From NCBI GenBank assembly GCA_034670305.1, contig JAXMNT010000004.1:81182-145181 (forward strand): a stretch of 64,000 bases of DNA. Reading direction: 5' to 3'. The DNA is from Deltaproteobacteria bacterium. GTDB taxonomy: Bacteria > Myxococcota_A > Polyangia > Polyangiales > Houyiibacteriaceae. Shown in pieces: positions 1 through 64,000 of the stretch. The notes below the pieces were generated by a model. The model ran no database searches. It had not been told where the DNA came from and saw only the letters and a program-made list of their open reading frames with translations. The position numbers were made by a program, and so were the translations under genes. Numbering within the stretch: position 1 is the stretch's first letter; the number at the start of each line of letters is the position of its first letter.

Positions 1-1143
1 GTGCGCTGGGATCTCGGAGACCCAGATGTCCGTGCCGTCGGCGACGTCGATCGCGCTGCCGCCGCCGCTTCCGAAGTGCATGCGCCCGGCGCCGTCGAGG
101 GTTCCGCTGGCGTCGATGTTCGGGTGGGTCGGTCGCTCCCAGAGGATGCGGCCGGTCCGATCGACCGCGACCATCGCTTCGCCTTCTTTGACGTACGCGG
201 TGCCGTCCACGCCCACCGACAGAGATCGGGTGCCGCCACCCCACGGGGCCTGAGGGAGATCGATGCGGAACCGTTCCACCCCGGTCGGTTCCAACACGAC
301 CAGCACCGCCTTGGTGGTGCGCTCGGTCCAGAGTTCGATGTAGATGGCGCCGTCGTTCGCGATCGCCGGTCCCCCCACGACTTGGCCATCCTCGGAGAGC
401 ATCGTTTGCCACGCGAGCGCACCCGTCCGATCGATGGCGGAGAGCCGCGCCTGGGGGGCGTCGAAGGTGCCGAGCCGTTCGCCGTAGACGATCTGGTCGT
501 CGGGTCCGAGTGCGAGCGCGTGGTGGAACAGCCCAGTCGCCTCGGTCCGCCAGAGCGGCGTGCCGTCCGGTCCCACGGCGTCGACCGCCAGCGTGTCGTC
601 GCCGATGCGGCCAAAGAAGTACAACGCGCCCTCGTCGCCGACGCCGATGAACTGGGACGCGCCTTCTGGGAGCGTGACCCGGCGAAGCTCGGCGCCGTCG
701 GCGGGGTCGAGCCAGACACCATCGGCGGGGCCGAATCGATTCTCCGTCACGAACACCGAGCCGTCTTCCAGCAGACTCGGGCTGCCGACGACGCCCTCGA
801 ACATCACCCGCCACGCGATGGTTCCGCGGTCCCCTCGGTCGTCGACGGCAGAGAGCACGTTGCGGCTCCGCACGTAGAGGCGCCCCCCAGGCGCCACCGC
901 GAACCGCTGCGTGCGATCCCCCTCTTCGGGGAACTCCAGCTGCCAGCGCAGCTCGGGCGGGACGTCCGGAAGCACGTGCGGGCTGCGGTTCGCGCGGGTC
1001 GGACAGTACCCGGGCGTCGGCGACGGTGCGCCGGCCTGGTACGCGCCCGGACAATCTCCGAGCACATAGACGTCGTGGCTCTCGTAGCAGCCCGCCACGA
1101 CGAACGTCGCAAGCACTGCTGTGCCAACCAGAGAGACGCGCAT
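1..1143 (-). CDS. Lipoprotein with PQQ-like/BamB-like beta-propeller repeats (partial; runs off window start)
   Basis: Not in the ORF track. My translation from ATG at 1143 is MRVSLVGTAVLATFVVAGC (lipobox), followed by propeller blades such as GTIAWRV, DGTPLWRT, TGALAWQT, TGRILWER and DGTDIWVS. The + strand 1..1386 ORF is its shadow. Confidence 0.75.
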   Translation of the reverse strand, partial: MRVSLVGTAVLATFVVAGCYESHDVYVLGDCPGAYQAGAPSPTPGYCPTRANRSPHVLPDVPPELRWQLEFPEEGDRTQRFAVAPGGRLYVRSRNVLSAVDDRGDRGTIAWRVMFEGVVGSPSLLEDGSVFVTENRFGPADGVWLDPADGAELRRVTLPEGASQFIGVGDEGALYFFGRIGDDTLAVDAVGPDGTPLWRTEATGLFHHALALGPDDQIVYGERLGTFDAPQARLSAIDRTGALAWQTMLSEDGQVVGGPAIANDGAIYIELWTERTTKAVLVVLEPTGVERFRIDLPQAPWGGGTRSLSVGVDGTAYVKEGEAMVAVDRTGRILWERPTHPNIDASGTLDGAGRMHFGSGGGSAIDVADGTDIWVSEIPAH

Positions 1144-1199
1144 CGGCACATCCTACCCGGCCGGGTCGAACGCACCAGCGACCGTCAAAGAAGCGGCTA

Positions 1200-1712
1200 T
1201 CAGTTCAAGCCCTTGCGCTTGCGCAGCTGGGCCATGACTTTTTCGTACTCGACTTCGAAGGCGCCGGTGCCCTCTTCGAGGTTTTTGATCTTGGAGCGGA
1301 CCTCGACGTCGAGTTCGTCTTCTTGGCTCGTGTTCTTCCGGAGCACGTCGGTGATCTTCTTCCGAAGGATGTTGTCCTCCGCGTAGACCTCTTCGATGTT
1401 CGCGCTGTGGAAGAGCATGGTCATGATCTGCTGCACGAGGAAGGGCAGCTGCTCGTCGCTGGCGGGGAAGCCCATCTCCTTGGCGACCTGGTTCTTGGTC
1501 TTGCCGAGAAGCGAGTAGCTGATGCCGGCCCGCTCCATGCGGTTCTTGGCTTCGTCGACCACCTGGCGCTCGCGGCGGATGAACTCCTTGAGGATGGACT
1601 CGAAGTCGAGTTTCACCTCTTCGCCGTTGGCGACTTCGATGTCGTCTTCGGCGGTCAGCGCGGTCAGCAACTGCTCCGAGATCATGCCGACTTTGCCCGT
1701 GTACAGCTTCAT
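1200..1712 (-). CDS. DUF507-family protein
   Basis: MKLYTGKVGMISEQLLTAL... to ...DVEVRSKIKNLEEGTGAFEVEYEKVMAQLRKRKGL matches the DUF507 pattern; start trimmed to the ATG at 1712. Confidence 0.7.
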   Translation of the reverse strand: MKLYTGKVGMISEQLLTALTAEDDIEVANGEEVKLDFESILKEFIRRERQVVDEAKNRMERAGISYSLLGKTKNQVAKEMGFPASDEQLPFLVQQIMTMLFHSANIEEVYAEDNILRKKITDVLRKNTSQEDELDVEVRSKIKNLEEGTGAFEVEYEKVMAQLRKRKGLN

Positions 1713-1990
1713 GTCGCCGTGCGTAGTCGGATTCGCGATGGAGCGCAACGGGCCAGCGCCAACGATCCGTGCGCAGACGCGGAAACGCCGATCCGGGGTT
1801 CAGCTTTTCGGAGGAGGACCGGATGCTCGCGGGTGGCCCGGATGGGAACCTGGTGGTGGGTTCGGTACGCCGCCTCGCCCCGGCTCGAAGGACGTCGAGA
1901 AGGTGCCGGCCCGCTCGCCGCCCACGAACAGGATCGTGTCGCCCAAGAGGACGTCGTCCGCGGCAGTTGCGCGCCTAGTGTGTACAGGAG

Positions 1991-2593
1991 CTACTCGGCG
2001 GCGAGGCGTTCGCGCATCTTGCCGAGCAGGCCGTCGAAGCCGTCGCGGCGCACGATGCGGTCGAACTGGCGCCGGTAGTTCTGCACCATGCTCAGTCCGT
2101 CGTCGATCGTCAGGTCGAAAACGCGCCACGCGCCGCCCACCTGATGCATCGTGTAGTCGATGGAGACCGCGGGGGCGCGGCGGTTGTTGGTGTCGCGGGC
2201 TTCCGTTCGAACCAGCACGCTGCCGCCGGTCTGCGCTTCGGCGCTCTCGTAGTTGACGGCGTACTGGAGGGTGCGGTCGAGGTTGCTCCGGTAGCTGCGC
2301 GCGACGAGCTGCTTGAGGAGCTCCACGAACTCGGTGCGCTGCGCTTCGGTGAGCCCGGCCCAGTGGGCTTCGAGCGCGCGCCGGCTCAGCTCCTGGTAGT
2401 CGAGCAGACCTTCGATGAGCGTGGAGATCTCGCGCTCACGGGCCGGACCGGCCGGACGGCGCAGGACGCGCTCGAAGCGGGTCTGGTTCTGCTCGAGGGC
2501 TCGCTGGGCGGCGGCTGGCTGAGCGAACACCGGGGCGTCACCGAGGATCGCGAGACAGAGGAGGGTCACGAAGAGCGCAGAGATGCGTCGCAT
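1991..2593 (-). CDS. MlaC/Ttg2D-family periplasmic lipid-binding protein
   Basis: Signal peptide; LSRRALEAHW, QRTEFVELLKQL, IDYTMH..WRVFDLTIDDGLSMVQNYRRQF motifs. Confidence 0.85.
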   Translation of the reverse strand: MRRISALFVTLLCLAILGDAPVFAQPAAAQRALEQNQTRFERVLRRPAGPAREREISTLIEGLLDYQELSRRALEAHWAGLTEAQRTEFVELLKQLVARSYRSNLDRTLQYAVNYESAEAQTGGSVLVRTEARDTNNRRAPAVSIDYTMHQVGGAWRVFDLTIDDGLSMVQNYRRQFDRIVRRDGFDGLLGKMRERLAAE

Positions 2594-2639
2594 GGTCGTT
2601 CTGACGTTCGAGAGGGGGTGGGTATTCGGACCCTGGGGT

Positions 2640-4001
2640 TCAATCACAGGAGACTTCCCAGTCGGCCGGGGCGAGCAGTCGGGTGCCGGTGGTGCGTTCC
2701 AGTTCGGCGAGCGCGGTGTTGAGGCCTTGGACGGCTTGCAGGTGCTCGAAGCGGGCGGAGAAATACGCTTTGAGCGCGTCCATCATGTCCTTGGGCGAGG
2801 CCGCGCCGACATCGAGTGCCTGCGCCGCACTCACCAGCCACGCCCGCGTCTGCCGTTCGCCCTCGGCCCACGCCTCTTCCCGGCGGACCGCGTCCTGGTG
2901 CGCTTCGAACGCGAGCTCGACCTCGAGCCGAATGCCGCTTCGCGCAAGCTCCGCCTGCGCGCGCGTCTGCTCGAGTTCCGCACGCACCCGGCGGACGCGG
3001 TGCACGTTGCCGACGAAGTCGAGGTTCCAGCGCATGACGAGTCCGAAGCCGAGCGCGGGGCGGTTGCCGTCATCGCGGATGAACGGGTTCTCGATGTCGG
3101 TCACGCCAGGCGCCCACGAGTAGCTCGCGGAGAGGCCGAGTCCGAAGTCGGGCGCGAAGCCGGCCCGCTGTGCCGAGAGCGCCGCTTCACGGGCATCCAG
3201 AGCCGCCTCCAGCATGCCGAGCTCGGGGCGGGCGCCCGACTGGCGCAGCAGGTCCGTCAGCGGGGTATCCGGCAAAGCGAGCGGCGCGGAGGGGCAATCC
3301 GAGATCTCCATCGACTCCAGGCCGGTCAAGGCTCGGAGCGCCGCCTCGCTGCTCCTTCGCAAGCGTCCGGCTTCCGAACGGCGCGCCTGGACCTCCGCCA
3401 ACCCGGCCGCGAGGCGAAACCGATCCATCGGATCGGTGTCCGGGTCGTTCTCCGCGATCGCTTCATCCAGGCCACGGATGGCGCGCTCGAGTTTGCCGAT
3501 GCCCTCCGAGATCATCTGCTCGAGATCGAGGGCCAACTGCAGCGCGAAGTAGGCGCGGCGCACGTCGTAGCGAAGGCGCGCCAACGTGCGCGAGCGGCTC
3601 GCCGTGGCGGCTCGCGCGCCCGCACGCGCCGCCCGCCGCGCGTTCCGAAGTTTGCCGCCCGTGTAGAGCGGAATCGCACCACGCACCCCGATGGAGGCGG
3701 CGGGCGCCCAGCCGTTGCCCAGCGAGAGCTGATCCTGGTCCGAGAAGATGGGGGTGCCCGACGAACGCGGCGCCACGGTGAACCCGGCGGTGGCCTCGAA
3801 GCGGAAGAAGGGAGAGAGCCTCACTTCGTCGAGGCGTGCTTGTGCAGCACGTGCGGCGGCTTCGTCGGCTTCCAACGCGGGGTAATGGGCTTCGGCGGCT
3901 TCGACGAGCGACGCGAGGTCCCGGCGCGCGGGCTGCGCCTCTGCCCCCGCACCCATCCAGGCAACGAGAACCCCCAACCCCGCAACGACCCCAACCCGCA
4001 T
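2640..4001 (-). CDS. TolC-family outer membrane protein
   Basis: Two OEP-type repeats (IPLYTGGK...VRRAYFALQLA; RPELGMLEA...FAPDFGLG...ELERTTG); start MRVGVVAGLGV at 4001. The upstream extension in the ORF track is repeat-derived. Confidence 0.85.
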   Translation of the reverse strand: MRVGVVAGLGVLVAWMGAGAEAQPARRDLASLVEAAEAHYPALEADEAAARAAQARLDEVRLSPFFRFEATAGFTVAPRSSGTPIFSDQDQLSLGNGWAPAASIGVRGAIPLYTGGKLRNARRAARAGARAATASRSRTLARLRYDVRRAYFALQLALDLEQMISEGIGKLERAIRGLDEAIAENDPDTDPMDRFRLAAGLAEVQARRSEAGRLRRSSEAALRALTGLESMEISDCPSAPLALPDTPLTDLLRQSGARPELGMLEAALDAREAALSAQRAGFAPDFGLGLSASYSWAPGVTDIENPFIRDDGNRPALGFGLVMRWNLDFVGNVHRVRRVRAELEQTRAQAELARSGIRLEVELAFEAHQDAVRREEAWAEGERQTRAWLVSAAQALDVGAASPKDMMDALKAYFSARFEHLQAVQGLNTALAELERTTGTRLLAPADWEVSCD

Positions 4002-4059
4002 ACCCGAGCGGCATAGCGTGGATCCGCCACCGGATCGACACCCATCGGGCCGGGCGGGG

Positions 4060-4233
4060 TCGGCATCGGCATCGGCATCGGCATCGGCATCGGCATCGGC
4101 ATCGGCATCGGCATCGGCATCGGCATCGGCCTCGGCATCGGCCTCGGCATCGGCTTCGGCATCGGCGTCGGCGTCGGCGTCGGCGTCGGCATCGGCTTCC
4201 GGCTTCGGCGTCGCCTTCGGCATCGGCATCGGC
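4060..4233. repeat. Period-6 tandem array (TCGGCA/TCGGCG/TCGGCT/TCGGCC), intergenic between skp and tolC
   Basis: Directly visible tandem hexamers. Confidence 0.95.
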
Positions 4234-4314
4234 GGCCGCCGCATCGCACTCCAAAGAGAAAAGGACGGCCCACCTCGTGGTGCCGTCCTTGGTCTCGTCG
4301 AGAACCGCTCGGGT

Positions 4315-4881
4315 TCAGCGCATGCTGCTCATGCCCATCCCCATGCCCATCGAAGATGCGCCGGGCCGGGTATTGTATTGCTGGATCACCTGGTCCGTCA
4401 GATCCAGGTTGCCCGGCACCCACACCACGCCCCCTTCGTTGGCCTCGATGATCATCGTGTAGCCATCGGTCTGGCCGATGCGCCGCAGGATCTCCTGCAT
4501 GCGCTCGAGGATGACCTTGGTCAGCTGGGCTTCCTTCTGGGCGAGCTCGCGCTGGTATTCGACGTAGGTCGACTGCAGCTCGATGAACGCCTTCTGGTAC
4601 TCCTCGAGGCGCTTCTGAAGCGCTTCCTGGCTGAGCACGTTCTTCTGGCGCTCGATGTCTTCCTTCATCTTCTTCAGCTTCTCTTGCGCTGCATCGAGCG
4701 CCTTCTGTCGGCGTCGGAAGAGGCGCTTGAGCCGGTTCTTGGCGCTGCGGCCATCCTCGGTCTCATTGAGGGCGCGCTGAAGGTCGACGACCGCGATCTT
4801 CGTCTGGGCATACAGTTCGCCTGCGATCTGGCTGACGACGAGTGCGGCGACGAGAGTAACAACGTGACGACTGAAGCTCAT
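4315..4881 (-). CDS. skp: Periplasmic chaperone Skp/OmpH
   Basis: KIAVVDLQRALNETEDG, coiled coil, DLTDQVIQQYN; lies directly downstream of bamA. Confidence 0.9.
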   Translation of the reverse strand: MSFSRHVVTLVAALVVSQIAGELYAQTKIAVVDLQRALNETEDGRSAKNRLKRLFRRRQKALDAAQEKLKKMKEDIERQKNVLSQEALQKRLEEYQKAFIELQSTYVEYQRELAQKEAQLTKVILERMQEILRRIGQTDGYTMIIEANEGGVVWVPGNLDLTDQVIQQYNTRPGASSMGMGMGMSSMR

Positions 4882-4975
4882 GAAGAAGGGGTTCCTTTCG
4901 GCGACTCGTAAACTTGGTCGCCTGGAGGGTCAAGGCTCCGACGGTCCGGAGCGTTGGGCATTCAAAGAATGGGGG

Positions 4976-7681
4976 TCAGAAACTGTTGCCGATCGTGAAC
5001 TCGAACTTGATTTTCGGTTCGTAGGAGCGACGGCGGATGGGGATGCCCCATTCGAAACGCAGGGGTCCGAGCGGCGAGAACCAGCGGAAACCGAAGCCCC
5101 ACGAGGTCCGGATGGCCGCATGGACACCGCACGGGTTGGTGGACGGGTCGTTCGTCGGGGTGACGGGACCCTCGCACAGGCGGTTCTCGATGTTCCAGAC
5201 GTTGCCGCCGTCGGTGAAGAGCACACCGCGGATGCCGACCTCGGGCAAGATCGCGAACTCGAGTTCCGCCTGGTAGAAGAGCTGGAGGTTGCCGCCGATC
5301 GCGACGCCCTCCGAGACCCCGCCGCCCGCGATCGGAGGCGATGCGTTCGGATCGGTTCGGCGCGGGATCGAGACCCGCGGCCCGAGGCTCTGGAGCGGGT
5401 ACCCGCGCACATCGAAGATGCCGCCGAGTCGGAAGCGTTCGTAGATCGGGACGCCGTTGCGGCCGGTGATCAGACCGAACTGGGCGTTGGCCTTGAAGGT
5501 GACCGGGCGCCCTTCCCCGAGCGAGAAGACCTCGCGGTAGAACCGCACGAAGCCTGTGTGCCGCACGAAGATCTGGTCGGAGCCGAGGAACCGGTCCGCG
5601 ACCTCACCCGTGTAGTTCGCGTACCAACCCGCGGTGGGGAACAGCCGGTTGTTGCGGCCGTCCCACGTCAAACTCACCCGAACGGAACTGGTCAAACCGT
5701 CGCTGTAGAGGTTCGCGAGGGGCAGGCGCTGGAACTGGGTGAACCCCGCGCCGCCGCCGCTGGCCGACGAACCGAAGAAGCCGCTCGTGCGCGCGCTGAT
5801 CTTCACGTTCTCGAGCTGGTAGCCGACGGAGAAGCGCAACCGCCGGTCCACGATCGGGTGGCCAAGGGTGAGCCCGCCACCGGTGCTGTCTCGGTTGAAG
5901 TCCGCGAACTGACGGATGGTCTTGAACGCATCGACGCCGAGGCTCCACTGGGTGCCGAGGAACCACGGCTCCACGAAACGCAGCTGGACGAACTGGCGGA
6001 TGCCACTGAGCTGGAGCTGCAGCGAGAGCAGGTGGCCGTTGCCGAAGAGGTTCTGCTGCTGAACCTGAGCGGTCAGGATGAACTGCTCGATCGAGCTGAA
6101 GCCGGCGCCGACCTGGAAGGTGCCGGTGCTCTTCTCGCCGACCTGGATGTTGATGACGATGCGCTCGGGCGAGGAGCCGGTCTCTTCGCTCAGATCGACC
6201 CGTTCGAAGTACCCGAGCGCGTTGATGCGGCCTCGGCTGCGTTCGATGAGCGTCTGGTTGTAGAGGTCGCCTTCGTTGATCAACATCTCGCGGCGGATGA
6301 CGCGGTCGCGGGTCTTCGTGTTGCCGCGGATGTTGATCCGTTCGATGCGGACGGGCGGACCGCGCACGAGGTTGAGCTGCAGGTTCACGATGTTGCGATC
6401 CTGCTGCACGTCCATGTCGGGCGTGAGATCGACCCTCGCATAGCCTTCGTCCCGGTAGACGCGCGAGATCGCATCGATGCCGAGCCGGACCTTCGTCGAG
6501 CTGAACCAGTCGCCGGTGTCGAGTTCGATGTTCTCGCGCAGGTCGTCGCGGAGCGCTTCGATCTCGTTGCCTTCGGCGTCGACTTCGCGGACCGACATGC
6601 GGCCGATGCGGAAGCGCGGCCCCTCGGTGATCGGGATCGTGATGTCGATGTTCTGACGGTCGGATGTCAGCTCGATGCGCGGCGCGCCGACTCGGACCGT
6701 GAGGTAGCCCTTGTCGTAGTACCAAGCCTGCAGCCGGGTGTGATCCTCTTCGAACTTGTCGGCGTTGTAGTGGTCGTTGTCCGAGATGAACGAGAAGAAC
6801 CCATGCTCGCTCGTCTGCATGATGTCGTGGAGGTCTTCGGACGGGATCGAGCGGTTGCCGACGAAGCGGATGCGGCGGACCGTGACCTCCGGGCCCTCTT
6901 CGATCGTGAAGCGCACTTCGACTTCGTCGGTGCGGCTCTCGAGGCGCTTGATCTCGTAGTCGACGCGCGCGAGGAAGTACCCCTCCTCCGCGTAGAGGTC
7001 TCGGATCTTGGTGATCTGCTCGCGGACCGAAGGAATCGAGAGGATCGCGCCTTCGCGGAGGGTGACCTTCTCGTCGATGTCGTCGTCTTCGACCTCGTCG
7101 TTGCCCTCGAACACGATGCGGGCGATGGCCGGCCGCTCTTGGACGCGGATGCGCAGGTCGACTTCGTTCCCGTCGGCGTCGGCTTCGACGATGATGTCGT
7201 CGAAGAACCCCATGTCCCAGAGGGCACGGGCGTCGCGGGCGATCTCTTCGTCGGTGCACGGCAGACCGCGCCGAAGCCGCATGGTCGCGCGGACGTCGTC
7301 CGGATCGACCCGGCGGCCGCCTTCCACCTGGATCTGGCGAATGCGCCGCCCGTGGCAGAGGGTGCGCGGGGTGCTCGGAGGCTGGGTCTGCGGCTCGTAG
7401 GGCTCGCCCGTCGGCTCCACCGGCTCTTCCGGTTCGGCTTCGGCGTCCGGGTCTTCGCCTTCGGCGTCCGGGTCTTCGCCTTCGGCGTCCGGGTCTTCGC
7501 CTTCGGCGTCCGGGTCTTCGTCGCCCTCTTCGTCGTCGTCCTCTTCGTCGCCCCAATCGTCGCCGTCTTCGCCCTCTTCCTCGACGTCGGGATCGACCTC
7601 GGGTTGGGCCACGACATCACCCGGTCCGCAAAGCAGACCGAGCGCCAGTAGCGCGAGCAGGAGACGGGAAATACGAAGCAT
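4976..7681 (-). CDS. bamA: Outer membrane protein assembly factor BamA
   Basis: POTRA repeats (GNTKTRDRVIRREM), VRGY loop, C-terminal WFSPLGPLRFEWG...FEFTIGNSF. Confidence 0.97.
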   Translation of the reverse strand: MLRISRLLLALLALGLLCGPGDVVAQPEVDPDVEEEGEDGDDWGDEEDDDEEGDEDPDAEGEDPDAEGEDPDAEGEDPDAEAEPEEPVEPTGEPYEPQTQPPSTPRTLCHGRRIRQIQVEGGRRVDPDDVRATMRLRRGLPCTDEEIARDARALWDMGFFDDIIVEADADGNEVDLRIRVQERPAIARIVFEGNDEVEDDDIDEKVTLREGAILSIPSVREQITKIRDLYAEEGYFLARVDYEIKRLESRTDEVEVRFTIEEGPEVTVRRIRFVGNRSIPSEDLHDIMQTSEHGFFSFISDNDHYNADKFEEDHTRLQAWYYDKGYLTVRVGAPRIELTSDRQNIDITIPITEGPRFRIGRMSVREVDAEGNEIEALRDDLRENIELDTGDWFSSTKVRLGIDAISRVYRDEGYARVDLTPDMDVQQDRNIVNLQLNLVRGPPVRIERINIRGNTKTRDRVIRREMLINEGDLYNQTLIERSRGRINALGYFERVDLSEETGSSPERIVINIQVGEKSTGTFQVGAGFSSIEQFILTAQVQQQNLFGNGHLLSLQLQLSGIRQFVQLRFVEPWFLGTQWSLGVDAFKTIRQFADFNRDSTGGGLTLGHPIVDRRLRFSVGYQLENVKISARTSGFFGSSASGGGAGFTQFQRLPLANLYSDGLTSSVRVSLTWDGRNNRLFPTAGWYANYTGEVADRFLGSDQIFVRHTGFVRFYREVFSLGEGRPVTFKANAQFGLITGRNGVPIYERFRLGGIFDVRGYPLQSLGPRVSIPRRTDPNASPPIAGGGVSEGVAIGGNLQLFYQAELEFAILPEVGIRGVLFTDGGNVWNIENRLCEGPVTPTNDPSTNPCGVHAAIRTSWGFGFRWFSPLGPLRFEWGIPIRRRSYEPKIKFEFTIGNSF
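7438..7520. repeat. 21-bp tandem repeat x4 encoding EGEDPDA in the acidic N-terminal linker of BamA
   Basis: CTTCGGCGTCCGGGTCTTCGC at 7438, 7459, 7480 and 7501. Confidence 0.9.
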
Positions 7682-7698
7682 TTAGGAAAACGTGCGCG

Positions 7699-7727
7699 GC
7701 TATACGCTTGCCCCAGAGGGGGGTCAA
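7699..7727 (-). promoter_or_regulatory. Sigma70-like promoter for bamA-skp
   Basis: Minus strand TTGACC-N17-TATAGC just upstream of the bamA ATG. Confidence 0.5.
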
Positions 7728-7773
7728 CCGGCGCCCCGCGTCCGAACGCGCAGGATGCGGGGTTGATTCGCGC

Positions 7774-8574
7774 TTATTCCGACTCGGTGGCCGGTTCTTT
7801 CGGGGCTCCGTCGACTTCTCCGTCGTCCGGGCTGGGTTCCGGAGTGGGTTCTCCGATGGGTTTCGGGATCTTGCGCTCGTCCGTCCGGATCTCCCCATCG
7901 CGCATGGAGACCACCCGCGGCATGCGCTCGGCCAGGTCCCGGCTGTGGGTCACGAGCAAGAAGGTCGTCCCGCGTTTCGCGTTCAACTCAAAGAAGAGCC
8001 GATGCACTGCGTCGCTGGTGACGCTGTCGAGGTTGCCGGTCGGTTCGTCGGCGAGCACGAGGGGCGGATCGAGGATTAGGGCCCGCGCCAAAGCCACGCG
8101 CTGTTGCTCGCCACCGCTGAGCTCGCCCGGGCGGTGGGACGTGCGGTGGGCCAGGCCGACCTCCTCCAGCAGCTCTTGGGCGCGCTTGCGGAGCGGTCCG
8201 CGGGGTTTGCCGTGGATGAGCCCTGGCATCATCACGTTCTCGATCGCGTCGAACTCCGGCAGCAGATGGTGGAACTGGAAGACGAATCCCAGCATCTGGT
8301 TGCGGAAGAGCGCGAGCTCGCGGCTCCCGAGTTTGGTGACGTCGCGGCCGGCGTAGTGGATCTCGCCGCGGGTCGGCAGGTCGAGGGTGCCGAGCACGTG
8401 CAGCAGCGTGCTCTTGCCAGCGCCCGAAGGGCCCACGACGCACACCATCTCTCCTCGGGTGATCTCGAGATCGACCCCGCGGAGCACTTCCACCTTCTTG
8501 CCCTCGTGCACGAAGGTCTTCTCCACCTTGCGCGCGATGACGAGTGGATCGCCGTTGGTCGTTGGTTCGGTCAC
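7774..8574 (-). CDS. lolD: Lipoprotein-releasing ABC transporter ATP-binding protein LolD
   Basis: GPSGAGKS, GFVFQFHHLLPEF, LSGGEQQRVALARAL and ADEPTGNLD motifs; adjacent to lolC/E and bamA. Confidence 0.9.
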   Translation of the reverse strand: MTEPTTNGDPLVIARKVEKTFVHEGKKVEVLRGVDLEITRGEMVCVVGPSGAGKSTLLHVLGTLDLPTRGEIHYAGRDVTKLGSRELALFRNQMLGFVFQFHHLLPEFDAIENVMMPGLIHGKPRGPLRKRAQELLEEVGLAHRTSHRPGELSGGEQQRVALARALILDPPLVLADEPTGNLDSVTSDAVHRLFFELNAKRGTTFLLVTHSRDLAERMPRVVSMRDGEIRTDERKIPKPIGEPTPEPSPDDGEVDGAPKEPATESE

Positions 8575-8581
8575 TGCGGCC

Positions 8582-11107
8582 TCATTGATGTCGAATCGCG
8601 TCTAGGGGTCGAAAACGGCCCGCCAGAATCGCGGGAAAAAGCGTCGCTAGGGCACACACGCCGAGCGCGATGAGACCGACGAGCGCGAACTCGGTGGCGT
8701 CCACGTTCACCGGCAGTCGGTCGATGTAATAGACCTCCGGGTTCACGCGGATCCCGAAGTGCTCGAAGACGAAGGTCACGAGGAACCCGAGTCCGAGTCC
8801 TATCGATGCACCGTAGACCCCGATGAGGATCCCTTCGATCAAGAAGATGACCACGACGCTGCTCTTCGAGGTGCCCATCGCGAACAGGATGCCGATCTCG
8901 CGGCCCTTCTCTTGGACCATCAAGGTCAGCGTGCCGAAGACACAGAAGCCCGCGATGAGGATGGCGATGCCGAGGGTGACGAACATCGCGAGCTTCTCGA
9001 GCGCGAGCGCACCGAAGAGCCCGCTGTTGAGCTCCTGCCAGTCGCGTACCCGGACGCCGTCGAGCAACATCGCGCCGCGGATTTCGTCGGCCACGGTGCG
9101 CGCGCGCTCCACGTCGTCGACCTTGATCTCGATCCCGGTGATCGCATCGCCCATGGAGAGGAAGCTCTGTCCGGCTTCCAAGAGCACGTACACGTTCTTC
9201 ATGTCGTACTCGTACATGCCGCTGTAGAAGATCCCGGCGACCCGGAAGCGGCGCGACTTCGGCATCGGTCCGGCCGGCCCCAGTTCTCCGAACGGAGAGA
9301 CGATGTCGATCTCGTCTCCAAGAAACACCCGCAGCGTACGCGCGAGCTCCTTGCCGATGACCACGCCCGGCAGCACATCGCGCCCCATCGGGTTCGCCGC
9401 CCGCGCCCGCTCATTCGCCGCCGCGTCCCGCAGGAACTCCGCCAAGTCCTCCCGAATCGGAGGCACCACACCCGCGCTGTCGGCATCGGCACCGGATTCG
9501 GCATCGGCATCGGCACCGGTTTCGGCATCGGCCTCGGCCTCGGCATCGGCATCGGCTTCGGCATCGGCATCGGCTTCGGCATCGGCATCGGCTTCGGCTT
9601 CGGCATCGGCTTCGGCTTCGGCATCAGAATCCGAATCGGCTTCAGAATCCCGGCCCTCCAGCACGTCGTCGATCTCCCGAATCAAGCTGCCGTCCTGATC
9701 GCGATCGCCCCCCGGTCGAATCTCGAGCGGAAGGATCGTGCGGCGCTCTTCGGGGGGAAGATCGAGCAGCCGCTCTGGATGAATGAGGTACTCGAGCCGG
9801 CCCCGGGTGAGGTTGGCCTCGAGGTCCATCACCGCGCCGACCGTCGCCGGATCGATGCCGCGCAACACCGCGCCGGCCCGGTTGGTCGCGGACGTCACCA
9901 TCACCTCGCCCTGCACCGACGGGGTCGCCGCCCCGACGCCCGGCGTGTCGCGCACGACATCGAGGATCGGAGACCAGCCCTCGAAGTGGCCACGTTCGGT
10001 GTCCACGACGATGTGGGCGTTGTTGCCGAGGATCTTGTCCTTCAGGTCGTTGCGGAAGCCGCCCATCACGCTCAACACCGCGCAGAGCATGCAGGTGGAA
10101 AACGCCACGGTCGCGATGCTCAGCCCACTGATGGTGGCGAGGAAGCCGCTCTTCTTCGCGCGCAGGTGGCGCGAAGCGACGAAGCTTCGAAACCCGAACG
10201 ACTCGATGGTCCGCATGATGACCGGCAGGAGCCGCACGAACACGCGGGTGGCGAAGATGGTCGTCACACCGAGGCGGATCATCGGGTGGATGAGCGACTC
10301 GATGTCGTCGTCGACCGGTTGCATCGGGAAGTTCGCCGAGATGAACGTGACGAAGACGACCGCTGCGACCGCCGCTAGGTCGAAGACGATCCAGAACCAG
10401 AACCGGAACCGCTGGGGGAGCAGGAACCAGAGCGTGATCCGCCCGACGCCCTCGAGCGCGCCGAAGACGAGCGCGACGATGGCGCTGATCTGCAGAAGCG
10501 ACTGCGCCCGGTCGCGGAGCGAGAGCTGCGCCTCGTCAAGCGCGTTGGTGAAACTGAAGCCGCTCTCGATCGAGACGGCGGCACCGAACGCCAAGAGCAA
10601 GAGCGGCACGACCACCACCACGACGAATCCAAGATGCAGAAACGCGGCCGCGTAGACCCGGCCCTTGCCGCGGTGGCCCGGCTGGAGCCGGCTCGCGAGC
10701 GAGAGCGTGAAGAGCGCCAGCCCCACATCGAGTGCGGTCCACAGCGCCAGAGGAAACGCGACCGTGGAAGCGCTCGTGCGGACGGCGATCCCGACCATCT
10801 GGGGCCAGAGTGCGACGACGGCACCGATGGAGCCGACCCACGCCAAGCTGAACAACGCGAATGCCGCAGGCAGCGGACCAAGTCCCGTCCGGGTCGGCAG
10901 CCGGTTCGCACGGGTCGAGATCCCGAACGCGGTGAGGCTCAGCCCGACCAACGCGACCAGCCAGACCACCAGCCCCATCGGCTCCTGGCGTTGGATGGCG
11001 ATCGCGCAGCCGATCCCGGCGAAGACGACGAGCGCCGCGCCGAGGCCCATCTGCACCCTCGCCTTGCTCGAACCAGGCGGATCGGAGCGGATGGTCGTGG
11101 CGCCCAC
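8582..11107 (-). CDS. LolC/E-family (FtsX-like) lipoprotein-releasing permease with N-terminal multi-TM extension and internal acidic repeat
   Basis: VLSVMGGFRNDLKDKILG, GIFYSGMYEYD, DWQELNSGLFGALALEK and EVYYIDRLP motifs. Confidence 0.88.
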   Translation of the reverse strand: MGATTIRSDPPGSSKARVQMGLGAALVVFAGIGCAIAIQRQEPMGLVVWLVALVGLSLTAFGISTRANRLPTRTGLGPLPAAFALFSLAWVGSIGAVVALWPQMVGIAVRTSASTVAFPLALWTALDVGLALFTLSLASRLQPGHRGKGRVYAAAFLHLGFVVVVVVPLLLLAFGAAVSIESGFSFTNALDEAQLSLRDRAQSLLQISAIVALVFGALEGVGRITLWFLLPQRFRFWFWIVFDLAAVAAVVFVTFISANFPMQPVDDDIESLIHPMIRLGVTTIFATRVFVRLLPVIMRTIESFGFRSFVASRHLRAKKSGFLATISGLSIATVAFSTCMLCAVLSVMGGFRNDLKDKILGNNAHIVVDTERGHFEGWSPILDVVRDTPGVGAATPSVQGEVMVTSATNRAGAVLRGIDPATVGAVMDLEANLTRGRLEYLIHPERLLDLPPEERRTILPLEIRPGGDRDQDGSLIREIDDVLEGRDSEADSDSDAEAEADAEAEADADAEADADAEADADAEAEADAETGADADAESGADADSAGVVPPIREDLAEFLRDAAANERARAANPMGRDVLPGVVIGKELARTLRVFLGDEIDIVSPFGELGPAGPMPKSRRFRVAGIFYSGMYEYDMKNVYVLLEAGQSFLSMGDAITGIEIKVDDVERARTVADEIRGAMLLDGVRVRDWQELNSGLFGALALEKLAMFVTLGIAILIAGFCVFGTLTLMVQEKGREIGILFAMGTSKSSVVVIFLIEGILIGVYGASIGLGLGFLVTFVFEHFGIRVNPEVYYIDRLPVNVDATEFALVGLIALGVCALATLFPAILAGRFRPLDAIRHQ
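9480..9650. repeat. Period-6 TCGGCN array in frame inside lolC/E (encodes EADA/DAEA)
   Basis: Tandem hexamers; reading frame maintained. Confidence 0.93.
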
Positions 11108-11112
11108 GGGGT

Positions 11113-12714
<1,602 letters not shown>

Positions 12715-12773
12715 TCTCGGTCCTGTTCTTTCGCCGTAGCGTGCGTCGCGCGGACACGAGCCCGCAGTCGTCG

Positions 12774-13896
12774 CTAGCTCTTCTTCTTCTTTTGCCGCGC
12801 GTCGGCCGTCTTCATCAGGTAGCTCTCGATGAGCTCGTCCAGGTCGCCGTCGAGGACTCCGTCGAGGTTGCCGATTTTCAACTCGGTCCGCTCGTCTTTG
12901 ACCATCTTGTACGGCTGCATCGTGTACGTGCGCGCCTGGCTGCCGAACGCGATCTCGCTCTGCCCGGAGAGAAACGCTTCTTCGAACGCCTCTTCGCGTT
13001 CGCGGCGCTCTTTCTCGAAGAGCAGACCCCGCAACCGCTTCATCGCGTGGTCGCGGTTCTGGTGCTGCGAACGCTCGTTGTCGGCGCGCACCACGAAACC
13101 AGAGGGAATGTGTTCGATGCGCACCGCGGACTCGGTCCGGTTGACGTGCTGACCGCCCGCACCGCCCGACCGCATCGTCGTGACCTTGATGTCTTCCTCT
13201 TTGATCTCGATCTCGATGTTGTCGTCGAGATCCGGGACCACGCTCACGCCGGCGAAGCTGGTCTCGCGTCGCCCGGAGAACTTGGAGACGCGGATGAGTC
13301 GGTGCACGCCGTTCTCCGCCCGCAAGAACCCGTACGCGTAGGGTCCGCGCACCACCAGCGTGGCCGAAGCGATGCCGCAGACGTCTCCGTCGTGTTTCTC
13401 CGCGAGGTCGGTCTTGAACCCTTTGCGATCGCACCAGCGGGTGTACATGCGCAGCAGCATCTCGGCCCAGTCCTGGGCATCGGTGCCGCCGGCGCCGGAG
13501 TTGACGGAGAGGATCGCGTCCTGGTCGTCGTCCGGCTCGAGCATGCGCTGGAGCTCGAGGGCCCGCACGCCCGCTTCGAACTCGGGGATCTGCGCGATGA
13601 GCTCTTCCAGCTCTTCCTCTTCGTCCTCGCCCGCGAGCTCGAACATTTCGAGGGTGCCGGTGACATCGCTCATGAGCCGCTCGAGCGACTGGACCAGCCC
13701 CTCGGCGCGAGCGCGCTCCCGCATCATCTTCTCAGCGGCTTCGCGGTCGTCCCAGAAGCCTTCTCTCAAGGAGAGGTTGGTGAGTCGATCGAGCTCATGC
13801 TTCAAGCCCGGGAGGTCAAAGATACCTCCCCAGCGCATCGAGGCGCTGCGCGAGGTCTTGGAGCAAATCCCGACTCTCACCGATGGAAACCGTCAT
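12774..13896 (-). CDS. prfB: Peptide chain release factor 2 with programmed +1 frameshift
   Basis: ATG 13896 gives [26 protein letters not shown], then GGGAGG-TAT-CTT-TGA-C; the +1 frame continues DLPGLKHEL... with [10 protein letters not shown] and GGQ motifs. Confidence 0.96.
13815..13830 (-). promoter_or_regulatory. prfB frameshift cassette (internal SD plus CTT TGA C)
   Basis: Minus strand GGGAGGTATCTTTGAC, the canonical RF2 autoregulatory site. Confidence 0.95.
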
Positions 13897-13967
13897 GGTT
13901 CCGGTCACGTATCGCGGCGCGGGGCCGTGTCAAGCAGCGGTGGGCTGCGACGGGCTCGGAGATGGGT

Positions 13968-14768
13968 TCAGAACCGGACGGTGGCGGTCGCGACGGCCCC
14001 ACCGGAGACCGGCTGGACCACGACCGTCGTGATCTCGCGCGGCCGGATGAGATCCACGGCGACGAGGACCATGCCCACGGCGCCCACGAGCGCGCCCCCG
14101 ACGTAGAGCCCGAGCGCCTGGCGGCGTCGCTGGTCGGCGGACTCCAGGCGATCGGCGGCTTCGGTCCCCGCCTGCACGGTGGCGGGCGGTGGGCCCACGT
14201 TGGCGTCGAGCCAAGCCACGTCGTCGCGTCCTTTGCCAGCCAGGGCGGCGGCCACACTGACCAGCACCACACCCACCGCGGTCGCACCGATGCCGGCGCC
14301 GAGCAGCGCGTAGGACGTGTCGGTCTGCTCGCGGTCGTGGGTTGCGGGACCGGTCTCGGGTGGATCGACCGCCCCATCCGGCGGACCGTTCTCACCGAAC
14401 GGGTTGGGTGGCTCGACCCTCTGCTCGGCGCGCAACTCTGCGCGGATGGTGGAGGCGCGCTCGAGCGCGTGGGCGCGGAACCGCCCGGAGTCGTCGGCCT
14501 CCGCGCAGTCTTCGTAAGCGGCCGCGGCTTCCCGGCGGTGGTCCCCCCAGCGTTCGTAGGTGAGTGCGAGGTTGCAGTAGGTCGCAGCCCGCGGCGCCGC
14601 GGCCAGGCTGGCGCGGAACGCCGTCTCTGCGTCCGCGTATTGGGCGGTGCGGAGCGATTCGACGCCCCGGTCGAAGTCCGGATCGGCTTGATCGGCCTGG
14701 GCCGATGCGAGCCCAGGAAGCGCGAGCAACGCCGACGCGACAAGGAACTGGGAGAGAACGGACTTCAT
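13968..14768 (-). CDS. Secreted TPR-containing protein with C-terminal hydrophobic segments
   Basis: Signal peptide MKSVLSQFLVASALLALPGLASAQ; TPR-like YCNLALTYERWG; overlaps the kinase stop. Confidence 0.7.
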   Translation of the reverse strand: MKSVLSQFLVASALLALPGLASAQADQADPDFDRGVESLRTAQYADAETAFRASLAAAPRAATYCNLALTYERWGDHRREAAAAYEDCAEADDSGRFRAHALERASTIRAELRAEQRVEPPNPFGENGPPDGAVDPPETGPATHDREQTDTSYALLGAGIGATAVGVVLVSVAAALAGKGRDDVAWLDANVGPPPATVQAGTEAADRLESADQRRRQALGLYVGGALVGAVGMVLVAVDLIRPREITTVVVQPVSGGAVATATVRF

Positions 14769-16258
14769 GGGTCCTCGATGATGCCACCACGCCACGGCGT
14801 GTCGATCACTTCGCCCATCCACGCGGTCATCTCGGTCATCTCGGCCTCGGTCATCGTCGGTTCCACCACCATGGTCTCGCGCATGCGGGGCCGCATCGAT
14901 CCCATCCGCACTGTGCCCATCGAGAGCGTGGTTTCCATAGACACCACTCCGGTTTCCATCACTGCGCTTCCCACAGACGGCACCGTACGCATGCCCGACT
15001 CCGGACGTTCCTCGTTCTCCAGCAGACCCGCGTCTTCCACCACCGGCGGCGCCACCTCGGTCTCGACCGGCTCGGAGGGACCGGTGGCGATCGGCGCGAT
15101 GGCAGGCGGCGCCGTCGCCTGCGGATGGTTGCCCCCACTCCGCCACTGCAAGGTGGCCGCTGCCGCCGCGGCGGTCAGGAGACTGAGCATGAGTCCCACC
15201 GTGACCCACAGCCCCCAGCGCGGTCGCGGAAGCATGATGTTCGCGGTCTCGCTCCGAACGCCCGCAGCAGCGGCGGGTGCCGGCAGCGGAGGCAGTGGAA
15301 TCTCAGACGCGATGGTCGGCGGGACCGGCGTCGGCGTGTGCGGCTGCGTGAGGTCCGGCACCTGAAGCGCGCGCTCGATCGTCGGTGGCAACGACACCGG
15401 CTCTTCGCCTACGCCCCGAAGCGTGGAGGGACCGTCGCCCCGAAGCAGCGCGGCGGCGTCGCGGGCGCTCGCCACCCGCATGCGCGGGTCCTTCGTGAGC
15501 AGCGCACGAACGGCGGCCGCGATCGGGGCGGGGAACGACTCGGTGCGCGGCACGGGCGACGTGAGGATCTGATGCATCAAGGCGGCGGTCGACGGAGCCT
15601 CGAAGGGCAACTTCGCGGTGGCCATCTCGTAGAGCACGATCCCGAGCGACCAGAGATCCAGCGACGTGCCAGGACGCGCGCCCTGAAACACTTCGGGCGC
15701 GATGTACGGCAACGAACCGAGCACCTGCTGCGATTGGGTGATGCGGCTCAGGAACGACTCGTCGATCGCCGCGGCCAACCCGAAGTCGAGCAACTTCAAG
15801 GGCACTGGCCCTCCAGTGGTCAGGCCGATGTTGGAGGGCTTCAAGTCTCGGTGCACGATGCCCACCGAGTGCACGTCGTCGAGCGCCTCGCACAGCGCGA
15901 TGCCGAGCCGAACGACTTCCTCCATGGCGAGCGGCCCATGCTCGAGCCGGTCGTGGAGCGACACTCCGTCGACCAACTCCATCACGTACCAGGGCCCCAC
16001 GTTCGGATCGACGCCGAAGTCCGTGACCTGCGCGACCCGTGGCGAGCGGACCTGCGCGAGCGCGCGCGCCTCCCGCTCGAACCGGGTCACCAACTCTTCC
16101 GCCCGCTCGCCGATGCGCAGGGTCTTGAGGGCAAAGGGCCGGCCCAGGACCACGTGCTCCACCCGGAGCACGGTGCCCATGCCACCCTCCCCAAGCGTGC
16201 CCGTGACCGCGTAGCGCTCCCCGATCACGCTGCCGATCAACGATTCTGCCCCCGTCAT
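14765..16258 (-). CDS. Membrane-anchored Ser/Thr protein kinase (Hanks type)
   Basis: LGEGGMGTV, ALK, HRDLKPSN, DFG, YIAPE, DLWSLG motifs; single TM segment. Confidence 0.93.
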   Translation of the reverse strand: MTGAESLIGSVIGERYAVTGTLGEGGMGTVLRVEHVVLGRPFALKTLRIGERAEELVTRFEREARALAQVRSPRVAQVTDFGVDPNVGPWYVMELVDGVSLHDRLEHGPLAMEEVVRLGIALCEALDDVHSVGIVHRDLKPSNIGLTTGGPVPLKLLDFGLAAAIDESFLSRITQSQQVLGSLPYIAPEVFQGARPGTSLDLWSLGIVLYEMATAKLPFEAPSTAALMHQILTSPVPRTESFPAPIAAAVRALLTKDPRMRVASARDAAALLRGDGPSTLRGVGEEPVSLPPTIERALQVPDLTQPHTPTPVPPTIASEIPLPPLPAPAAAAGVRSETANIMLPRPRWGLWVTVGLMLSLLTAAAAAATLQWRSGGNHPQATAPPAIAPIATGPSEPVETEVAPPVVEDAGLLENEERPESGMRTVPSVGSAVMETGVVSMETTLSMGTVRMGSMRPRMRETMVVEPTMTEAEMTEMTAWMGEVIDTPWRGGIIEDP

Positions 16259-16334
16259 GGACCGGGGAAACCTAACCCCTCCAGGCCGTCGAGTCGAAGA
16301 CCACGTGGGGTTCAGAGAGAAGTGAGCGGCTGGC

Positions 16335-16727
16335 TCAGCTTCCCTTGAGCAGCTTCTCGAGGAGGACCGGGCCGAGACTCTCGCGCATCAATCCTTCGAC
16401 GATGGATTCGATCTTGGTGCGATCGGCCTGCGATTCGTACACGAATCCGATGCCCATCCCAGGTTCCTCGTCCACGGCATCCTCTGGGCTCAAGATCCAC
16501 TGGACCTTGCCCCGCAGTTCCAAGGCCGCGTCGAGTTTGGGAACCACCAACACGAACCGGAACTCCGTCCCGATCGGCAAAGGGCGGGCGGTCCGGATGA
16601 ACGTTCCCCCTTTGGAGATGTTCTTCGTGTAGTCGGCGAAGAACGAGTTCAGCCGCTTGTATTCGACCTTGAGTTCGATCGGGAGACGGGTCTTCGTTCG
16701 ACGGTCTGATTCGTCTTCGGGGGTCAT
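16335..16727 (-). CDS. PilZ-domain protein (TIGR02266-like, Myxococcales)
   Basis: RRTKTRLPIELKVEY, YTKNISKGGTFI and PGMGIGF motifs. Confidence 0.88.
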   Translation of the reverse strand: MTPEDESDRRTKTRLPIELKVEYKRLNSFFADYTKNISKGGTFIRTARPLPIGTEFRFVLVVPKLDAALELRGKVQWILSPEDAVDEEPGMGIGFVYESQADRTKIESIVEGLMRESLGPVLLEKLLKGS

Positions 16728-16996
16728 CGGGGGGTCACGGGAGAGAGTATTCCCACGTTGTTCGTCTTTGGGTCAAAAGGTTGGCGGCGTGCTGGGGTCG
16801 TAGCTGCGTGTTGTCCTGTTCCTCCACGCACGCTCCGCGTGCCGAAGGTGTTGCGAGCGTGTGCCCGCCGACCTCCGCCCCCATCCCCACGGTACCCTGT
16901 TCAGGGGCAATTGCGCCCGGGTACGGCCGTGGTCAGGGGTCCGTGGACCGCACGGAGGTTCTCTTGCGCGGGAACTTGTGGGATGAATGCGGACGC

Positions 16997-17587
16997 ATGG
17001 GCGAGACCCCGGACGAAAGCGTGCTTCTGGCCCGCGCCCAAGAAGGGGACGAGATGGCTTACGGCCGCCTCGTCAGACTCCACGAACGCCGGGTCTTCGC
17101 GACCGCGGTGCAGATGTTGGGCGACCGCGGAGAAGCCGAAGATGCGTCGCAAGAGACGTTTCTGCGGGCTTGGCGGGCCCTCGCGCGCTTTGATGGGCGT
17201 TCCAAGCTCAGCACGTGGCTCTATCGGATCTGCGTGAACGTCTGTCTCAATGCGCTGCGGCGCCGCAAACGAGTCGCGAGCGCGACCCTCGATGATCCGC
17301 GGGTGCCCGAGCCGTCGGCCGACCCCGATCAGGGCGGCAACGATCCGGCCCGGCAACTCGAGATGCGACAGCTCTACGGCCGCATGGCGAAAGCCCTCGA
17401 CGCCCTGTCGCCTTCGTTGAGGAGCGCGGTCGTCCTGGTCTTGCTCCAGGGGCTGCCTCACAAAGAAGCCGCCGAAGTGCTCGGATGCCCCGAAGGCACC
17501 GTGGCGTGGCGCATCCACGAAGCGCGACGCCGCCTGCGGGACGCGCTCGCGGACGACATGCCGGGCGCAGGGAGGGAAGCGTCGTGA
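16997..17587 (+). CDS. ECF RNA polymerase sigma factor
   Basis: AEDASQETFLRAW, LSTWLYRI (region 2); EAAEVLGCPEGTVAWRIHEARRRLR (region 4). Confidence 0.92.
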   Translation: MGETPDESVLLARAQEGDEMAYGRLVRLHERRVFATAVQMLGDRGEAEDASQETFLRAWRALARFDGRSKLSTWLYRICVNVCLNALRRRKRVASATLDDPRVPEPSADPDQGGNDPARQLEMRQLYGRMAKALDALSPSLRSAVVLVLLQGLPHKEAAEVLGCPEGTVAWRIHEARRRLRDALADDMPGAGREAS

Positions 17588-18825
17588 CCGACCTGACCGC
17601 TTCACGAAAGACCGCACTGCTGATCGAAGCGCAGAACGCGCTCGACGAAGGGCTGGAACCCACCGAAGCGCTCGAGGGACTGCAAGAGTCGCTTGAGGGC
17701 CTGTCCCCCGAGGCGCAGCTCGACATCGCGCGCGAGATCGAACAACTCGGGCAGGTCGACGCCTGGCTCCGCGCCTGGCCCGAACCAGCGGCACCGGACG
17801 ACGAGCTGCGCGCACTCTCGGACGTGGTGCTCCAGCGTCTCGAAGATCCGCTCCCGGCCTTGTCGGCCGATCCGACCGCGCCGCCCGTCTTCGATGACGC
17901 GGACGCCCAGCCGCCGCCGCTCGCCGAACTCGGCCCCGAGGCCGCGCGCTCGGGTGCCTACTCGCTCGACAAACTCGTGGCTCAGGTGCCACCGCCAAAC
18001 CTGGGAGGCGGCCCGAGTGGACCGGCGCCGGTGGTACGTCTCGGCGCACCGAAAGCCGCGGAAGAAGAATCCTCCGGCGGCTCGATGGTGTGGCTCGCGA
18101 TGGCGGCAGCGGTCGGACTCGGCATCGTCGGCGTCACGGTCTTCGGCGGGACGACCTCGAGCGAACCGGTCGCGATGTCCGCGCCGGAGATGCAGGACAT
18201 GGAGCCGATGGAACAAGGCGCTGCGGTTCCCACTGGCCCCCGCCGCGCCGCCGCGGCGACCGCCTCTGCGGCCGAGCCCATGGCCGAAGTCGAGGCGGAG
18301 ACGGAGTCCGCGGCAGACGTCGCAGAAGAAGCCCCGGCGCCGATGCCCGTCCGCGCACCCGGCGGCCACGCGGACGACTTGCCGACCGAGGAGGGCTACA
18401 CCGGCCGCGGGGTCGGTGGGGCAGCCGGGGCCCGCGGCGGCGCCGAGTCGGCACGGCTCGAGGCGACCACAGGGTCTCGGGCGCGACGCATGACGTCCGT
18501 GATGGCCGCGGCGATGAGCAGCGCGCCAAGCATGTCGGCGCCGATGGCCCGCGCAGCGCCCTCCGAGCTGGACGACTTGCTCGAAGACCAGTCGCGCGCG
18601 GCGAGCCGCCGGACCCGAGCCGCGGTGCGCGCCTGCCTGCCCGCCGATTTCAGCGGTCCGCTCGCAGTGCGGGTCCGCGTGCTGGGCGCCACCGGTGCGG
18701 TCGCCTCGGTGGTGCGTGTCGTACCCACCGTCGAGTCGAGTGTGCGGACCTGCATCGAGACCGCCGCCCGCCGAGCACGGCTCCCGGAACGCGACCGCGA
18801 CTTCGAGACCACCCTCCGCTACTGA
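17584..18825 (+). CDS. Putative single-TM anti-sigma-like protein with C-terminal TonB-C/AgmX-like domain
   Basis: GTGA overlap with the sigma stop; TM segment MVWLAMAAAVGLGIVGVTVFG; C-terminal VRAC...VRTCIETAARR. Confidence 0.55.
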   Translation: MTDLTASRKTALLIEAQNALDEGLEPTEALEGLQESLEGLSPEAQLDIAREIEQLGQVDAWLRAWPEPAAPDDELRALSDVVLQRLEDPLPALSADPTAPPVFDDADAQPPPLAELGPEAARSGAYSLDKLVAQVPPPNLGGGPSGPAPVVRLGAPKAAEEESSGGSMVWLAMAAAVGLGIVGVTVFGGTTSSEPVAMSAPEMQDMEPMEQGAAVPTGPRRAAAATASAAEPMAEVEAETESAADVAEEAPAPMPVRAPGGHADDLPTEEGYTGRGVGGAAGARGGAESARLEATTGSRARRMTSVMAAAMSSAPSMSAPMARAAPSELDDLLEDQSRAASRRTRAAVRACLPADFSGPLAVRVRVLGATGAVASVVRVVPTVESSVRTCIETAARRARLPERDRDFETTLRY

Positions 18826-18899
18826 CTTCCCGACATCGTCTCCGGCGCGCCCGGAACTTCACCCCCGTGGTCCGCGCAGGGTGCTGTTAGAGTCCGCCG

Positions 18900-21800
18900 A
18901 TGGGCAGGCGGGTCCTCTTTGGCTCCTACGAGCTGCTCGAACGCATCGGCGAGGGCGGCATGGCCGAAGTGTGGCGCGCACGCTCCCGCGGCGTCGCCGG
19001 GTTCGAGAAGACCGTGGTCATCAAGCGGGTGCTCCCGTCGCTCATGGCCCGGCAAGACTTCGCGAGTCTGCTGATCCGCGAAGCCAAGATCGCGGCGCTG
19101 CTCAACCACCCGAACGTGGTCCAGATCTTCGACCTCGGCGAGGAACAAGGCGCGTACTTCATCGCGATGGAGTACGTGCACGGCTGCGACCTCGCGACCG
19201 CCATCTCGCACCAACCAGACGTGCTCGCGGTGGAGGACGGCGCCGGGCTCAACCTCGCGCTGCGGGTCTGGATCGCGGCCGAGGCGGCCAAGGCGCTCGA
19301 CTACGCGCATCGGCGACGCGCCGAGGATGGCCGACCGCTTCAGATCGTGCACCGCGACGTCTCGCCGCAGAACGTGCTGCTTGGCTACGAGGGGCAGATC
19401 AAGGTCGCCGACTTCGGCATCGCGCTCGCCGATCAGCGGGGGCTCGGCCGGGAGGAGAGCCCCGGGGTGCTGCGCGGCAAGTACGCGTACATGTCGCCGG
19501 AACAGGCACGGGCGGAGCCGCTCGATCGGCGCAGCGACGTCTTCGCGCTCGGCATCGTCCTGCACGAGATGCTCGCGGGCAAACGTCTCTTCCGGGGCAA
19601 GTCGCGCAAAGAGACGCTTCGCAACGTCGAGCTGGCGGAGATCCCGCCGATCGATGTGCAGGCGCTCGGCGGGCCCCCGCTGCTCGCCGAGGTCGTCACG
19701 CATGCGCTCGCTCGATCCCGCGACGAACGCTATCCCTCAGCCGGTGCGATGGCCGAGGATCTGTCGCGCGTGCTCGTCGAGATGAGTGCCCACGTCGGCC
19801 CCACCGAGTTGACCGAAGCGCTGCTCAAGATCGCACCGCCGGACGACGCACGGCGGGTGAACAAGATCCGGGTCGATGTGCTGGCCCGTTCCGGCGAGGA
19901 CGCCCACAGCGCGGCCCACATCACGCATGGCGCGACCCCCCGCGTGCCGACCGATCCCACCCGCGCGTTCCCCACGTCGCAACGGATGCGCACCACCGTG
20001 CGTCCGGGGGTGGTGCTGACGCTGCGTGAGCCGGAACCCGCCAACCTAGAAGATCTCCGTCCCTCGAAGATCCCAGCGGACGGCATCCTCCCGGGCAGCT
20101 TGGAATCGATCGAAGTCGCCGCGACCACGTACGGCGGCATGCTGGTGCCCTCCTACGACGGAGTGGTGGAGCTGGTCTTCGGCATTCAGCAGGACCTCGA
20201 GCAAGCGTCGGACGCGGCGGTGCGGTGCGCGCTCGAGCTGCACGCCAAGGGTCACCCCACGTGCGTCCTCCAGGGCGGCGACGTGCGGGTGTTCGAGACC
20301 TCGCCGCCACTCGTCGAGCCGCTCGCCACCACCCACGAGCGCGGCAAGGCGCACCTCGACGACGGCCCGCACATCTGGCTCGACCCCGCGCTGGAACCCG
20401 ACCTCGGATCGCGTTTCGTCGTCGAGCCCGGAACCGGTTGGCCCATGGTCCGCGGCTACCGTCGGCGCAGCGAACGCGAGATGGGCGGGCTGCGCCGCGA
20501 CCCGTTGGTCGGTCGCCGCAGCCTGATGCGCCGCATCGCGAAAGCGCTTGTGGAGGTCGAACGAGGACACGGCCGCGCACTGATGCTCATCGGGGGCCCC
20601 GGCGTCGGCAAGAGCCGGCTGCTCGCCGAAGTCCGCGCGAGCCTCGAACCGGCCGGTGCGCTCTTCGTGGTCACCAATGGCCGAGAGGCGCAGGTCGACA
20701 CCAGCTTCGACGCACTGGCGGTGTTGCTGCGCGACCTCTGCGGAGAAGACGATGCGGGCGAAGGCGAGGCGGGCGCACCCTCCCCCCTCGAACACGCGAT
20801 CGAGCGGCTCAAAGTATTGGGGCTCAGCCCCCGAGAGGTCGGCCGTGCCAAAGAACTGGCAGGGCTTCCCACCGAAGTCGCAGACCGCGCCGGCCGGCCC
20901 CGCGGGCTCGAGATCGTCGTGCTCTTGCGCAAAGCGCTGCGCGCACTGTCCACCGACCGACCTGTGGTGTTGTGCCTCGAAGACGTGCACTGGATGGACG
21001 ACGGGACCCGCCAGGTCCTTGACCTGCTCCTCGCCGGACTCCGCACCGCGCGCGTTCTCGTCTTGCTCACCGCGCGACCCGGAAACTCGCTTCCCCACCT
21101 GCACGTCGAAACGCTCGCCGTGCACGAGCTCGACCTCGACGCCGGTGCTCGGGTGTTCGCCCACCGGGTCGGTGCGCGCGGGCTCGAAGACGAACTCGCG
21201 CAGCGACTTCACGAGTCGGTGGACGGGAACCCGGGGTGGATCAACGTGCTCGCCGACGGGCTTCGGGAGTCAGGTCGGCTCGAGGTCTGCGGCAGCCTGG
21301 TGCACGGGTTCGGCCGCGGCGAACTTCCGGTGCCCGATCGCATGCACGCGCGCGTGCAAGCCCGCATCGGCGCTCTCGGCGCCAGGGCCCGCGGCCTCGT
21401 TCAGATCACGGCGGCGTTCCCAGAGCCGCTCGACGTCGCCACACTCGCCGCCATCGAAGGGGTGCCGCGCGATGTCGCGGAACCCATCGTCCAGCGGCTC
21501 ATCAGCCGTCGGGTCCTGCGGGCTGCGACCGAAGACCGCGGCGACAAACGCGAGAGCGAGGTGCCCTGGATCCCAAGCGCCGACGCCCCACTGCCCGCGC
21601 GGGTGCGGATCTACGGCGGCGAACTCGTCCGTCGGGCGGTCCTCGAGAGCCTGTCCACCGAACACCAGCAACGCGTTCACGCGAAGATCGCCGACGTGCT
21701 CCGCCGCAGCGGTGCGGCGAACGACGACCGGGTCGAGACCCTCGCGTACCACTCGGCCCGCGCCGGAGACTTCGAGCGCGCTCCGTCCGAACTCGAGCGC

Positions 21801-22901
21801 GCCGCCGAGGTGGCGCTCGCCCGCGGAGAACACGGCACCGCGGCCCGCAGATTTCTCCACGCGTCCGAGCTGCTCCTCGGCGAGATGGACGCGGCGGACC
21901 GCCGGGCCGCCCTCTGCGCCCGGGCGGCCGAAGTGGCGCTGGAAGCCGGCGCCACCGCGCTCGCGGCGACCGCGCTCGCGGCCGCACCACCGGTCACCGA
22001 CGAACACCTCGACCTCCGCCTGGGCCTTGCCCACATCGCGGTGCTCACGCGTCGCGAACAGTGGTCGGAAGCCCTCCGCCGGGTGGAAGAACTCTCCCAC
22101 CGGCTCGATCGGAGCGAGGACTCGATCCGTGGGCGCGCCCAAGGCGTCCTGGGCCAGGCTCGGCTTCAGACCGGCGACGTGGCCGGGGCCGTGCTCGCGT
22201 TCCACGAAGCGGTGCGCACCTTCGAGAGCATCGGCGACGGCCAGAACGCGGGGCGCGCGCTCTCGGGTCTCGCGATCGCGCTCGCACGGGCGGGCGAGTC
22301 CGAGCGCGCGGGCGAAACGGGCATGGCGGCACTCGTCAGCGCGGTGCGCCACGGAGGCGCCGAACTTCGATGCAATGCGTTGATGGCCGCCGCGGAGATC
22401 GCGGAAGCCAGTGGCGACGACGCCCTCGCGGCCTCTCGCTGGTGCGACGCCGCCCACGTCGCACACGACGCGGAACTCGAGGTACTTTTCGCTCGGACGG
22501 CGGCTCGCGCCGCCATCGCCTGTGTACACGCGGGTCTCGACAGCGAAGCCGCGGTCTGGGCGGACGACAGCGCGCGGGTGGCCCGCGCCCACGACCTCGA
22601 CGCGGTCGAGAGTGTTGCCGAAGCGGTGCAGGCGACGCTCGCGCTTCAAGCGCACCCCGAGCCGCACTTCGTCAAAGCGCTCGTGCGCTCGGTGGAACAC
22701 CTCGAACAGCTCGGCCGGTTCGGCTCGGCCGCGATGGTTCTTCAGATGCTGGCCCGCGGACACCTGGCCCTCGACGACGTCGGCGCGGCCATCCGCACCC
22801 TGGGCCGCGCCGGCCCGCTCGCCGAAGCCGCCGGTCGGCCCCTCCTGCATGCGCGACTTCGAGCCGAAGCCGAAGCCCTCGCCCGCGGCGAACACACCTA
22901 G
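18900..22901 (+). CDS. Ser/Thr kinase-AAA+ ATPase-TPR multidomain signalling protein
   Basis: Kinase motifs (HRDVSPQN, DFG, YMSPEQ), Walker A GGPGVGKS, Walker B LCLEDVHW, helical repeats at the C-terminus. Confidence 0.9.
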   Translation: MGRRVLFGSYELLERIGEGGMAEVWRARSRGVAGFEKTVVIKRVLPSLMARQDFASLLIREAKIAALLNHPNVVQIFDLGEEQGAYFIAMEYVHGCDLATAISHQPDVLAVEDGAGLNLALRVWIAAEAAKALDYAHRRRAEDGRPLQIVHRDVSPQNVLLGYEGQIKVADFGIALADQRGLGREESPGVLRGKYAYMSPEQARAEPLDRRSDVFALGIVLHEMLAGKRLFRGKSRKETLRNVELAEIPPIDVQALGGPPLLAEVVTHALARSRDERYPSAGAMAEDLSRVLVEMSAHVGPTELTEALLKIAPPDDARRVNKIRVDVLARSGEDAHSAAHITHGATPRVPTDPTRAFPTSQRMRTTVRPGVVLTLREPEPANLEDLRPSKIPADGILPGSLESIEVAATTYGGMLVPSYDGVVELVFGIQQDLEQASDAAVRCALELHAKGHPTCVLQGGDVRVFETSPPLVEPLATTHERGKAHLDDGPHIWLDPALEPDLGSRFVVEPGTGWPMVRGYRRRSEREMGGLRRDPLVGRRSLMRRIAKALVEVERGHGRALMLIGGPGVGKSRLLAEVRASLEPAGALFVVTNGREAQVDTSFDALAVLLRDLCGEDDAGEGEAGAPSPLEHAIERLKVLGLSPREVGRAKELAGLPTEVADRAGRPRGLEIVVLLRKALRALSTDRPVVLCLEDVHWMDDGTRQVLDLLLAGLRTARVLVLLTARPGNSLPHLHVETLAVHELDLDAGARVFAHRVGARGLEDELAQRLHESVDGNPGWINVLADGLRESGRLEVCGSLVHGFGRGELPVPDRMHARVQARIGALGARARGLVQITAAFPEPLDVATLAAIEGVPRDVAEPIVQRLISRRVLRAATEDRGDKRESEVPWIPSADAPLPARVRIYGGELVRRAVLESLSTEHQQRVHAKIADVLRRSGAANDDRVETLAYHSARAGDFERAPSELERAAEVALARGEHGTAARRFLHASELLLGEMDAADRRAALCARAAEVALEAGATALAATALAAAPPVTDEHLDLRLGLAHIAVLTRREQWSEALRRVEELSHRLDRSEDSIRGRAQGVLGQARLQTGDVAGAVLAFHEAVRTFESIGDGQNAGRALSGLAIALARAGESERAGETGMAALVSAVRHGGAELRCNALMAAAEIAEASGDDALAASRWCDAAHVAHDAELEVLFARTAARAAIACVHAGLDSEAAVWADDSARVARAHDLDAVESVAEAVQATLALQAHPEPHFVKALVRSVEHLEQLGRFGSAAMVLQMLARGHLALDDVGAAIRTLGRAGPLAEAAGRPLLHARLRAEAEALARGEHT

Positions 22902-23172
22902 GGCCGCGAGTCTCGCGAAGCGAGCCAGGCCCGTAGTGTTAAGGAGGAAGTTCACCGCGTGAGTGCACCTGCGCAGCCCGCAGGGCGAGCAACTGGTGCA
23001 CTCCAATCGATCCCGAGAGCGCCTCGAGGAGCGCCTGGACGCGCGCAGCCGCCCATCGTCCCAAATGCTTCTTCAGGGCACCCAGTGATGGGCGGCGAGC
23101 ACGTGCAGGTGCGACGGGCGCGAATTAGGGCCGCCAGTCTCGCGAAGCGAGCCAGGCCCGTGGTGTTAAGGA
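22899..23172. repeat. Intergenic element bounded by 47-bp direct repeats (22899-22945 and 23126-23172), with internal hairpins
   Basis: TAGGGCCGC[G/C]AGTCTCGCGAAGCGAGCCAGGCCCGT[A/G]GTGTTAAGGA occurs twice, with 2 mismatches and a 227-bp period. Confidence 0.9.
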
Positions 23173-23182
23173 AGAACGTCGG

Positions 23183-23210
23183 TTGACTCGCGCCTGGTGC
23201 CCGCTAGTCT
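23183..23210 (+). promoter_or_regulatory. Sigma70-like promoter for the S1-domain gene
   Basis: TTGACT-N16-TAGTCT. Confidence 0.45.
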
Positions 23211-23282
23211 CCCCGGCCCTGGCAGCGCGCCGAGTTCGCGATCCCGGCTGAACTGACCAGACCTGCCCCCGTGAGGCACGCG

Positions 23283-25625
23283 ATGACCGAAGAGACGCGA
23301 GACAACCACGACGCCACCGCGTCGACGAGCCCGGCTCCCGAGCCCGCCCCAAGCACCCCCACGCCCGCCGCATCTGCGAACGGGGATGGCGCACCTGCCA
23401 AATCGCCACCGAGCGAAGCGGCCAATGCACCTCCCGCCGCGACCGGTACGACGGACCGCGGCAGCACCGACGCATGGTCGGACACGCCAGCGGACGCCGA
23501 AGGCAACGCCCCCCCCGCGGGTGGAGAGGTGCGTCGACCGAAGCCGCCGCGCCGTCGCAAGGCAGCGCCGCCTCCGAACGCGCCGCCGGCCGGTGGCGAC
23601 GTCGTCCGCGGTGAAGCCGCCGAGTGGTCGGACGCGCCCGCGGATGCGGAAGGCAACGCCCCGCCGCCCGACAGCGGTGACAGCGTGCGCGCGTCGACCA
23701 AGAAGAAGCGCAAGCGCAAGAAGAAGAAAAAGAAGAAGCCGGAGCATCAGCCGACCGGCGACCGCAAGCCGCAGGTCTTCTCGCACCTCTTCGACGGACA
23801 GCCCCGCTCCCACGCGTTCCGCGTCGGCGAAGTCGTGGCCGGCCGCGTGGACCGCGTGTCCGATGGCGCCATCGTCGTCGACCTCTTCGGCAAAGCGCTC
23901 GCGATCGTGGACGTCTACGAGCCGCACGAGATCGAAGCGACCGCCGACCCGGAAGCCACCGAGTCGACATCCGCGGGTGCGGTGGAAGCACCGGCCGCTG
24001 AAGCGACGCCCAATGCGACTGACGCAGCCACACCGGATGCAGCCGCACCGGACGCAGCCGCACCAGCCGCCGCCACACCGGCCGCAGCACCGGATGCAGC
24101 CACACCGGATGCAGCCGCACCAGCCGCCGCAGCAGCCACACCGGCACTCGACCCCGCCGCCGTGGCCGAAGCCGCCGCCAAGGACGCCGCCGCCGAACGC
24201 GCGGCCGCTGAAGAAGCCGACGAAGCGGAAGCCGCCGTCGCGGCCGAAGCCGCGGACGACTCCGACGACGAGTCCGACGACGAGAACACCCCGACCGAAG
24301 CACCGGCTGCGGTCCAGGGTCCACCGCCAGAGCCCCCCGCGGTCGGCGCCATCTTTCGCGGCCGAGTGGGCGCCGTGGCCGAGAGTGGCCACATCGCCAT
24401 CATCAACCGCAACATCGATCGCCACGCCGCCAAGGCTGCGATCGCGGTCTCGCGCGACGCCCGCCAGCGGGTTCAGGGCGTGGTCTTCGGGTTCAACCGC
24501 GGTGGCTTCGACGTCATCGTGGAAGGCATCCGGACCTTCTGTCCCGCGAGCGGCATGAGCCTCGACCCGATCACCGACCCCGAGTCGTTCGTCGGTCAGA
24601 AGCTCGACTTCACCCTCCCGCCCAGCAAGGGCGGACGCAGCATCATCGTCAGCCGACGTGGCGTGCTCGAGCGCGAGATCCGCAAGGCCGCCCGCACTCG
24701 GCTCAAGTCGCTCAAGGTCGGCGAAGTCATCGAAGGCCCGGTCACCGAGATCCGCGACTACGGCCTGCTCGTCGCACTCGGCGACGGACTCGATGGCCTC
24801 GTGCACCAGAGCGAAGCCGCCTGGGGCCGTGGCACCCGCACCTTCGACGTCGCCAAGGTCGGCGACATCGTGAAGGTCGAAGTGCTCAAGGTACAGCCCG
24901 CGACCCGCAAGGATCGCACCGGCCGCGTCTCGCTCTCCATGCGCAAGTGCCTGCCCGACCCCTGGGACGAACATCCCGACAAGGTCGCCGTGGGTTCCGT
25001 GGTCAAGGGCAAGGTCACCCGCACTGCCGAGTTCGGCGCGTTCGTAGAGATCGCCCCGGGCATCGAAGGACTGCTGCACATCACGGAGCTCGGCAACAAA
25101 CTCGCCCACGCCAAGGAAGCTGTGCGCGAGGGCGAAGAGATCGACGTGATGGTCGAGCGGGTCGACCGCGAGCAGCGCCGTCTGAGCCTCTCGAAACTCT
25201 CGAAGTCCGACCTCGAAGCCATCGCCAGCGGCGAGTTCGACCCCACCATCGCGCGCTCCCTCAAGGTCGGCGCGATCGTGACGGTCATCATCGAGCGCGT
25301 GGAACACCACGGCATGCTCGCCCACGTGAAGGGTGTCGTCGGCAAACGCGGCCGCGCGTACATTCCGGGGCGCGAACTCCTCGAGGACGAAGGTCCGAAG
25401 ATGGGTCCGCGCGGACGCAAGCGCGCCAAACCGATCGGAGCCGGCTCCGAGGTTCAGGTGAAGGTCATCGGCACCGACCGCGACGGACAGCTGCGCTGCT
25501 CCATCAAGGGCAAGGTCCGAGACGAAGAGCGGAAGGCCGTGAAGGACTACCGCACCGAGGCCGCCAAACAGGGGGGCTTCGGCACCTTCGGCGACCTGCT
25601 CAAGGCCAAGATCGGCGACGACTGA
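23283..25625 (+). CDS. Ribosomal protein bS1-like protein (about five S1 domains) with long low-complexity inserts
   Basis: FNRGGFDV, GPVTEIRDYG..LDGLVHQSE, GKVTRTAEFGAFVEIAPGIEGLLHITEL; C-terminal GFGTFGDLLK. Confidence 0.85.
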   Translation: MTEETRDNHDATASTSPAPEPAPSTPTPAASANGDGAPAKSPPSEAANAPPAATGTTDRGSTDAWSDTPADAEGNAPPAGGEVRRPKPPRRRKAAPPPNAPPAGGDVVRGEAAEWSDAPADAEGNAPPPDSGDSVRASTKKKRKRKKKKKKKPEHQPTGDRKPQVFSHLFDGQPRSHAFRVGEVVAGRVDRVSDGAIVVDLFGKALAIVDVYEPHEIEATADPEATESTSAGAVEAPAAEATPNATDAATPDAAAPDAAAPAAATPAAAPDAATPDAAAPAAAAATPALDPAAVAEAAAKDAAAERAAAEEADEAEAAVAAEAADDSDDESDDENTPTEAPAAVQGPPPEPPAVGAIFRGRVGAVAESGHIAIINRNIDRHAAKAAIAVSRDARQRVQGVVFGFNRGGFDVIVEGIRTFCPASGMSLDPITDPESFVGQKLDFTLPPSKGGRSIIVSRRGVLEREIRKAARTRLKSLKVGEVIEGPVTEIRDYGLLVALGDGLDGLVHQSEAAWGRGTRTFDVAKVGDIVKVEVLKVQPATRKDRTGRVSLSMRKCLPDPWDEHPDKVAVGSVVKGKVTRTAEFGAFVEIAPGIEGLLHITELGNKLAHAKEAVREGEEIDVMVERVDREQRRLSLSKLSKSDLEAIASGEFDPTIARSLKVGAIVTVIIERVEHHGMLAHVKGVVGKRGRAYIPGRELLEDEGPKMGPRGRKRAKPIGAGSEVQVKVIGTDRDGQLRCSIKGKVRDEERKAVKDYRTEAAKQGGFGTFGDLLKAKIGDD

Positions 25626-25717
25626 CGGTCTTCGGCGTGCGCGCCGAAAGACTGCGCTTCGATCTTGCCGCGGGACGACCGCGGTGTTATCGAAGCACCC
25701 CGCTTTCGAGCGGACCC

Positions 25718-25792
25718 GGGCGATTAACTCAGTGGTAGAGTGCCTTCTTCACACGGAGGAAGTCCGCAGTTCAAATCTGCGATCGCCCACCA
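25718..25792 (+). tRNA. tRNA-Val (CAC)
   Basis: Cloverleaf: acceptor GGGCGAT/ATCGCCC, anticodon arm CCTTC-TTCACAC-GGAGG, T-loop TTCAAAT, encoded CCA. Confidence 0.95.
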
Positions 25793-25795
25793 GAA

Positions 25796-25837
25796 ACGAT
25801 GCCGAAACCGCCCACCGGTTTCGGCATCGTCGTTTGT
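25796..25837 (+). terminator. Hairpin terminator after tRNA-Val
   Basis: Perfect 15-bp stem ACGATGCCGAAACCG/CGGTTTCGGCATCGT, 5-nt loop, followed by CGTTTGT. Confidence 0.7.
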
Positions 25838-25868
25838 GGCACAGACGAACCGAACGTAGGCTTCGCCG

Positions 25869-26642
25869 ATGGGAACCTCGCCGGCGCGAACCAGCCTTGT
25901 CCTCCTCGTGCTCCTCGTCGCGTGCGCGGGGAACGCCGAAGAGACGACCCCGGCCCCCGTCGAGCCGAGCACGGGTGCTGCGGCAGAGTCCGATGCAGCG
26001 TCTGAAGAGGGTGTCGATGCGGTGCTCATCGGCTGTGTGGGGCGTGGCTGCGACGGTCTGGTCGGTGCCCTCGATCAACCGCCCACGCCCCCGCCCCGCG
26101 AGCGGCCGGCCGAGGTCTTGCCCGAGCGGCGCATCCCAGCGGCCACCACGACAACGCGCCCCGCCGGTCTGCAGGCCGCGGCGGCGCTCTACGCCGAACT
26201 CGACACCCAGCCCATCGGCTCGAACGTCGCGGCCGCGACGCTGACCGATGCGGTGGGGCTGCTTCGCGACCAAGTGGCGGAGGCGTCCGTCCTCTTGGCC
26301 CGGCTGAACGCGGCCTGCGACCTCGCCGCGACCCAAGACACCGCGCTCGCGCCCGAGGCGGAAACGCTGAAGGCCGATGGATACGATCTGTTGGCGGGGC
26401 GGCTCACGGACGCCCCCTTCGTGGTGCCGACCGATCTCGAAGGGCGGATCCAGGAGCTCTCCCCTGACGATCAAGCGAACCTTCGGGTCGAAGTCCTCTC
26501 GCGGGTGCGCGAAGTGCTCAGAGTGCAAGCCGCGCCCCTGTTCTGCGACGCCGCCCGCACGTACCGCTCGGCTGGCACACCACGCGCGTCCGAACAGCTG
26601 GGCGCTTACGGAAACGCGCTCTTGCTCCACTGCGGCTTGTGA
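25869..26642 (+). CDS. Hypothetical lipoprotein
   Basis: Lipobox LLVAC; codon usage consistent with coding. Confidence 0.65.
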   Translation: MGTSPARTSLVLLVLLVACAGNAEETTPAPVEPSTGAAAESDAASEEGVDAVLIGCVGRGCDGLVGALDQPPTPPPRERPAEVLPERRIPAATTTTRPAGLQAAAALYAELDTQPIGSNVAAATLTDAVGLLRDQVAEASVLLARLNAACDLAATQDTALAPEAETLKADGYDLLAGRLTDAPFVVPTDLEGRIQELSPDDQANLRVEVLSRVREVLRVQAAPLFCDAARTYRSAGTPRASEQLGAYGNALLLHCGL

Positions 26643-26669
26643 ACGAGGCGACACAGAACGCACTCTTGG

Positions 26670-26781
26670 TCCATCGTCGACCTCGGGGCGGGGGATGAAC
26701 ACACCTGCGCGGTGACCGACGCAGGCGACGTGTACTGGGGGTGAAGGCACGCTCGTGCCTACGCTGGTACCGGGCCTCTAA
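26670..26781 (+). pseudogene. RCC1/BLIP-II repeat gene remnant
   Basis: Reads IVDLGAGDEHTCAVTDAGDVYWG* (26673-26744), then GTLVPTLVPGL* in another frame; no start codon. Confidence 0.6.
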
Positions 26782-26831
26782 CTGGCGGCTGCCCCGCAGC
26801 TGGGTTTGCCGCCGTGGTATGCTGACCCCTG

Positions 26832-28049
26832 GTGGAGAGAACCTGGGGTCACAACGCGTGGGGCGCGCATCTCTCTTGGATGCTGTGCTGTCTCTGCGTC
26901 AGCGCCTGCGCCAGTGACGCTCCGCGACTCGTCGTGGACCTGCGGACCGACTACGTCGCCGGGGTCGAGTTCGACACGGTGCGGGTGCAGCTTGGGGATG
27001 CGTTGGCTTCCCGCACGTTCGGTCTCGGCGACCGGGACCGCAGCGCGCACCGCATCACGGAGTTCCAGGTCGGGTCCGGGGACCACGCGCTCGAGGTGGC
27101 GCTCTTCGCGCCGAACGGCGAGCGGCTGCTGAACCGGCACGTGACGGCGTCCGTGCGCAGCAGCGACGTGTCGATCACCGTCGTGGTCAGCCGCGCGTGC
27201 GAAGACGTCGCGTGCGGCGCCGCCGAGAGCTGCCTGGGCGGCCGCTGTGTCCCGAGGACGTGTTTGCGGGGCGACGAACCGGAGTGCCCGATGCCGCAGT
27301 GCGAGGGCGACAGCGACTGCGACGGCGCCGGGCTCTCGATGTGTGCACGCCCGTTGTGTGAAGCGGGCGTGTGCCTCGTAGGCGGCGCCACCCCGTGCGC
27401 CACGGACGAGTACTGCGACGTCGCCGCGGGCTGCGTCCCGCTCCCCGACTCCGGTGACGCCGGCGCGGCCGACGCAGGCGCGGATGCAGGTGTGGCGGAC
27501 GCGGGTGTGGCGGACGCTGCATCGGATGCCCAGCCGGACGCGCCGGTCGAAGACGCAGGTCCCCTCGGCTGCACACCCGGCGTCGACTGTTCCATCGACT
27601 GCACCGACGTGGACGCGTGGCCGGCGGCGTGGGTCGACCAAGAGAACATCGCGCTCAACGACATGAACGTGCACCGCACCGACGGGGCCGCGTGCGGTGG
27701 AGCCCCAGCCGACCCGGTCCCAGTGCTCACCCTGCCCGACACCCTTCGAGTGGCAGCCCGCTGCCACAGCCAGGACATGGCCGAGAACGAGTTCTTCGGT
27801 CACGCCGGCTCCGACGGCAGCACCTTCCCCGAACGCATGGAAGCGGCCGGCTACCTAGGCGCGGCGGTGGCCGAGAACGTCGGCGCGGCGCGGACGGGGG
27901 GCAGCGCGATGATCGCTGGGTGGATGGAGAGCGAACCGCACTGCCTCAACATCATGCGTGAGATGCCGCGCCAGGTCGGGATCGGTTTCTACCCCCGGGA
28001 CGGTTCGGTATTCGGTTCGTACTGGACCGCGGTGTTCGGGGCCCGATGA
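26832..28049 (+). CDS. Cys-rich lipoprotein with C-terminal CAP (SCP) domain
   Basis: N-terminal LVVDLRTD domain, Cys-rich region, DAG linker, HSQDMAENEFFGH...ENVG...WMESEPHCLNI; start codon uncertain. Confidence 0.85.
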   Translation: MERTWGHNAWGAHLSWMLCCLCVSACASDAPRLVVDLRTDYVAGVEFDTVRVQLGDALASRTFGLGDRDRSAHRITEFQVGSGDHALEVALFAPNGERLLNRHVTASVRSSDVSITVVVSRACEDVACGAAESCLGGRCVPRTCLRGDEPECPMPQCEGDSDCDGAGLSMCARPLCEAGVCLVGGATPCATDEYCDVAAGCVPLPDSGDAGAADAGADAGVADAGVADAASDAQPDAPVEDAGPLGCTPGVDCSIDCTDVDAWPAAWVDQENIALNDMNVHRTDGAACGGAPADPVPVLTLPDTLRVAARCHSQDMAENEFFGHAGSDGSTFPERMEAAGYLGAAVAENVGAARTGGSAMIAGWMESEPHCLNIMREMPRQVGIGFYPRDGSVFGSYWTAVFGAR

Positions 28050-29173
28050 GAACTGCGACCGCTGTCTTCTGGGTGTGCCTGCTCGGCTGCAGCAGCGGCT
28101 CCGCGGAGTTGGTGATCGACCTCCGAACGGACTTCGTGGCGGGCGTCGAATTCGACCGCGCGCGGGTCCAAGTCGGCGCCGAGCGGTTGGAGGTCGCCTT
28201 CGACCCGTCGGTGAGGTCGCGGCTCGCCCACCGGGTGGCGGAACTGGATGTCTCGCCGGGCGACTACGCGGTGGAGGTGGCGCTCGTCGCCCCGGGCGGC
28301 GAGACGCTCGTGGTGCGCGACGTGAGCGTGAGCGTTCGATCGGATCTCGCCGTCACGTTGGTCATCACCCGCGCGTGCGAGAACGTGACCTGCGGGCTCG
28401 GCGAGAGCTGCCTCGGCGGCGAGTGTGTGCCGGGCGCGTGCATTCGGGGCGACGAACCGAGCTGTCCCGAACCGCAGTGCACCGTGGACACCGACTGCAT
28501 GGGCGCAGCGGCGGACTGCGCCGAGCCACGCTGCGAGTTCGGCGTGTGTGTGCTCGCGCCCACCGGCACCTGCGAGACGGCCGCGTACTGCGACCCGAAC
28601 TTCGGCTGCACCATCCTTCCAGGAACGGACGCTGGTCCGATGGACGCCGGTGCCGATGCAGGGAGCGACGCAGGCGTGGACGCCGGCATCGTGTGCAGAC
28701 CGACGATCGATTGTGCGATCGACTGCAGCGACTTCGACGCGTGGCCAGCCGACTGGGCCGCAGAAGAGATGCGCGCGCTCGACGAGATGAACCGCTTCCG
28801 AACCGAAGGCGCGCTGTGCGAAGGGGTCGACCTACCCCCGAGGGCTCCGGTCGTCATGGACCGGGCCATCCGGATCTCCGCCCGGTGCCACGCCCAGGAC
28901 ATGGCGGAGAATGGCTTCTTCAACGACATCGGCACGGACGGTCGGAGTTCGATCACGCGGTTCCGGGACACGGGCTTCGACGGCTTGCGCGATCGCGAAC
29001 TCAGCAGCCAGAGCCGGCGCGAAGGCGCCGAGTGGATACAGCACATGATGGGGCTGGTCCACTGCGGCGCCGTGATGTCCGAGGACGCGACCCACATCGG
29101 CATCGGGCGCTACAACGTCGAAGGCGACGACGTGATTCTCTGGAACGCGCCGATGGGCAAACCCCGCCCGTAG
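28046..29173 (+). CDS. Paralogous Cys-rich lipoprotein with divergent CAP domain
   Basis: LLGC lipobox, LVIDLRTDFVAGVEFD, HAQDMAENGFF; ATGA overlap with the previous gene. Confidence 0.8.
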   Translation: MRTATAVFWVCLLGCSSGSAELVIDLRTDFVAGVEFDRARVQVGAERLEVAFDPSVRSRLAHRVAELDVSPGDYAVEVALVAPGGETLVVRDVSVSVRSDLAVTLVITRACENVTCGLGESCLGGECVPGACIRGDEPSCPEPQCTVDTDCMGAAADCAEPRCEFGVCVLAPTGTCETAAYCDPNFGCTILPGTDAGPMDAGADAGSDAGVDAGIVCRPTIDCAIDCSDFDAWPADWAAEEMRALDEMNRFRTEGALCEGVDLPPRAPVVMDRAIRISARCHAQDMAENGFFNDIGTDGRSSITRFRDTGFDGLRDRELSSQSRREGAEWIQHMMGLVHCGAVMSEDATHIGIGRYNVEGDDVILWNAPMGKPRP

Positions 29174-29192
29174 TTCGAGTGACTCCGAAACG

Positions 29193-30080
29193 TCAGAGGA
29201 CGTTCTGGACTTGTTCGCGCAGCCGCTCCACATCCGCTTTCATCTCTACGACGATGCGGGTCACTTCGACTTCTGGCGTCTTGGAGCCGAGGGTGTTCAC
29301 TTCGCGCGCCATCTCCTGCAGCAAGAAGTCGAGTTTGCGTCCGTGGGTGGGCCCCGTGCCCTGCATCAACTCGTCGAATTGATTGCAGTGGCTGGTCAGC
29401 CGGGTGAGCTCTTCGGCCACGTCGGTGCGTTCTGCAAAGAGCGCGACCTCGTGTTCGAGGCGCGCCTCGTCCAGGGGCACCGAACGGTCCTCCAGCAGCG
29501 TCTGGATCCGTTCGCGCAGCCGCTGCCGATGGTGGTCGACGATCGTCGGCTGAATCACGCGCACCTGGGCGAGCTTCGCCCGCACCTGCTCGAGGCGTCC
29601 GCCGAGATCCTCCGCGAGCGCGCGCCCTTCCCTCAGACGCATCGCGTCCAGGGCGTCGCACGCTTGACGGGTCGCTTGCAGCACCGCTTCCCGGATCTCT
29701 TCCCCACCCCGGGCGGTGCCCGCCTGAAAGAGCCCCGGTACGCTGGACAGCAGTCCGAACGGCACGTCTTCGCCCGGGGAGATCTCGTCGCGCAGCGCGC
29801 GCAGCTGTTCGAGGGCCGCCTTGGCGAGCGCGGTGTCGAGCCGCGGCGGCAACTCCACGCGCCCGTCGGTCGTCCCGGACAGCTCGATGCGACCCCGCTG
29901 CACGCGCTTGCGCACGAGCGCCTCGACCTCGGGCGCGTGCTCGGCGATCGAGCTCGGCAGGTGCACGCGAACATCGAGGAACCGGTGGTTCACCGCCCGC
30001 GCGCCAACCGAGATCTTCACGGACTGGCCGGCGATGTCCACGACCGCATCCCCACCGCCGTACCCGGTCATCGATCGCAC
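29193..30080 (-). CDS. yicC: YicC/YloC-family endoribonuclease
   Basis: RSMTGYG, AVNHRFLDV, EELTRLTSH and GRKLDFLLQEMAREVNTLGSK...REQVQNV motifs. Confidence 0.93.
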   Translation of the reverse strand: MRSMTGYGGGDAVVDIAGQSVKISVGARAVNHRFLDVRVHLPSSIAEHAPEVEALVRKRVQRGRIELSGTTDGRVELPPRLDTALAKAALEQLRALRDEISPGEDVPFGLLSSVPGLFQAGTARGGEEIREAVLQATRQACDALDAMRLREGRALAEDLGGRLEQVRAKLAQVRVIQPTIVDHHRQRLRERIQTLLEDRSVPLDEARLEHEVALFAERTDVAEELTRLTSHCNQFDELMQGTGPTHGRKLDFLLQEMAREVNTLGSKTPEVEVTRIVVEMKADVERLREQVQNVL

Positions 30081-30144
30081 CCTCAGACGAGTAACACGAC
30101 CCAGCCCCCGAGGGTCGTGAGCAGCGCCACACATGGCGCTGCTC

Positions 30145-30335
30145 CCCTTGCCCTTGCCCTTGCCTTTGCCCTTGCCCGTGCCGAAGCCGAAGCCGAATCC
30201 GAAGCCGAATCCGAATCCGAAGCCGAATCCGAAGCCGACCCCGACCCCGATCCCGACCCCGACCCCCGACCCGACCCCGACCTCGCTACCACGAAGGCCG
30301 ATCCCGTGGCCCGTGCCCGGAATCAGAATCCGATT
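30145..30335. repeat. Drifting period-6 array (CCCTTG, then CCGAAG/CCGAAT, then CCGACC)
   Basis: Directly visible; intergenic, upstream of yicC. Confidence 0.9.
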
Positions 30336-30346
30336 CCGGGCGAACC

Positions 30347-32364
<2,018 letters not shown>

Positions 32365-32368
<4 letters not shown>

Positions 32369-32970
32369 CCCAGGAGAGATTCGGCGCGCGGCGCGAGCCG
32401 GGTGCGGCGACACATCTCCGCCCGCACGATGCCAGTGAGCTCGTTGAGCGCTTGCTGCAGGTCGTCGTTCACGACCAGGTAGTCGAAGAACGGGTAGTGC
32501 TCGATCTCGACCTTCGCCTTCGCGAAGCGAAGGTCGAGGATCTCTTGCGACTCGGTGCCGCGCGACTCGAGCCGGCGGCGCAGCTCCTCCATGCTCGGCG
32601 GCAGGATGAACACGCCGATCGCTTCGGGGAACTTCGCGCGGATCTGACGTGCCCCCTGGTAGTCCACGTCGAAGAGCAGCGCCATCTTGCCCGCGTCTTT
32701 GGCGCGCGTGATCTCGCTGACCGCGGTTCCGTACAAGTTGGAGTGCACCGCGGCCCACTCGGCGAAATCGCCCCGCTCGACGCGCTCGCGAAACTCGGCC
32801 TCGTCGACGAAGTGGTAGTCCTGGCCATCCACTTCGTTGGGGCGCGGTTTGCGCGTGGTGTGGGAGACGGAGAACCCGATGGCCTTGTCGAAGTCGCGCA
32901 AGAGCCGGTGGGTCAGCGTCGTCTTGCCCGCGCCGGAGGGCGAGCTGAGGATCAGGAGGAGAGGATCCAC
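32365..32970 (-). CDS. gmk: Guanylate kinase
   Basis: SSPSGAGKTT, SVSHTTRKPRPNEVDGQDYHFV and FILPPSMEELRRRL motifs. Confidence 0.97.
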
Positions 32971-33067
32971 GGTGCAACCGGTCTACCACGCGGCGCCGCT
33001 GGGGGCATCGGCATTCCGGAGGGAGGCGGACTGGGCGCAGGTCGTACCAAGCCGTGTGCACAGCCAA

Positions 33068-33604
33068 GTGATTCTGCTTCTCCTCGCGTCCGCGTTCCTC
33101 TCGGTGCCGGCCCTCGCCCTCGCCCAAACCGGCGAAGTGCCCGAGCCTCCCCAGCAGCGGTCCGCACTCGACCAAGAACTGTCCGAAGTCGAACGCGCGC
33201 TGGCGCACGACGGCGTCACCCGATCTCCGATGGGCGAAGAGGTCCCGTGCTGTGCGCTGGCCCAGCCCGAGCTCGATCTGGAGACCCAGCGCGAACTGCA
33301 GCTCGAGCAGGAGTGGCTGGAGGAGTACGTCGGGCTTCGCCCGGGCGCGCGCATCGTCGGCGGCTTTGCACTCGGCGCGATTGGCCTGCTCAGCATCGTC
33401 GGCTCGACGATCTTGCTGCGCGACGACTACGTGGGGACGGAGCCCTACGCCGCGCTCGCGATCGTCAGCGGGGTCATCGCACTCGCCGGACTGCGGCTGG
33501 TGATCTCCGGTCGCAAACAAGCGGAGCGACGCCGCGAGTTGCGCGGGCTGCTGCGGCCGCGCGGCTGGTTGGCGTACGCGCCGGGGCGCGGCCTGGTGTT
33601 CTAG
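33068..33604 (+). CDS. Hypothetical membrane protein
   Basis: Signal peptide VILLLLASAFLSVPALALAQ and two C-terminal TM helices. Confidence 0.6.
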   Translation: MILLLLASAFLSVPALALAQTGEVPEPPQQRSALDQELSEVERALAHDGVTRSPMGEEVPCCALAQPELDLETQRELQLEQEWLEEYVGLRPGARIVGGFALGAIGLLSIVGSTILLRDDYVGTEPYAALAIVSGVIALAGLRLVISGRKQAERRRELRGLLRPRGWLAYAPGRGLVF

Positions 33605-33617
33605 TCCGAAAGCTGTC

Positions 33618-33798
33618 GCCGAATCCGAAGCCCGAAGCCGATGCCGATGCCGATGCCGATGCCGACGCCGAAGCCGAAGCCGATGCCGATGCCGATGCCG
33701 ATGCCGATGCCGATGCCGATGCCGATGCCGATGCCGACGCCGAAGCCGACGCCCGCCGATGCCGACGCCGACGCAGGAACCGACGCCGGAACCGACCC
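33618..33798. repeat. Period-6 array (GCCGAT/GCCGAA/GCCGAC) between convergent genes
   Basis: Directly visible. Confidence 0.95.
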
Positions 33799-33809
33799 CG
33801 CTCAAGCGC

Positions 33810-35996
33810 TCAGCTGCCGGTCAACGTAGGCCAGTCAGCTGACAGGTAGAAGGAGAGCATTGCGGTCAGGCGCACCGCGAGGTCGGCGTCGACGAGCACT
33901 CCGTCTTTGCGGCGCGTGGCCCATGCTTCAAGGCCCATCTCCTCCGCGCCGGCCACGTCCTTCTCCCCGCGCAGCGCAAGCATTGCGCGCACCGCGCCGA
34001 GGTCTCCGGCGAGCGCGAGGCCGACCCGGTCCGCGGTCAGCTGCATGAGGCGGTGGGTGGCGAGGAGCGGCTCGACCATGGACTCCTTCTCTTCCGGTGC
34101 TGCTTCGTCGGCGGGCGTCTTCTTCCCGAACCAGCCGCTGGCTTTGTCCATCCACTTGCCGACGGTGCCGTCGCGCACCGCGCCGAGCACCGTGCCAAAC
34201 GAGTCCGGGACCCGGATGGACTTCATGAGCGGCAACGCGGTGAAGAGCATCTCGAAACCGCTCAACCCCTTGTCGACCGCGCCGCGCCACATCTCGCTCG
34301 AGGTCACCCGCGCGTGTCCAAAGCGCAGGTGGGCGAGCTCGCTGCCGAGCGCGTACCGCAGCTCGCTCGCGCTCAACTTCAGCGGCCCTTCGTCGAGGTG
34401 CCTGCCGCCGAGCACGACGAACGCGCCGGCTCCGTCGTCGTACGCGCGGCAGCCCGTCGCCAGCTCGCCGCGAGACACGTAGCACTGCGCGTCGACGCCG
34501 AGCGCGGTCCGCGCGACTTCGAAACTCGCAAGCGCGGTCGGCTCGTCGAGCTTCGCACAGAAGGTGCGCAGCGCGGAGTGATCCGGCGTCTGCACCGTCG
34601 CCACGAGCGATTGCACAGTCGCCGCGAATGCGTCCGTGCGGCCGATGGGATGGCGCAGCGCTTCGAGTTCTTTCGGACTCCAGACGCCCCGATCGAATCT
34701 GCCATCCTCCGCCCCCCGTGGGAGTCCGTGCTCCAGCACCGCGAGCAAGCGGCCCGCGCGGTCGGCCAGTACGTCTTGCGTCTGGATGGCCTCGATGCGG
34801 GCGGGCACCATCGGCTCGAGCCGCGCAAGCGCGTGCGGCGCGGTGGGGTCGAGCGGCGCGAGCGCTTCGAGCAACGCGATCCGCGCCCGCACATGGGTCG
34901 CCGCGAGATTGCCGTCTTCGCTCGTGTGCGGCACGAGATCGGCGAGATCCGGATCCGGCAGCGCCGCGAGGCTGGACTCGAGCAAATTCTTCGCCGCCAC
35001 GTCGTCGCCTGCGCCGCGCAGGTCGTCGGCACGTTTCAGATCCGCCGCGACCGGATCGTCGCTCCGCGCGCGCGACCACTCCGCATCGCTGAGCGCCAGC
35101 GCGTGCGGGCTCGCCGCATCGAACGCGCGCAGTGCTTCGAAGATGGCCAGCCGCTGCGCCGCATCGAACTTCCAAGCGTCGGCCCAGGCAACGATCGCCT
35201 CCGGGGTGAGGCTCGCGACGAACGCGTCGTCGATCGAGAGCGGCTCAGGCGCATCCGGCGAGAGCAGCGCGCGTTCGACCCGCGCGCGGGGTCCGTCGAG
35301 GCTGGCGAGCAGCCGTTCGCCTTCGTCCCGGTGCGCCGCGCGGCACGCATCGACCACGAAGCGGAGCCGGCTGTTCGAGGGCGCGGAGAGGTGCGGCGCG
35401 AGCGCGCCGTACCGGTCTTCGTTGCCGAGGGTCGCGTGCCAGGTGCACGGCTCGGCGCCCTCGGACTTGGCAACCGCGGTGACGATGTCGCGGCCGGTGC
35501 GCACTTGAACCGACATCGACGCGAGTTCGTGCAGCACGAGGTCGCCGAGCGGGCCCAGCGCGAACCACGCGGCGCGCCGGTCGGTCCACACGAAGCGGCT
35601 CTGCACCGAGTGCTTCGGCCCGTATTCGGAGACGACTTCGAGGTCCGTCGCGGTCTCCAGAAACGCGAGCAAGAACTCGTCGGGTGCGAGCCACGTCTGG
35701 AGGAACGCACCTTCCAGCTCGGTCCACGGTTCGAGGTACGGCCCGCTCGCTGGGAGCGCCCGGTCGCCGCGCCAGCGACTCGCCGCGATGAGCGCCATCG
35801 CGTCGCCGCCCGAACCGCGCGGCACGTCGAACTTCGTACCTGCCACCTCCACCGCGTCCCGCAGCCGCCCCTCCTGGTAGAGAAGCGGCGCCGCCGGCAC
35901 CCGCGCCCCGTCGCGCTCCAGGTAGAGGGATCGCCCTCCGAGCACCAACGCCGCCCCACCCGAAAGCTCCACCGAGTCACCATCGCCGCCGAGCAT
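33810..35996 (-). CDS. Hypothetical protein with C-terminal M48-peptidase-like domain (degenerate HExxH)
   Basis: LSASELRYALGSELAHLRFGH...QLTADRVGLALAGD resembles the M48/HtpX fold; start uncertain. Confidence 0.55.
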   Translation of the reverse strand: MLGGDGDSVELSGGAALVLGGRSLYLERDGARVPAAPLLYQEGRLRDAVEVAGTKFDVPRGSGGDAMALIAASRWRGDRALPASGPYLEPWTELEGAFLQTWLAPDEFLLAFLETATDLEVVSEYGPKHSVQSRFVWTDRRAAWFALGPLGDLVLHELASMSVQVRTGRDIVTAVAKSEGAEPCTWHATLGNEDRYGALAPHLSAPSNSRLRFVVDACRAAHRDEGERLLASLDGPRARVERALLSPDAPEPLSIDDAFVASLTPEAIVAWADAWKFDAAQRLAIFEALRAFDAASPHALALSDAEWSRARSDDPVAADLKRADDLRGAGDDVAAKNLLESSLAALPDPDLADLVPHTSEDGNLAATHVRARIALLEALAPLDPTAPHALARLEPMVPARIEAIQTQDVLADRAGRLLAVLEHGLPRGAEDGRFDRGVWSPKELEALRHPIGRTDAFAATVQSLVATVQTPDHSALRTFCAKLDEPTALASFEVARTALGVDAQCYVSRGELATGCRAYDDGAGAFVVLGGRHLDEGPLKLSASELRYALGSELAHLRFGHARVTSSEMWRGAVDKGLSGFEMLFTALPLMKSIRVPDSFGTVLGAVRDGTVGKWMDKASGWFGKKTPADEAAPEEKESMVEPLLATHRLMQLTADRVGLALAGDLGAVRAMLALRGEKDVAGAEEMGLEAWATRRKDGVLVDADLAVRLTAMLSFYLSADWPTLTGS

Positions 35997-36062
35997 ACAA
36001 GAGCGAGGGTCCCGGCCGACCGAGAGTCCGATCCCGATCGCGAAGCCGTCGGATTTCGGCTC

Positions 36063-36327
36063 CCCTGCGGTTCTGCGACGGAACTTCCCCACAACTCCCC
36101 CGAACTCTCCCCAAAAGGAGGGGCGCCTACAAGTGACGCAGCGCCCACAGGCATGATCACGCAGACGCTGGTCGGGTCACCCGCGGTCGCTCGGAGGACC
36201 CAGAACCGCTGTTCTGTTTCTTGAGGCGGCGCACTCCTGCTTGGTGGTCGGTTCTCGCCGGCTTCTTGGTTTGGTTTCGGGAGAGTTTGGGGGAGTTGTG
36301 GGGGAGTGTGGGGGAGGAACCGCAGGG
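36063..36327. other. Long imperfect inverted-repeat element (candidate MITE or structured nucleic acid)
   Basis: 11-bp outer arms (36063-36073/36317-36327) and 25-bp inner arms (36087-36111/36279-36303, one G.T pair). Confidence 0.7.
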
Positions 36328-36361
36328 ACGCAGCACAGCACCGGCTGGGCATGCGCCCAGC

Positions 36362-36786
36362 CAGCATCAGAATCAGCGGCAGCATCAGCATCAGCGGCAG
36401 CATCAGCGGCAGCATCAGCGGCAGCATCAGCCGCAGCATCAGCCGCAGCATCAGCGCCAGCATCAGCCGCAGCATCAGCCGCAGCATCAGCCGCAGCATC
36501 AGCCGCAGCATCAGCCGCAGCATCAGCCGCAGCATCAGCGGCAGAATCAGCCGCAGCATCAGCCGCAGCATCAGCGGCAGCATCAGCCGCAGCATCAGCG
36601 GCAGCATCGGCTCGGCATGTCGGCTTCGGCATCGGCTTCGGCTTCGGCTTCGGCTTCGGCATCGGCATCGGCGTCGGCATCGGCTTCGGTTTCGGCTTCG
36701 GCTTCGGCTTCGGCATCGGCATCGGCGTCGGCATCGGCTTCGGCTTCGGCATCGGCATCGGCTTCGGCTTCGGCTTCGGTTCGGAT
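36362..36786. repeat. Composite array: (AGCATCAGCCGC)n 12-mers switching to TCGGCN hexamers
   Basis: Directly visible, upstream of radA. Confidence 0.95.
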
Positions 36787-36833
36787 CGCCTCCGCCCCAC
36801 AACCCGTCACACGCCCGTGCGATAAGACTCTCC

Positions 36834-38234
36834 GTGGCCGCCGCAAAGAAGAAGAAGTCGAAGAAGGGGAACTACGAGTGCACCGCCTGCGGGGCGCGGC
36901 ACGCCCGCTGGATGGGCAAGTGCACCACCTGCGACGAGTGGAACACCCTCGAAGAAGCCAAGGCCGAGGTCAGTGTCGCGTCGAAGGAGCGGACCGGTGG
37001 GAGCGCGCGTCCGGTGAAGATCAAGAACGTCAGCGCGGAGGATGCCAACCGGCTGCCCACCGGCATCGGCGAGCTCGATCGAGCGCTCGGCGGCGGCCCG
37101 GTCCGCGGCTCCGTGATCCTGCTCGGCGGCGATCCGGGCATCGGCAAGTCGACCCTCATGATGCAGGCGCTCGCCGCGCTGGCGGGGTCTGCCGCGAACG
37201 GAGGCGCGGGCCGAAGCGCGCTCTACGTCACCGGGGAAGAGTCCGCCGCGCAGGTCGCGCTGCGGGCGCGCCGCGTGGGCGGCAAGGGCATGGACGAAGT
37301 GCACCTGCTCGCCACGACCGACCTCGAAGACGCGGAGTCCGCGCTCGCGTCGATGAAACCCGAAGTCGCGGTCATCGACTCCATCCAGACCCTGCGCTCG
37401 AGCGAACTGGGCTCCTCGGCCGGCAGCGTCACCCAGCTGCGCGAAGTCTCCGGCCGCCTCATCGATCTCGCCAAGCGCCACGGCACCGCGATGTTCCTCA
37501 TCGGCCACGTGACCAAAGAAGGCACCCTCGCCGGCCCGAAGATGCTCGAGCACCTCGTCGACACGGTGCTCGCCTTCGAAGGGGACCGCAGCCACGCGTT
37601 CCGCGTCGTGCGCGCCACCAAGAACCGGTTCGGCCCCGCGCACGAGCTCGGGGTGTTCGAGATGGTCCGGGAAGGCCTGCGCGAAGTCCCCGATCCAAGC
37701 GCGCTGTTTCTCGCCGAACGCCCGAAGGACGCGGCCGGCTCGGTGGTCGTACCCACCGCCGAAGGATCCCGCCCGCTCCTCATCGAACTGCAAGCCCTCG
37801 TCGCCCCGCCCCAGTACGGCGCCCCGCGGCGCGTGGTCTCGGGGCTCGACGGCAACCGCCTCGCCATCCTGCTCGCGGTGCTCGACCGAAAGGCCGACGT
37901 CGGCGTGCTCGACCGCGACGTCTTCGCTTCGGTCGCCGGCGGCGCCCGCGTCGACGAACGCGCGCTCGACCTCGCCCTCGTGCTCGCCGTCGTCAGCAGC
38001 TACCGCAACAAGCCGGTGCCCGTCGACGTCGCGGCGTTCGGCGAAGTCGGCCTCGCCGGCGAAGTCCGCGCTGTGCCGCGCCCCGGGCCACGGGTACAGG
38101 AAGCGGCGAAGCTGGGTTTCTCGCGAGTGATTCTGCCAGCCGCCAACGCCGACCGCCTCACGAAGTCCGAACGCAAAGGGGTGCGGCTGATCGCGGTCAA
38201 CACGGTCGAAGAAGCGCTGGCGGTGCTGAGCTGA
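36834..38234 (+). CDS. radA: DNA repair protein RadA/Sms
   Basis: C4 zinc finger CTACG...[30 protein letters not shown]. Confidence 0.97.
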
Positions 38235-38259
38235 GGCCGTCGGCCGCAATCGCTACAAG

Positions 38260-38508
38260 CGACAGAGCCAGCAACAGCGTCAGCGTCAGCGGCAGCGACA
38301 GCGGCAGCAACAGCGGCAGCGGCAGCGGCAGCGGCAGCGGCAGCGTCAGCGGCAGGAACAGCGTCAGCGTGTCAGCGACAGCGTCAGCGTCAGCGACAGC
38401 GTCAGCAACATCAACAACAGCGTCCGCAACAGCGTCGGCAGCAACCGCGTTCAGCAGCAGCAACAGCGTCAGCGGCAGCAGCAGCCTCAGAGACAGCAAC
38501 AGCGTCAA
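38260..38508. repeat. Period-6 CAGCNN array downstream of radA
   Basis: CAGCGT/CAGCGG/CAGCAA/CAGCGA units. Confidence 0.88.
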
Positions 38509-38641
38509 CCCCGTTGGGGTGAGGCGGCTGTCGTTGGGACATGTCCTAGCGTCGAAGGTGGTTGTGCGCGTTTTGCGAGGTGCGGACGGTTGGGTGCACC
38601 GGCGCAAAGCGCCGGTATTCGTCGACGCGAAGCGACGACGA

Positions 38642-40621
38642 CTAGAAGTCGACGCCCAAAATCAGACGAAGCGTCTGCGCGTTCTTCAGCCCGTTGAAGT
38701 CCGCCGGTGCAGCGCTGATGCCGCGGTACTCGGGGTAGTCGAGCCCGGCGAACGGGAAGAGGACGCCGTAGTTGAACTGGAGGTAGAACCCATCCATCGG
38801 ATCGGGGCCGTCTTCGCTCCGGTACGTGACCGTGAAGTCGAGCTCGAGGCCCAGATTCGGGTCGGAGCCGAATGCTTGCACCTCCTGCGCCGCCCGGCTG
38901 TACACCACGTCGACGCCCACGCTGAACAGCTGTCCGAACGGGCTTCGAATGATGTCGTACGAGATGCCCGGGCGCAGGTACCAGGCACCGCCGACTCGGC
39001 CGAGGATGTTCCGCCACAGGATCAGGTCGATCCGGTAGTTCGGATGCATCTGAAAGAGGCTGTTGGTGTCATCGCCCGTTATCTGGGCCAGGAGCGTGCC
39101 CTCCCCCAACCCGCCCATGTCGGCGTCACCGCTCGCGTAGCCCGTGTAGAGGCGAATGTTCAGCTTGTCGTCGAGGAGGCGGTACTCGCCCTCGAACGCG
39201 ATCGCGAACTGGCGGATCTTGAGGTCGTCCCGCACATACGAAGTGTTCTCAACGTTCTCGATCTGACCAGCGATCATGACCGCTTCGGCTTCCAGTCGAA
39301 GTCCGCCCATCAAGAACTGGCCCCACAAATCGGGGATGTATGCCCGGGCCTGGCGCCGGACGAAATAGTCGTCGGCGGAGCCAGCGAACGCCGTGTTCTG
39401 CCCCACAGAGCTCAGGCCCTGGCTTCGGTAGACGAAGTAGAAGCCGCCGTTGAGGACCCAGCTGCCCCGCTGGAGTCGGTCGCGTTGCTCTTCGGGATCC
39501 ATCCGCCTGGCGGCCGCGAACACGTACTGGCGGATGTCGTCCTTCGCCGTCGCGTCGTACGGAACCCCCCGAAGATCACCAAGTAGGTCACGCTGAATGC
39601 CCTGACCAGCGAAGTCCCAGGCAGCGACCAGGTGGATGCCCGCGAGTTTGGTGATCGCCATGATCCGATCGACGTCGCTGGACTGGTCCGCATCGATGCC
39701 CATGCCATCGTTGGCGAGGATGCCGAGACCCCAGTGGGAAGGCATGCGACCGAAACGCAACTGGCCGAGACCGCGGTTGGTCACCTCCGCCCAGGCATGG
39801 CGCACGTAGATGCTGTCCCGGGCGCTGTTGCGGTAGGACTGGGGCGGGTTCTGCCCGGCCGAAAAGCTGTCGATGGGAACGCCGGGGGACCGGACGTCGC
39901 TTTCGAAGAAGCCGTCGTCGTTCTGCTGGTAGGCGAGGCCATCGGGGGTGGAGCCCAGCACGAGGTTGTCGAACACGTCCAGGGTCATGCGGACCCGCAC
40001 GTCGTCGCTCAGCGAAAGGGTGGGCCGAAGACGCAGCCGCATGTTGGCAAACCGAAGACGGTCCGAGCCACCGCAGTTGTTGGGGTTGGCAGCGTCTCGA
40101 ACGCCGCCTGCTTCGGTCGGAACCGACTCTCCACAACCGCCCGCTGGCACGTAGTTCCGGTCGGCCGGGGTGAAGCGTGCGAACGGCGCGTCGCTTCGGC
40201 CCAAGAAGAAGCTGTCTTGGAGCTCGCCGCGGACGCGCATGTAGCCGTCGAGGGTCAGCACGCTCTGGGGGGCCGTCGCCGAGAAGCGGGTCGGGTCGGC
40301 GGAGGGCTGCGGGTCGGATTCCGGCGCGCTCTGGGCGAGCAGGTTCGAGTCGCCGGCCGCGTCGGTGCCCTCTTCTTCTTCGTCCCATCCGTCGTCGACG
40401 TCGACGTCCGGCATCTCGAGCTGAGGCGGACGAAGCTCGGGGTCGGCTTCCTCCTCCTCTTCTTCGTCTTCCTCTTCGTCCTCTTCGTCGATCGCTTCTT
40501 CCTCTTCCACTTCGGTTTCACCCGCGGCCGGGGGCTGCGCGAGGAGGGTGGAGGGAGAGAGCGTGGCGCCCCACGCGAGCGCGAGACCAAGGAGAAGAAG
40601 TCGGCGGGTTTCGAGAGTCAT
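38642..40621 (-). CDS. Myxobacterial outer-membrane beta-barrel protein (TIGR04551-like)
   Basis: LDGYMRVRGEL, ANMRLRLRPTL, DNLVLGSTP, GRMPSHWGLGILANDG, HPNYRIDLILWR; terminal Phe. Confidence 0.8.
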   Translation of the reverse strand: MTLETRRLLLLGLALAWGATLSPSTLLAQPPAAGETEVEEEEAIDEEDEEEDEEEEEEADPELRPPQLEMPDVDVDDGWDEEEEGTDAAGDSNLLAQSAPESDPQPSADPTRFSATAPQSVLTLDGYMRVRGELQDSFFLGRSDAPFARFTPADRNYVPAGGCGESVPTEAGGVRDAANPNNCGGSDRLRFANMRLRLRPTLSLSDDVRVRMTLDVFDNLVLGSTPDGLAYQQNDDGFFESDVRSPGVPIDSFSAGQNPPQSYRNSARDSIYVRHAWAEVTNRGLGQLRFGRMPSHWGLGILANDGMGIDADQSSDVDRIMAITKLAGIHLVAAWDFAGQGIQRDLLGDLRGVPYDATAKDDIRQYVFAAARRMDPEEQRDRLQRGSWVLNGGFYFVYRSQGLSSVGQNTAFAGSADDYFVRRQARAYIPDLWGQFLMGGLRLEAEAVMIAGQIENVENTSYVRDDLKIRQFAIAFEGEYRLLDDKLNIRLYTGYASGDADMGGLGEGTLLAQITGDDTNSLFQMHPNYRIDLILWRNILGRVGGAWYLRPGISYDIIRSPFGQLFSVGVDVVYSRAAQEVQAFGSDPNLGLELDFTVTYRSEDGPDPMDGFYLQFNYGVLFPFAGLDYPEYRGISAAPADFNGLKNAQTLRLILGVDF

Positions 40622-40824
40622 GATGCTCCAACACCTCCTGGGGAGGAGGGCGGCGAGGGGCGTAACACGTCGGATCCGGCGAGACCAGGTGCGAACTCAT
40701 GGAGATCGACCTCACAAGGCCTGCCAGGATTTCTGAGGGTGGGGTTTGGGCGCCCCGAGACTAACGGGCACAGAACACCCGAGCCTTGCTTGTGTTTCGG
40801 ACATCGCGTGCGAAGGTGCCCGCC

Positions 40825-42471
40825 ATGTCGAGTGAAACGTTGACCTTGGTCCCCTACGGCGGCCTCGGCGAAGTCGGTATGAATGCGATGACCCTTGAAA
40901 TATCGGGGGTTCGGGTGATGCTCGACTGCGGGGTGACGTTCCCCGGGGGCGTTCTCGGCGTGGACATCGACCATCCGCGGTTCGACCACGTGTTGGCGGC
41001 GCCGAACGCGCTCCACGCGATCCTCATCACCCACGGCCACGAAGATCACATCGGCGCCCTGCCCTTCCTGCTTCGGGCGATCCGCCCCAAGCGCGACCAG
41101 CCCCTCCCGGTCTACGGCCCGCCCTACGCGCTCAAGCTCATCGAGCGCCGCCTCGAAGAACACCGGATGGCGCTGCCGCCGATGATCGCCACCGAGGTGG
41201 GCAAGAAGTTCGAGGTCGGCCCCTTCGAGGTCGAACCCTTCCAGGTGAACCACTCGATCCCGGACTCCACCGGCCTCATCCTGCGCACCCCGGCCGGCAC
41301 GATCGTGCACAGCGGCGACTTCAAGATCGAGAAGCGCCCGGTCGACGATCGCCCCTTCGGCCACGACGCGCTCCGCAAGGCGGCCGACGAAGGCATCGAT
41401 CTCCTGATGAGCGACTCGACCAACATCGACGTCGAAGGCCACACCGGTGAAGAAGCCGACGTGAGCCCCGTGATCCAGCAGATCATGGCCGACGCCCAGC
41501 ACCGGGTGATCGTCGCGCAGTTCGCGTCGAACGTGTACCGCATGCGCGCGGTCTTCGACGCCGCCCGCGCCCATGGCCGCAAGGTCTGTCTGCTCGGTCG
41601 CAGCGTGCGCAACCACGCGGAGATCGCCCGCAGCCTCGGCTTCCTCGATGGGGTGGACGATCTGCTGGTCGAACCCGACGACGCGATGAAGATGGCCCGC
41701 CACAAGGTGTGCGCGATCGCGACCGGCACCCAAGGCGAAGGTGCCGCGGCGCTCTCCCGACTCACCCGCGACGACCACCCGTACTTCCAGATCGAAGAAG
41801 GCGACACGGTCGTGTTCTCCTCGCGGGTCATTCCCGGCATGGAGAAGAAGGTCTTCGGCCTCCAGAACGACCTCGAGCGCAAAGGCATCCGCGTCATCCA
41901 CCGCCGCACCAACGAAGGCGTGCACGTGAGCGGCCACGCGGCGCGCGGCGAGCAGCGCGATCTCATCGAGCTGTGCAAACCCCGGGCGTTCCTCCCCGTG
42001 CACGGCACCTACCACCACCTCAAGCGCCACGCCGACCTCGGCGAGTCCTGCGGCGTGCCGAGCCTCGCGGTCGAGAACGGCAGCGTGCTCGAGCTGACCG
42101 ACGGCGTCTTGAAGAAGACCGGCGAAGTGCTCTCCGGCCGCGTGCACATCCAGCGTGGTGAAGAGGTCGACGAGAGCCAGCTCAAAGACCGCGCGCTCCT
42201 GAGCGAGCTCGGCCACGCCATCGTCGCGTTCGTCCGCGTCGGTCGCCGCTTCGAAGTCGACGTCGCCACCCGCGGCGCCCTTCGCCCGGACATCGAAGAA
42301 GACGTCCTCGACCAACTCGCCGACTGGGTCCGCCAAGACCTCGGCCGCGCCGACAGCCAAGACCTCGACGTCCTCGAAGACGCCGCCCGCCGAAGCGTCC
42401 GCCGCTTCTTCGGCAAAAAGTTCCGCCGCAAGCCCCTCGTCACCGTGCTCGGCCTAGACCAAAGCCGCTAA
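40825..42471 (+). CDS. rnj: Ribonuclease J
   Basis: [35 protein letters not shown] and PVHG motifs. Confidence 0.95.
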
Positions 42472-42472
42472 G

Positions 42473-42730
42473 CGGCTTCGGTTTCGGGATCGGCGTCGGA
42501 TTTCGGCGTCGGATTTCGGCGTCGGATTTCGGCGTCGGGTTCGGCATCGGCATCGGCTTCGGCTTCGGCTTCGGCTTCGGCTTCGGGATCGGCTTCGGGA
42601 TCGGCATCGGCATCGGCATCGGCATCGGCGTCGGCTTCGGCTTCGGCTTCGGCTTCGGCATCGGCATCGGCTTCGGCTTCGGCTTCGGCGTCGGCTTCGG
42701 CTTCGGATTCGGCTTCGGCTTCGGGGGTCG
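42473..42730. repeat. TCGGCN array (includes CGGCGTCGGATTT 13-mers) between convergent genes
   Basis: Directly visible. Confidence 0.95.
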
Positions 42731-42740
42731 GCTCGAATCC

Positions 42741-44135
42741 TCACCGCGCCCGAACCGTCACCTCGTTCCCATCCCGCACCGCACGAAGCCCGCGCGCCCG
42801 CCCCACCGCCTGCGCCAACGTCCCAGCGTGTTCCTCGCTTTCGACGGTCAGCGTCCACGAGAACCCCTGCCCGTCCTCCGCCGGAACGAACACATCCCCC
42901 CGCCAATACGAAGCAAGCACGCGCGGCGCGTCTTCCCCGTGCTCGAGCAGGAAGGACCAAACCGCCAGCTCCCCCAGCGAATCGGGAGCGACGGCGGAGG
43001 CCGCCGCTGCTGAAGCTCTTGCTGCGGTTCCTGTCTCTGTTGCTGCCGCTGTCTCTGTTGCTGCCGCTGTCTCTGTTGCTGCCGCTGTCTCTGTTGCTGC
43101 CGCTGTCTCTGTTGCTGCCGCTGTCTCTGTTGCTGCCGCTGTCTCTGCCGCTGTCTCTGTTGCTGCCGCTGTCTCTGCCGCTGTCTCTGTTGCTGCCGCT
43201 GTCTCTGTTGCTGCGTCTGCTTCTGTCTCTGACTCTGAGTCTGTCTCCGCCTCTGTCTCCGCCGCAGCCGCTCTCTCCGCCGCCACCGCCGCGGCCGCGT
43301 CCACCGCCGCGTCCGTCGGCCCGTGCAGAATCTCGGACATCGTCCCCGGCGGCCGCCCATACGCCTGGTTCACCGCGACCCACCCGCCCCGTTCCCGCAG
43401 ACGCCGCACGTAGGGCGCGCCATACGCGTACGGCGCGACCAAGCCGAGCCGGACGATGTGGGGCGCGGAGTGCAACGGGTGGTCGTCGCCGAGCTCGAAC
43501 GCACCGGCCCGCGCATCGACGAGCACGCTCGCTTCGCCTTCGATCAAACAGCGGAGCGCGAGTTTGGCGTCGCTGGTCGTGGCGGCGTCGTCGAGCGCGC
43601 TGAGATCGAAGTGCTGGTCGACGAGCGCGTGGGTGAGTTCGTGCATGAGCACGCTCTCCGGATGGTCGCGCCCTGCGGCGTCGCCAATCCGCCCGAACAC
43701 GTCCGACCGCACGACGAGCTCCTCCGCCCGCGGGTCGTAGTACCCGAGCACCGCGTCCGAGAGATCCCCGAAGTCGACCTCGTAGTCCTCCGGAAGCAGG
43801 CCGAGCGCCTGGTACGTCCGGACCCGGCGGGCCTGCGCGACCGGATCTTGCGCCGCGCCAAGCCGCTCCCCCATCTCGCGCCGGGTCACGGTGACGGCGC
43901 GGACGGGTCGCAGGAAGCGGAGTTCGCGCCGGCGCTCGACCTCGCGGGCGAGGCGATCGATGCGGCCGGCATGGATCGCAGCCAGCCCAACACCGTGCCG
44001 CATCGCGGGCGAGGGGGTGTCCGAGGTGACTTCGCGGCGAACGAACTGGGCGGGGTCGGTGGGTTGCGGCGGGGTGGCGGCCGGGGGGCACCCCAGCAGC
44101 AAACAGATCCCCAGCCACCCGTATCGTGTTGCCAC
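42741..44135 (-). CDS. Lipoprotein, putative gluzincin metallopeptidase
   Basis: LLLGC lipobox; [19 protein letters not shown] and LIEGEA motifs; internal ETAAAT repeats. Confidence 0.72.
43022..43270. repeat. 18-bp (3x6) tandem repeat CTGTCTCTGTTGCTGCCG, in frame (TETAAA)n
   Basis: Directly visible. Confidence 0.93.
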
Positions 44136-44179
44136 CCCAAAGAGATACGACGAACCGGATCAGATGGCAGCATTTCGGG

Positions 44180-44495
44180 CCCGACGCCGAAGCCGAAGCC
44201 GAAGCCGAAGCCGAAGCCGAAGCCGAAGCCGAAGCCGACCCCGAAGCCGAAGCCGACGCCGAAGCCGAAGCCGACTCCGAAGCCGACGCCGAAGCCGAAG
44301 CCGACTCCGAGGCCGAAGCCGACTCCGAAGCCGAAGCCGACTCCGAAGCCGACCCCGAACCCGAAGCCGAACCCGAAGCCGAACCCGAAGCCGAAGCCGA
44401 AGCCGAAGCCGACTCCGAAGCCGAACCCCGACCCCGACACCGAAGCCGAAGCCGAAGGCCGAGGCCTAGGACGCCGAGGCCTGGGACGCCGAGGC
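44180..44495. repeat. GCCGAA/GCCGAC/TCCGAA array followed by GCCGAGGCCT[A/G]GGAC 15-mers, upstream of tig
   Basis: Directly visible. Confidence 0.95.
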
Positions 44496-44665
44496 CGCCC
44501 ATCCGGCCCGAAAGCCGCGCGGCCCCTGCCGTTGCGCTGGCGCTCATCCCATCAATGCGGTTGCGCGGACGGGGGGAGAGAAGTACGACCGGCGCCCGTT
44601 CCGGACGCTCGCCACACCCTTTTGTGCTGGCAACTGGCATTGCCGGACGTAGGAGAGTGGTACCC

Positions 44666-46186
44666 GTGCAGTCCGAGGTCAGCGAGATCAGCCCCATCCA
44701 GGTCGAGATCAAAGTTCAGGTCCCCTGGGATCGAGTGAAGAAATCCCTCGACCAGAACTTCGCGCGTCTCGCCAAGACGGCGAAGGTGCGCGGGTTCCGG
44801 CCCGGCAAGGTGCCCCGCCACGTCATCAAGAAGCTGTACGGCCAGGCCGTCAAAGCCGAGGTGACCGGGACCATCATTCAAGAAGGTCTGCTGGACGCGT
44901 TCAACAAACACGAGCTGCCGGTCGTGGCCCAGCCCGAGGTCACCCCGCCCCCGATCCTGGACGGGGAGGACTACCACTTCACCGCCAAGGTCGAAGTCCG
45001 CCCGACCATCGACTCCGTCAACCTGGACGGCCTCAAGATCGTGCGCCCGAACGCCGAGGTCGAGGACGCTGCCGTCGACGCCGAGCTCGCCCGGATGCAG
45101 AAGCAGCAGGCCGAAGTACAAGAGCCGGAGCCGATGCGCCCCGCCATCAAGGGCGACCGGGTCACCATCGACTACCAGGTCTCGGTCGACGGCAAGGTGA
45201 ACCCCTCGATGGGCGCCGAAGGCCGCGACGTGGACCTCGGCGACGAAGGGCTCAACCCCGAGTTCGACGCGGGCCTGCTCGGAGTGGTGCCCGGCGACGT
45301 GAAGTCGATCGACGTCTCGTTCCCCGAAGACCACCACCACGAGGATCTCCGCGGCAAAACCGCGACGTTCGAGATCACCGTGCACTCGCTCCGCGAGGTG
45401 GTGCTGCCCGAGATCGACGACGAGTTCGCGAAAGACGCGGGTGAGTTCGAGACCCTGCTCGAGCTGCGGCTCGACGTGCGCAAGCACCTGCAAGACCTCG
45501 CCGACCGCCGCTCCGCCAGCGAGCTGCGCGATGGGCTGGTCGAGGCCGTCGTCGCCCTGAACGACATCCCTGTCCCGCCGACCATGGTCAAAGAGCAGAA
45601 GCAGCAGATGCTGATGCAGATGGTGCAGTTCGCGCAGATGACGGGTCAGCAGCTCGGCGACTTCTCCGAGCTCGACGGCCGCGCCGAGAAGCGTGTCCGC
45701 GCCGGCCTCGTCCTGAGCGCGCTCGCGCGCCAAGAGAAGATCGAAGTCAGCGAAGAAGACGTCGCCGCGAAGTTCGCCGAGATCGCAGAGTCGACCGGCA
45801 AACACATCGCCAAGGTGAAGGTCGAGTATGCGGGCGAGAAGCGCGATCGGCTCGAGCAGACGATCATGGAAGACCGCATCTTCGCGTTCCTCAAGGAGAA
45901 GGCGGAGTTCGTGGACGCGCTGCCGGAGGGCGACGCGGCCGAGGCGAAGTCCGAGGACAAGCCGAAGAAGGCTGCGAGCAAGAAGCCGAAGGCCGCCAAG
46001 GCGAAAGCCGACGACGCCGAACCGGCGGAAGCCGCGCCCAAGAAGAAGGCCGCCGCCAAGAAAGCCGCGCCCAAGAAGGCCGCGCCCAAGAAGGCCGCGC
46101 CCAAGAAGGCCGCGCCCAAGAAGGCCGCCAAGAAAGCCGCCCCGAAGAAGGCCACGAAGAAGGCCGCCAAGAAGAAGTCCGACTGA
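44666..46186 (+). CDS. tig: Trigger factor with KKAAP-repeat tail
   Basis: GFRPGKVP signature, FKBP domain, [10 protein letters not shown]; GTG start with AGGAG upstream; lies upstream of clpP. Confidence 0.95.
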
Positions 46187-46245
46187 CCCGGCCCCGGCTC
46201 CGTGAAAACGGAGTTGAAGCCGACAATCAATGGTAGAGGTAGAGC

Positions 46246-46851
46246 ATGTACGTCCCCGTCGTCGTAGAGCAGACCCACCGCGGTGAGCGCACCTGGGGCC
46301 TCTTCAGCCGCCTGCTGAAGGACCGCATCATCTTCCTCGGCAGCGAGATCGACGACGAGGTCGCCAACGGCGTCATCGCGCAGATGCTGGTGCTCGAGAG
46401 CGAAGATCCCGACAAGGAGATCACGCTCTACATCAACAGCCCGGGCGGCTCGGTCACGGCCGGTCTCGCGATCTACGACACCATGCAGTACGTGCGCTGC
46501 CCGGTCGCCACCGTCTGCCTCGGACAGGCCGCTTCGATGGGCGCATGGCTGCTCGCCTCCGGCTCGGCCGGCCTCCGCCGCGCGCTGCCCAACAGCAAGA
46601 TCATGATCCACCAGCCCCTCGGTGGCATCAGCGGCCAGGCGACGGACATCGAGATCCACGCCAACGAGATCCTCAAGCTGCGCTCCTGGATGAACGACAT
46701 CATGGCGAAGCACACCGGCAAAACCGCCGAGGTCATCGCCGCGGACACCGAACGCGACCGCTACCTCACCGCCGAAGAAGCGCTCGAGTACGGCGTGGTC
46801 GACGAAGTCGTCCCCCCCCGCAAAGCCCACGCCTTCCCCTCTGCGAAGTAG
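46246..46851 (+). CDS. clpP: ATP-dependent Clp protease proteolytic subunit
   Basis: [28 protein letters not shown] and IMIHQPLGG motifs. Confidence 0.98.
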
Positions 46852-46904
46852 CGCCTTCGCGGACGCGGGTAGCGGAGCGCCCACGGGACGCTCCGCCGCC
46901 CAGG

Positions 46905-47205
46905 CTACCCGCGACTGAGCTTGAACAACATCGCGCAGACGTGGTCCGCGAGGTCGTAGACGTCCTCCCCCACGTCCACGTACCCCATCACCCCCGCGAC
47001 TTGAAGAGCCGCCTTCACCTCGCGCGCTTCGCCAAGCGCGCGGGAGAACCCGTCGGGGTTCCGTCCGCCCCTCGCACTCCGAGACTCCGCTATCAAAAGC
47101 GGCACCGCCTGTGCCGCCCGCCGCAGCGACTTCAGCGAAGCCTCGCGAATGCGAGGCAGAACCTCGCGTACGAGCACGAAGGAGCGACTTGTCGAATACC
47201 AGCAT
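46905..47205 (-). pseudogene. Frameshifted four-helix-bundle protein (23S rRNA-IVS/TIGR02436-like; Avd structural family)
   Basis: GGGAGG-N5-ATG at 47205 gives MLVFDKSL, then a one-base frame change to [13 protein letters not shown]...[14 protein letters not shown]...[18 protein letters not shown]...[11 protein letters not shown]; span is 301 nt. Confidence 0.72.
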
Positions 47206-47246
47206 GTTGACCTCCCGGTCGTTGCGCCGAGCGTGAACTCGCCCGA

Positions 47247-47375
47247 GGGCGCGAAGCGCCCCCAGCTGTCGGCGGGGTGGCGGGTCAAGGACGAGCAAGC
47301 GCGAAGCGCGCCAGCGAAGCGGCGGGCATCCCGCCGGGCCGAAGGCCTCCTTGAGGCGCCGCCTCGCCGACAGCT
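47247..47375. other. Multi-branched palindromic element with GAA-triloop mini-hairpins
   Basis: 28-nt arms 47264-47291/47348-47375 enclose GCGCGAAGCGC, GCGAAGC, GGCGGG-CAT-CCCGCC and GGCCGAAGGCC; GGGCGCGAAGCGCCC lies just outside. Confidence 0.85.
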
Positions 47376-47463
47376 ACGCTGGACCATCCATCGGGCCACC
47401 CACCTCCACGAGGAGGGGCGCAGACTGGAGGCTGAGGTTCTGCGTCGGCTTCGGCGGGCTTGC

Positions 47464-47815
47464 GTCGGCATCGGCGTCGGCGTCGGTTTCGGTTTCGGTT
47501 TCGGTTTCGGTTTCGGTTTCGGTTTCGGCGTCGGGCATCGGCATCGGCTTCGGCATCGGCTTCGGCTTCGGCATCGGCTTCGGCTTCGGCATCGGCTTCG
47601 GCATCGGCGTCGGCTTCGGCTCGGCGTGGGCTTCGGCTTCGGCGTCGGCTTCGGCGTGGGCTTCGGCTTCGGCATCGGCTTCGGCTTCGGCTTCGGCTTC
47701 GGCGTCGGCTTCGGCGTCGGCTTCGGCGTCGGCTTCGGCGTCGACTGCTTTGGGATCGGCGTCGACTTTCGAGGGCACCAGCACCAGCACCAGCACCAGC
47801 ACCAGCACCAGCACC
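47464..47815. repeat. TCGGNN array (47464-47745) plus (GCACCA)n (47775-47815) between clpP and clpX
   Basis: Directly visible. Confidence 0.95.
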
Positions 47816-48044
47816 CACGGCCCGCCCTGTCCCGTCTGAGCAGCCCGTGCGTTTTCGCGTCCAGCCCCGCCTGGCGCCCCGCCCCGGAAAGATCGTCCAG
47901 GGACTGGCGCGGCCCCGAACCCCTTGGCTATTCTCCCGCTCCGGGGGCTGCTGGGCGTGAGCAGTCTCCCACTCCAAACCGGTCGGGGGGCCTCGGTGGT
48001 TCTCCCGGCTCGACGCAACCCCCCAGAAGCACTAGGTAGATCCG

Positions 48045-49295
<1,251 letters not shown>

Positions 49296-49417
49296 GCGCC
49301 CGCCGACGGCCCTCCCCCACCGACCCAGTTCGGTGAATGGGCACCTCTTGTCGGCGTCCTGCTTGCGACCCACTTCATCTGTTCAACACACACGTGGCCA
49401 CGGGGCCGGGAGCTTGG

Positions 49418-51907
49418 ATGTTCTTCCATAAGAACGACGACGACAGCAAGAAGAGCGATGGGGGCAAGGCCGCGATGGTCCCCCTCCTGCCACTGCGGGA
49501 CATCATCGTGTTCCCGCACATGGTCGTGCCGCTCTTCGTCGGACGCGAAAAGTCGATCAACGCCCTCGAAGAGGCGATGAGCCACGAGAAGCGCATTCTC
49601 CTCGCCGCCCAGAAGAAGGCGAAGACCAACGACCCGACGCCGGACGACATCTTCACCGTCGGCACCGTCGGCACCATCATTCAGTTGCTCCGCCTCCCCG
49701 ACGGCACCGTGAAGGTGCTCGTCGAAGGCAAGCAGCGTGCGCGCATTCAGCGGTTCATCCCGAACGAGGAGTTCTTCCTCTGCGATGTGGAGCCGATCGA
49801 AGACGACCCGACCACCTCGGTCGAGGTCGAAGCGCTCATGCGCAGCGTGCAGACCGCCTTCGAGACCTACGTGAAGCTCAACAAGCGCATCGCGCCCGAG
49901 ATGCTGAACACGGTCCAGACCATCGAGGATCCGTCCCGCCTCGCCGACACCATCGTCGTGCAACTGACGAGCATCAAACTCGACGACCGACAGGAAATCC
50001 TCGAGACGACCGACCCTGCCAAACGCCTCGAACGACTCTTCGAACTCATGAACGGCGAGATCGAGATTCTCCAAGTGGAGAAGAAGATCCGTTCGCGCGT
50101 GAAGAAGCAAATGGAGAAGTCGCAGAAGGAGTACTACCTCAACGAGCAGATGCAGGCGATCCAGAAGGAACTCGGCGAGAAGGACGAGTTCAAGACGGAG
50201 ATCCAAGAGATCGAGGAGAAGCTCAAGACCAAGAAGCTCTCCAAAGAAGCGCTCACCAAGGTCAAGAAGGAGCTCAAGAAGCTCAAGATGATGCAGCCGA
50301 TGAGTGCGGAGGCGACCGTCGTCCGCAACTACATCGACTGGGTTCTGTCTTTGCCGTGGTTCGACATGAGCGAAGAGAACTACGACATCGACAAAGCCGA
50401 GCAGATTCTCGACGAGGATCACTACGGCCTGCGCAAACCCAAAGAGCGCATCCTCGAGTATCTCGCGGTGCAGGCGCTCGTGAAGAAGCTCAAGGGCCCG
50501 GTGCTCTGCCTCGTCGGACCGCCTGGCGTCGGCAAGACCTCACTCGCGCGCAGCATCGCGCGGGCCACCGGCCGCGACTTCGTCCGGCTCAGCCTCGGCG
50601 GCGTGCGCGACGAAGCGGAGATCCGCGGCCACCGCCGCACGTACATCGGCGCCCTCCCCGGCCGCCTCGTCCAGTCGCTCCGCAAGTGCGGCACGAACAA
50701 CCCGGTCTTCCTACTCGACGAGATCGACAAGATGTCGTCGGACTTCCGTGGCGACCCCGCGGCGGCGCTGCTCGAAGTGCTCGACCCCGAGCAGAACAGC
50801 AACTTCAACGACCACTACCTCGACCTGGACTACGACCTGTCGGACGTCATGTTCATCACGACGGCCAACGCGCTCTCGGGCATCCCGCTCCCGCTCCGGG
50901 ACCGCATGGAGATCCTCGAACTCAGTGGGTACACCGAGTTCGAGAAGCTCAACATCGCGGTGAAGTACCTCGTGCCGCGTCAGATCGAAGCCGCGGGCCT
51001 CGAAGACGTCGACGTCGAGATCACCGAGAACGCGGTCCGCACGATCATCCACCACTACACCCGCGAGAGCGGCGTTCGAAACCTCGAACGCGAAGTGGGC
51101 AGCGTGTGCCGCAAGATCGCGCGCCGGGTGCTGACCGAAGGCAAAGACAAGAAGTACCGCATCGCCGCGCGCACGATCCCTGAGTTCCTCGGCGTGCCGA
51201 AGTTCCAACCGAACAAGGCGAACGAAGCGGACGAAGTCGGCCTCGTGCACGGCCTCGCGTACACCGTCTTCGGTGGATGCATTCTCGACTGCGAAGCGGC
51301 CATCGTGCCGGGCAAGGGCAAGCTCGTGATCACGGGCCAGCTCAGCAAGGGCATGACGGAGTCCGCGCAGGCGGCGATGAGCTACATCCGCTCGCGCCAC
51401 AAGGCCTTGGGGCTCGACGAGACCTTCCACGAGACCTGCGACGTGCACGTGCACTTCCCGGGCTACGAGTCGAAGGACGGACCGAGCGCCGGCATCACGA
51501 TGGCGACCACCATCGCGAGCGCGCTGCTCAAGATCCCCGTGCGCAAGAACGTCGCGATGACCGGTGAGATCACGCTGCGCGGCCGGGTCATGCCGATCGG
51601 CGGCCTCAAAGAGAAGATGCTCGCCGCGCACCGCGCCGGCATCGACACCGTTCTCGTGCCGATCGACAACCGCAAGGATCTCCGCGAGATCCCGAAGCGC
51701 GTGCTCAAGACCACCCGCGTCGTGCTCGTCGAACACATGGACCAGGTCCTCGCCGAAGCGCTCGTACTGAGCGATCCGGACGAGCTCTTCGGTCAGAACC
51801 GCACCCTCCCGATCGAGTACCGCCAGGGCAAGCTCATCGAACCCGCCACCGAGACCGCAGCCGACGTCCCCGAGCCGACCGCCGACGCCCCCGGCGCCCA
51901 GCAGTAA
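49418..51907 (+). CDS. lon: Lon protease
   Basis: [28 protein letters not shown] and IGGLKEK motifs. Confidence 0.98.
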
Positions 51908-51911
51908 CACT

Positions 51912-51941
51912 CGACACGGGCACGGACTTCGGCCCGTGTCG
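51912..51941 (+). terminator. Hairpin after lon
   Basis: CGACACGGGC/GCCCGTGTCG 10-bp stem; weak U-tract. Confidence 0.45.
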
Positions 51942-52039
51942 GCTTCCGTCGTGTCGGCGACATTCTTGGGGCACAGCCCCCAAACCCCGTCCCGGTGACA
52001 CGGCTTGCTCGCTTCGCTCGGCTTCGCCGCGTCGAGTAT

Positions 52040-52180
52040 CAGCTTCGGCTTCGGCGTCGGCTTCGGCTCCGGCATCGGCTTCGGCATCGGCATCGGCTTC
52101 GGCTTCGGCTTCGGCTTCGGCTTCGGCTTCGGCTTCGGCTTCGGCTTCGGCGAATCGGCATCGGCTTCGGCCTCGGCTTC
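52040..52180. repeat. TCGGCT/TCGGCA array upstream of tRNA-Val
   Basis: Directly visible. Confidence 0.95.
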
Positions 52181-52186
52181 GCGCGA

Positions 52187-52214
52187 TTGACGGTCTCAGA
52201 CGCTCCGCTAAGCT
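52187..52214 (+). promoter_or_regulatory. Sigma70-like promoter of tRNA-Val(TAC)
   Basis: TTGACG-N16-TAAGCT about 20 nt upstream of the tRNA. Confidence 0.55.
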
Positions 52215-52233
52215 CGCCCCCGCTTGCTTCCCT

Positions 52234-52305
52234 GGGTGGGTAGCTCAGCGGTAGAGCGGCGCCTTTACACGGCGCTGGTCGCAGGTTCGATCCCTGTCCC
52301 ACCCA
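52234..52305 (+). tRNA. tRNA-Val (TAC); CCA not encoded
   Basis: Acceptor GGGTGGG/CCCACCC, anticodon arm GCGCC-TTTACAC-GGCGC, T-arm GCAGG-TTCGATC-CCTGT. Confidence 0.95.
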
Positions 52306-52321
52306 CCGCGCGCCGCGCCGC

Positions 52322-53392
52322 TCAGAGCTGAAGGCGGCGCAGTACGGCGTCCAACTCGACCGCGGGCGAACCGGCGGTCCGAGTCACGAAGATGCCGGGC
52401 CTCGGTTGCACGGAGGTCGCGTTGCCACCGAGGAACGCAGGCGGGTTGCTGAGGCCGGACTGGCTCGCGTTCGGGCGTGCGGCGCACTCTTCGAGGCAGT
52501 ACAAGACGTCCGCCGGGGTGTCGCCTTGCCGGGTGCACGCGGTGGTGGCAGCGCTCGGTTCCGCGGCGAGCCGGACCAGAAGATCGACGCGGCGTGCGCT
52601 CTGGCAGCGACCGTCCGCGGGCACGTCGGCTTCGGTCGTTGGCGCGGGGCAGGTCGCGCCTTCGGCGGTCGGGTTCATGCGGGTGCTCAGCCACTGGCTC
52701 GCGAGGCCGACCGAAGCGACTCGGATCGTGCCCGCTCCACCGAGGCCGGTGCGGACGGAGTCGGCGGCGCGCGCGGCGCGGCACCAAGCGAGCCGTTCGT
52801 TGGCGCGGTCGCGGTTGCGGACCACGCGGGGCCACGGCGACTCGGCCCAGCCGTCGCGCAGATCGCGGCAGTCGAGGCGCTGGTTGACCGGCGGTTCGAG
52901 GTCGACGTGTCCCACCACCGCGACGTCGATCGAGTCGAGGTGGGAGGCCATCGAACGCAAGCCATGGCCGAGACACTCGAACGCGTTGGTGCCGCCTTCG
53001 CAGGCGGTGGGGCTGCCGAACTCGTGGCGGCCGGAGGCGAAGAAGTCGTCGGCGCCACAGCTGACCCGCCACTGAAGCGGCGTGTCGCCGACGAGCTCGA
53101 TTGAACAGAGCCGGCCAATCGCGGCGCGCACCTGGCTGAGCGCTTCGGCGGCTTGCTGAAACGTCGTCGCGGGGATGGCGCTGCGACACCGCTGGTCGAG
53201 GGCGCGCATGCGGGCGACCGGCGCCGGGTCCGAGGGAACCGAGGCGACTTCGATCGCGGTGGTGCTGGCGCCGTCGCCGGCGGGCGCGGTGGTGCCGGCG
53301 CAAGGCACCGCGAGCAGCGCGACCAGAGAGAGCGCGGGGAGCGATGCCCCTCCGTGCGTAGAACGGTGCGTGAAACTGCGCAGGCCCATCAT
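52322..53392 (-). CDS. Cys-rich protein with divergent OmpA-C-like (peptidoglycan-binding) domain
   Basis: DFFASGRHE...AVVGHVD...ANERLAWCRAARAA...ARRVDL; ATGA overlap with the upstream gene. Confidence 0.6.
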   Translation of the reverse strand: MMGLRSFTHRSTHGGASLPALSLVALLAVPCAGTTAPAGDGASTTAIEVASVPSDPAPVARMRALDQRCRSAIPATTFQQAAEALSQVRAAIGRLCSIELVGDTPLQWRVSCGADDFFASGRHEFGSPTACEGGTNAFECLGHGLRSMASHLDSIDVAVVGHVDLEPPVNQRLDCRDLRDGWAESPWPRVVRNRDRANERLAWCRAARAADSVRTGLGGAGTIRVASVGLASQWLSTRMNPTAEGATCPAPTTEADVPADGRCQSARRVDLLVRLAAEPSAATTACTRQGDTPADVLYCLEECAARPNASQSGLSNPPAFLGGNATSVQPRPGIFVTRTAGSPAVELDAVLRRLQL

Positions 53393-55599
53393 CGGCCTCC
53401 GAGCAGCTCGATCAAGGACGTGATGTCGACGCCGACGAAGAAGCTGTAGACCTCGTCGTCGGGGTGCGGCCAGGGCACGTGGATCGCGAAGCCCGCGGTG
53501 ATGAGCCGCGGTGCGATCTCCGGCCAGCCCCAGCTCATCGACGCCATCAGTGCCGGGCTGACGCGGCTGGCGCGGCCGTCTTCCCAGGCGATGGACGCCG
53601 TCACCGGCACGGAGAGTTCGAAGACGAACCCAGCGTTGAGATGCAGGTCCGTGTAGAAAATCGGAAGCGCGATGCCGATCGCAGCCGGCGACGGTTTGCT
53701 GAAGAACACCCCGAGGCTCGCGTGTCCGAGGAAGCCGATGCGCAGCTGGCGCCGGTCCGAGTTGCCCACGTTGCCGACGACCCGTGGGTCCCACGACTTG
53801 AACGCGGCGCGCGCGAGGCAGCGTTTGCCGCGGCCGTCGTCGGAGATGAGGTGCACGTGCACGACCTCATCGGGTCCGGACTCGCCAGCGCCGCGCAGGG
53901 TCGGTTCGCCGGAAAGCGGACACTCGGGGTCGGCGGTGATCATCGTGTACATGGCGGGCAGCGGCGAGTGGCCTGGGCCGGCCGATGCACCGACGTAGGG
54001 CGTCGCGCGGCTGAGCAAGGTCGGAGCGCCGGTGCTCGGGTGGTTCCAAGCCGCCGCGAAGCCTTCCGGGGTGGCGAGTTCGAAGGTGAGCGCGTCGTTG
54101 CGACGGCTGCGGGCGAACGTGTTCGGGTCGTCGACCTGCACGCCCTGCCAGCCGGGGATGTCGCCGGCGTCGGCGCCGTTCGAGTGACGCTGCACGCCGC
54201 GCGGGATCCAGTCGACGCCAGCGTCCACGATGCCCACCCGCCCGAGCGACACCGTCGCCGGTGCGGCGCACGCCCCCTGGGTCGCGACGCGCACGTCGTA
54301 GAAGCCGCGCGTGAGCGGGCCGGCTTCGACGGTCTCTCGACCGGAGCAGATCACGGTGCCATCGGGGATGCGCAGCGACGAGCCAGTGAGCCCGACGAAG
54401 AGCGGCGTCTCCGGCGCAGGCGCACACTCCACGTCGTGATCGCGGTCGGTGCGGGGCACCTGGCCGCTTGGGGTCACGTCGACACGGCGGTGGGTGAGGC
54501 AGACCTCCGCTGTCGCGAACCGTTCGCCGATCGAGGCGACCGCCGCGACCTCAGGAAAGCTCCGTCCGATGTGGGTCTGGGCGCCGCGCTGAGGTTCGGC
54601 GCCGCCCTGCGACGCGCCACCCCGGGCGCCGTAGCTCGCGTTCATGCACAGGTGCGACTCGTTGGCGAGCGCCTGGAGCCATCCGAGCGTGGGCGCGAAG
54701 CGTGTCCCGTTCTCGCCGTACTGTTCGTTCATCCGCCCGGCGAGCCAACCTTCGTCGAACGCGACGCCACCGGCGGTCACGACCAGCGGGATCTCCTCGG
54801 CGGTCTCGTCGTCGCATGCGGTCCGCGGGGTGGCGCCTCGTTTGCGCACCACCCGAACCGCACCGGCCGCGAGGGCGGTGCGGAGTTCGGCCCACACGTC
54901 GTCGTCGCCGGCCGGCACGAACCGGAAGCCGCGCTCGCCATCCCACGACGGTCGGAGGAGCGTGGTGTTCTCGGCGCGCATCGCGGCCTGCAGCGGCGTC
55001 TCGCCGCCCGGTGCCACGCGACCGAGCGCGTACGGCGGCTGCCCCGCGGCGCTCGCCTGGACATCCCAGCCCGCCTGACAGACCGGAAGCGAGACCGTGT
55101 CGGCGCCAGGGGCGAGCTGCGCGGTCAGCCCCTCTCGGCTGTTGCGGCAGGTGAACTGAAGCGCGACGGAAGCCGCGCCACACGAAGCGGCGCGGCGGCG
55201 CACGTCGAGCGCGCCCGGCGTCGCGGCGGGCGCGACCGAGAACGCGCCGCCCGCTTGGAGCAGGTAGTCCGTGCAGTGGTGCAGGAACACCGACGACACT
55301 TCGGCCGGCAGGTCGCGCCGGCGGCCGTAGACCGTGGTCTGGTCGCCGGGATTCCAGCCGAGTCCCGCGAGCAGGCTCGTGATCGAGCCTCGGTCTCGAA
55401 GGGTGCGGAATCCTTCGTCTGGATCCCGGGAGTACTCGCAGTCCACATCCAGCTGGATGCGGTCGCCCAGCACCACCGGCGCGCTCGCGACGGCCTCACC
55501 GCCGAAGCAACGCGGCTGGGCGGCTTGCGCCGATGCCGTCGAGTGTCCGAACCCCAGGCACGCCAGAAGCGCCCCACCCCACACCACGTATCGAGTCAT
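53389..55599 (-). CDS. Large secreted Cys-containing hypothetical protein with C-terminal amphipathic beta-strands
   Basis: Signal peptide MTRYVVWGGALLACLGFGHSTASAQ; codon bias consistent with coding. Confidence 0.65.
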   Translation of the reverse strand: MTRYVVWGGALLACLGFGHSTASAQAAQPRCFGGEAVASAPVVLGDRIQLDVDCEYSRDPDEGFRTLRDRGSITSLLAGLGWNPGDQTTVYGRRRDLPAEVSSVFLHHCTDYLLQAGGAFSVAPAATPGALDVRRRAASCGAASVALQFTCRNSREGLTAQLAPGADTVSLPVCQAGWDVQASAAGQPPYALGRVAPGGETPLQAAMRAENTTLLRPSWDGERGFRFVPAGDDDVWAELRTALAAGAVRVVRKRGATPRTACDDETAEEIPLVVTAGGVAFDEGWLAGRMNEQYGENGTRFAPTLGWLQALANESHLCMNASYGARGGASQGGAEPQRGAQTHIGRSFPEVAAVASIGERFATAEVCLTHRRVDVTPSGQVPRTDRDHDVECAPAPETPLFVGLTGSSLRIPDGTVICSGRETVEAGPLTRGFYDVRVATQGACAAPATVSLGRVGIVDAGVDWIPRGVQRHSNGADAGDIPGWQGVQVDDPNTFARSRRNDALTFELATPEGFAAAWNHPSTGAPTLLSRATPYVGASAGPGHSPLPAMYTMITADPECPLSGEPTLRGAGESGPDEVVHVHLISDDGRGKRCLARAAFKSWDPRVVGNVGNSDRRQLRIGFLGHASLGVFFSKPSPAAIGIALPIFYTDLHLNAGFVFELSVPVTASIAWEDGRASRVSPALMASMSWGWPEIAPRLITAGFAIHVPWPHPDDEVYSFFVGVDITSLIELLGGR

Positions 55600-55658
55600 C
55601 GCTGCGGTTGTGGCCAATTGAACGCGGTTGTTCAAGCGGACGCCCCGCCAGAAACGGG

Positions 55659-56945
55659 TCAGACGATGGGATCGGTGGGATCCGCCGCGACCTCGCCGGC
55701 CGCCACGCTCAAACGGACCGTGCAGCCGTCCGGCTCCGCCTGTACTTCGAGGTCGCCGCCGTGGGCGAGCGCGATGCGCCGGACGAGCGAGAGCCCCAGC
55801 CCGAGGCCGGTCTCTCCGTGCCCGTCGTGGTCCCCCCGGCTGAACGGCGCCGCGAGTTCCAAGTCGAAGCCCGGTCCGCCGTCGCGCAGCTCGAACGCGG
55901 TGACCGCACCATCCACGACGACTTCGAGGGAGACGAGGCCACCCCCGTGGCGTTCCGCGTTGTCGATGAGGTTCGCCAGTGCGCGGGCGAGCAGGGTCGC
56001 GTCGCCAACCACCTGGGCGTCGCCATCGACCTGCAGCAGCCCAGCGTCGAGGCCTTGCCGTTCCAGCGCGCGGCGCGCCAACTCGACCGCATCGAGCGGC
56101 CGGCGGTCGACGTCCTGGAAGTCGAGTCGGGAGCGCACGAGCAACTCGCCGACCAGGTCGTCCATCTCCGCGACCTCCCGCTCGAGTTCTTCGATCGCGT
56201 TCTCGTCGCCTTCGCGCGCGAGCTCCAGCAAGAGCCGAATGTGACCGAGCGGGGTGCGCATCTCGTGGGAGACCGCGGCGAGCAACTCGCGCTGCTCCGC
56301 GAGTTGTCGACCGATGCGCGCCGCCATCTCGTTCACCGTCGTGGCCAGCAGCCCTTCCTCGCCGTGGTAGCGGTGCGAGACCCGGGCCTCGAGATCCCCT
56401 TCGCCAATCTTCTTGGCGACCCGCGCCACTTCGCGGAGCGGCCGGCCGAGCCGGGCCGCGAGCACCCCGCTGAGCCCCATCAAGACGAACACCGCGAGAC
56501 CCAGCGCGAGAAACACCGGGCCGTGCGGCGGACCAGGGCCGCGCAGGCACGCGACCACCGAACCGCGTCCCGGCACCACCACGCGGTGGGGCGCGCGGCA
56601 GGTCTGGCCGCGTCGGAGGACGCGGCCGTCCACGTCCAGCAAGGTCAGGTTCACGTCGAGGTCGCGCGCCACCGCGTCGGCGAGTTCTTCCCGGGCTTCG
56701 ACGTCGTCCCACACCTGCTCGAAGCGCCCGGCCGCGAACGACTGCAATCGCTGAAGCGATTCCTCCCAGCGTTTGCCCCCGCTGATCTGCATCACGAGCC
56801 CGACCGTGCATCCGGTCGCCGAGATCGCGAGCACGAACCAGAGAAACAAGCGTCGCCGCAGCGTGTGGCGGTGTTTGCGCCACCGCCGCCAGCCGCGCCG
56901 CCGGTGCGGACCGCGGGGGCCGTGTCCGTGTCCGTGTCCGCGCAT
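55659..56945 (-). CDS. HAMP-domain sensor histidine kinase
   Basis: Two TM segments, HAMP, H-box VSHEMRTPL, NLIDNA, DGGPG and GLGLGLSLV motifs. Confidence 0.93.
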   Translation of the reverse strand: MRGHGHGHGPRGPHRRRGWRRWRKHRHTLRRRLFLWFVLAISATGCTVGLVMQISGGKRWEESLQRLQSFAAGRFEQVWDDVEAREELADAVARDLDVNLTLLDVDGRVLRRGQTCRAPHRVVVPGRGSVVACLRGPGPPHGPVFLALGLAVFVLMGLSGVLAARLGRPLREVARVAKKIGEGDLEARVSHRYHGEEGLLATTVNEMAARIGRQLAEQRELLAAVSHEMRTPLGHIRLLLELAREGDENAIEELEREVAEMDDLVGELLVRSRLDFQDVDRRPLDAVELARRALERQGLDAGLLQVDGDAQVVGDATLLARALANLIDNAERHGGGLVSLEVVVDGAVTAFELRDGGPGFDLELAAPFSRGDHDGHGETGLGLGLSLVRRIALAHGGDLEVQAEPDGCTVRLSVAAGEVAADPTDPIV

Positions 56946-57607
56946 CAGTCGCTTCCGATCACGTAGCCGATGCCGCGCACGGTGCGGATGCGGGTCTTGC
57001 CGATCTTCCGACGCAGCTTGGACACGTGCACGTCGACGGTGCGCTCGCCCACGACTTCGTCGCGTCCGGCCGCGCGCAAGAGCGCGGCCCGCGGCACCAC
57101 GCGACCGGCCCGCCGCATCAATGCGACCAGCAGGTCGAACTCGAGCCCGGTCAGCTCGATGTCGCTGCCTTCGACCCGCGCACGGCGCGCGCCCACTTCC
57201 ACCTCGACCCCGCTGCTGCTCAGCCGCTCTTCGCTGAGCTCCGGTCGCATGCGCCGGAGCACGGCGCGCAGCCGCGCCAAGAGTTCCCGTGGGCTGAAGG
57301 GTTTTGGCACGTAGTCGTCCGCGCCGAGCTCCAGGCCCACCACCCGATCGGTTTCGTCGCCACGAGCGGTCAGCATGATCACCGGAATGGAGGTGTCCGC
57401 GCGCATGCGGCGCAGGACCTCCAGCCCGTCGATGCCGGGCATCATCACATCGAGCAACACGGCGTCGAACGCGTCCTCGCGCAGGTTGGCGAGGCCGGCT
57501 TCGCCACTCGACGCGTGCTCGAGCGCCACCCCGTGCGGACGGAGAAAACGCTCGAGCAGCTCGAAGAGCCGCTGGTCATCGTCGATGAGCAGCACGCGCG
57601 TGGCCAT
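56945..57607 (-). CDS. OmpR/PhoB-family response regulator
   Basis: VLLIDDD, LDVMMPGIDG, GADDYVPKPF, RTVDVHVSKLRRK and TVRGIGY motifs. Confidence 0.95.
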   Translation of the reverse strand: MATRVLLIDDDQRLFELLERFLRPHGVALEHASSGEAGLANLREDAFDAVLLDVMMPGIDGLEVLRRMRADTSIPVIMLTARGDETDRVVGLELGADDYVPKPFSPRELLARLRAVLRRMRPELSEERLSSSGVEVEVGARRARVEGSDIELTGLEFDLLVALMRRAGRVVPRAALLRAAGRDEVVGERTVDVHVSKLRRKIGKTRIRTVRGIGYVIGSD

Positions 57608-57615
57608 GCTCCCTT

Positions 57616-58047
57616 CTACTCGATCCTTGGCATGCCCGCGCGGTGCGCCGCGACGGGCGGTGCGTCCTGTCGAACACCCGGTCGGACAGCCTGTGCACCA
57701 CCCTGCACACCAGGCTGCACGCCATGCGCTTGGTCCGCGCCGGGCGGCGGTTGACGCGGCGGGTGTCCACGTCGGGGGTGGCGATGACGTCGGCGACGAT
57801 CCGGTCGACAGCCGGGCTCGGCTTCTTCGGCAGTGGTCACCCGGACCACCGGTGTGGGCGCCGTGGCAACCTGCTGCTGTTCGAGCCGCGCAGCCGCTTG
57901 CAGACAGACGTTCGCCACGTGCTGTTCGAAGCGGGCACGCCGCTCGTGGTGGCAGCCGTGCCGCACATGCGCGAAGCCGGAGGCGAAGCCGCCCACGGTT
58001 CCGACGGAGAAGAATGCGATGAGCGCGCGCCGCTTCCAGACATTCAT
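57616..58047 (-). CDS. Small hypothetical membrane/secreted protein
   Basis: MNVWKRRALIAFFSVGTVGGFASGF; ATGA-coupled within the operon. Confidence 0.6.
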   Translation of the reverse strand: MNVWKRRALIAFFSVGTVGGFASGFAHVRHGCHHERRARFEQHVANVCLQAAARLEQQQVATAPTPVVRVTTAEEAEPGCRPDRRRRHRHPRRGHPPRQPPPGADQAHGVQPGVQGGAQAVRPGVRQDAPPVAAHRAGMPRIE

Positions 58048-58535
58048 CGGTACGGCCCCATGAACACGTGGTGTCCGCCGGAGTCGCCGCCCCATCGGCC
58101 ACCGAAACGGCGCAACAGCCGTCCCAGCTCCGAACGTTGTTCGTCGTCGAGCGACTCGTGCACGGTGCGCAGTCCCTCCTTCAGAGACACGCGCAGCCGC
58201 GCCAGCCGCGCGTCCTGGTCTTCGAAGAGCGCGTCGATCGGCCCTTCGTCGAACACTTCACCGGTCAGCACGTCGCGGGCAGTGCCCTTCGCCTCGCCGA
58301 ACGATCCGCCGAAGTTCTGGAACTCGTCCATCACATCGCGCACCGCTTGGCGAATCGCCTTCTCTTGGCCGGGGCTCGTGTCGAGTCGCTCGAACAAGAA
58401 CCTCAGCTTGTGGCCAGGACCGCCGTGACGGCCCCGGTGTCGTCCGCCACGAAAGCCTCGATGGCCGCAGCGTCCATGTCGCAGCACCTTGACGAGCCCG
58501 TACAGACTCAAAGCGCCAATCAAAAATCCGAACAT
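58044..58535 (-). CDS. Spy/CpxP-like (periplasmic heavy-metal sensor family) protein
   Basis: LFERLDTSPGQEKAI...VHESLDDEQRSEL (LTxxQ-like motifs); RBS GGAGG. Confidence 0.7.
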   Translation of the reverse strand: MFGFLIGALSLYGLVKVLRHGRCGHRGFRGGRHRGRHGGPGHKLRFLFERLDTSPGQEKAIRQAVRDVMDEFQNFGGSFGEAKGTARDVLTGEVFDEGPIDALFEDQDARLARLRVSLKEGLRTVHESLDDEQRSELGRLLRRFGGRWGGDSGGHHVFMGPYR

Positions 58536-58702
58536 TGGTGAACCTCCATGTGAGAACCAGCCTGGGGTCGCCATGTGGAGGAAGTGCGTGCGCCAACATG
58601 AAGAAGTGTGAAGCCGTCCTGAAAAATCGTTGATGTTCCTTGGTAACGGAGGCCGCGGAGGCGCGACGCAGCACAAACCCCTCGACAGGTGGCTTGGCTG
58701 AA

Positions 58703-58736
58703 CTCAGACTTCGGGTCAGACTCTGACTTCCGGTCA
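58703..58736. promoter_or_regulatory. Putative tandem TetR operator
   Basis: CTC[A/T]GACTTC[G/C]GGTCA twice with an 18-bp period; the second copy is the palindrome TGAC-N5-GTCA; lies just upstream of the TetR ATG. Confidence 0.6.
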
Positions 58737-58755
58737 TTGGAAGACCGGTCACAAT

Positions 58756-59421
58756 ATGACTTCAAGTACAGCCACGACGCTAACCCGCCGAGAACGCGAA
58801 AAAATCGCCCGTCGAGAAGCCATCCTCGATGCGGCCCAGGAGGTCATGAAGGCCTCGGGGGTGCACGGGCTCAAGATGGACGACGTCGCCCGCAAGGCCG
58901 AGCTCAGCAAGGGCACGCTCTACCTCTACTTCAGCGGCCGGGACGCGCTGCTCGCGGGCGTCGCCCTGCGCACCATGGCCAGCATCGGACCCATGCTCGA
59001 GGAAGCCGCGCAGTCTGAGAACGGGCTGGAGCGGCTGCTGACGATTCAGCGTTTGATCCGCGCGCATCTGCGGAGTCTTCCGCACGCGTTTCGGTTGATG
59101 GTGGAGTGGATGCTCGAGCTCGACATCGACGATCAGAGCCCCGAGTTCCAGGCGTACCGCGAGCGCATCGCCTCGGTGCGCGGGGCGATCATCGACGCGA
59201 TCGAGCAGGGCAAAGAGGACGGCTCCATCCGAACCGACCTGCCCGCCCTCCCCCACGGCATGCATTTCTGGGCGACCACCGTCGGGGTGGCGCTCTTCGA
59301 ACGTTCCCCCACCGCGATGGCCAAACGCATCGGCCATCCCGTCGACCTCGAAGCACTGGAGCGTCTCCACGAAGACGTCTTCCGCCGCGCGTTCGCGCCC
59401 TCGCCCCAAGACGACCGATGA
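58756..59421 (+). CDS. TetR/AcrR-family transcriptional regulator
   Basis: ILDAAQEV...MDDVARKAELSKGTLYLYF helix-turn-helix. Confidence 0.95.
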   Translation: MTSSTATTLTRREREKIARREAILDAAQEVMKASGVHGLKMDDVARKAELSKGTLYLYFSGRDALLAGVALRTMASIGPMLEEAAQSENGLERLLTIQRLIRAHLRSLPHAFRLMVEWMLELDIDDQSPEFQAYRERIASVRGAIIDAIEQGKEDGSIRTDLPALPHGMHFWATTVGVALFERSPTAMAKRIGHPVDLEALERLHEDVFRRAFAPSPQDDR

Positions 59422-60896
59422 AACTCCCTTCCTTCTCCCCCATCGCGCTGCTGCTCGCCGCGTCGCTCGGTTGCCTTCCCCACAGCCGCGTCGAAGAACC
59501 CGAGCCCGTGCTCGATCTGCCGCCCACGTTTGGCGGCGCCGAGATCCCTGGTGCGCAAGCCAGCGAAGAGACCGCCGATTCCCGTTGGTGGCTCCGCTAC
59601 GAGGATCCCGAACTGCATCGGCTGATCACCGAGGCGCTCCAGAGCAACCTCTCGCTCCGCGCCCGTTGGGTAGCGATTCAACAGGCGCAAGCGCTCGCGA
59701 CGCAAGCCGCTGCCGCCCGCTACCCCACCGTCGCGGCCCAGGGACGCGCAAGCTACGGGCGCAACATCTCGGCGTTCGCAACCACCGAGAGCGTCAACCT
59801 GAGCGCGTCGTTGCCGGTCACCTACGAGGTCGATCTCTTCGGTCGCTGGCGGGGCAACGCCGAGGCGGCCAACGTCGAAGTCGAGGCCACCCGCTACGAC
59901 GTGCAAGCGCTCGCCATCTCGACCTCCGCGCAGGTCGGCGAGGCCTGGTACTCGCTGGTCGACGCCCGCGCCCGGCTGGCGCTCTTGACCACCCAGCACG
60001 AGACCGACGAGACCTTCCTCGAACTCGTGCGGCTCCGCTTCGAGCAAGGGCTCGCCTCGGCGGTCGATGTGCACCAACAGCGGCTCCAGTCCGCCGCTTC
60101 GCTCCAGCAGGTCGACGCGGTCACCTCGGAGATCGAGCTCGCCCACCAACAGCTCTCGCTCTTGCTCGGCCGGCGCGCCTCGGATGTGCAAGTCGCCGAG
60201 ATCGCCCAGTTCCCCGAACTCGGCGACACCCCGGCGCGCGGCGCGCCCGCCGACGTCGTGTGGGCACGCCCCGATGTGCGCAGCGCGCAAGAACGGGTGC
60301 GCGCGAGCGACTGGCGCATCGGCTCGGCCATCGCGAGCCGCCTGCCCTCCATTCGTCTCGATGTGACGCCCGGCTACTCGTGGCAGCGCAACGAGCTGAG
60401 CGGCAGCATGTTCGGGACCGGTGAGCCCACCATCGCCCATGGGTTCATCTTCAACGCGGGCGCCACCCTGAACGTGCCGCTGTTTGACGGGTTCGCGGGA
60501 CGCGGGGCCGTCGAGCAACAGCAAGCCGCGCTCCAGCAACAGGTCGAAGTGCTCTCCCAGACGGTGCTCTCTGCACTGCTCGAGGTCGAAGGCGCCATCG
60601 TGCAGGAAGCGCAGCAGGTCCGCACCATCGAGCTGCTCGAGCAGCAACTCGAGATCGCCGGACAGACCCTCGAGAGTGCCCGCGAGCGCTACCGCGGCGG
60701 CTTGAGCGACTTCTTGCCGGTGCTCACCGCGCTTCAGGCCCAGCACCGGGTGGAGCTGAGCACCCAACTCGCCCGCCGCCAGCTCATCTCTCGCCGCATC
60801 CAGCTCCACCGAGCGTTGGGCGGCGACTGGCCCGACTCGCTCGAGGCCCCGCGTCCCACGGAGCTCCGCGACGGGGCGGAAGGATCCGAATCGTGA
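59418..60896 (+). CDS. RND efflux outer membrane lipoprotein (OprM/NodT family)
   Basis: SLGC lipobox, WWLRYEDPEL, YEVDLFGR, RPDVRSA and LHRALGGDW motifs. Confidence 0.92.
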   Translation: MKLPSFSPIALLLAASLGCLPHSRVEEPEPVLDLPPTFGGAEIPGAQASEETADSRWWLRYEDPELHRLITEALQSNLSLRARWVAIQQAQALATQAAAARYPTVAAQGRASYGRNISAFATTESVNLSASLPVTYEVDLFGRWRGNAEAANVEVEATRYDVQALAISTSAQVGEAWYSLVDARARLALLTTQHETDETFLELVRLRFEQGLASAVDVHQQRLQSAASLQQVDAVTSEIELAHQQLSLLLGRRASDVQVAEIAQFPELGDTPARGAPADVVWARPDVRSAQERVRASDWRIGSAIASRLPSIRLDVTPGYSWQRNELSGSMFGTGEPTIAHGFIFNAGATLNVPLFDGFAGRGAVEQQQAALQQQVEVLSQTVLSALLEVEGAIVQEAQQVRTIELLEQQLEIAGQTLESARERYRGGLSDFLPVLTALQAQHRVELSTQLARRQLISRRIQLHRALGGDWPDSLEAPRPTELRDGAEGSES

Positions 60897-62140
60897 ACAC
60901 CAAGACCATCCTCAAGGGTGTGCTGCCCGTCGTGATCCTCGCTGGCGGCTTCGGTCTGATGAAGCTGATGATCGCGACCAAACCCGAAGCCGAGCGCCGC
61001 CCCCAACAGGACGAAGCGCTGCTGGTGGAGGTCGTCGAGGTGCACGCCACCCAAGAGACCGTGACCCTCACGCTGCAAGGCCAACTCCTGCCGGCCCGCC
61101 AGGTCGTACTCGTCCCCGAAGTCGGCGGGCGCGTTCAATCGATGAGCGAGAACCTGGTGCCCGGCGGCCGGTTCGCACAAGGCGAGACCATGCTCCGGGT
61201 CGACGGCCGCGACTACCGCTTGGCGGTCGACTCCCGCGGGGCCGAGGTCAACCGCGCCGAACTCGAACTCCAGCTCGAACAAGGCCGGCAGGTGGTCGCG
61301 CAGCGCGAGTGGCAAGCGTTCGGCGCGCCCGAAGCCGCCGAAGGCGGGAGCGAACAAGGCCGCGCGCTGGCGCTCCGGCAACCGCAGGTCGAGACCGCGG
61401 AGGTCGGGGTCCGGTCGGCCCGCAGCGCCATCCAGCAAGCGCGCTTGAACCTTCAGCGCACCACCCTGCGTGCGCCGTTCAACGCGATGGTGATGATGGA
61501 GAACGTCGACGTCGGACAGCTCATCGGGCCGAGTTCCCAGGTCGCGACGCTGGTCGGCACCGACGAGTTCTGGGCCCGGGTATCGGTCCCGGTCGCGCAG
61601 CTCGCGCACATTCGATTCCCCGACCGCGACGGCGAAGGGTCGCCCGCGGTGGTCTGGCAGATGATCGGAGGCCAGCGGGTGCAGCGGGCTGGCCGGGTGG
61701 TGCGGCTGCTTCCCGACGTCGACCCGATCGGCTCGATGGCGCGCGTGCTCATCGCCATCGAAGACCCGCTCGCGCTCGCGGAAGACAACGACTCGTTGCC
61801 GATGCTGCTCGGCTCGTTCGTGCAGGTGGAGATCGCTGCCGGGGTGCTGGAAGACGTCATCGAAGTGCCGCGCTTCGCGACCCGCGACGGCAACCGCGTG
61901 TTCGTGATGGGTTCGGATTCCAAGCTGGAGATCCGGCCGATCGACGTCGCGTGGAGCCGTGAGGACAGCGTCTTGGTCCGCGCATCCTCCGGCGAAGGCA
62001 GCGGACTTCGGGCCGGCGAGCGCATCGTGACCAGCCGGGTGCCGACGCCGGTCGCCGGCCTTCCACTGCGGGTGGCCGAGGCGGCGCCCCAACGCGCCGC
62101 CGCCGACGGTGCCGGTGACGCGGCCGAGGCGACGCCGTGA
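60893..62140 (+). CDS. RND efflux periplasmic adaptor (MFP)
   Basis: PEVGGRV, ARLNLQRTTLRAPFN and GLRAGERIV motifs. Confidence 0.92.
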   Translation: MNTKTILKGVLPVVILAGGFGLMKLMIATKPEAERRPQQDEALLVEVVEVHATQETVTLTLQGQLLPARQVVLVPEVGGRVQSMSENLVPGGRFAQGETMLRVDGRDYRLAVDSRGAEVNRAELELQLEQGRQVVAQREWQAFGAPEAAEGGSEQGRALALRQPQVETAEVGVRSARSAIQQARLNLQRTTLRAPFNAMVMMENVDVGQLIGPSSQVATLVGTDEFWARVSVPVAQLAHIRFPDRDGEGSPAVVWQMIGGQRVQRAGRVVRLLPDVDPIGSMARVLIAIEDPLALAEDNDSLPMLLGSFVQVEIAAGVLEDVIEVPRFATRDGNRVFVMGSDSKLEIRPIDVAWSREDSVLVRASSGEGSGLRAGERIVTSRVPTPVAGLPLRVAEAAPQRAAADGAGDAAEATP

Positions 62141-64000
62141 GCTCCGACGGCGATCAGGACGTGCTTCCCGAGGGCACGGAGCCGCCCAAGCCTCCGGAGG
62201 GAACCGCCCGCATCGGCGACGGGCCCTACCGCGACGGCGAACACGTCGAAGAGAAGCTCGACACCGGCGGCATCCTCGGATGGTTCACCACGAACCGCGT
62301 CGCAGCGAACGTGCTGATGGCGATCATCCTCATCGGTGGCCTCGTCATGATGCTCACCCAGGTGAAGCAAGAGGTCTTCCCCGAGGTCGAGATCGAGATG
62401 GTGCTCATCAACATCCCCTACCCCGGCGCGTCGCCCGAGGAAGTGGAGCAGGGGGTGGTGCTCGCGGTCGAAGAAGCGGTCCGCGGACTCGACGGTGTCA
62501 AAGAGGTGCGCGGCACCGCGAGCGAAGGCATGGCCGTCGTCGCGGTGGAGCTCTTGCTCGGCGCCGACAAGGACCGCGCGCTCAACGACGTGAAGAGTGC
62601 GATCGACCGGGTGACCTCGTTGCCCGAAGACGTGGAGCGTCCGGTGGTCGCGCTGGCCACCAACCGCCGGCAGGCGATCAGTTTGGTGCTCTACGGCGAC
62701 GTCGAAAATGCCGAGTCGGTGCTGCACGATCTTGCCGACCAGGTGCGCTTCGACCTGCTGGCCAAAGACGACATCACCTACGTGGAGATCAGCGGCACCC
62801 GTCCGCTCGAGATCTCGGTGGACGTCTCGCAGGAACAACTGCGGGCCCACCGGCTGACGCTCGGCGGTGTCTCGCAAGCCATTCGCGCCGCCTCGGTCGA
62901 GATCCCAGGCGGCGGCGTCAAGACCCGCAGCGGCGAAGTACTGCTTCGCACCACCGAACGCCGCGACACCGCCGCCGAGCTCGAGTCGATCGCGATTCGC
63001 AGCCGGGCAGACGGAAGCTCACTGAGGCTCGGCGACTTCGCCACCGTCACCGACGGCTTCCGGGAAGAAGACCGCGCGTCCTACTTCAACGGCGAACGCG
63101 CCGTGATGATCGACGTCTACCGGGTGGGCGACCAGGGTCCGATCGAAGTCAGCTCCGCGGTCCACGACTACATCGCGAACGAGCTGCCCGGGCGTCTGCC
63201 CCCCGGCATGCAGGCCGCCGCGTGGAACGACTCGTCCGAAGTCTACGCGGACCGCATCGACCTGCTCAGCCGCAACGCGAAGGTCGGCCTCATCCTGGTG
63301 TTGCTCGTGCTCGGGCTCTTCCTCGAACCGCGCCTGGCGTTCTGGGTCACGCTCGGCATCCCGATCAGCTTCGCCGGCTCGCTCTTGTTCCTGCCGACGA
63401 TGGACGTGTCCATCAACATGATCAGCCTCTTCGCGTTCATCGTGACCTTAGGCATGGTCGTCGACGACGCGATCGTGGTCGGGGAGGCGATCTATCAAAA
63501 GCGATCCGAGGGCATGGGCCTCTTGCCCGCGGCGCTCGCGGGCGTGCGCGAAGTCGCCATCCCGGTGTGTTTCTCGATCGCCACCACCTGCGTCGCGTTC
63601 GCGCCGATGCTCTTCGTGCCGGGCGTGAGCGGCAAGTTCTTCCGCAACATCCCGCTCGTGGTCATCGCGGTGCTCTTGATCTCGCTGGTCGAGTCCTTGC
63701 TGATTCTCCCCGCGCACCTTTCGCACAAGATGCCGTGGTTCCTCCGGGTGCTGCTCGCCCCGCTGCTCATGCCGATGGAGCTGCTCGGCAAACTGCGCAT
63801 CGACAAGGGCCTCGGCGTCTTCATCCGCAAGGCGTACCAGCCGGTCCTGGAGATGGCCCTTCGCTGGCGCTACGCGACCTTCGCGCTGTGTTGCGCCCTC
63901 GCCCTCGGCACCTGCGGCTTGCCCGCAAGCGGACGACTCCAGTTCACGTTCCTGCCGAAGATCGAAGGCGACGTGATCAACGCCACCCTGCGCATGCCGG
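62137..64000 (+). CDS. RND efflux permease, AcrB family (partial; runs off window end)
   Basis: Not in the ORF track. My translation shows NRVAANVLM, YPGASPEEVEQG, INMISLFAFIVTLGMVVDDAIVVGE and ESLLILPAHL. Confidence 0.93.
   Translation, partial: MSSDGDQDVLPEGTEPPKPPEGTARIGDGPYRDGEHVEEKLDTGGILGWFTTNRVAANVLMAIILIGGLVMMLTQVKQEVFPEVEIEMVLINIPYPGASPEEVEQGVVLAVEEAVRGLDGVKEVRGTASEGMAVVAVELLLGADKDRALNDVKSAIDRVTSLPEDVERPVVALATNRRQAISLVLYGDVENAESVLHDLADQVRFDLLAKDDITYVEISGTRPLEISVDVSQEQLRAHRLTLGGVSQAIRAASVEIPGGGVKTRSGEVLLRTTERRDTAAELESIAIRSRADGSSLRLGDFATVTDGFREEDRASYFNGERAVMIDVYRVGDQGPIEVSSAVHDYIANELPGRLPPGMQAAAWNDSSEVYADRIDLLSRNAKVGLILVLLVLGLFLEPRLAFWVTLGIPISFAGSLLFLPTMDVSINMISLFAFIVTLGMVVDDAIVVGEAIYQKRSEGMGLLPAALAGVREVAIPVCFSIATTCVAFAPMLFVPGVSGKFFRNIPLVVIAVLLISLVESLLILPAHLSHKMPWFLRVLLAPLLMPMELLGKLRIDKGLGVFIRKAYQPVLEMALRWRYATFALCCALALGTCGLPASGRLQFTFLPKIEGDVINATLRMP

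Follow-up and report, generated by a model that had tools for sequence, protein, structure and literature searches.

Dispersed hexanucleotide tandem arrays in a myxobacterial genome and their possible origin

Arrays and neighbouring genes in the window

The window, a stretch of 64,000 nucleotides from a myxobacterial genome of 7.93 Mb and 68% GC, carries 13 tandem arrays of six-base units, all of which were recovered by Tandem Repeats Finder (TRF) within a few bases of the starts given in the initial annotation. As described there, they occur in both orientations and leave two intervals free (9644-30144 and beyond 52181, which hold only period-6 rows of 15-21 nt). Their lengths also agree (138-399 bp by TRF, plus one array of 41 bp at 47775-47815), and super-periods of 12, 18 and 24 nt are present among the TRF rows of the window. 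Their placement at junctions between genes holds for all but three, which lie in frame within genes.

The first array, (TCGGCN)29 at 4060..4233, occupies a tandem spacer 82 nt 3' of the stop of an OmpH-like gene (4315-4881, minus strand), with a TolC-like OEP gene downstream (TRF, sequence and Pfam); an N-terminal extension drawn across it by the ORF caller reads (AD/AE)n before a signal-peptide-like start. The first of the in-frame arrays, (TCGGCN)27 at 9480..9643 on the minus strand, lies in a LolE/MacB-type permease gene (8582-11056, minus; TRF and Pfam), where it occupies a periplasmic linker that is acidic and hypervariable; an alignment shows this linker to be short and non-repetitive in the orthologues of seven relatives. 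At 30119..30182, on the plus strand, the sequence reads as a hairpin, GAGCAGCGCC-ACACAT-GGCGCTGCTC, followed by (CCCTTG)6 (fold z -3.2), the sole copy in the window of a genome-wide module of hairpin and G-quadruplex-type hexamers. Its hexamer block touches the array (CCGAAK)9(CCGACC)8 at 30180..30282, in the spacer between a YicC-like gene (29193-30080, minus) and a gene at 30347-32368 (minus; TRF, sequence and Pfam), so that TRF resolves 30145-30282 into three blocks of CCCTTG, GCCGAA and CCGACC. The latter gene encodes a hypothetical protein of 673 aa, for which a Pfam search gave no family, and itself contains a second in-frame array on the minus strand, (CGGCWT)n then (CGGGCA)n at 31090..31330, whose translation opens as (RA)n.

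Further on, (GCCGAT)n at 33625..33796 fills a convergent spacer (TRF and sequence), 21 nt past the stop of the plus-strand gene 33056-33604 and 14 nt short of the 3' end of 33810-36092 (minus). A composite array at 36386..36784, (CAGCATCAGCSG)18 then (TCGGCN)30, stands in the divergent spacer 5' of a RadA/Sms-like gene (36834-38234, plus); TRF reports its first block as the 12-mer CAGCATCAGCCG and its second as TCGGCT. It adjoins a MITE-like inverted repeat at 36044..36346 (arms of 72 nt, 74% complementary, 159 nt apart), and the flank bearing this repeat has 24 similar partners among the flanks of other arrays. Two convergent spacers hold (CAGCGN/CAGCAA)n at 38258..38507, from 24 nt past the RadA-like stop (TRF and sequence), and (CGGCTT/CGGCAT)42 at 42473..42724, from 2 nt past the RNase J stop (TRF, sequence and Pfam); Logan contigs of four runs cover the first ~47 nt of the latter and then break. 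The third in-frame array, (CTGTCTCTGTTGCTGCCG)n at 43031..43315 on the minus strand, is resolved by TRF as an 18-mer combining three CTGNNN units; its translation is (ATETAA)n, flanked on both sides by non-repetitive sequence in the product of a conserved HELTH-motif gene (42741-44102, minus), found at the same position in the relatives G012, G004 and G017 (E 1e-22 to 1e-28). The array (CCGAAG/CCGACN)47 at 44181..44496 (TRF and sequence) lies ~170 nt 5' of the trigger factor start at 44666; the open frame across it was rejected as a part of trigger factor, since in this long ORF the Trigger_N match begins with residue 182. An expanded clpP-clpX spacer contains both a degenerate four-helix-bundle (23S_rRNA_IVP / TIGR02436) gene at 46905..47210 on the minus strand, which scores below the Pfam cut-off (28.7 bits against 33.8) and above that of TIGR02436 (28.6 against 24), and the array (TCGGNT)46 + (GCACCA)7 at 47465..47815 (TRF rows 47465-47743 and 47775-47815). 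The last array, (GCTTCG)23 at 52042..52181, follows the Lon stop at a distance of 135 nt and precedes tRNA-Val(TAC), which lies at 52234-52307, by 53 nt.

The gene order rnj-x-tig-clpP-clpX-lon is common to G012, G004 and G017, where the clpP-clpX spacer measures 94-214 bp against 1,197 bp here. G004 has a 68-bp (TCGGGC)n array 5' of tig, equivalent to 44181..44496, and both G017 and G012 have hexamer or 12-mer arrays 3' of lon, as at 52042..52181; within 3 kb of clpX, no hexamer array was found in L047 or L026.

Load, units and placement across the genome

Across the whole genome, TRF returned 1,375 period-6 rows totalling 150,815 bp (150.8 kb) and 68 canonical units, the foremost being AAGCCG (430 rows, 74.6 kb). 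Merged, they form 1,091 arrays, 605 of them of at least 100 bp, amounting to 18.5 bp per kb or almost 2% of the genome; with ~600 long six-base arrays, the load is unusually high among bacteria. Counted as clusters, period 6 (1,257) stands far above periods 12 (320), 9 (47) and 3 (22), and a fifth-order Markov genome of equal size, in which hexamer frequencies are kept, yielded not a single period-6 row, which leaves a huge excess of this period over the null. The initial annotation's view that the 13 arrays are no independent accidents is thereby borne out: they belong to a single phenomenon, spread over the genome and the family, in which period and unit are strongly preferred. As assembled from short reads, the arrays measure 33 to 596 bp, and both these lengths and the order of units are provisional in the array interiors.

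The core C[A/G]G, which had been proposed as the common denominator, is weaker evidence than it seems, because about half of random GC-rich hexamers carry CGG or CAG in some rotation on one strand (an estimate from base composition), and it is missing from the (CCCTTG)6 block at 30145. What does stand is the way in which the dominant family is conserved position by position: its main unit CGG-C-N-T, equivalent to (GCCGAN)n on the other strand, shows 94/90/94/72/50/86% over 13,211 units. CGG and T are kept while position 5 is free, and for such unequal conservation neutral decay alone is insufficient; either old variants exchanged between arrays or selection is needed. As assembled, the arrays are mosaics, in which the identity of neighbouring units is 0.34, as compared with 0.29 after shuffling, and this is not the order that recent single-unit slippage yields. 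Arrays at contig ends are, however, pure (0.835, n=6), and in the closed genome of G012 the value is 0.62 over 14 sampled arrays, so that the scrambled order is at least partly an ascertainment effect of assembly. Together with the super-periods, a peak of unit identity at lag 2 agrees with changes in multiples of 6 nt.

All counts of gene context rest on a crude codon-bias caller made for this analysis. Array sequence accounts for 9.5% of the DNA outside genes and for 0.38% of that inside them, a 25-fold difference in density, and 120,944 of 146,594 array bp (82%) fall outside robust gene calls, which places the phenomenon primarily in DNA. Among the 605 long arrays, 426 are intergenic and another 60 lie within called 'genes' made mostly of array. 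A long array is present in 20.9% of spacers between convergent genes, in 8.5% of those between tandem genes and in 5.8% of those between divergent genes (a 2.5- to 3.6-fold enrichment in the convergent class); the distance to a neighbouring 3' end has a median of 34 nt (at most 30 nt in 293 of 604 cases), as against 120 nt to a neighbouring 5' end (at most 30 nt in 18 of 366). Relative to the stop of the upstream gene, arrays occur in all three frames and on both strands (457 cases). Inside genes they mostly encode (Ala-Asp/Glu)n linkers, 50 of 87 arrays in genes or at gene 3' ends reading Ala-Glu or Ala-Asp, and called proteins also show (SA)n and (GF)n stretches. An origin at the DNA level under a coding filter would agree with these frames, which are free after stops and prefer Ala-Glu/Asp in genes.

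Several small elements accompany the arrays. Blocks of GGGCAA/CCCTTG type, of ~5 units in 438 of 641 instances, lie within 60 nt of 216 of the 605 long arrays, and the hairpin of the module has a conserved CTAG tetranucleotide at its foot. In the cassettes of four-helix-bundle genes, the leader contains a (CTGNNN)n array; a junction motif, CCGAAGGAGAG, occurs 83 times in the genome. When flanks of 400 nt were compared with arrays masked, only 233 of 1,202 resembled the flank of another array; the surroundings of most arrays are therefore unique, and no more than a minority can be ascribed to hitch-hiking. A paralogous 'empty site' that would reveal how an array starts was looked for and not found.

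In the family, matches to a (CGGNNN)x8 pattern number 10,316 in G000, 2,796 in G017, 1,234 in G015, 1,227 in G005 and 1,052 in G012, against 0-13 per strand in 48 genomes of genus g3, the pattern detecting CGG units only. In unbiased TRF samples, G017, G004, G005, G015 and G002 proved to have period-6 arrays built of other units, CAGTGY and GTCTCG among them; the finding that CGG recurs across genera is to some extent circular, since CGG was required by the search pattern.

Comparison with known repeat systems

Cyanobacterial STRR are dispersed, lineage-specific heptamer arrays with several unit families per genome and no agreed function. The analogy drawn in the initial annotation is apt, both systems consisting of dispersed, lineage-specific and mostly intergenic arrays of a very short tandem unit, with several unit families per genome; yet the period here is 6 instead of 7, the host belongs to Myxococcota, the units are GC-rich, arrays occur also in frame within genes, the load reaches ~18.5 bp per kb and there is a link to hairpin and four-helix-bundle modules. 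REP/BIME elements are extragenic hairpin mosaics at 3' ends and in convergent spacers of enterobacteria and pseudomonads; they share with the present arrays the hundreds of small extragenic copies, the sites and the mosaics of hairpin and short motif, but the bulk here is tandem hexamers, not palindromes.

According to the quadruplex rule (G3N1-7 x4), (GGGCAA)5 fits by sequence and is a G-run hexamer like TTAGGG; unlike telomeres, however, these blocks are internal, at stop codons beside the hairpin, and the dominant long arrays have runs of GG only. Bacterial microsatellites and VNTRs (contingency loci, MIRU-type) resemble the arrays in their short tandem units, in the slippage expected of them and in the preference for multiples of three where coding, whereas ~600 long arrays per genome, mostly past stops and not at promoters or 5' coding ends of phase-variable genes, set the present case apart. 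A survey of 117,861 genomes (PMC12699852) is reported to find bacteria depleted of STRs on average and hexanucleotide STRs enriched in CDS, the reverse of the arrays described here with their higher density outside genes. Ntountoumi et al. 2019 (PMC6821194) describe protein low-complexity regions (LCRs) as extreme in myxobacteria; the phylum is the same and the (AE/AD)n, (SA)n and (GF)n stretches would be countable in such surveys, but that survey works at the protein level, while most array DNA lies outside robust genes. Some published protein LCRs may be ORFs crossing arrays.

Origin of the arrays

With moderate confidence, I favour the explanation that the arrays are a family-wide hexanucleotide satellite which changes by slippage and unequal exchange in 6-nt steps, persists where tolerated and is spread in part by modules; explaining the arrays requires no function. 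Short seeds would have become arrays that grow and shrink by replication slippage and unequal exchange, with length changes of 6, 12, 18 or 24 nt. MutS repairs loops of 1-4 nt, and period 6 may have been favoured for keeping the reading frame while its 6-nt loops escape this repair; MutS and MutL are present in array-rich and array-poor genomes alike. Since six is the smallest frame-neutral unit with slipped loops beyond the MutS range, the period can be accounted for with no special generator. The initial annotation, which had argued from the shared period and core to a common generator or selective role, is partly supported, in that the arrays are one common phenomenon. Selection would prune arrays near gene starts, where they are rare, and let them survive past stops and between convergent genes; within genes they would survive almost only as acidic (Ala/Ser/Thr-Asp/Glu)n linkers in already variable loops. 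Spread to new loci may be aided by small repeated modules carrying hexamer blocks, namely the stop-codon-sited hairpin+(CCCTTG)5, the four-helix-bundle cassettes and the junction motif.

It is rather unlikely that the arrays and the hairpin+(CCCTTG)5 module are instead selected 3'-end elements, proposed to act as terminators or insulators between converging genes, as protectors of mRNA 3' ends or as a putative lattice for a protein reading CGG every 6 nt. Their closeness to stops, the enrichment in convergent spacers and the position-specific conservation of the unit would agree with such roles, as would the hairpin modules, of which 194 of 260 face a gene 3' end, 144 of these at most 5 nt from the stop. 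In tandem spacers the CGG strand is the sense strand in 147 cases against 91, a bias that pure neutrality does not explain, and the small arrays recurring at the tig and lon spacers of other genera could mean retention, not tolerance. The (GCCGAA)n strand folds worse than shuffled sequences (z +5.4 and +5.6), as an open binding platform would, and lends no support to the RNA-structure role suggested initially. But a 3' bias is expected for any inert insert under selection against promoter disruption, both orientations are common among long arrays (316 against 289), lengths vary, as do units among arrays and genera, some arrays lie inside genes, 80% of spacers have no long array, convergent ones included, and many family genomes, such as those of g3, are nearly array-free by the CGG-only pattern. 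Moreover, perfect hairpins are no commoner at array flanks (63 of 1,203) than after ordinary stops (148 of 3,636).

Still less probable is a dedicated generator that writes hexamers, for example by templated synthesis in which a reverse transcriptase or another polymerase would copy a short template in the manner of telomerase, either at breaks or where mobile modules end. It would account for a period and a CGG core shared over hundreds of unique loci in several genera, and for the mosaic order of units; hexamer blocks directly adjoin hairpin modules, and of 47 four-helix-bundle matches, 36 have an array no more than 500 bp away, as do 20.6% of 2,000 random genes; the four-helix-bundle family includes the Avd accessory proteins of diversity-generating retroelements (DGR). 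However, the mosaic order is at least in part assembly bias, the CGG core across genera is in part circular, and the arrays have no end-to-end polarity, purity being flat by decile (0.28-0.36). Reverse transcriptases number three in the genome, all matched by the RVT_1 profile; two of the three were typed, both as retron-type, and none of these matches was recognised as a DGR-type or telomerase-like enzyme, so that the templated addition put forward earlier finds no backing. Nor is mobilisation by RAYT-like Y1 transposases (11 matches) supported, since at 10 of the 11 loci the flanking sequence is another inverted repeat and not a hexamer module.

That the arrays are mainly protein-coding low-complexity sequence, the 'intergenic' ones being unannotated or decayed genes, is very improbable. 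In favour, they are stop-free in every frame, so ORFs run across them, the 60 called 'genes' consist mostly of array, and arrays in genes show a clear frame preference, in a group that ranks highest among bacteria for protein LCRs according to PMC6821194. Against this stand the share of array DNA beyond robust gene calls, the free frame 3' of stops and the codons themselves: in the Ala-Asp/Glu frame, GAA accounts for 50%, GAC 23%, GAT 21% and GAG 7%, opposing a genome usage (per 1,000) of GAG 39.7 over GAA 27.1 and GAC 55.9 over GAT 13.8, and the third position of the Ala codon, though synonymous, keeps to one base at 90%.

Finally, it is scarcely credible that the arrays are artefacts of short-read assembly, even if Logan contigs break at each of three arrays examined in all four runs containing the region and for 176 of the 1,091 arrays a contig end is no more than 300 bp away (210 ends in total), because other genera of the family carry period-6 arrays in many independently assembled genomes, including the closed single contig of G012 (9.07 Mb) with similar arrays in similar kinds of places, contigs of the four runs extend over array edges at 10-30x, and in-gene arrays keep long frames open between conserved domains.

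Abundance, unit composition and assembly of the hexanucleotide arrays

The thirteen period-6 arrays which the initial annotation had placed in the window, in both orientations, were all recovered by Tandem Repeats Finder (TRF) at the same places; they measure 138-399 bp, plus one of 41 bp, and all 13 are short tandem repeats in the strict sense, with head-to-tail units of at most 6 nt and 82-100% matches at period 6. The stretches described as array-free, 9.6-30.1 kb and beyond 52.2 kb, hold only period-6 rows of 15-21 nt, and the block-wise variation of the units becomes visible once these are printed in hexamer register. The proposed common core, C[A/G]G, stands for 12 of the 13 arrays and fails for a (CCCTTG)6 block; taken alone the core is weak evidence, since by an estimate from base composition roughly one random GC-rich hexamer in two has CGG or CAG on either strand when all rotations are allowed. 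The position profile is the stronger fact: over 13,211 units of CGG-type arrays it reads C 94, G 90, G 94, C 72, N (T 50, G 23, A 21, C 7) and T 86 percent.

The excess of period 6 extends to the whole genome: TRF reports 1,375 period-6 rows, against none in a simulated genome of equal size that keeps the hexamer frequencies. In this 7.93-Mb assembly of 105 contigs with 68.1% GC, the rows total 150,815 bp and comprise 68 canonical units. When overlapping rows are merged, 1,257 clusters have period 6 as against seven of period 7, the counts at periods 3, 9, 12, 15, 18 and 21 being 22, 47, 320, 342, 245 and 250, respectively. Merging of neighbours yields 1,091 composite arrays (146,594 bp, or 18.5 bp per kb), 605 of them at least 100 bp long (hereafter long arrays). 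With about 12 long arrays versus 4.9 expected per 64 kb at the genome average, the window is a rich stretch, not a special one. By bases, the canonical unit AAGCCG (CGGCTT / GCCGAA) tops the list with 74.6 kb, followed by ATCGGC, AAGCGG and ACGCCG (about 10-12 kb each) and by CAG-type units of a few kb each; AAGGGC (GGGCAA / CCCTTG) forms a separate class of 406 rows of only about 33 bp.

Four sequencing runs from one study contain 94-95% of the sampled words of window positions 41500-45000. Logan contigs of these runs carry the unique parts at about 10-30x, stop at all three arrays of this stretch and enter the first by about 47 nt; they thus support the array edges, interior length, unit order and heterogeneity lying beyond their coverage. 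In the whole assembly, a contig end is no more than 300 bp away for 176 of the 1,091 arrays (210 ends in all), and arrays together with the companion modules described below are therefore a main cause of assembly breaks; most contig ends coincide with, or lie close to, an array or hexamer-block module, a point of practical concern for short-read assembly and binning.

Within assembled arrays, adjacent units are identical in only 34% of cases, against 29% after within-array shuffling; identity is highest at lag 2, and no gradient along the arrays was seen. At face value only, such a mosaic order would speak against recent slippage of single units. Yet it is a biased picture, because short-read assembly traverses only arrays with enough variant units. 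Arrays touching contig ends are pure (adjacent-unit identity 0.835, n=6), and the closed genome of a relative of the same family, G012, gives 0.62 (14 sampled arrays). The real genome is likely to contain arrays in greater number, of greater length and of higher purity than the assembled one.

Placement relative to genes and reading frames

All context counts depend on gene calls from our own crude codon-bias caller (5,917 calls, 88% coverage). Those of the window were checked against Pfam, which supports a TolC-like OEP, OmpH, BamA, an ABC ATPase, a LolE/MacB-type permease, a class II aminoacyl-tRNA synthetase, a release factor, YicC, guanylate kinase, RadA/Sms, RNase J, trigger factor, ClpP, ClpX and Lon. 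Among eight ORFs in or beside array-bearing spacers, Pfam returned only a four-helix-bundle remnant and, below threshold, a single weak holin-like match.

Arrays account for 9.5% of non-genic versus 0.38% of genic DNA. Of the 605 long arrays, 426 are intergenic, 60 lie within 'genes' that are mostly array, 32 at a called 5' end, 19 at a 3' end, and 68 are internal to a gene. Long arrays occupy 20.9% of convergent spacers, 8.5% of tandem ones and 5.8% of divergent ones. They lie close to gene ends, at a median of 34 nt from a neighbouring 3' end (293 of 604 within 30 nt) as against 120 nt from a 5' end (18 of 366 within 30 nt); in tandem spacers the sense strand carries CGG in 147 cases and CCG in 91.

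The siting at gene junctions which had been proposed for the window holds only in part, for three arrays lie instead in frame within real genes: one (9480-9643) fills the periplasmic linker of the LolE/MacB-type permease, a linker that is short, acidic and non-repetitive in the orthologues of seven relatives; one (31090-31330) belongs to a hypothetical protein; and one (43031-43315), read as (ATETAA)n, lies in a gene that three relatives conserve at the same position. Among 87 arrays within genes or at gene 3' ends, 50 are read as Ala-Glu or Ala-Asp and most others as Ser-Ala, Gly-Phe, Gly-Ser or Thr-Glu. Arrays 3' of stop codons (457 cases), for their part, are spread over all three frames relative to the gene, on both strands. 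In the Ala-Asp/Glu frame, GAA makes up 50% of second codons, GAC 23%, GAT 21% and GAG 7%, which is opposite to genome usage, and the third base of GCC, although silent, is 90% fixed. Frame spread, codon choice and the fixed silent base therefore indicate a DNA-level phenomenon, with selection filtering which arrays stay in genes.

The consequences for proteins are twofold: acidic linkers have visibly been inserted into real proteins by arrays, and arrays, being open in all six frames, make for longer ORFs, false 'genes' and inflated counts of protein low-complexity regions in myxobacteria. A proteome survey places myxobacteria at the top for such regions (PMC6821194), a count which the hexamer arrays would feed.

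Tandem repeats outside the hexamer family also occur in coding DNA of the window. A 15-nt repeat, AAGAAGGCCGCGCCC, in about nine copies at the end of the trigger factor gene (46029-46177), encodes a Lys/Ala/Pro-rich C-terminal tail past the Trigger_C domain. The 5' end of the BamA-like gene on the minus strand (7433-7571) and the interior of gene 23529-25625 (23988-24284) contain repeats with periods 21/42 and 15/30/72.

Companion elements and distribution within the family

The GGGCAA class is part of a separate, sharply defined element that deserves a study of its own. A loose pattern finds 641 (GGGCAA)n blocks, 438 of them with exactly five units, and 262 precede a perfect hairpin with a stem of 6 bp or more, in most cases AGCAGG...CCTGCT with AG behind it, so that CTAG stands at the hairpin foot. 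A gene runs into the hairpin with its 3' end in 194 of 260 perfect-hairpin modules, and in 144 of these 194 no more than 5 nt separate its stop codon from the hairpin end (median -1.5 nt); in the example read, the TAG of the hairpin foot is the stop itself. The window has one copy of the module (30119-30182), and another example lies at positions 174446-174533 of contig C1. IS630-type elements target CTAG, and the module looks like a mobile, terminator-like or CTAG-targeting element. The usual quadruplex rule is G3N1-7 four times over, a motif to which the G strand of (GGGCAA)5 conforms by sequence only; the (GGGCAN)x4 pattern is also abundant in two relatives (458 matches in G004, 326 in G017).

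A GGGCAA/CCCTTG-type block lies within 60 nt of 216 of the 605 long arrays. A hairpin beside arrays as a general rule was rejected, a perfect 8-bp hairpin being present in 63 of 1,203 array flanks versus 148 of 3,636 positions after ordinary stops. A junction motif, CCGAAGGAGAG(GATG), with 83 copies in the studied genome (e.g. on contigs C5 and C34), bridges (CCGAAT)n and either (CCCGTG)n or (CCCTTG)5 in most copies printed, and is sometimes part of a higher-order repeat of about 72 nt. It looks like a ribosome-binding site plus ATG.

Only 233 of 1,202 flanks resemble the flank of another array, and most arrays therefore sit in unique DNA. When the 120-nt flanks of each array were joined and searched against the genome, this search for empty sites returned almost only self-matches from imprecise array edges and yielded no legible insertion junction. 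One flank with similar partners (24 among array flanks) borders the composite array 36386-36784, which lies in the divergent spacer upstream of the RadA/Sms-like gene: here 72-nt arms (36044-36115 and 36275-36346), 74% complementary and separated by 159 nt, form an inverted repeat rich in GGGGAGTTGTGGGGGAG, probably a MITE in view of those partners. Genes of the four-helix-bundle family (PF05635 / TIGR02436; 23S rRNA intervening sequence protein) accompany arrays more often, 36 of their 47 matches lying within 500 bp of an array versus 20.6% of random genes. In one of their subfamilies, a conserved leader some 250 nt long abounds in CCTTCGG motifs and ends in a (CTGNNN)n array; the window has a degenerate gene copy of the family (46905-47210, minus strand).

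Comparison of orthologous loci, suggested at the outset, bears out the gain of DNA in the studied genome: the order rnj-x-tig-clpP-clpX-lon is common to G012, G004 and G017 (ClpX identity 91.5-93.8%), yet the clpP-clpX spacer is 1,197 bp in the studied genome versus 94-214 bp in these three, and the rnj-tig interval 2.2 kb versus 1.4-1.8 kb. In two further relatives, hexamer arrays are missing within 3 kb of clpX. Small arrays are nevertheless present at equivalent places in the first three: G004 has a 68-bp (TCGGGC)n upstream of tig, G017 a 12-mer array 28 nt downstream of lon, and G012 a 128-bp (CGGCGT)n about 650 nt downstream of lon.

Array load is very uneven over the 81 genomes of the family. 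The pattern (CGGNNN)x8 has 10,316 matches in the studied genome, followed by G017 (2,796), G015 (1,234), G005 (1,227) and G012 (1,052), as against 0-13 per strand in a genus of 48 small genomes; these counts cannot prove that CGG is universal, because the pattern itself forces it. The pattern (GCCGAN)x6 has 4,024 matches in the studied genome, 286 in G012 and 0-14 in the others (41 relatives). Unbiased TRF on samples of 47-140 kb detects period-6 arrays built from other units in G017, G004, G005, G015 and G002. In G012, a single contig of 9.07 Mb, (GCCGAW)n, (TCGGCW)n and (TCAGTY)n arrays stand after stop codons and in gene tails, adjoining (CCCGTG)n blocks and hairpins. Since other genera, including that of the single-contig G012, have period-6 arrays, the phenomenon is real and family-wide, the studied genome being the extreme case seen; array-rich and array-poor genera within one family offer a way to ask what controls bacterial satellite DNA.

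In G002, a small-genome relative, (CAGTGY)n directly follows a terminator-like hairpin. A sampled stretch of its contig C6 has two such arrays (85-215 and 6019-6208 of the stretch), each after an identical copy of the hairpin, AAAAAGGGGACAGTCCCCTTTTT, and with a common left flank of about 60 nt, i.e. a repeated hairpin-plus-array element in another genus.

Known systems and the origin of the arrays

Cyanobacterial STRR are heptamer arrays, and REP/BIME mosaics consist of palindromes with a link to RAYT. These are the nearest analogues of the arrays, which nonetheless fail the defining features of both, period in the one case, palindrome and RAYT link in the other. The comparison with STRR that had been drawn thus stands for the dispersed, mostly intergenic and lineage-restricted occurrence and falls on the heptanucleotide unit, the arrays having period 6. 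A foot tetranucleotide with a short palindrome in hundreds of 3'-end copies, as in REP/BIME, is found in the hairpin plus (CCCTTG)5 module and not in the long arrays; a cognate RAYT flanked by the same palindromes was not found.

Simple repeats are commonly held to be scarce in bacterial genomes. According to a survey of 117,861 genomes, short tandem repeats are depleted in the average bacterium, those with hexanucleotide units show enrichment in coding regions, and protists average about 20 bp per kb; its accessible part makes no mention of Myxococc- (PMC12699852). The hexamer arrays here amount to 18.5 bp per kb. Outside subscription journals and supplements, no published description of these arrays was found for myxobacteria or Myxococcota, or for prokaryotic intergenic hexanucleotide repeats. 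They are a kind of dispersed bacterial short tandem repeat, remarkable for its load, placement and companion modules.

Given the observed excess of period 6, non-genic and 3'-end placement, in-gene frame filter, spacer expansion relative to kin, and super-periods, we lean towards regarding the arrays as satellite DNA that grows by slippage or unequal exchange and is pruned by selection. Either process would lengthen or shorten arrays in 6-nt steps; exchange between arrays would keep a few old unit variants in circulation, and modules may seed new arrays. Repair acts on small loops, 6-nt loops would escape it, and the period might follow from this escape together with frame neutrality. The 12-, 18- and 24-nt super-periods and the pure runs at contig ends would lend indirect support to length change by slippage. 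Loss of mismatch repair was dismissed as a cause, for both MutS and MutL were found in all five genomes searched, array-rich and array-poor alike.

Growth as satellite DNA accounts poorly for three features, namely the position-specific conservation, the strand bias of 147:91 and the recurrence of arrays at equivalent spacers of other genera, and because of them two other readings stay alive. One, unlikely though tenable, is that the arrays have a selected function at gene 3' ends. The array strands give it no structural support: (GCCGAA)n has far less structure than its shuffled versions (z +5.4 and +5.6), (CUUCGG)n is unremarkable, and good folding is confined to the hairpin module (z -3.2 and -2.4), so that a role of the arrays through RNA structure was discarded. 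In a wider and rather doubtful form, arrays and the stop-hugging hairpin plus (CCCUUG)5 would together be a family-wide 3'-end system, a lattice with a CGG or G-run every 6 nt, which a dedicated protein reads or a dedicated enzyme writes, serving termination or insulation between converging genes or mRNA 3'-end stability, with each genus having its own unit; if true, it would amount to a new class of punctuation in bacterial genomes.

The other reading, a dedicated generator of hexamers, draws on the same three features and appears quite improbable, no such enzyme having been found among three RVT_1 reverse-transcriptase matches (C23:86418-87011, C10:168437-169069 and C67:18832-19467) and eleven RAYT-like Y1 transposases. 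Two of the three RVT_1 matches were typed and fit retron families best (St85 / Ec67 models, below cut-offs); neither a diversity-generating retroelement (DGR) nor another RT of a matching class was seen near the repeats, nor, as far as examined, any RT next to the 47 four-helix-bundle genes. The eleven Y1_Tnp matches (e.g. C20:45721-46002) are RAYT/IS200-like, of about 235-250 aa, with the HUH-type motif SNHVHLIV. A link between RAYT and the hairpin module is not supported, since a long inverted repeat containing GAACTGCCGTGTTCG, different from the module hairpin, flanks the transposase in 10 of the 11 loci printed, and a GGGCAA/CCCTTG block abuts the gene in none of the 11. Eleven copies of a RAYT-like gene are in themselves an unusually high number.

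Follow-up and report, generated by a model that had tools for sequence, protein, structure and literature searches.

The spacer between clpP and clpX in this Polyangiales genome is a lineage-specific insertion and holds a frameshifted copy of a cassette of about 0.6 kb. The genome contains at least four families of such small cassettes, each around a gene of the PF05635/TIGR02436 type for a predicted four-helix-bundle (4HB) protein of about 103 aa, and every gene subfamily retains its own upstream repeat unit. We put the probability at about one half that these are selfish intergenic cassettes in which protein and tandem arrays form a cognate pair, and in which array homology drives copying and loss and leaves gene-less arrays behind.

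Genes of the PF05635/TIGR02436 family are common and often present in several copies, and the ORF of intervening sequences has long been suspected to be selfish. We know of no function or means of spread for the family, which has stayed unexplained since the 1990s. The abundant 6-7-nt tandem arrays of some bacteria are, to our knowledge, equally without an assigned origin or function. The genome studied here connects these two separate puzzles.

An Insertion in the clpP-clpX Spacer

The window is the whole stretch of 64,000 nt that was analysed. The relevant features are given with their positions in the window and the strand in brackets.

46246..46851 (+): clpP, which flanks the insertion on the left; PF00574, E 1e-80
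46867..46901 (-): terminal hairpin of the cassette, an inverted repeat directly after the stop codon of the gene, at 15 nt from the stop of clpP
46905..47207 (-): 4HB pseudogene of family A, frameshifted, with PF05635 and TIGR02436 matches; ATG 47203-47205, 8-bp deletion near 47175-47177, 3-bp deletion near 47125, stop 46905-46907
47208..47440 (-): conserved structured leader; model core 47238-47380, long stem 47264-47291 with 47348-47375
47465..47743 (no strand): hexamer array (TCGGCT)46.5 / (TCGGCN)46.5, abutting the leader; reads (CCGANN)n on the cassette strand
47775..47815 (no strand): (GCACCA)6.8 array; on the cassette strand it reads (CTGGTG)n; the outer one of the two arrays in the polar pair
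47816..48044 (+): unique stretch 5' of clpX, single copy in the genome
48045..49295 (+): clpX, right flank, with zf-C4_ClpX and AAA_2 domains
52042..52181 (no strand): gene-less (GCTTCG)23 array 3' of lon; the orthologous site in genome G012 was compared

An earlier note on this DNA had described a separation of ~1.2 kb between clpP and clpX and the features inside it. The gap measured 1,193 bp, and all six features that were checked, the spacer included, were present at the coordinates given for them. The idea of an empty site in related genomes was borne out, as the spacer was compact (63-256 bp) in 27 of the 27 relatives having clpP and clpX on one locus. The insertion accounts for the interruption of the conserved tig-clpP-clpX-lon cluster in the annotation. 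Independent contigs span the transition from clpP into the cassette: a contig of 843 nt (two runs, one study) had no differences, and a 273-nt contig from another study, which also bridges clpP and the cassette, had 10.

The stretch from 47816 to 48044 is probably the native upstream region of clpX, because its length matches that of the whole spacer in the relatives. When the residual spacer was aligned at base level to that of the closest relative, no significant similarity was seen, so that the alignment did not place the junction to the base.

The two arms of the terminal hairpin (46867-46882 and 46886-46901) have a length of 16 nt and are 81% complementary, with the core GCGGAGCG/CGCTCCGC. 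In the alignment of the genomic copies, stem position 5 co-varied with its partner (A-T, G-C, T-A), and the similarity between copies stopped just past this hairpin.

Compared with 12 intact paralogues, the window copy of the gene lacks 8 bp and 3 bp; the places of these deletions were read from the letters that other contigs insert. The frameshift is real, and an independent contig whose depth equals that of the genome itself showed the same deletion state. In a sister strain, the gene of the clpP-clpX cassette seems to be intact. The motif GGGAGG stands 6 nt 5' of the ATG at 47203-47205, which is in a different frame from the ORF 46905-47207.

The proposed membership in the PF05635/TIGR02436 family was confirmed by the profile searches, with a weak match for the broken copy. 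PF05635 matched the window ORF with E 1.6e-6 and 28.7 bits (gathering score 33.8) over profile positions 27-105 only. TIGR02436 reached 28.6 bits, exceeding its cut-off of 24, and gave 44-66 bits for the intact paralogues. Our data also support the view that the insert is one decayed member of a small unit with several copies: the window copy carries the two deletions, and the genome has 13 further copies.

Family A Cassettes in the Genome

Read on its own strand, the family A cassette opens with two hexamer arrays that form a polar pair, continues with a leader of ~240 nt and an RBS with the 103-aa gene, and closes with the covarying hairpin. The 13 additional copies of gene and leader are longer than 400 bp and show 78-93% identity; three fragments were found besides. 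An array of the type (CCGANN)n abuts the same cassette end in 12 of 14 copies, in the same orientation and with a length of 85-361 bp. The arrays at the flanks repeat in direct and not in inverted orientation. The copy alignment of family A revealed neither terminal inverted repeats nor a target-site duplication.

In the intact copies, purifying selection acts on the gene as well as on the leader. The dN/dS values were 0.06 for family A, 0.09 for C1 and 0.13 for C2, at dS of 0.46-0.63. With dS of ~0.5-0.6 between copies, no copy is therefore recent. The leader core is 91% identical among family A copies, compared to only 59% for the synonymous sites of the gene.

A profile of 14 cassette proteins matched PDB 2gsc (E 5.4e-12) and 2rld (E 0.0026) in a search at the sequence level only. 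A word-indexed protein search returned only five clusters, all of this genome's kind or fragments, and PADLOC gave no match. No promoter was found in a sigma-70 scan, and two terminator-like matches were no better than those in shuffled sequences.

A Conserved Leader with a Predicted RNA Fold

In the predicted fold of the leader, two or three hairpins sit within a long stem, and more hairpins come after it. In the window, which contains one leader only, the 28-nt stem formed by 47264-47291 and 47348-47375 is 86% complementary and closes a multi-hairpin fold with a z-score of -3.0.

When 20 leaders were compared, 91.5% of the cells were paired, but only 42-46% when the partners were slid. Covariation was strong: two-sided pair changes occurred 17 times, versus 10.7 +/- 1.2 in shuffles (0 of 500 reached 17) and 3-8 with slid partners. 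In alignment A4 the C1 rows lie one column off in the last helix, where the value of 68% pairing is an underestimate. RNAalifold missed the long stem when it was run on a plain MAFFT alignment that contained all three families.

Among the pair types of the leader, G-U (42) outnumbered A-C (14), and the sense strand is therefore the folding strand. Model R1 scored 154.3 bits on the minus strand and 41.4 bits on the plus strand, the latter as a palindromic echo. Many leader loops are GAA or GCA when read on the antisense strand.

Rfam 15 gave 0 matches at E <= 1 for 46700-48100 on both strands. Leader model R2 did not match in 30 relatives (104 candidates scored per genome). By eye, the leaders of G012 share the layout of ...AAAGG, hairpins, GCTTCGCTCGTC, and CCTTGAC.

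Each Gene Subfamily Has Its Own Array Unit

The genome has 48 PF05635 matches, 39 of them above the Pfam cut-off, and 1,209 period-6 arrays. We scored a period-6 array as linked to a gene when it was at most 600 bp upstream or at most 400 bp downstream. Arrays were linked to 46 of the 48 PF05635 matches and to 1,118 of 3,980 control genes (28%), a contrast whose statistics are overstated as paralogues are non-independent. The enrichment of arrays next to 4HB genes that the earlier note had suggested was thus found.

The upstream unit depended on the subfamily: CCGANN for A (12 of 14), CAGNNN for C2 (10 of 13), CCGCNN-type for C1 (5 of 8) and GCCCTT for B (10 of 11). Neighbouring arrays kept a fixed order and orientation in 89 cases, versus 21 and 13. 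The order (CTGNNN)n then (CCGANN)n was preferred genome-wide, with 19 cases versus 1-5 for other orders. Arrays were enriched in convergent intergenic regions. Only 16 of 228 TCGGNN-type arrays of at least 60 bp were located in divergent intergenic regions, as opposed to 641 of 2,999 in the background.

Most arrays stand alone. For 859 of the 1,209 there was no PF05635 match within 700 bp and no family B end, and a nearby PF05635 match or family B end explained only 23 of 378 AAGCCG-type arrays. In G012, the site orthologous to the gene-less array 3' of lon is occupied by hairpins, a 4HB gene on the minus strand, a leader and a (TCGGCG)n array on the same strand. This fits the formation of a gene-less derivative, and it fits equally well an insertion beside a pre-existing array. 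The lon site is thus ambiguous for the proposal that the other arrays of the window may be gene-less derivatives of the cassette; the window has a single leader, and a large number of arrays in the genome are free of cassettes.

Family B extends from complete to emptied copies. Its ends, which are inverted, consist of CTAG, a hairpin and then a hexamer array of 33 bp. We found 168 matches to the left end and 169 to the right end, and only about 10 copies retain the gene. In 57 left-right pairs the internal length was 0-504 bp, except for one pair with 3,647 bp.

4HB Genes and Arrays in Other Genomes

In G012, upstream arrays were present at 19 of 20 4HB loci. The array type (TCAGTC)n had 196 pattern matches in G012 and 0 in the genome studied here. 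When one peptide pattern was run against named genomes, it hit the G012 chromosome only. Short arrays flank 4HB genes in six other Polyangiales genera. Loci with arrays numbered 6 of 6 in G002, 6 of 6 in G013, 5 of 5 in G030, 1 of 2 in G008 and 1 of 1 in G027, and the unit differed by genus. G013, G002 and G030 have 16-17 4HB genes and 0-2 CCGANG pattern matches, and carry other units. The position of the array, 220-310 nt 5' of the start codon, was fairly constant in two genera.

In a sample of Myxococcota, an array was found within ~200 bp of the gene at 14 of 30 loci. The 4HB copy number ranged from 0 to 47 among the relatives, and array burden tracked it only loosely. In cyanobacteria, heptamers flank the 4HB gene at 8 of 8 plasmid loci, and single 4HB genes also occur alone within unrelated operons. 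For the Coxiella intervening sequence, the available text of PMC4990558 describes tandem GACAGAT heptamers that precede the S23p ORF and vary in number between strains. Literature searches (supplements excluded) on the family, on hexanucleotide and heptameric repeats and on myxobacteria turned up no paper that describes a general pairing of these genes with tandem arrays.

Discussion

A selfish cassette with cognate arrays could work as follows. The 4HB protein, mildly basic and presumably oligomeric, may have the tandem array, its own leader RNA or both as its target, by way of binding, autoregulation or the formation of a ribonucleoprotein. The arrays would provide long homology tracts at hundreds of 3' intergenic sites, and recombination via these tracts could copy cassettes in or remove them, so that an own transposase would not be needed. 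Loss or decay of a cassette would leave a bare array. In the clpP-clpX copy, the gene would have been inactivated by the two small deletions after insertion. We infer this mode of movement for cassettes whose copies have no linked RT, HUH enzyme or transposase. Of the "small mobile or repeat-generating unit" in the earlier note, the analysis supports a small multi-copy unit, present here as a decayed copy; neither a defined mobility mechanism nor the generation of repeats emerged from the analysis.

We consider it unlikely that the 4HB genes are non-mobile paralogues for small regulators or nucleic-acid binders, each preceded by a folded 5' UTR and by a hypervariable repeat that tunes expression in the manner of contingency loci, with a segmental duplication as the source of the clpP-clpX copy. 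Strong purifying selection, the old age of the copies and the fairly constant distance of the array from the start codon in two genera would agree with such regulators. So would the variable heptamer number in Coxiella strains (available text of PMC4990558) and the precedent of Haemophilus, for which the available text of PMC12721329 links phase variation to intergenic repeats and a 5' UTR element. Non-mobile regulators do not explain the hundreds of gene-less arrays of the same classes, the series of internally deleted family B copies, the lone 4HB genes within cyanobacterial operons and between clpP and clpX, or copy numbers from 0 to 47 among relatives.

The earlier note had seen no RT, HUH nuclease or transposase in the window, and none was present among the 26 ORFs that we scanned. 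The test for a partner acting in trans was negative, both for the RTs of the genome, all three of which are of the retron type, and for the HUH enzymes, since a period-6 array lies within 1.5 kb of only 3 of the 11 Y1_Tnp copies. We rejected a link to HUH enzymes as the main reading for the latter reason. An ssDNA route like that of REP/RAYT or IS200/IS605, with Y1 transposases of the HUH type moving hairpins and arrays in trans and the 4HB gene as cargo, is quite improbable in our view. It would make use of the 11 Y1_Tnp copies, of family B ends whose CTAG, hairpin and array recall IS200/IS605 ends, of the GNA triloops (GAA, GCA) in many leader loops on the antisense strand, and of the REP-like placement of long TCGGNN-type arrays in 3' intergenic regions. 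But Y1_Tnp forms its own element of ~1.1 kb with long inverted ends, the ratio of G-U to A-C pairs shows that the strand with the GNA loops is not the folding one, and the cyanobacterial plasmid loci have arrays with no adjacent HUH gene.

Avd, the DGR accessory protein, is a small helical protein that is thought to bind nucleic acid. It is described as resembling PF05635 in the available text of PMC10053308. An Avd-like 4HB protein might partner an RT in trans, and arrays might arise by reiterative copying of a short template or cassette RNA might be copied back at array sites; we hold this to be very improbable. Besides the likeness to Avd, the sense-strand structure of the leader and the presence of three RTs would be in line with it, as would the leader loop CUUCGG, the complement of the CCGAAG unit, which may be a coincidence in GC-rich hairpins. 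The three RVT_1 matches all scored best as retron families, and no RT adjoins a 4HB gene in a DGR, on which grounds a DGR was rejected. Moreover, the upstream units of C1 and C2 are unrelated to CUUCGG, and the repeats seen in the spacer are arrays and hairpins only, with no template-variable pair.

That lineage-specific microsatellites driven by slippage and unrelated small 4HB genes merely accumulated in the same permissive intergenic DNA is scarcely credible: the many arrays without a nearby cassette and their bias toward convergent and away from divergent regions would suit it, but not the 46 of 48 versus 28%, the subfamily-specific units with constant gene spacing, the composite arrays of fixed polarity, the recurrence of the association in further genera and in cyanobacteria, where units and periods differ, or the presence of MutS and MutL genes. 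Loss of mismatch-repair genes as the cause of the arrays was rejected because both of these genes are present.

The selfish cassette with cognate arrays thus remains our preferred reading. Sharp boundaries, a structured leader, subfamily-specific units and a range from intact cassettes to bare arrays occur together in this genome, and the pairing of gene and array recurs in other genera and in another phylum. We tentatively suggest, as a possibility with the odds somewhat against it, that PF05635 4HB proteins and 6-7-nt arrays are one widespread protein-repeat system, in which the subfamily would specify the unit by binding, seeding or extending it and gene-less arrays would be the footprint. 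If true, the 1,209 hexamer arrays, the cyanobacterial heptamers, the G-rich ones in Xanthomonas and Nostoc and those in the Coxiella intervening sequence would share a common origin, and the PF05635/TIGR02436 proteins would have a first function. The questions about the gene family and the arrays become testable by simple binding, expression and population-genomic experiments.

Comparison with Known Systems

The protein family (PF05635/TIGR02436) is shared with the 23S rRNA intervening sequences with S23p ORF of Leptospira and Coxiella. Like these, the cassette is a small element without own enzyme inside conserved DNA, with hairpins or stems by its ORF. Tandem repeats before the ORF are shared with the Coxiella intervening sequence, where heptamers vary between strains according to the available text of PMC4990558. 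Unlike the intervening sequences, the cassette lies between protein-coding genes and not in rRNA, and its long stem precedes the ORF instead of surrounding it; its arrays have 85-361 bp, and the genome has 48 matches. The single 23S gene found here (3,013 nt versus a model of 2,925 positions) has no large insert, and no 4HB gene lies inside the 23S rRNA of this genome. The context also differs from that of DGR Avd: no DGR RT was found, the repeats seen in the spacer include no template-variable pair, and the three retron-type RTs lie elsewhere.

Cyanobacteria have families of short tandem heptamers, the STRR. The arrays studied here resemble STRR and the G-rich heptamers found in Xanthomonas and Nostoc (PMC4692102) as intergenic tandem arrays of 6-7-nt units that are abundant in particular lineages, and differ from them by the period of 6 and the high G+C content. 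The main text of PMC4692102 contains none of the terms S23, "four helix" and "intervening sequence".

As in REP/BIME and RAYT systems, hundreds of short structured repeats in 3' intergenic regions stand beside far fewer protein genes that are flanked by the same repeats. Unlike REP/BIME, which are single palindromes, the repeats here consist of 6-nt units in tandem. Unlike RAYT, the flanked gene encodes a helical protein of 103 aa with no known catalytic motif, and it is multi-copy, with subfamilies that each have their own repeat unit.

Family B is similar to MITEs in its ~170 copies per end, its internal length of 0-504 bp and its ~10 copies with a gene. In contrast to MITEs, the full-length form encodes only the 4HB protein and no transposase, and the ends are formed by a hairpin and a 33-bp hexamer array.

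Insertion between clpP and clpX

The window comes from a conserved housekeeping region in a 7.9 Mb genome (68% G+C, 105 contigs). All 26 ORFs scanned in it were housekeeping genes and, in line with the earlier note, none of them was a reverse transcriptase (RT), HUH nuclease or transposase. The features which that note had listed for the gap between clpP and clpX were all present:

46851 to 48045, clpP end to clpX start: spacer of 1,193 bp
46867-46901: hairpin after clpP
46905-47207, minus strand: ORF of the four-helix-bundle (4HB) family
minus strand: ribosome-binding site GGGAGG and ATG, the ATG out of frame with ORF 46905-47207
47264-47291 with 47348-47375: 28-nt stem closing a multi-hairpin fold
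47465-47743: (TCGGCT)46.5 array
47775-47815: (GCACCA)6.8 array

The proposed family assignment of the ORF was supported by matches to both PF05635 and TIGR02436, which lack only the first quarter of the profile.

We compared the spacer with 29 loci of 30 relatives that belong to other genera within the same family or order. The expected compact site was found in all 27 loci that contained both genes, with spacers of 63-256 bp versus 1,193 bp. The final 229 bp upstream of clpX are single copy in the source genome and have the length of a whole spacer of the relatives; thus, about 950 bp were added directly past the clpP stop codon. A CTTGCC ... TAGACT-like motif is common to several relatives upstream of clpX (spacers L002-L006) and suggests that clpX may have its own promoter; an equivalent in the source genome was not placed with confidence.

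The junction between clpP and the insert was bridged by independent contigs from two public runs of one study (0 differences) and in a run from a second study (10 differences in 271 nt). A further contig of the latter run covered 46954-47205; it showed 4 differences and carried 11 additional letters, as would be expected of an intact allele lacking the 8-bp and 3-bp deletions of the window copy. Paralogues in the source genome did not exceed about 85% identity with the window copy.

A selected, multi-copy cassette

BLAST with gene plus leader revealed 13 more copies of >400 bp and 3 fragments in the source genome (78-93% identity). Aligned copies of this family A share a leader of about 240 nt, a 103-aa ORF and a post-stop hairpin whose fifth stem position covaries; similarity stops just beyond this hairpin. 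The 8-bp and 3-bp deletions in the ORF are confined to the window copy. Directly next to the leader, 12/14 copies carry a (CCGANN)n array (85-361 bp) in a common orientation, and 4/14 have a like array also 3' of the hairpin. The insert is a decayed member of a multi-copy family of 4HB cassettes that are embedded in arrays and under selection; the view of the earlier note that it is a decayed copy of a small unit is thus supported. Two family A copies (C19:96076-96724 and C10:56758-57381) carry extra hairpin-rich inserts in leader loops. The former also has an insert of about 130 bp with inverted ends just past the start codon, and its 3' end is replaced by array.

Altogether, 48 PF05635 matches were found in the source genome, 39 of them above the Pfam cut-off.

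Table. 4HB gene families of the source genome and the repeat unit upstream of the gene
A: 14 copies (12 intact, the window pseudogene and one with a disrupting insert); CCGANN in 12/14
C1: about 8 copies; CCGCNN-type in 5/8
C2: about 13 copies; CAGNNN in 10/13
B: element of about 560 bp composed of CTAG, hairpin, (GCCCTT)5.5, gene, (AAGGGC)5.5 and hairpin (e.g., L035, C15:131400-132400); GCCCTT in 10/11

Pairwise dN/dS was 0.06 for A, 0.09 for C1 and 0.13 for C2 at dS of 0.46-0.63, indicating old copies and selection on the protein. A profile built from 14 cassette proteins matched the solved S23p-family structures 2gsc and 2rld by sequence search.

The family B protein is the more canonical PF05635 member. 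Each end of this element occurs about 170 times, with 57 left-right pairs of 0-504 bp internal length and one more of 3,647 bp. Internal deletions are present in most copies, and many lie at contig ends, so that family B probably breaks the assembly.

A conserved, structured leader

With a covariance model from family A, all leaders of A, C1 and C2 were recovered on the strand of the gene, and only one leader in the 64-kb window. Among 20 leaders, 91.5% of cells were paired, versus 42-46% with partners slid. Two-sided changes affected 17 pairs, versus 10.7 +/- 1.2 in shuffles (0/500 reached 17); compensatory pairs numbered 12/22 in the long stem and 5/6 in one inner hairpin. G-U pairs outnumbered A-C (42 versus 14 in 32 distinct leaders), which identifies the sense strand as the folding strand. 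Core identity among A leaders was 91%, compared to 41% difference at synonymous sites. The leader had no match in Rfam.

Hexamer arrays and their association with 4HB genes

TRF returned 1,375 period-6 rows, merged into 1,209 loci (145 kb in total), 12 of them in the window; only 58 arrays lay within confident ORFs. For TCGGNN-type arrays of at least 60 bp with both neighbor genes called (n = 228), 16 were in divergent, 95 in convergent and 117 in tandem intergenic regions, against a background of 641, 619 and 1,739. Such long arrays are thus depleted in divergent and enriched in convergent regions. Order and orientation of neighboring arrays are fixed: (GCCCKT)n preceded (CCGANN)n in 89 cases (21 and 13 for the alternatives) and (CTGNNN)n preceded (CCGANN)n in 19 (1-5 for the alternatives), an order that the pair between clpP and clpX also obeys.

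Other repeats in the window were seen within ORFs. The (TCGGCA)27 array at 9480-9640 lies within minus-strand ORF 8585-11107, the C-terminal half of which is an FtsX/MacB-type permease, with no match to positions 1-95 of the MacB periplasmic domain profile; the array could be coding in frame, or the true start could be downstream of it. The longest ORF of a RadA-like gene (36306-38231) is overlapped at its 5' end by (CAGCATCAGCCG)18.6 followed by (TCGGCT)29.7 (36386-36784), the rarer order of these array classes. Trigger factor has a 15-bp KKAAP-type coding repeat in its C-terminal tail (46029-46177), and ORF 42741-44135 has an 18-bp coding repeat giving (ETAAAT)n (43031-43214); both are unrelated to the hexamer arrays.

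The predicted enrichment of arrays beside 4HB genes was observed. A period-6 array was present ≤600 bp upstream or ≤400 bp downstream of 46/48 PF05635 matches, versus 1,118 of 3,980 GC3-called control genes (28%), which were scored in a more generous window; as paralogues are not independent, weight is placed on the size of this contrast and not on a p-value. A chance meeting of arrays and 4HB genes is, at this contrast, the least credible explanation. The gap between array and start codon clustered at 220-290 nt, and the upstream unit tracked the gene subfamily. Only 350/1,209 arrays overlapped a family B end or lay ≤700 bp from a PF05635 match.

Proposed mode of action

At about even odds, we favor a selfish intergenic cassette in which the 4HB protein and the tandem array would act as a cognate pair. 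The leader would serve as RNA partner of the protein, and copying or loss of the cassette would proceed by way of the long homologous arrays. Downstream of lon, the genome G012 of the same family carries two hairpins, a 4HB gene on the minus strand, a leader and a (TCGGCG)n array, while the source genome has (GCTTCG)23 alone (52042-52181, same strand as the G012 array), followed by tRNA-Val. Either the cassette was lost in the source genome or it was gained in G012 beside an array. A non-mobile family of phase-variable regulators, which we consider unlikely, would also have its protein under selection but would leave the internally deleted copies of family B unexplained. MutS and MutL are both present in the source genome, and its 23S gene has no large insert.

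A link of the arrays to an RT or HUH enzyme, for which the earlier note had suggested a test across genomes, was not found in the source genome. A single-stranded-DNA route with an HUH enzyme is rather improbable: HUH Y1 genes exist, but the 11 found belong to an element of their own and are not array-linked, only 3 having a period-6 array within 1.5 kb. This element (about 1.1 kb, e.g., C20:45721-46002) encodes a Y1_Tnp protein of about 240 aa between long inverted ends, and its 11 copies share only 69-87% identity. An RT route is more doubtful still; three RTs are encoded, all of the retron type. These (C23:85581-87260, C10:168215-169597 and C67:18010-19680) have long N-terminal extensions; the one on C67 has a leader fragment at a distance of about 3 kb and a family A cassette at about 5 kb.

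Occurrence in other genomes and comparison with known systems

PF05635 copy number was 0-31 among the 30 relatives versus 47 in the source genome. CCGANG x5 gave 4,778 matches in the source genome, 359 in G012 and 0-23 in each of the other relatives. In G012, 19/20 fetched 4HB loci had a hexamer array 220-350 nt upstream, (CCGAHG)n with one subfamily and (TCAGTC)n with the other, and its leaders share the layout and several motifs with those of the source genome. (TCAGTC)4 matched 196 times in G012, many of them away from listed genes, 12 times in G017, once in G026 and not in the source genome and the other 27 genomes. Upstream arrays of other units, with periods of 6-20, were present in five further relatives (G002 6/6, G013 6/6, G030 5/5, G008 1/2 and G027 1/1 loci). 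In G002, G013, G030 and G008 (L133-L150), the genes mostly converge in pairs, with 10-110 bp between them and an array on either outer side.

In 14 of 30 Myxococcota 4HB loci drawn from 200 genomes, the gene had an array with a period of 6-21 no more than about 200 bp away. Among 29 clpX control loci, 6 had any array and none had one of period 6-7. A plasmid protein search matched 32 records, mostly Nostocales. In all 8 fetched loci the 4HB gene was solitary between unrelated genes (nrdB/nrdA, cas6/cas4 twice, type I secretion genes, conjugation genes and others), with tandem heptamers in the short flanking spacers, often inverted between the sides; these were identified by TRF for two loci and read from the spacer sequence for six, two of which had only 3-5 units. 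The plasmids of Anabaena sp. 90 (L184) and Pseudanabaena galeata (L189) carry type I-D CRISPR-Cas loci with the lone gene between cas6 and cas4 and long heptamer arrays on both sides.

That this gene family underlies the 6-7-nt tandem repeat families of several phyla is a tentative idea, which we consider possible but not probable. G-rich heptamers were reported as enriched in Xanthomonas and Nostoc in a study whose main text does not mention the 4HB protein family (PMC4692102). In the intervening sequence of Coxiella, tandem GACAGAT heptamers are described directly before the S23p ORF and vary between strains (PMC4990558).
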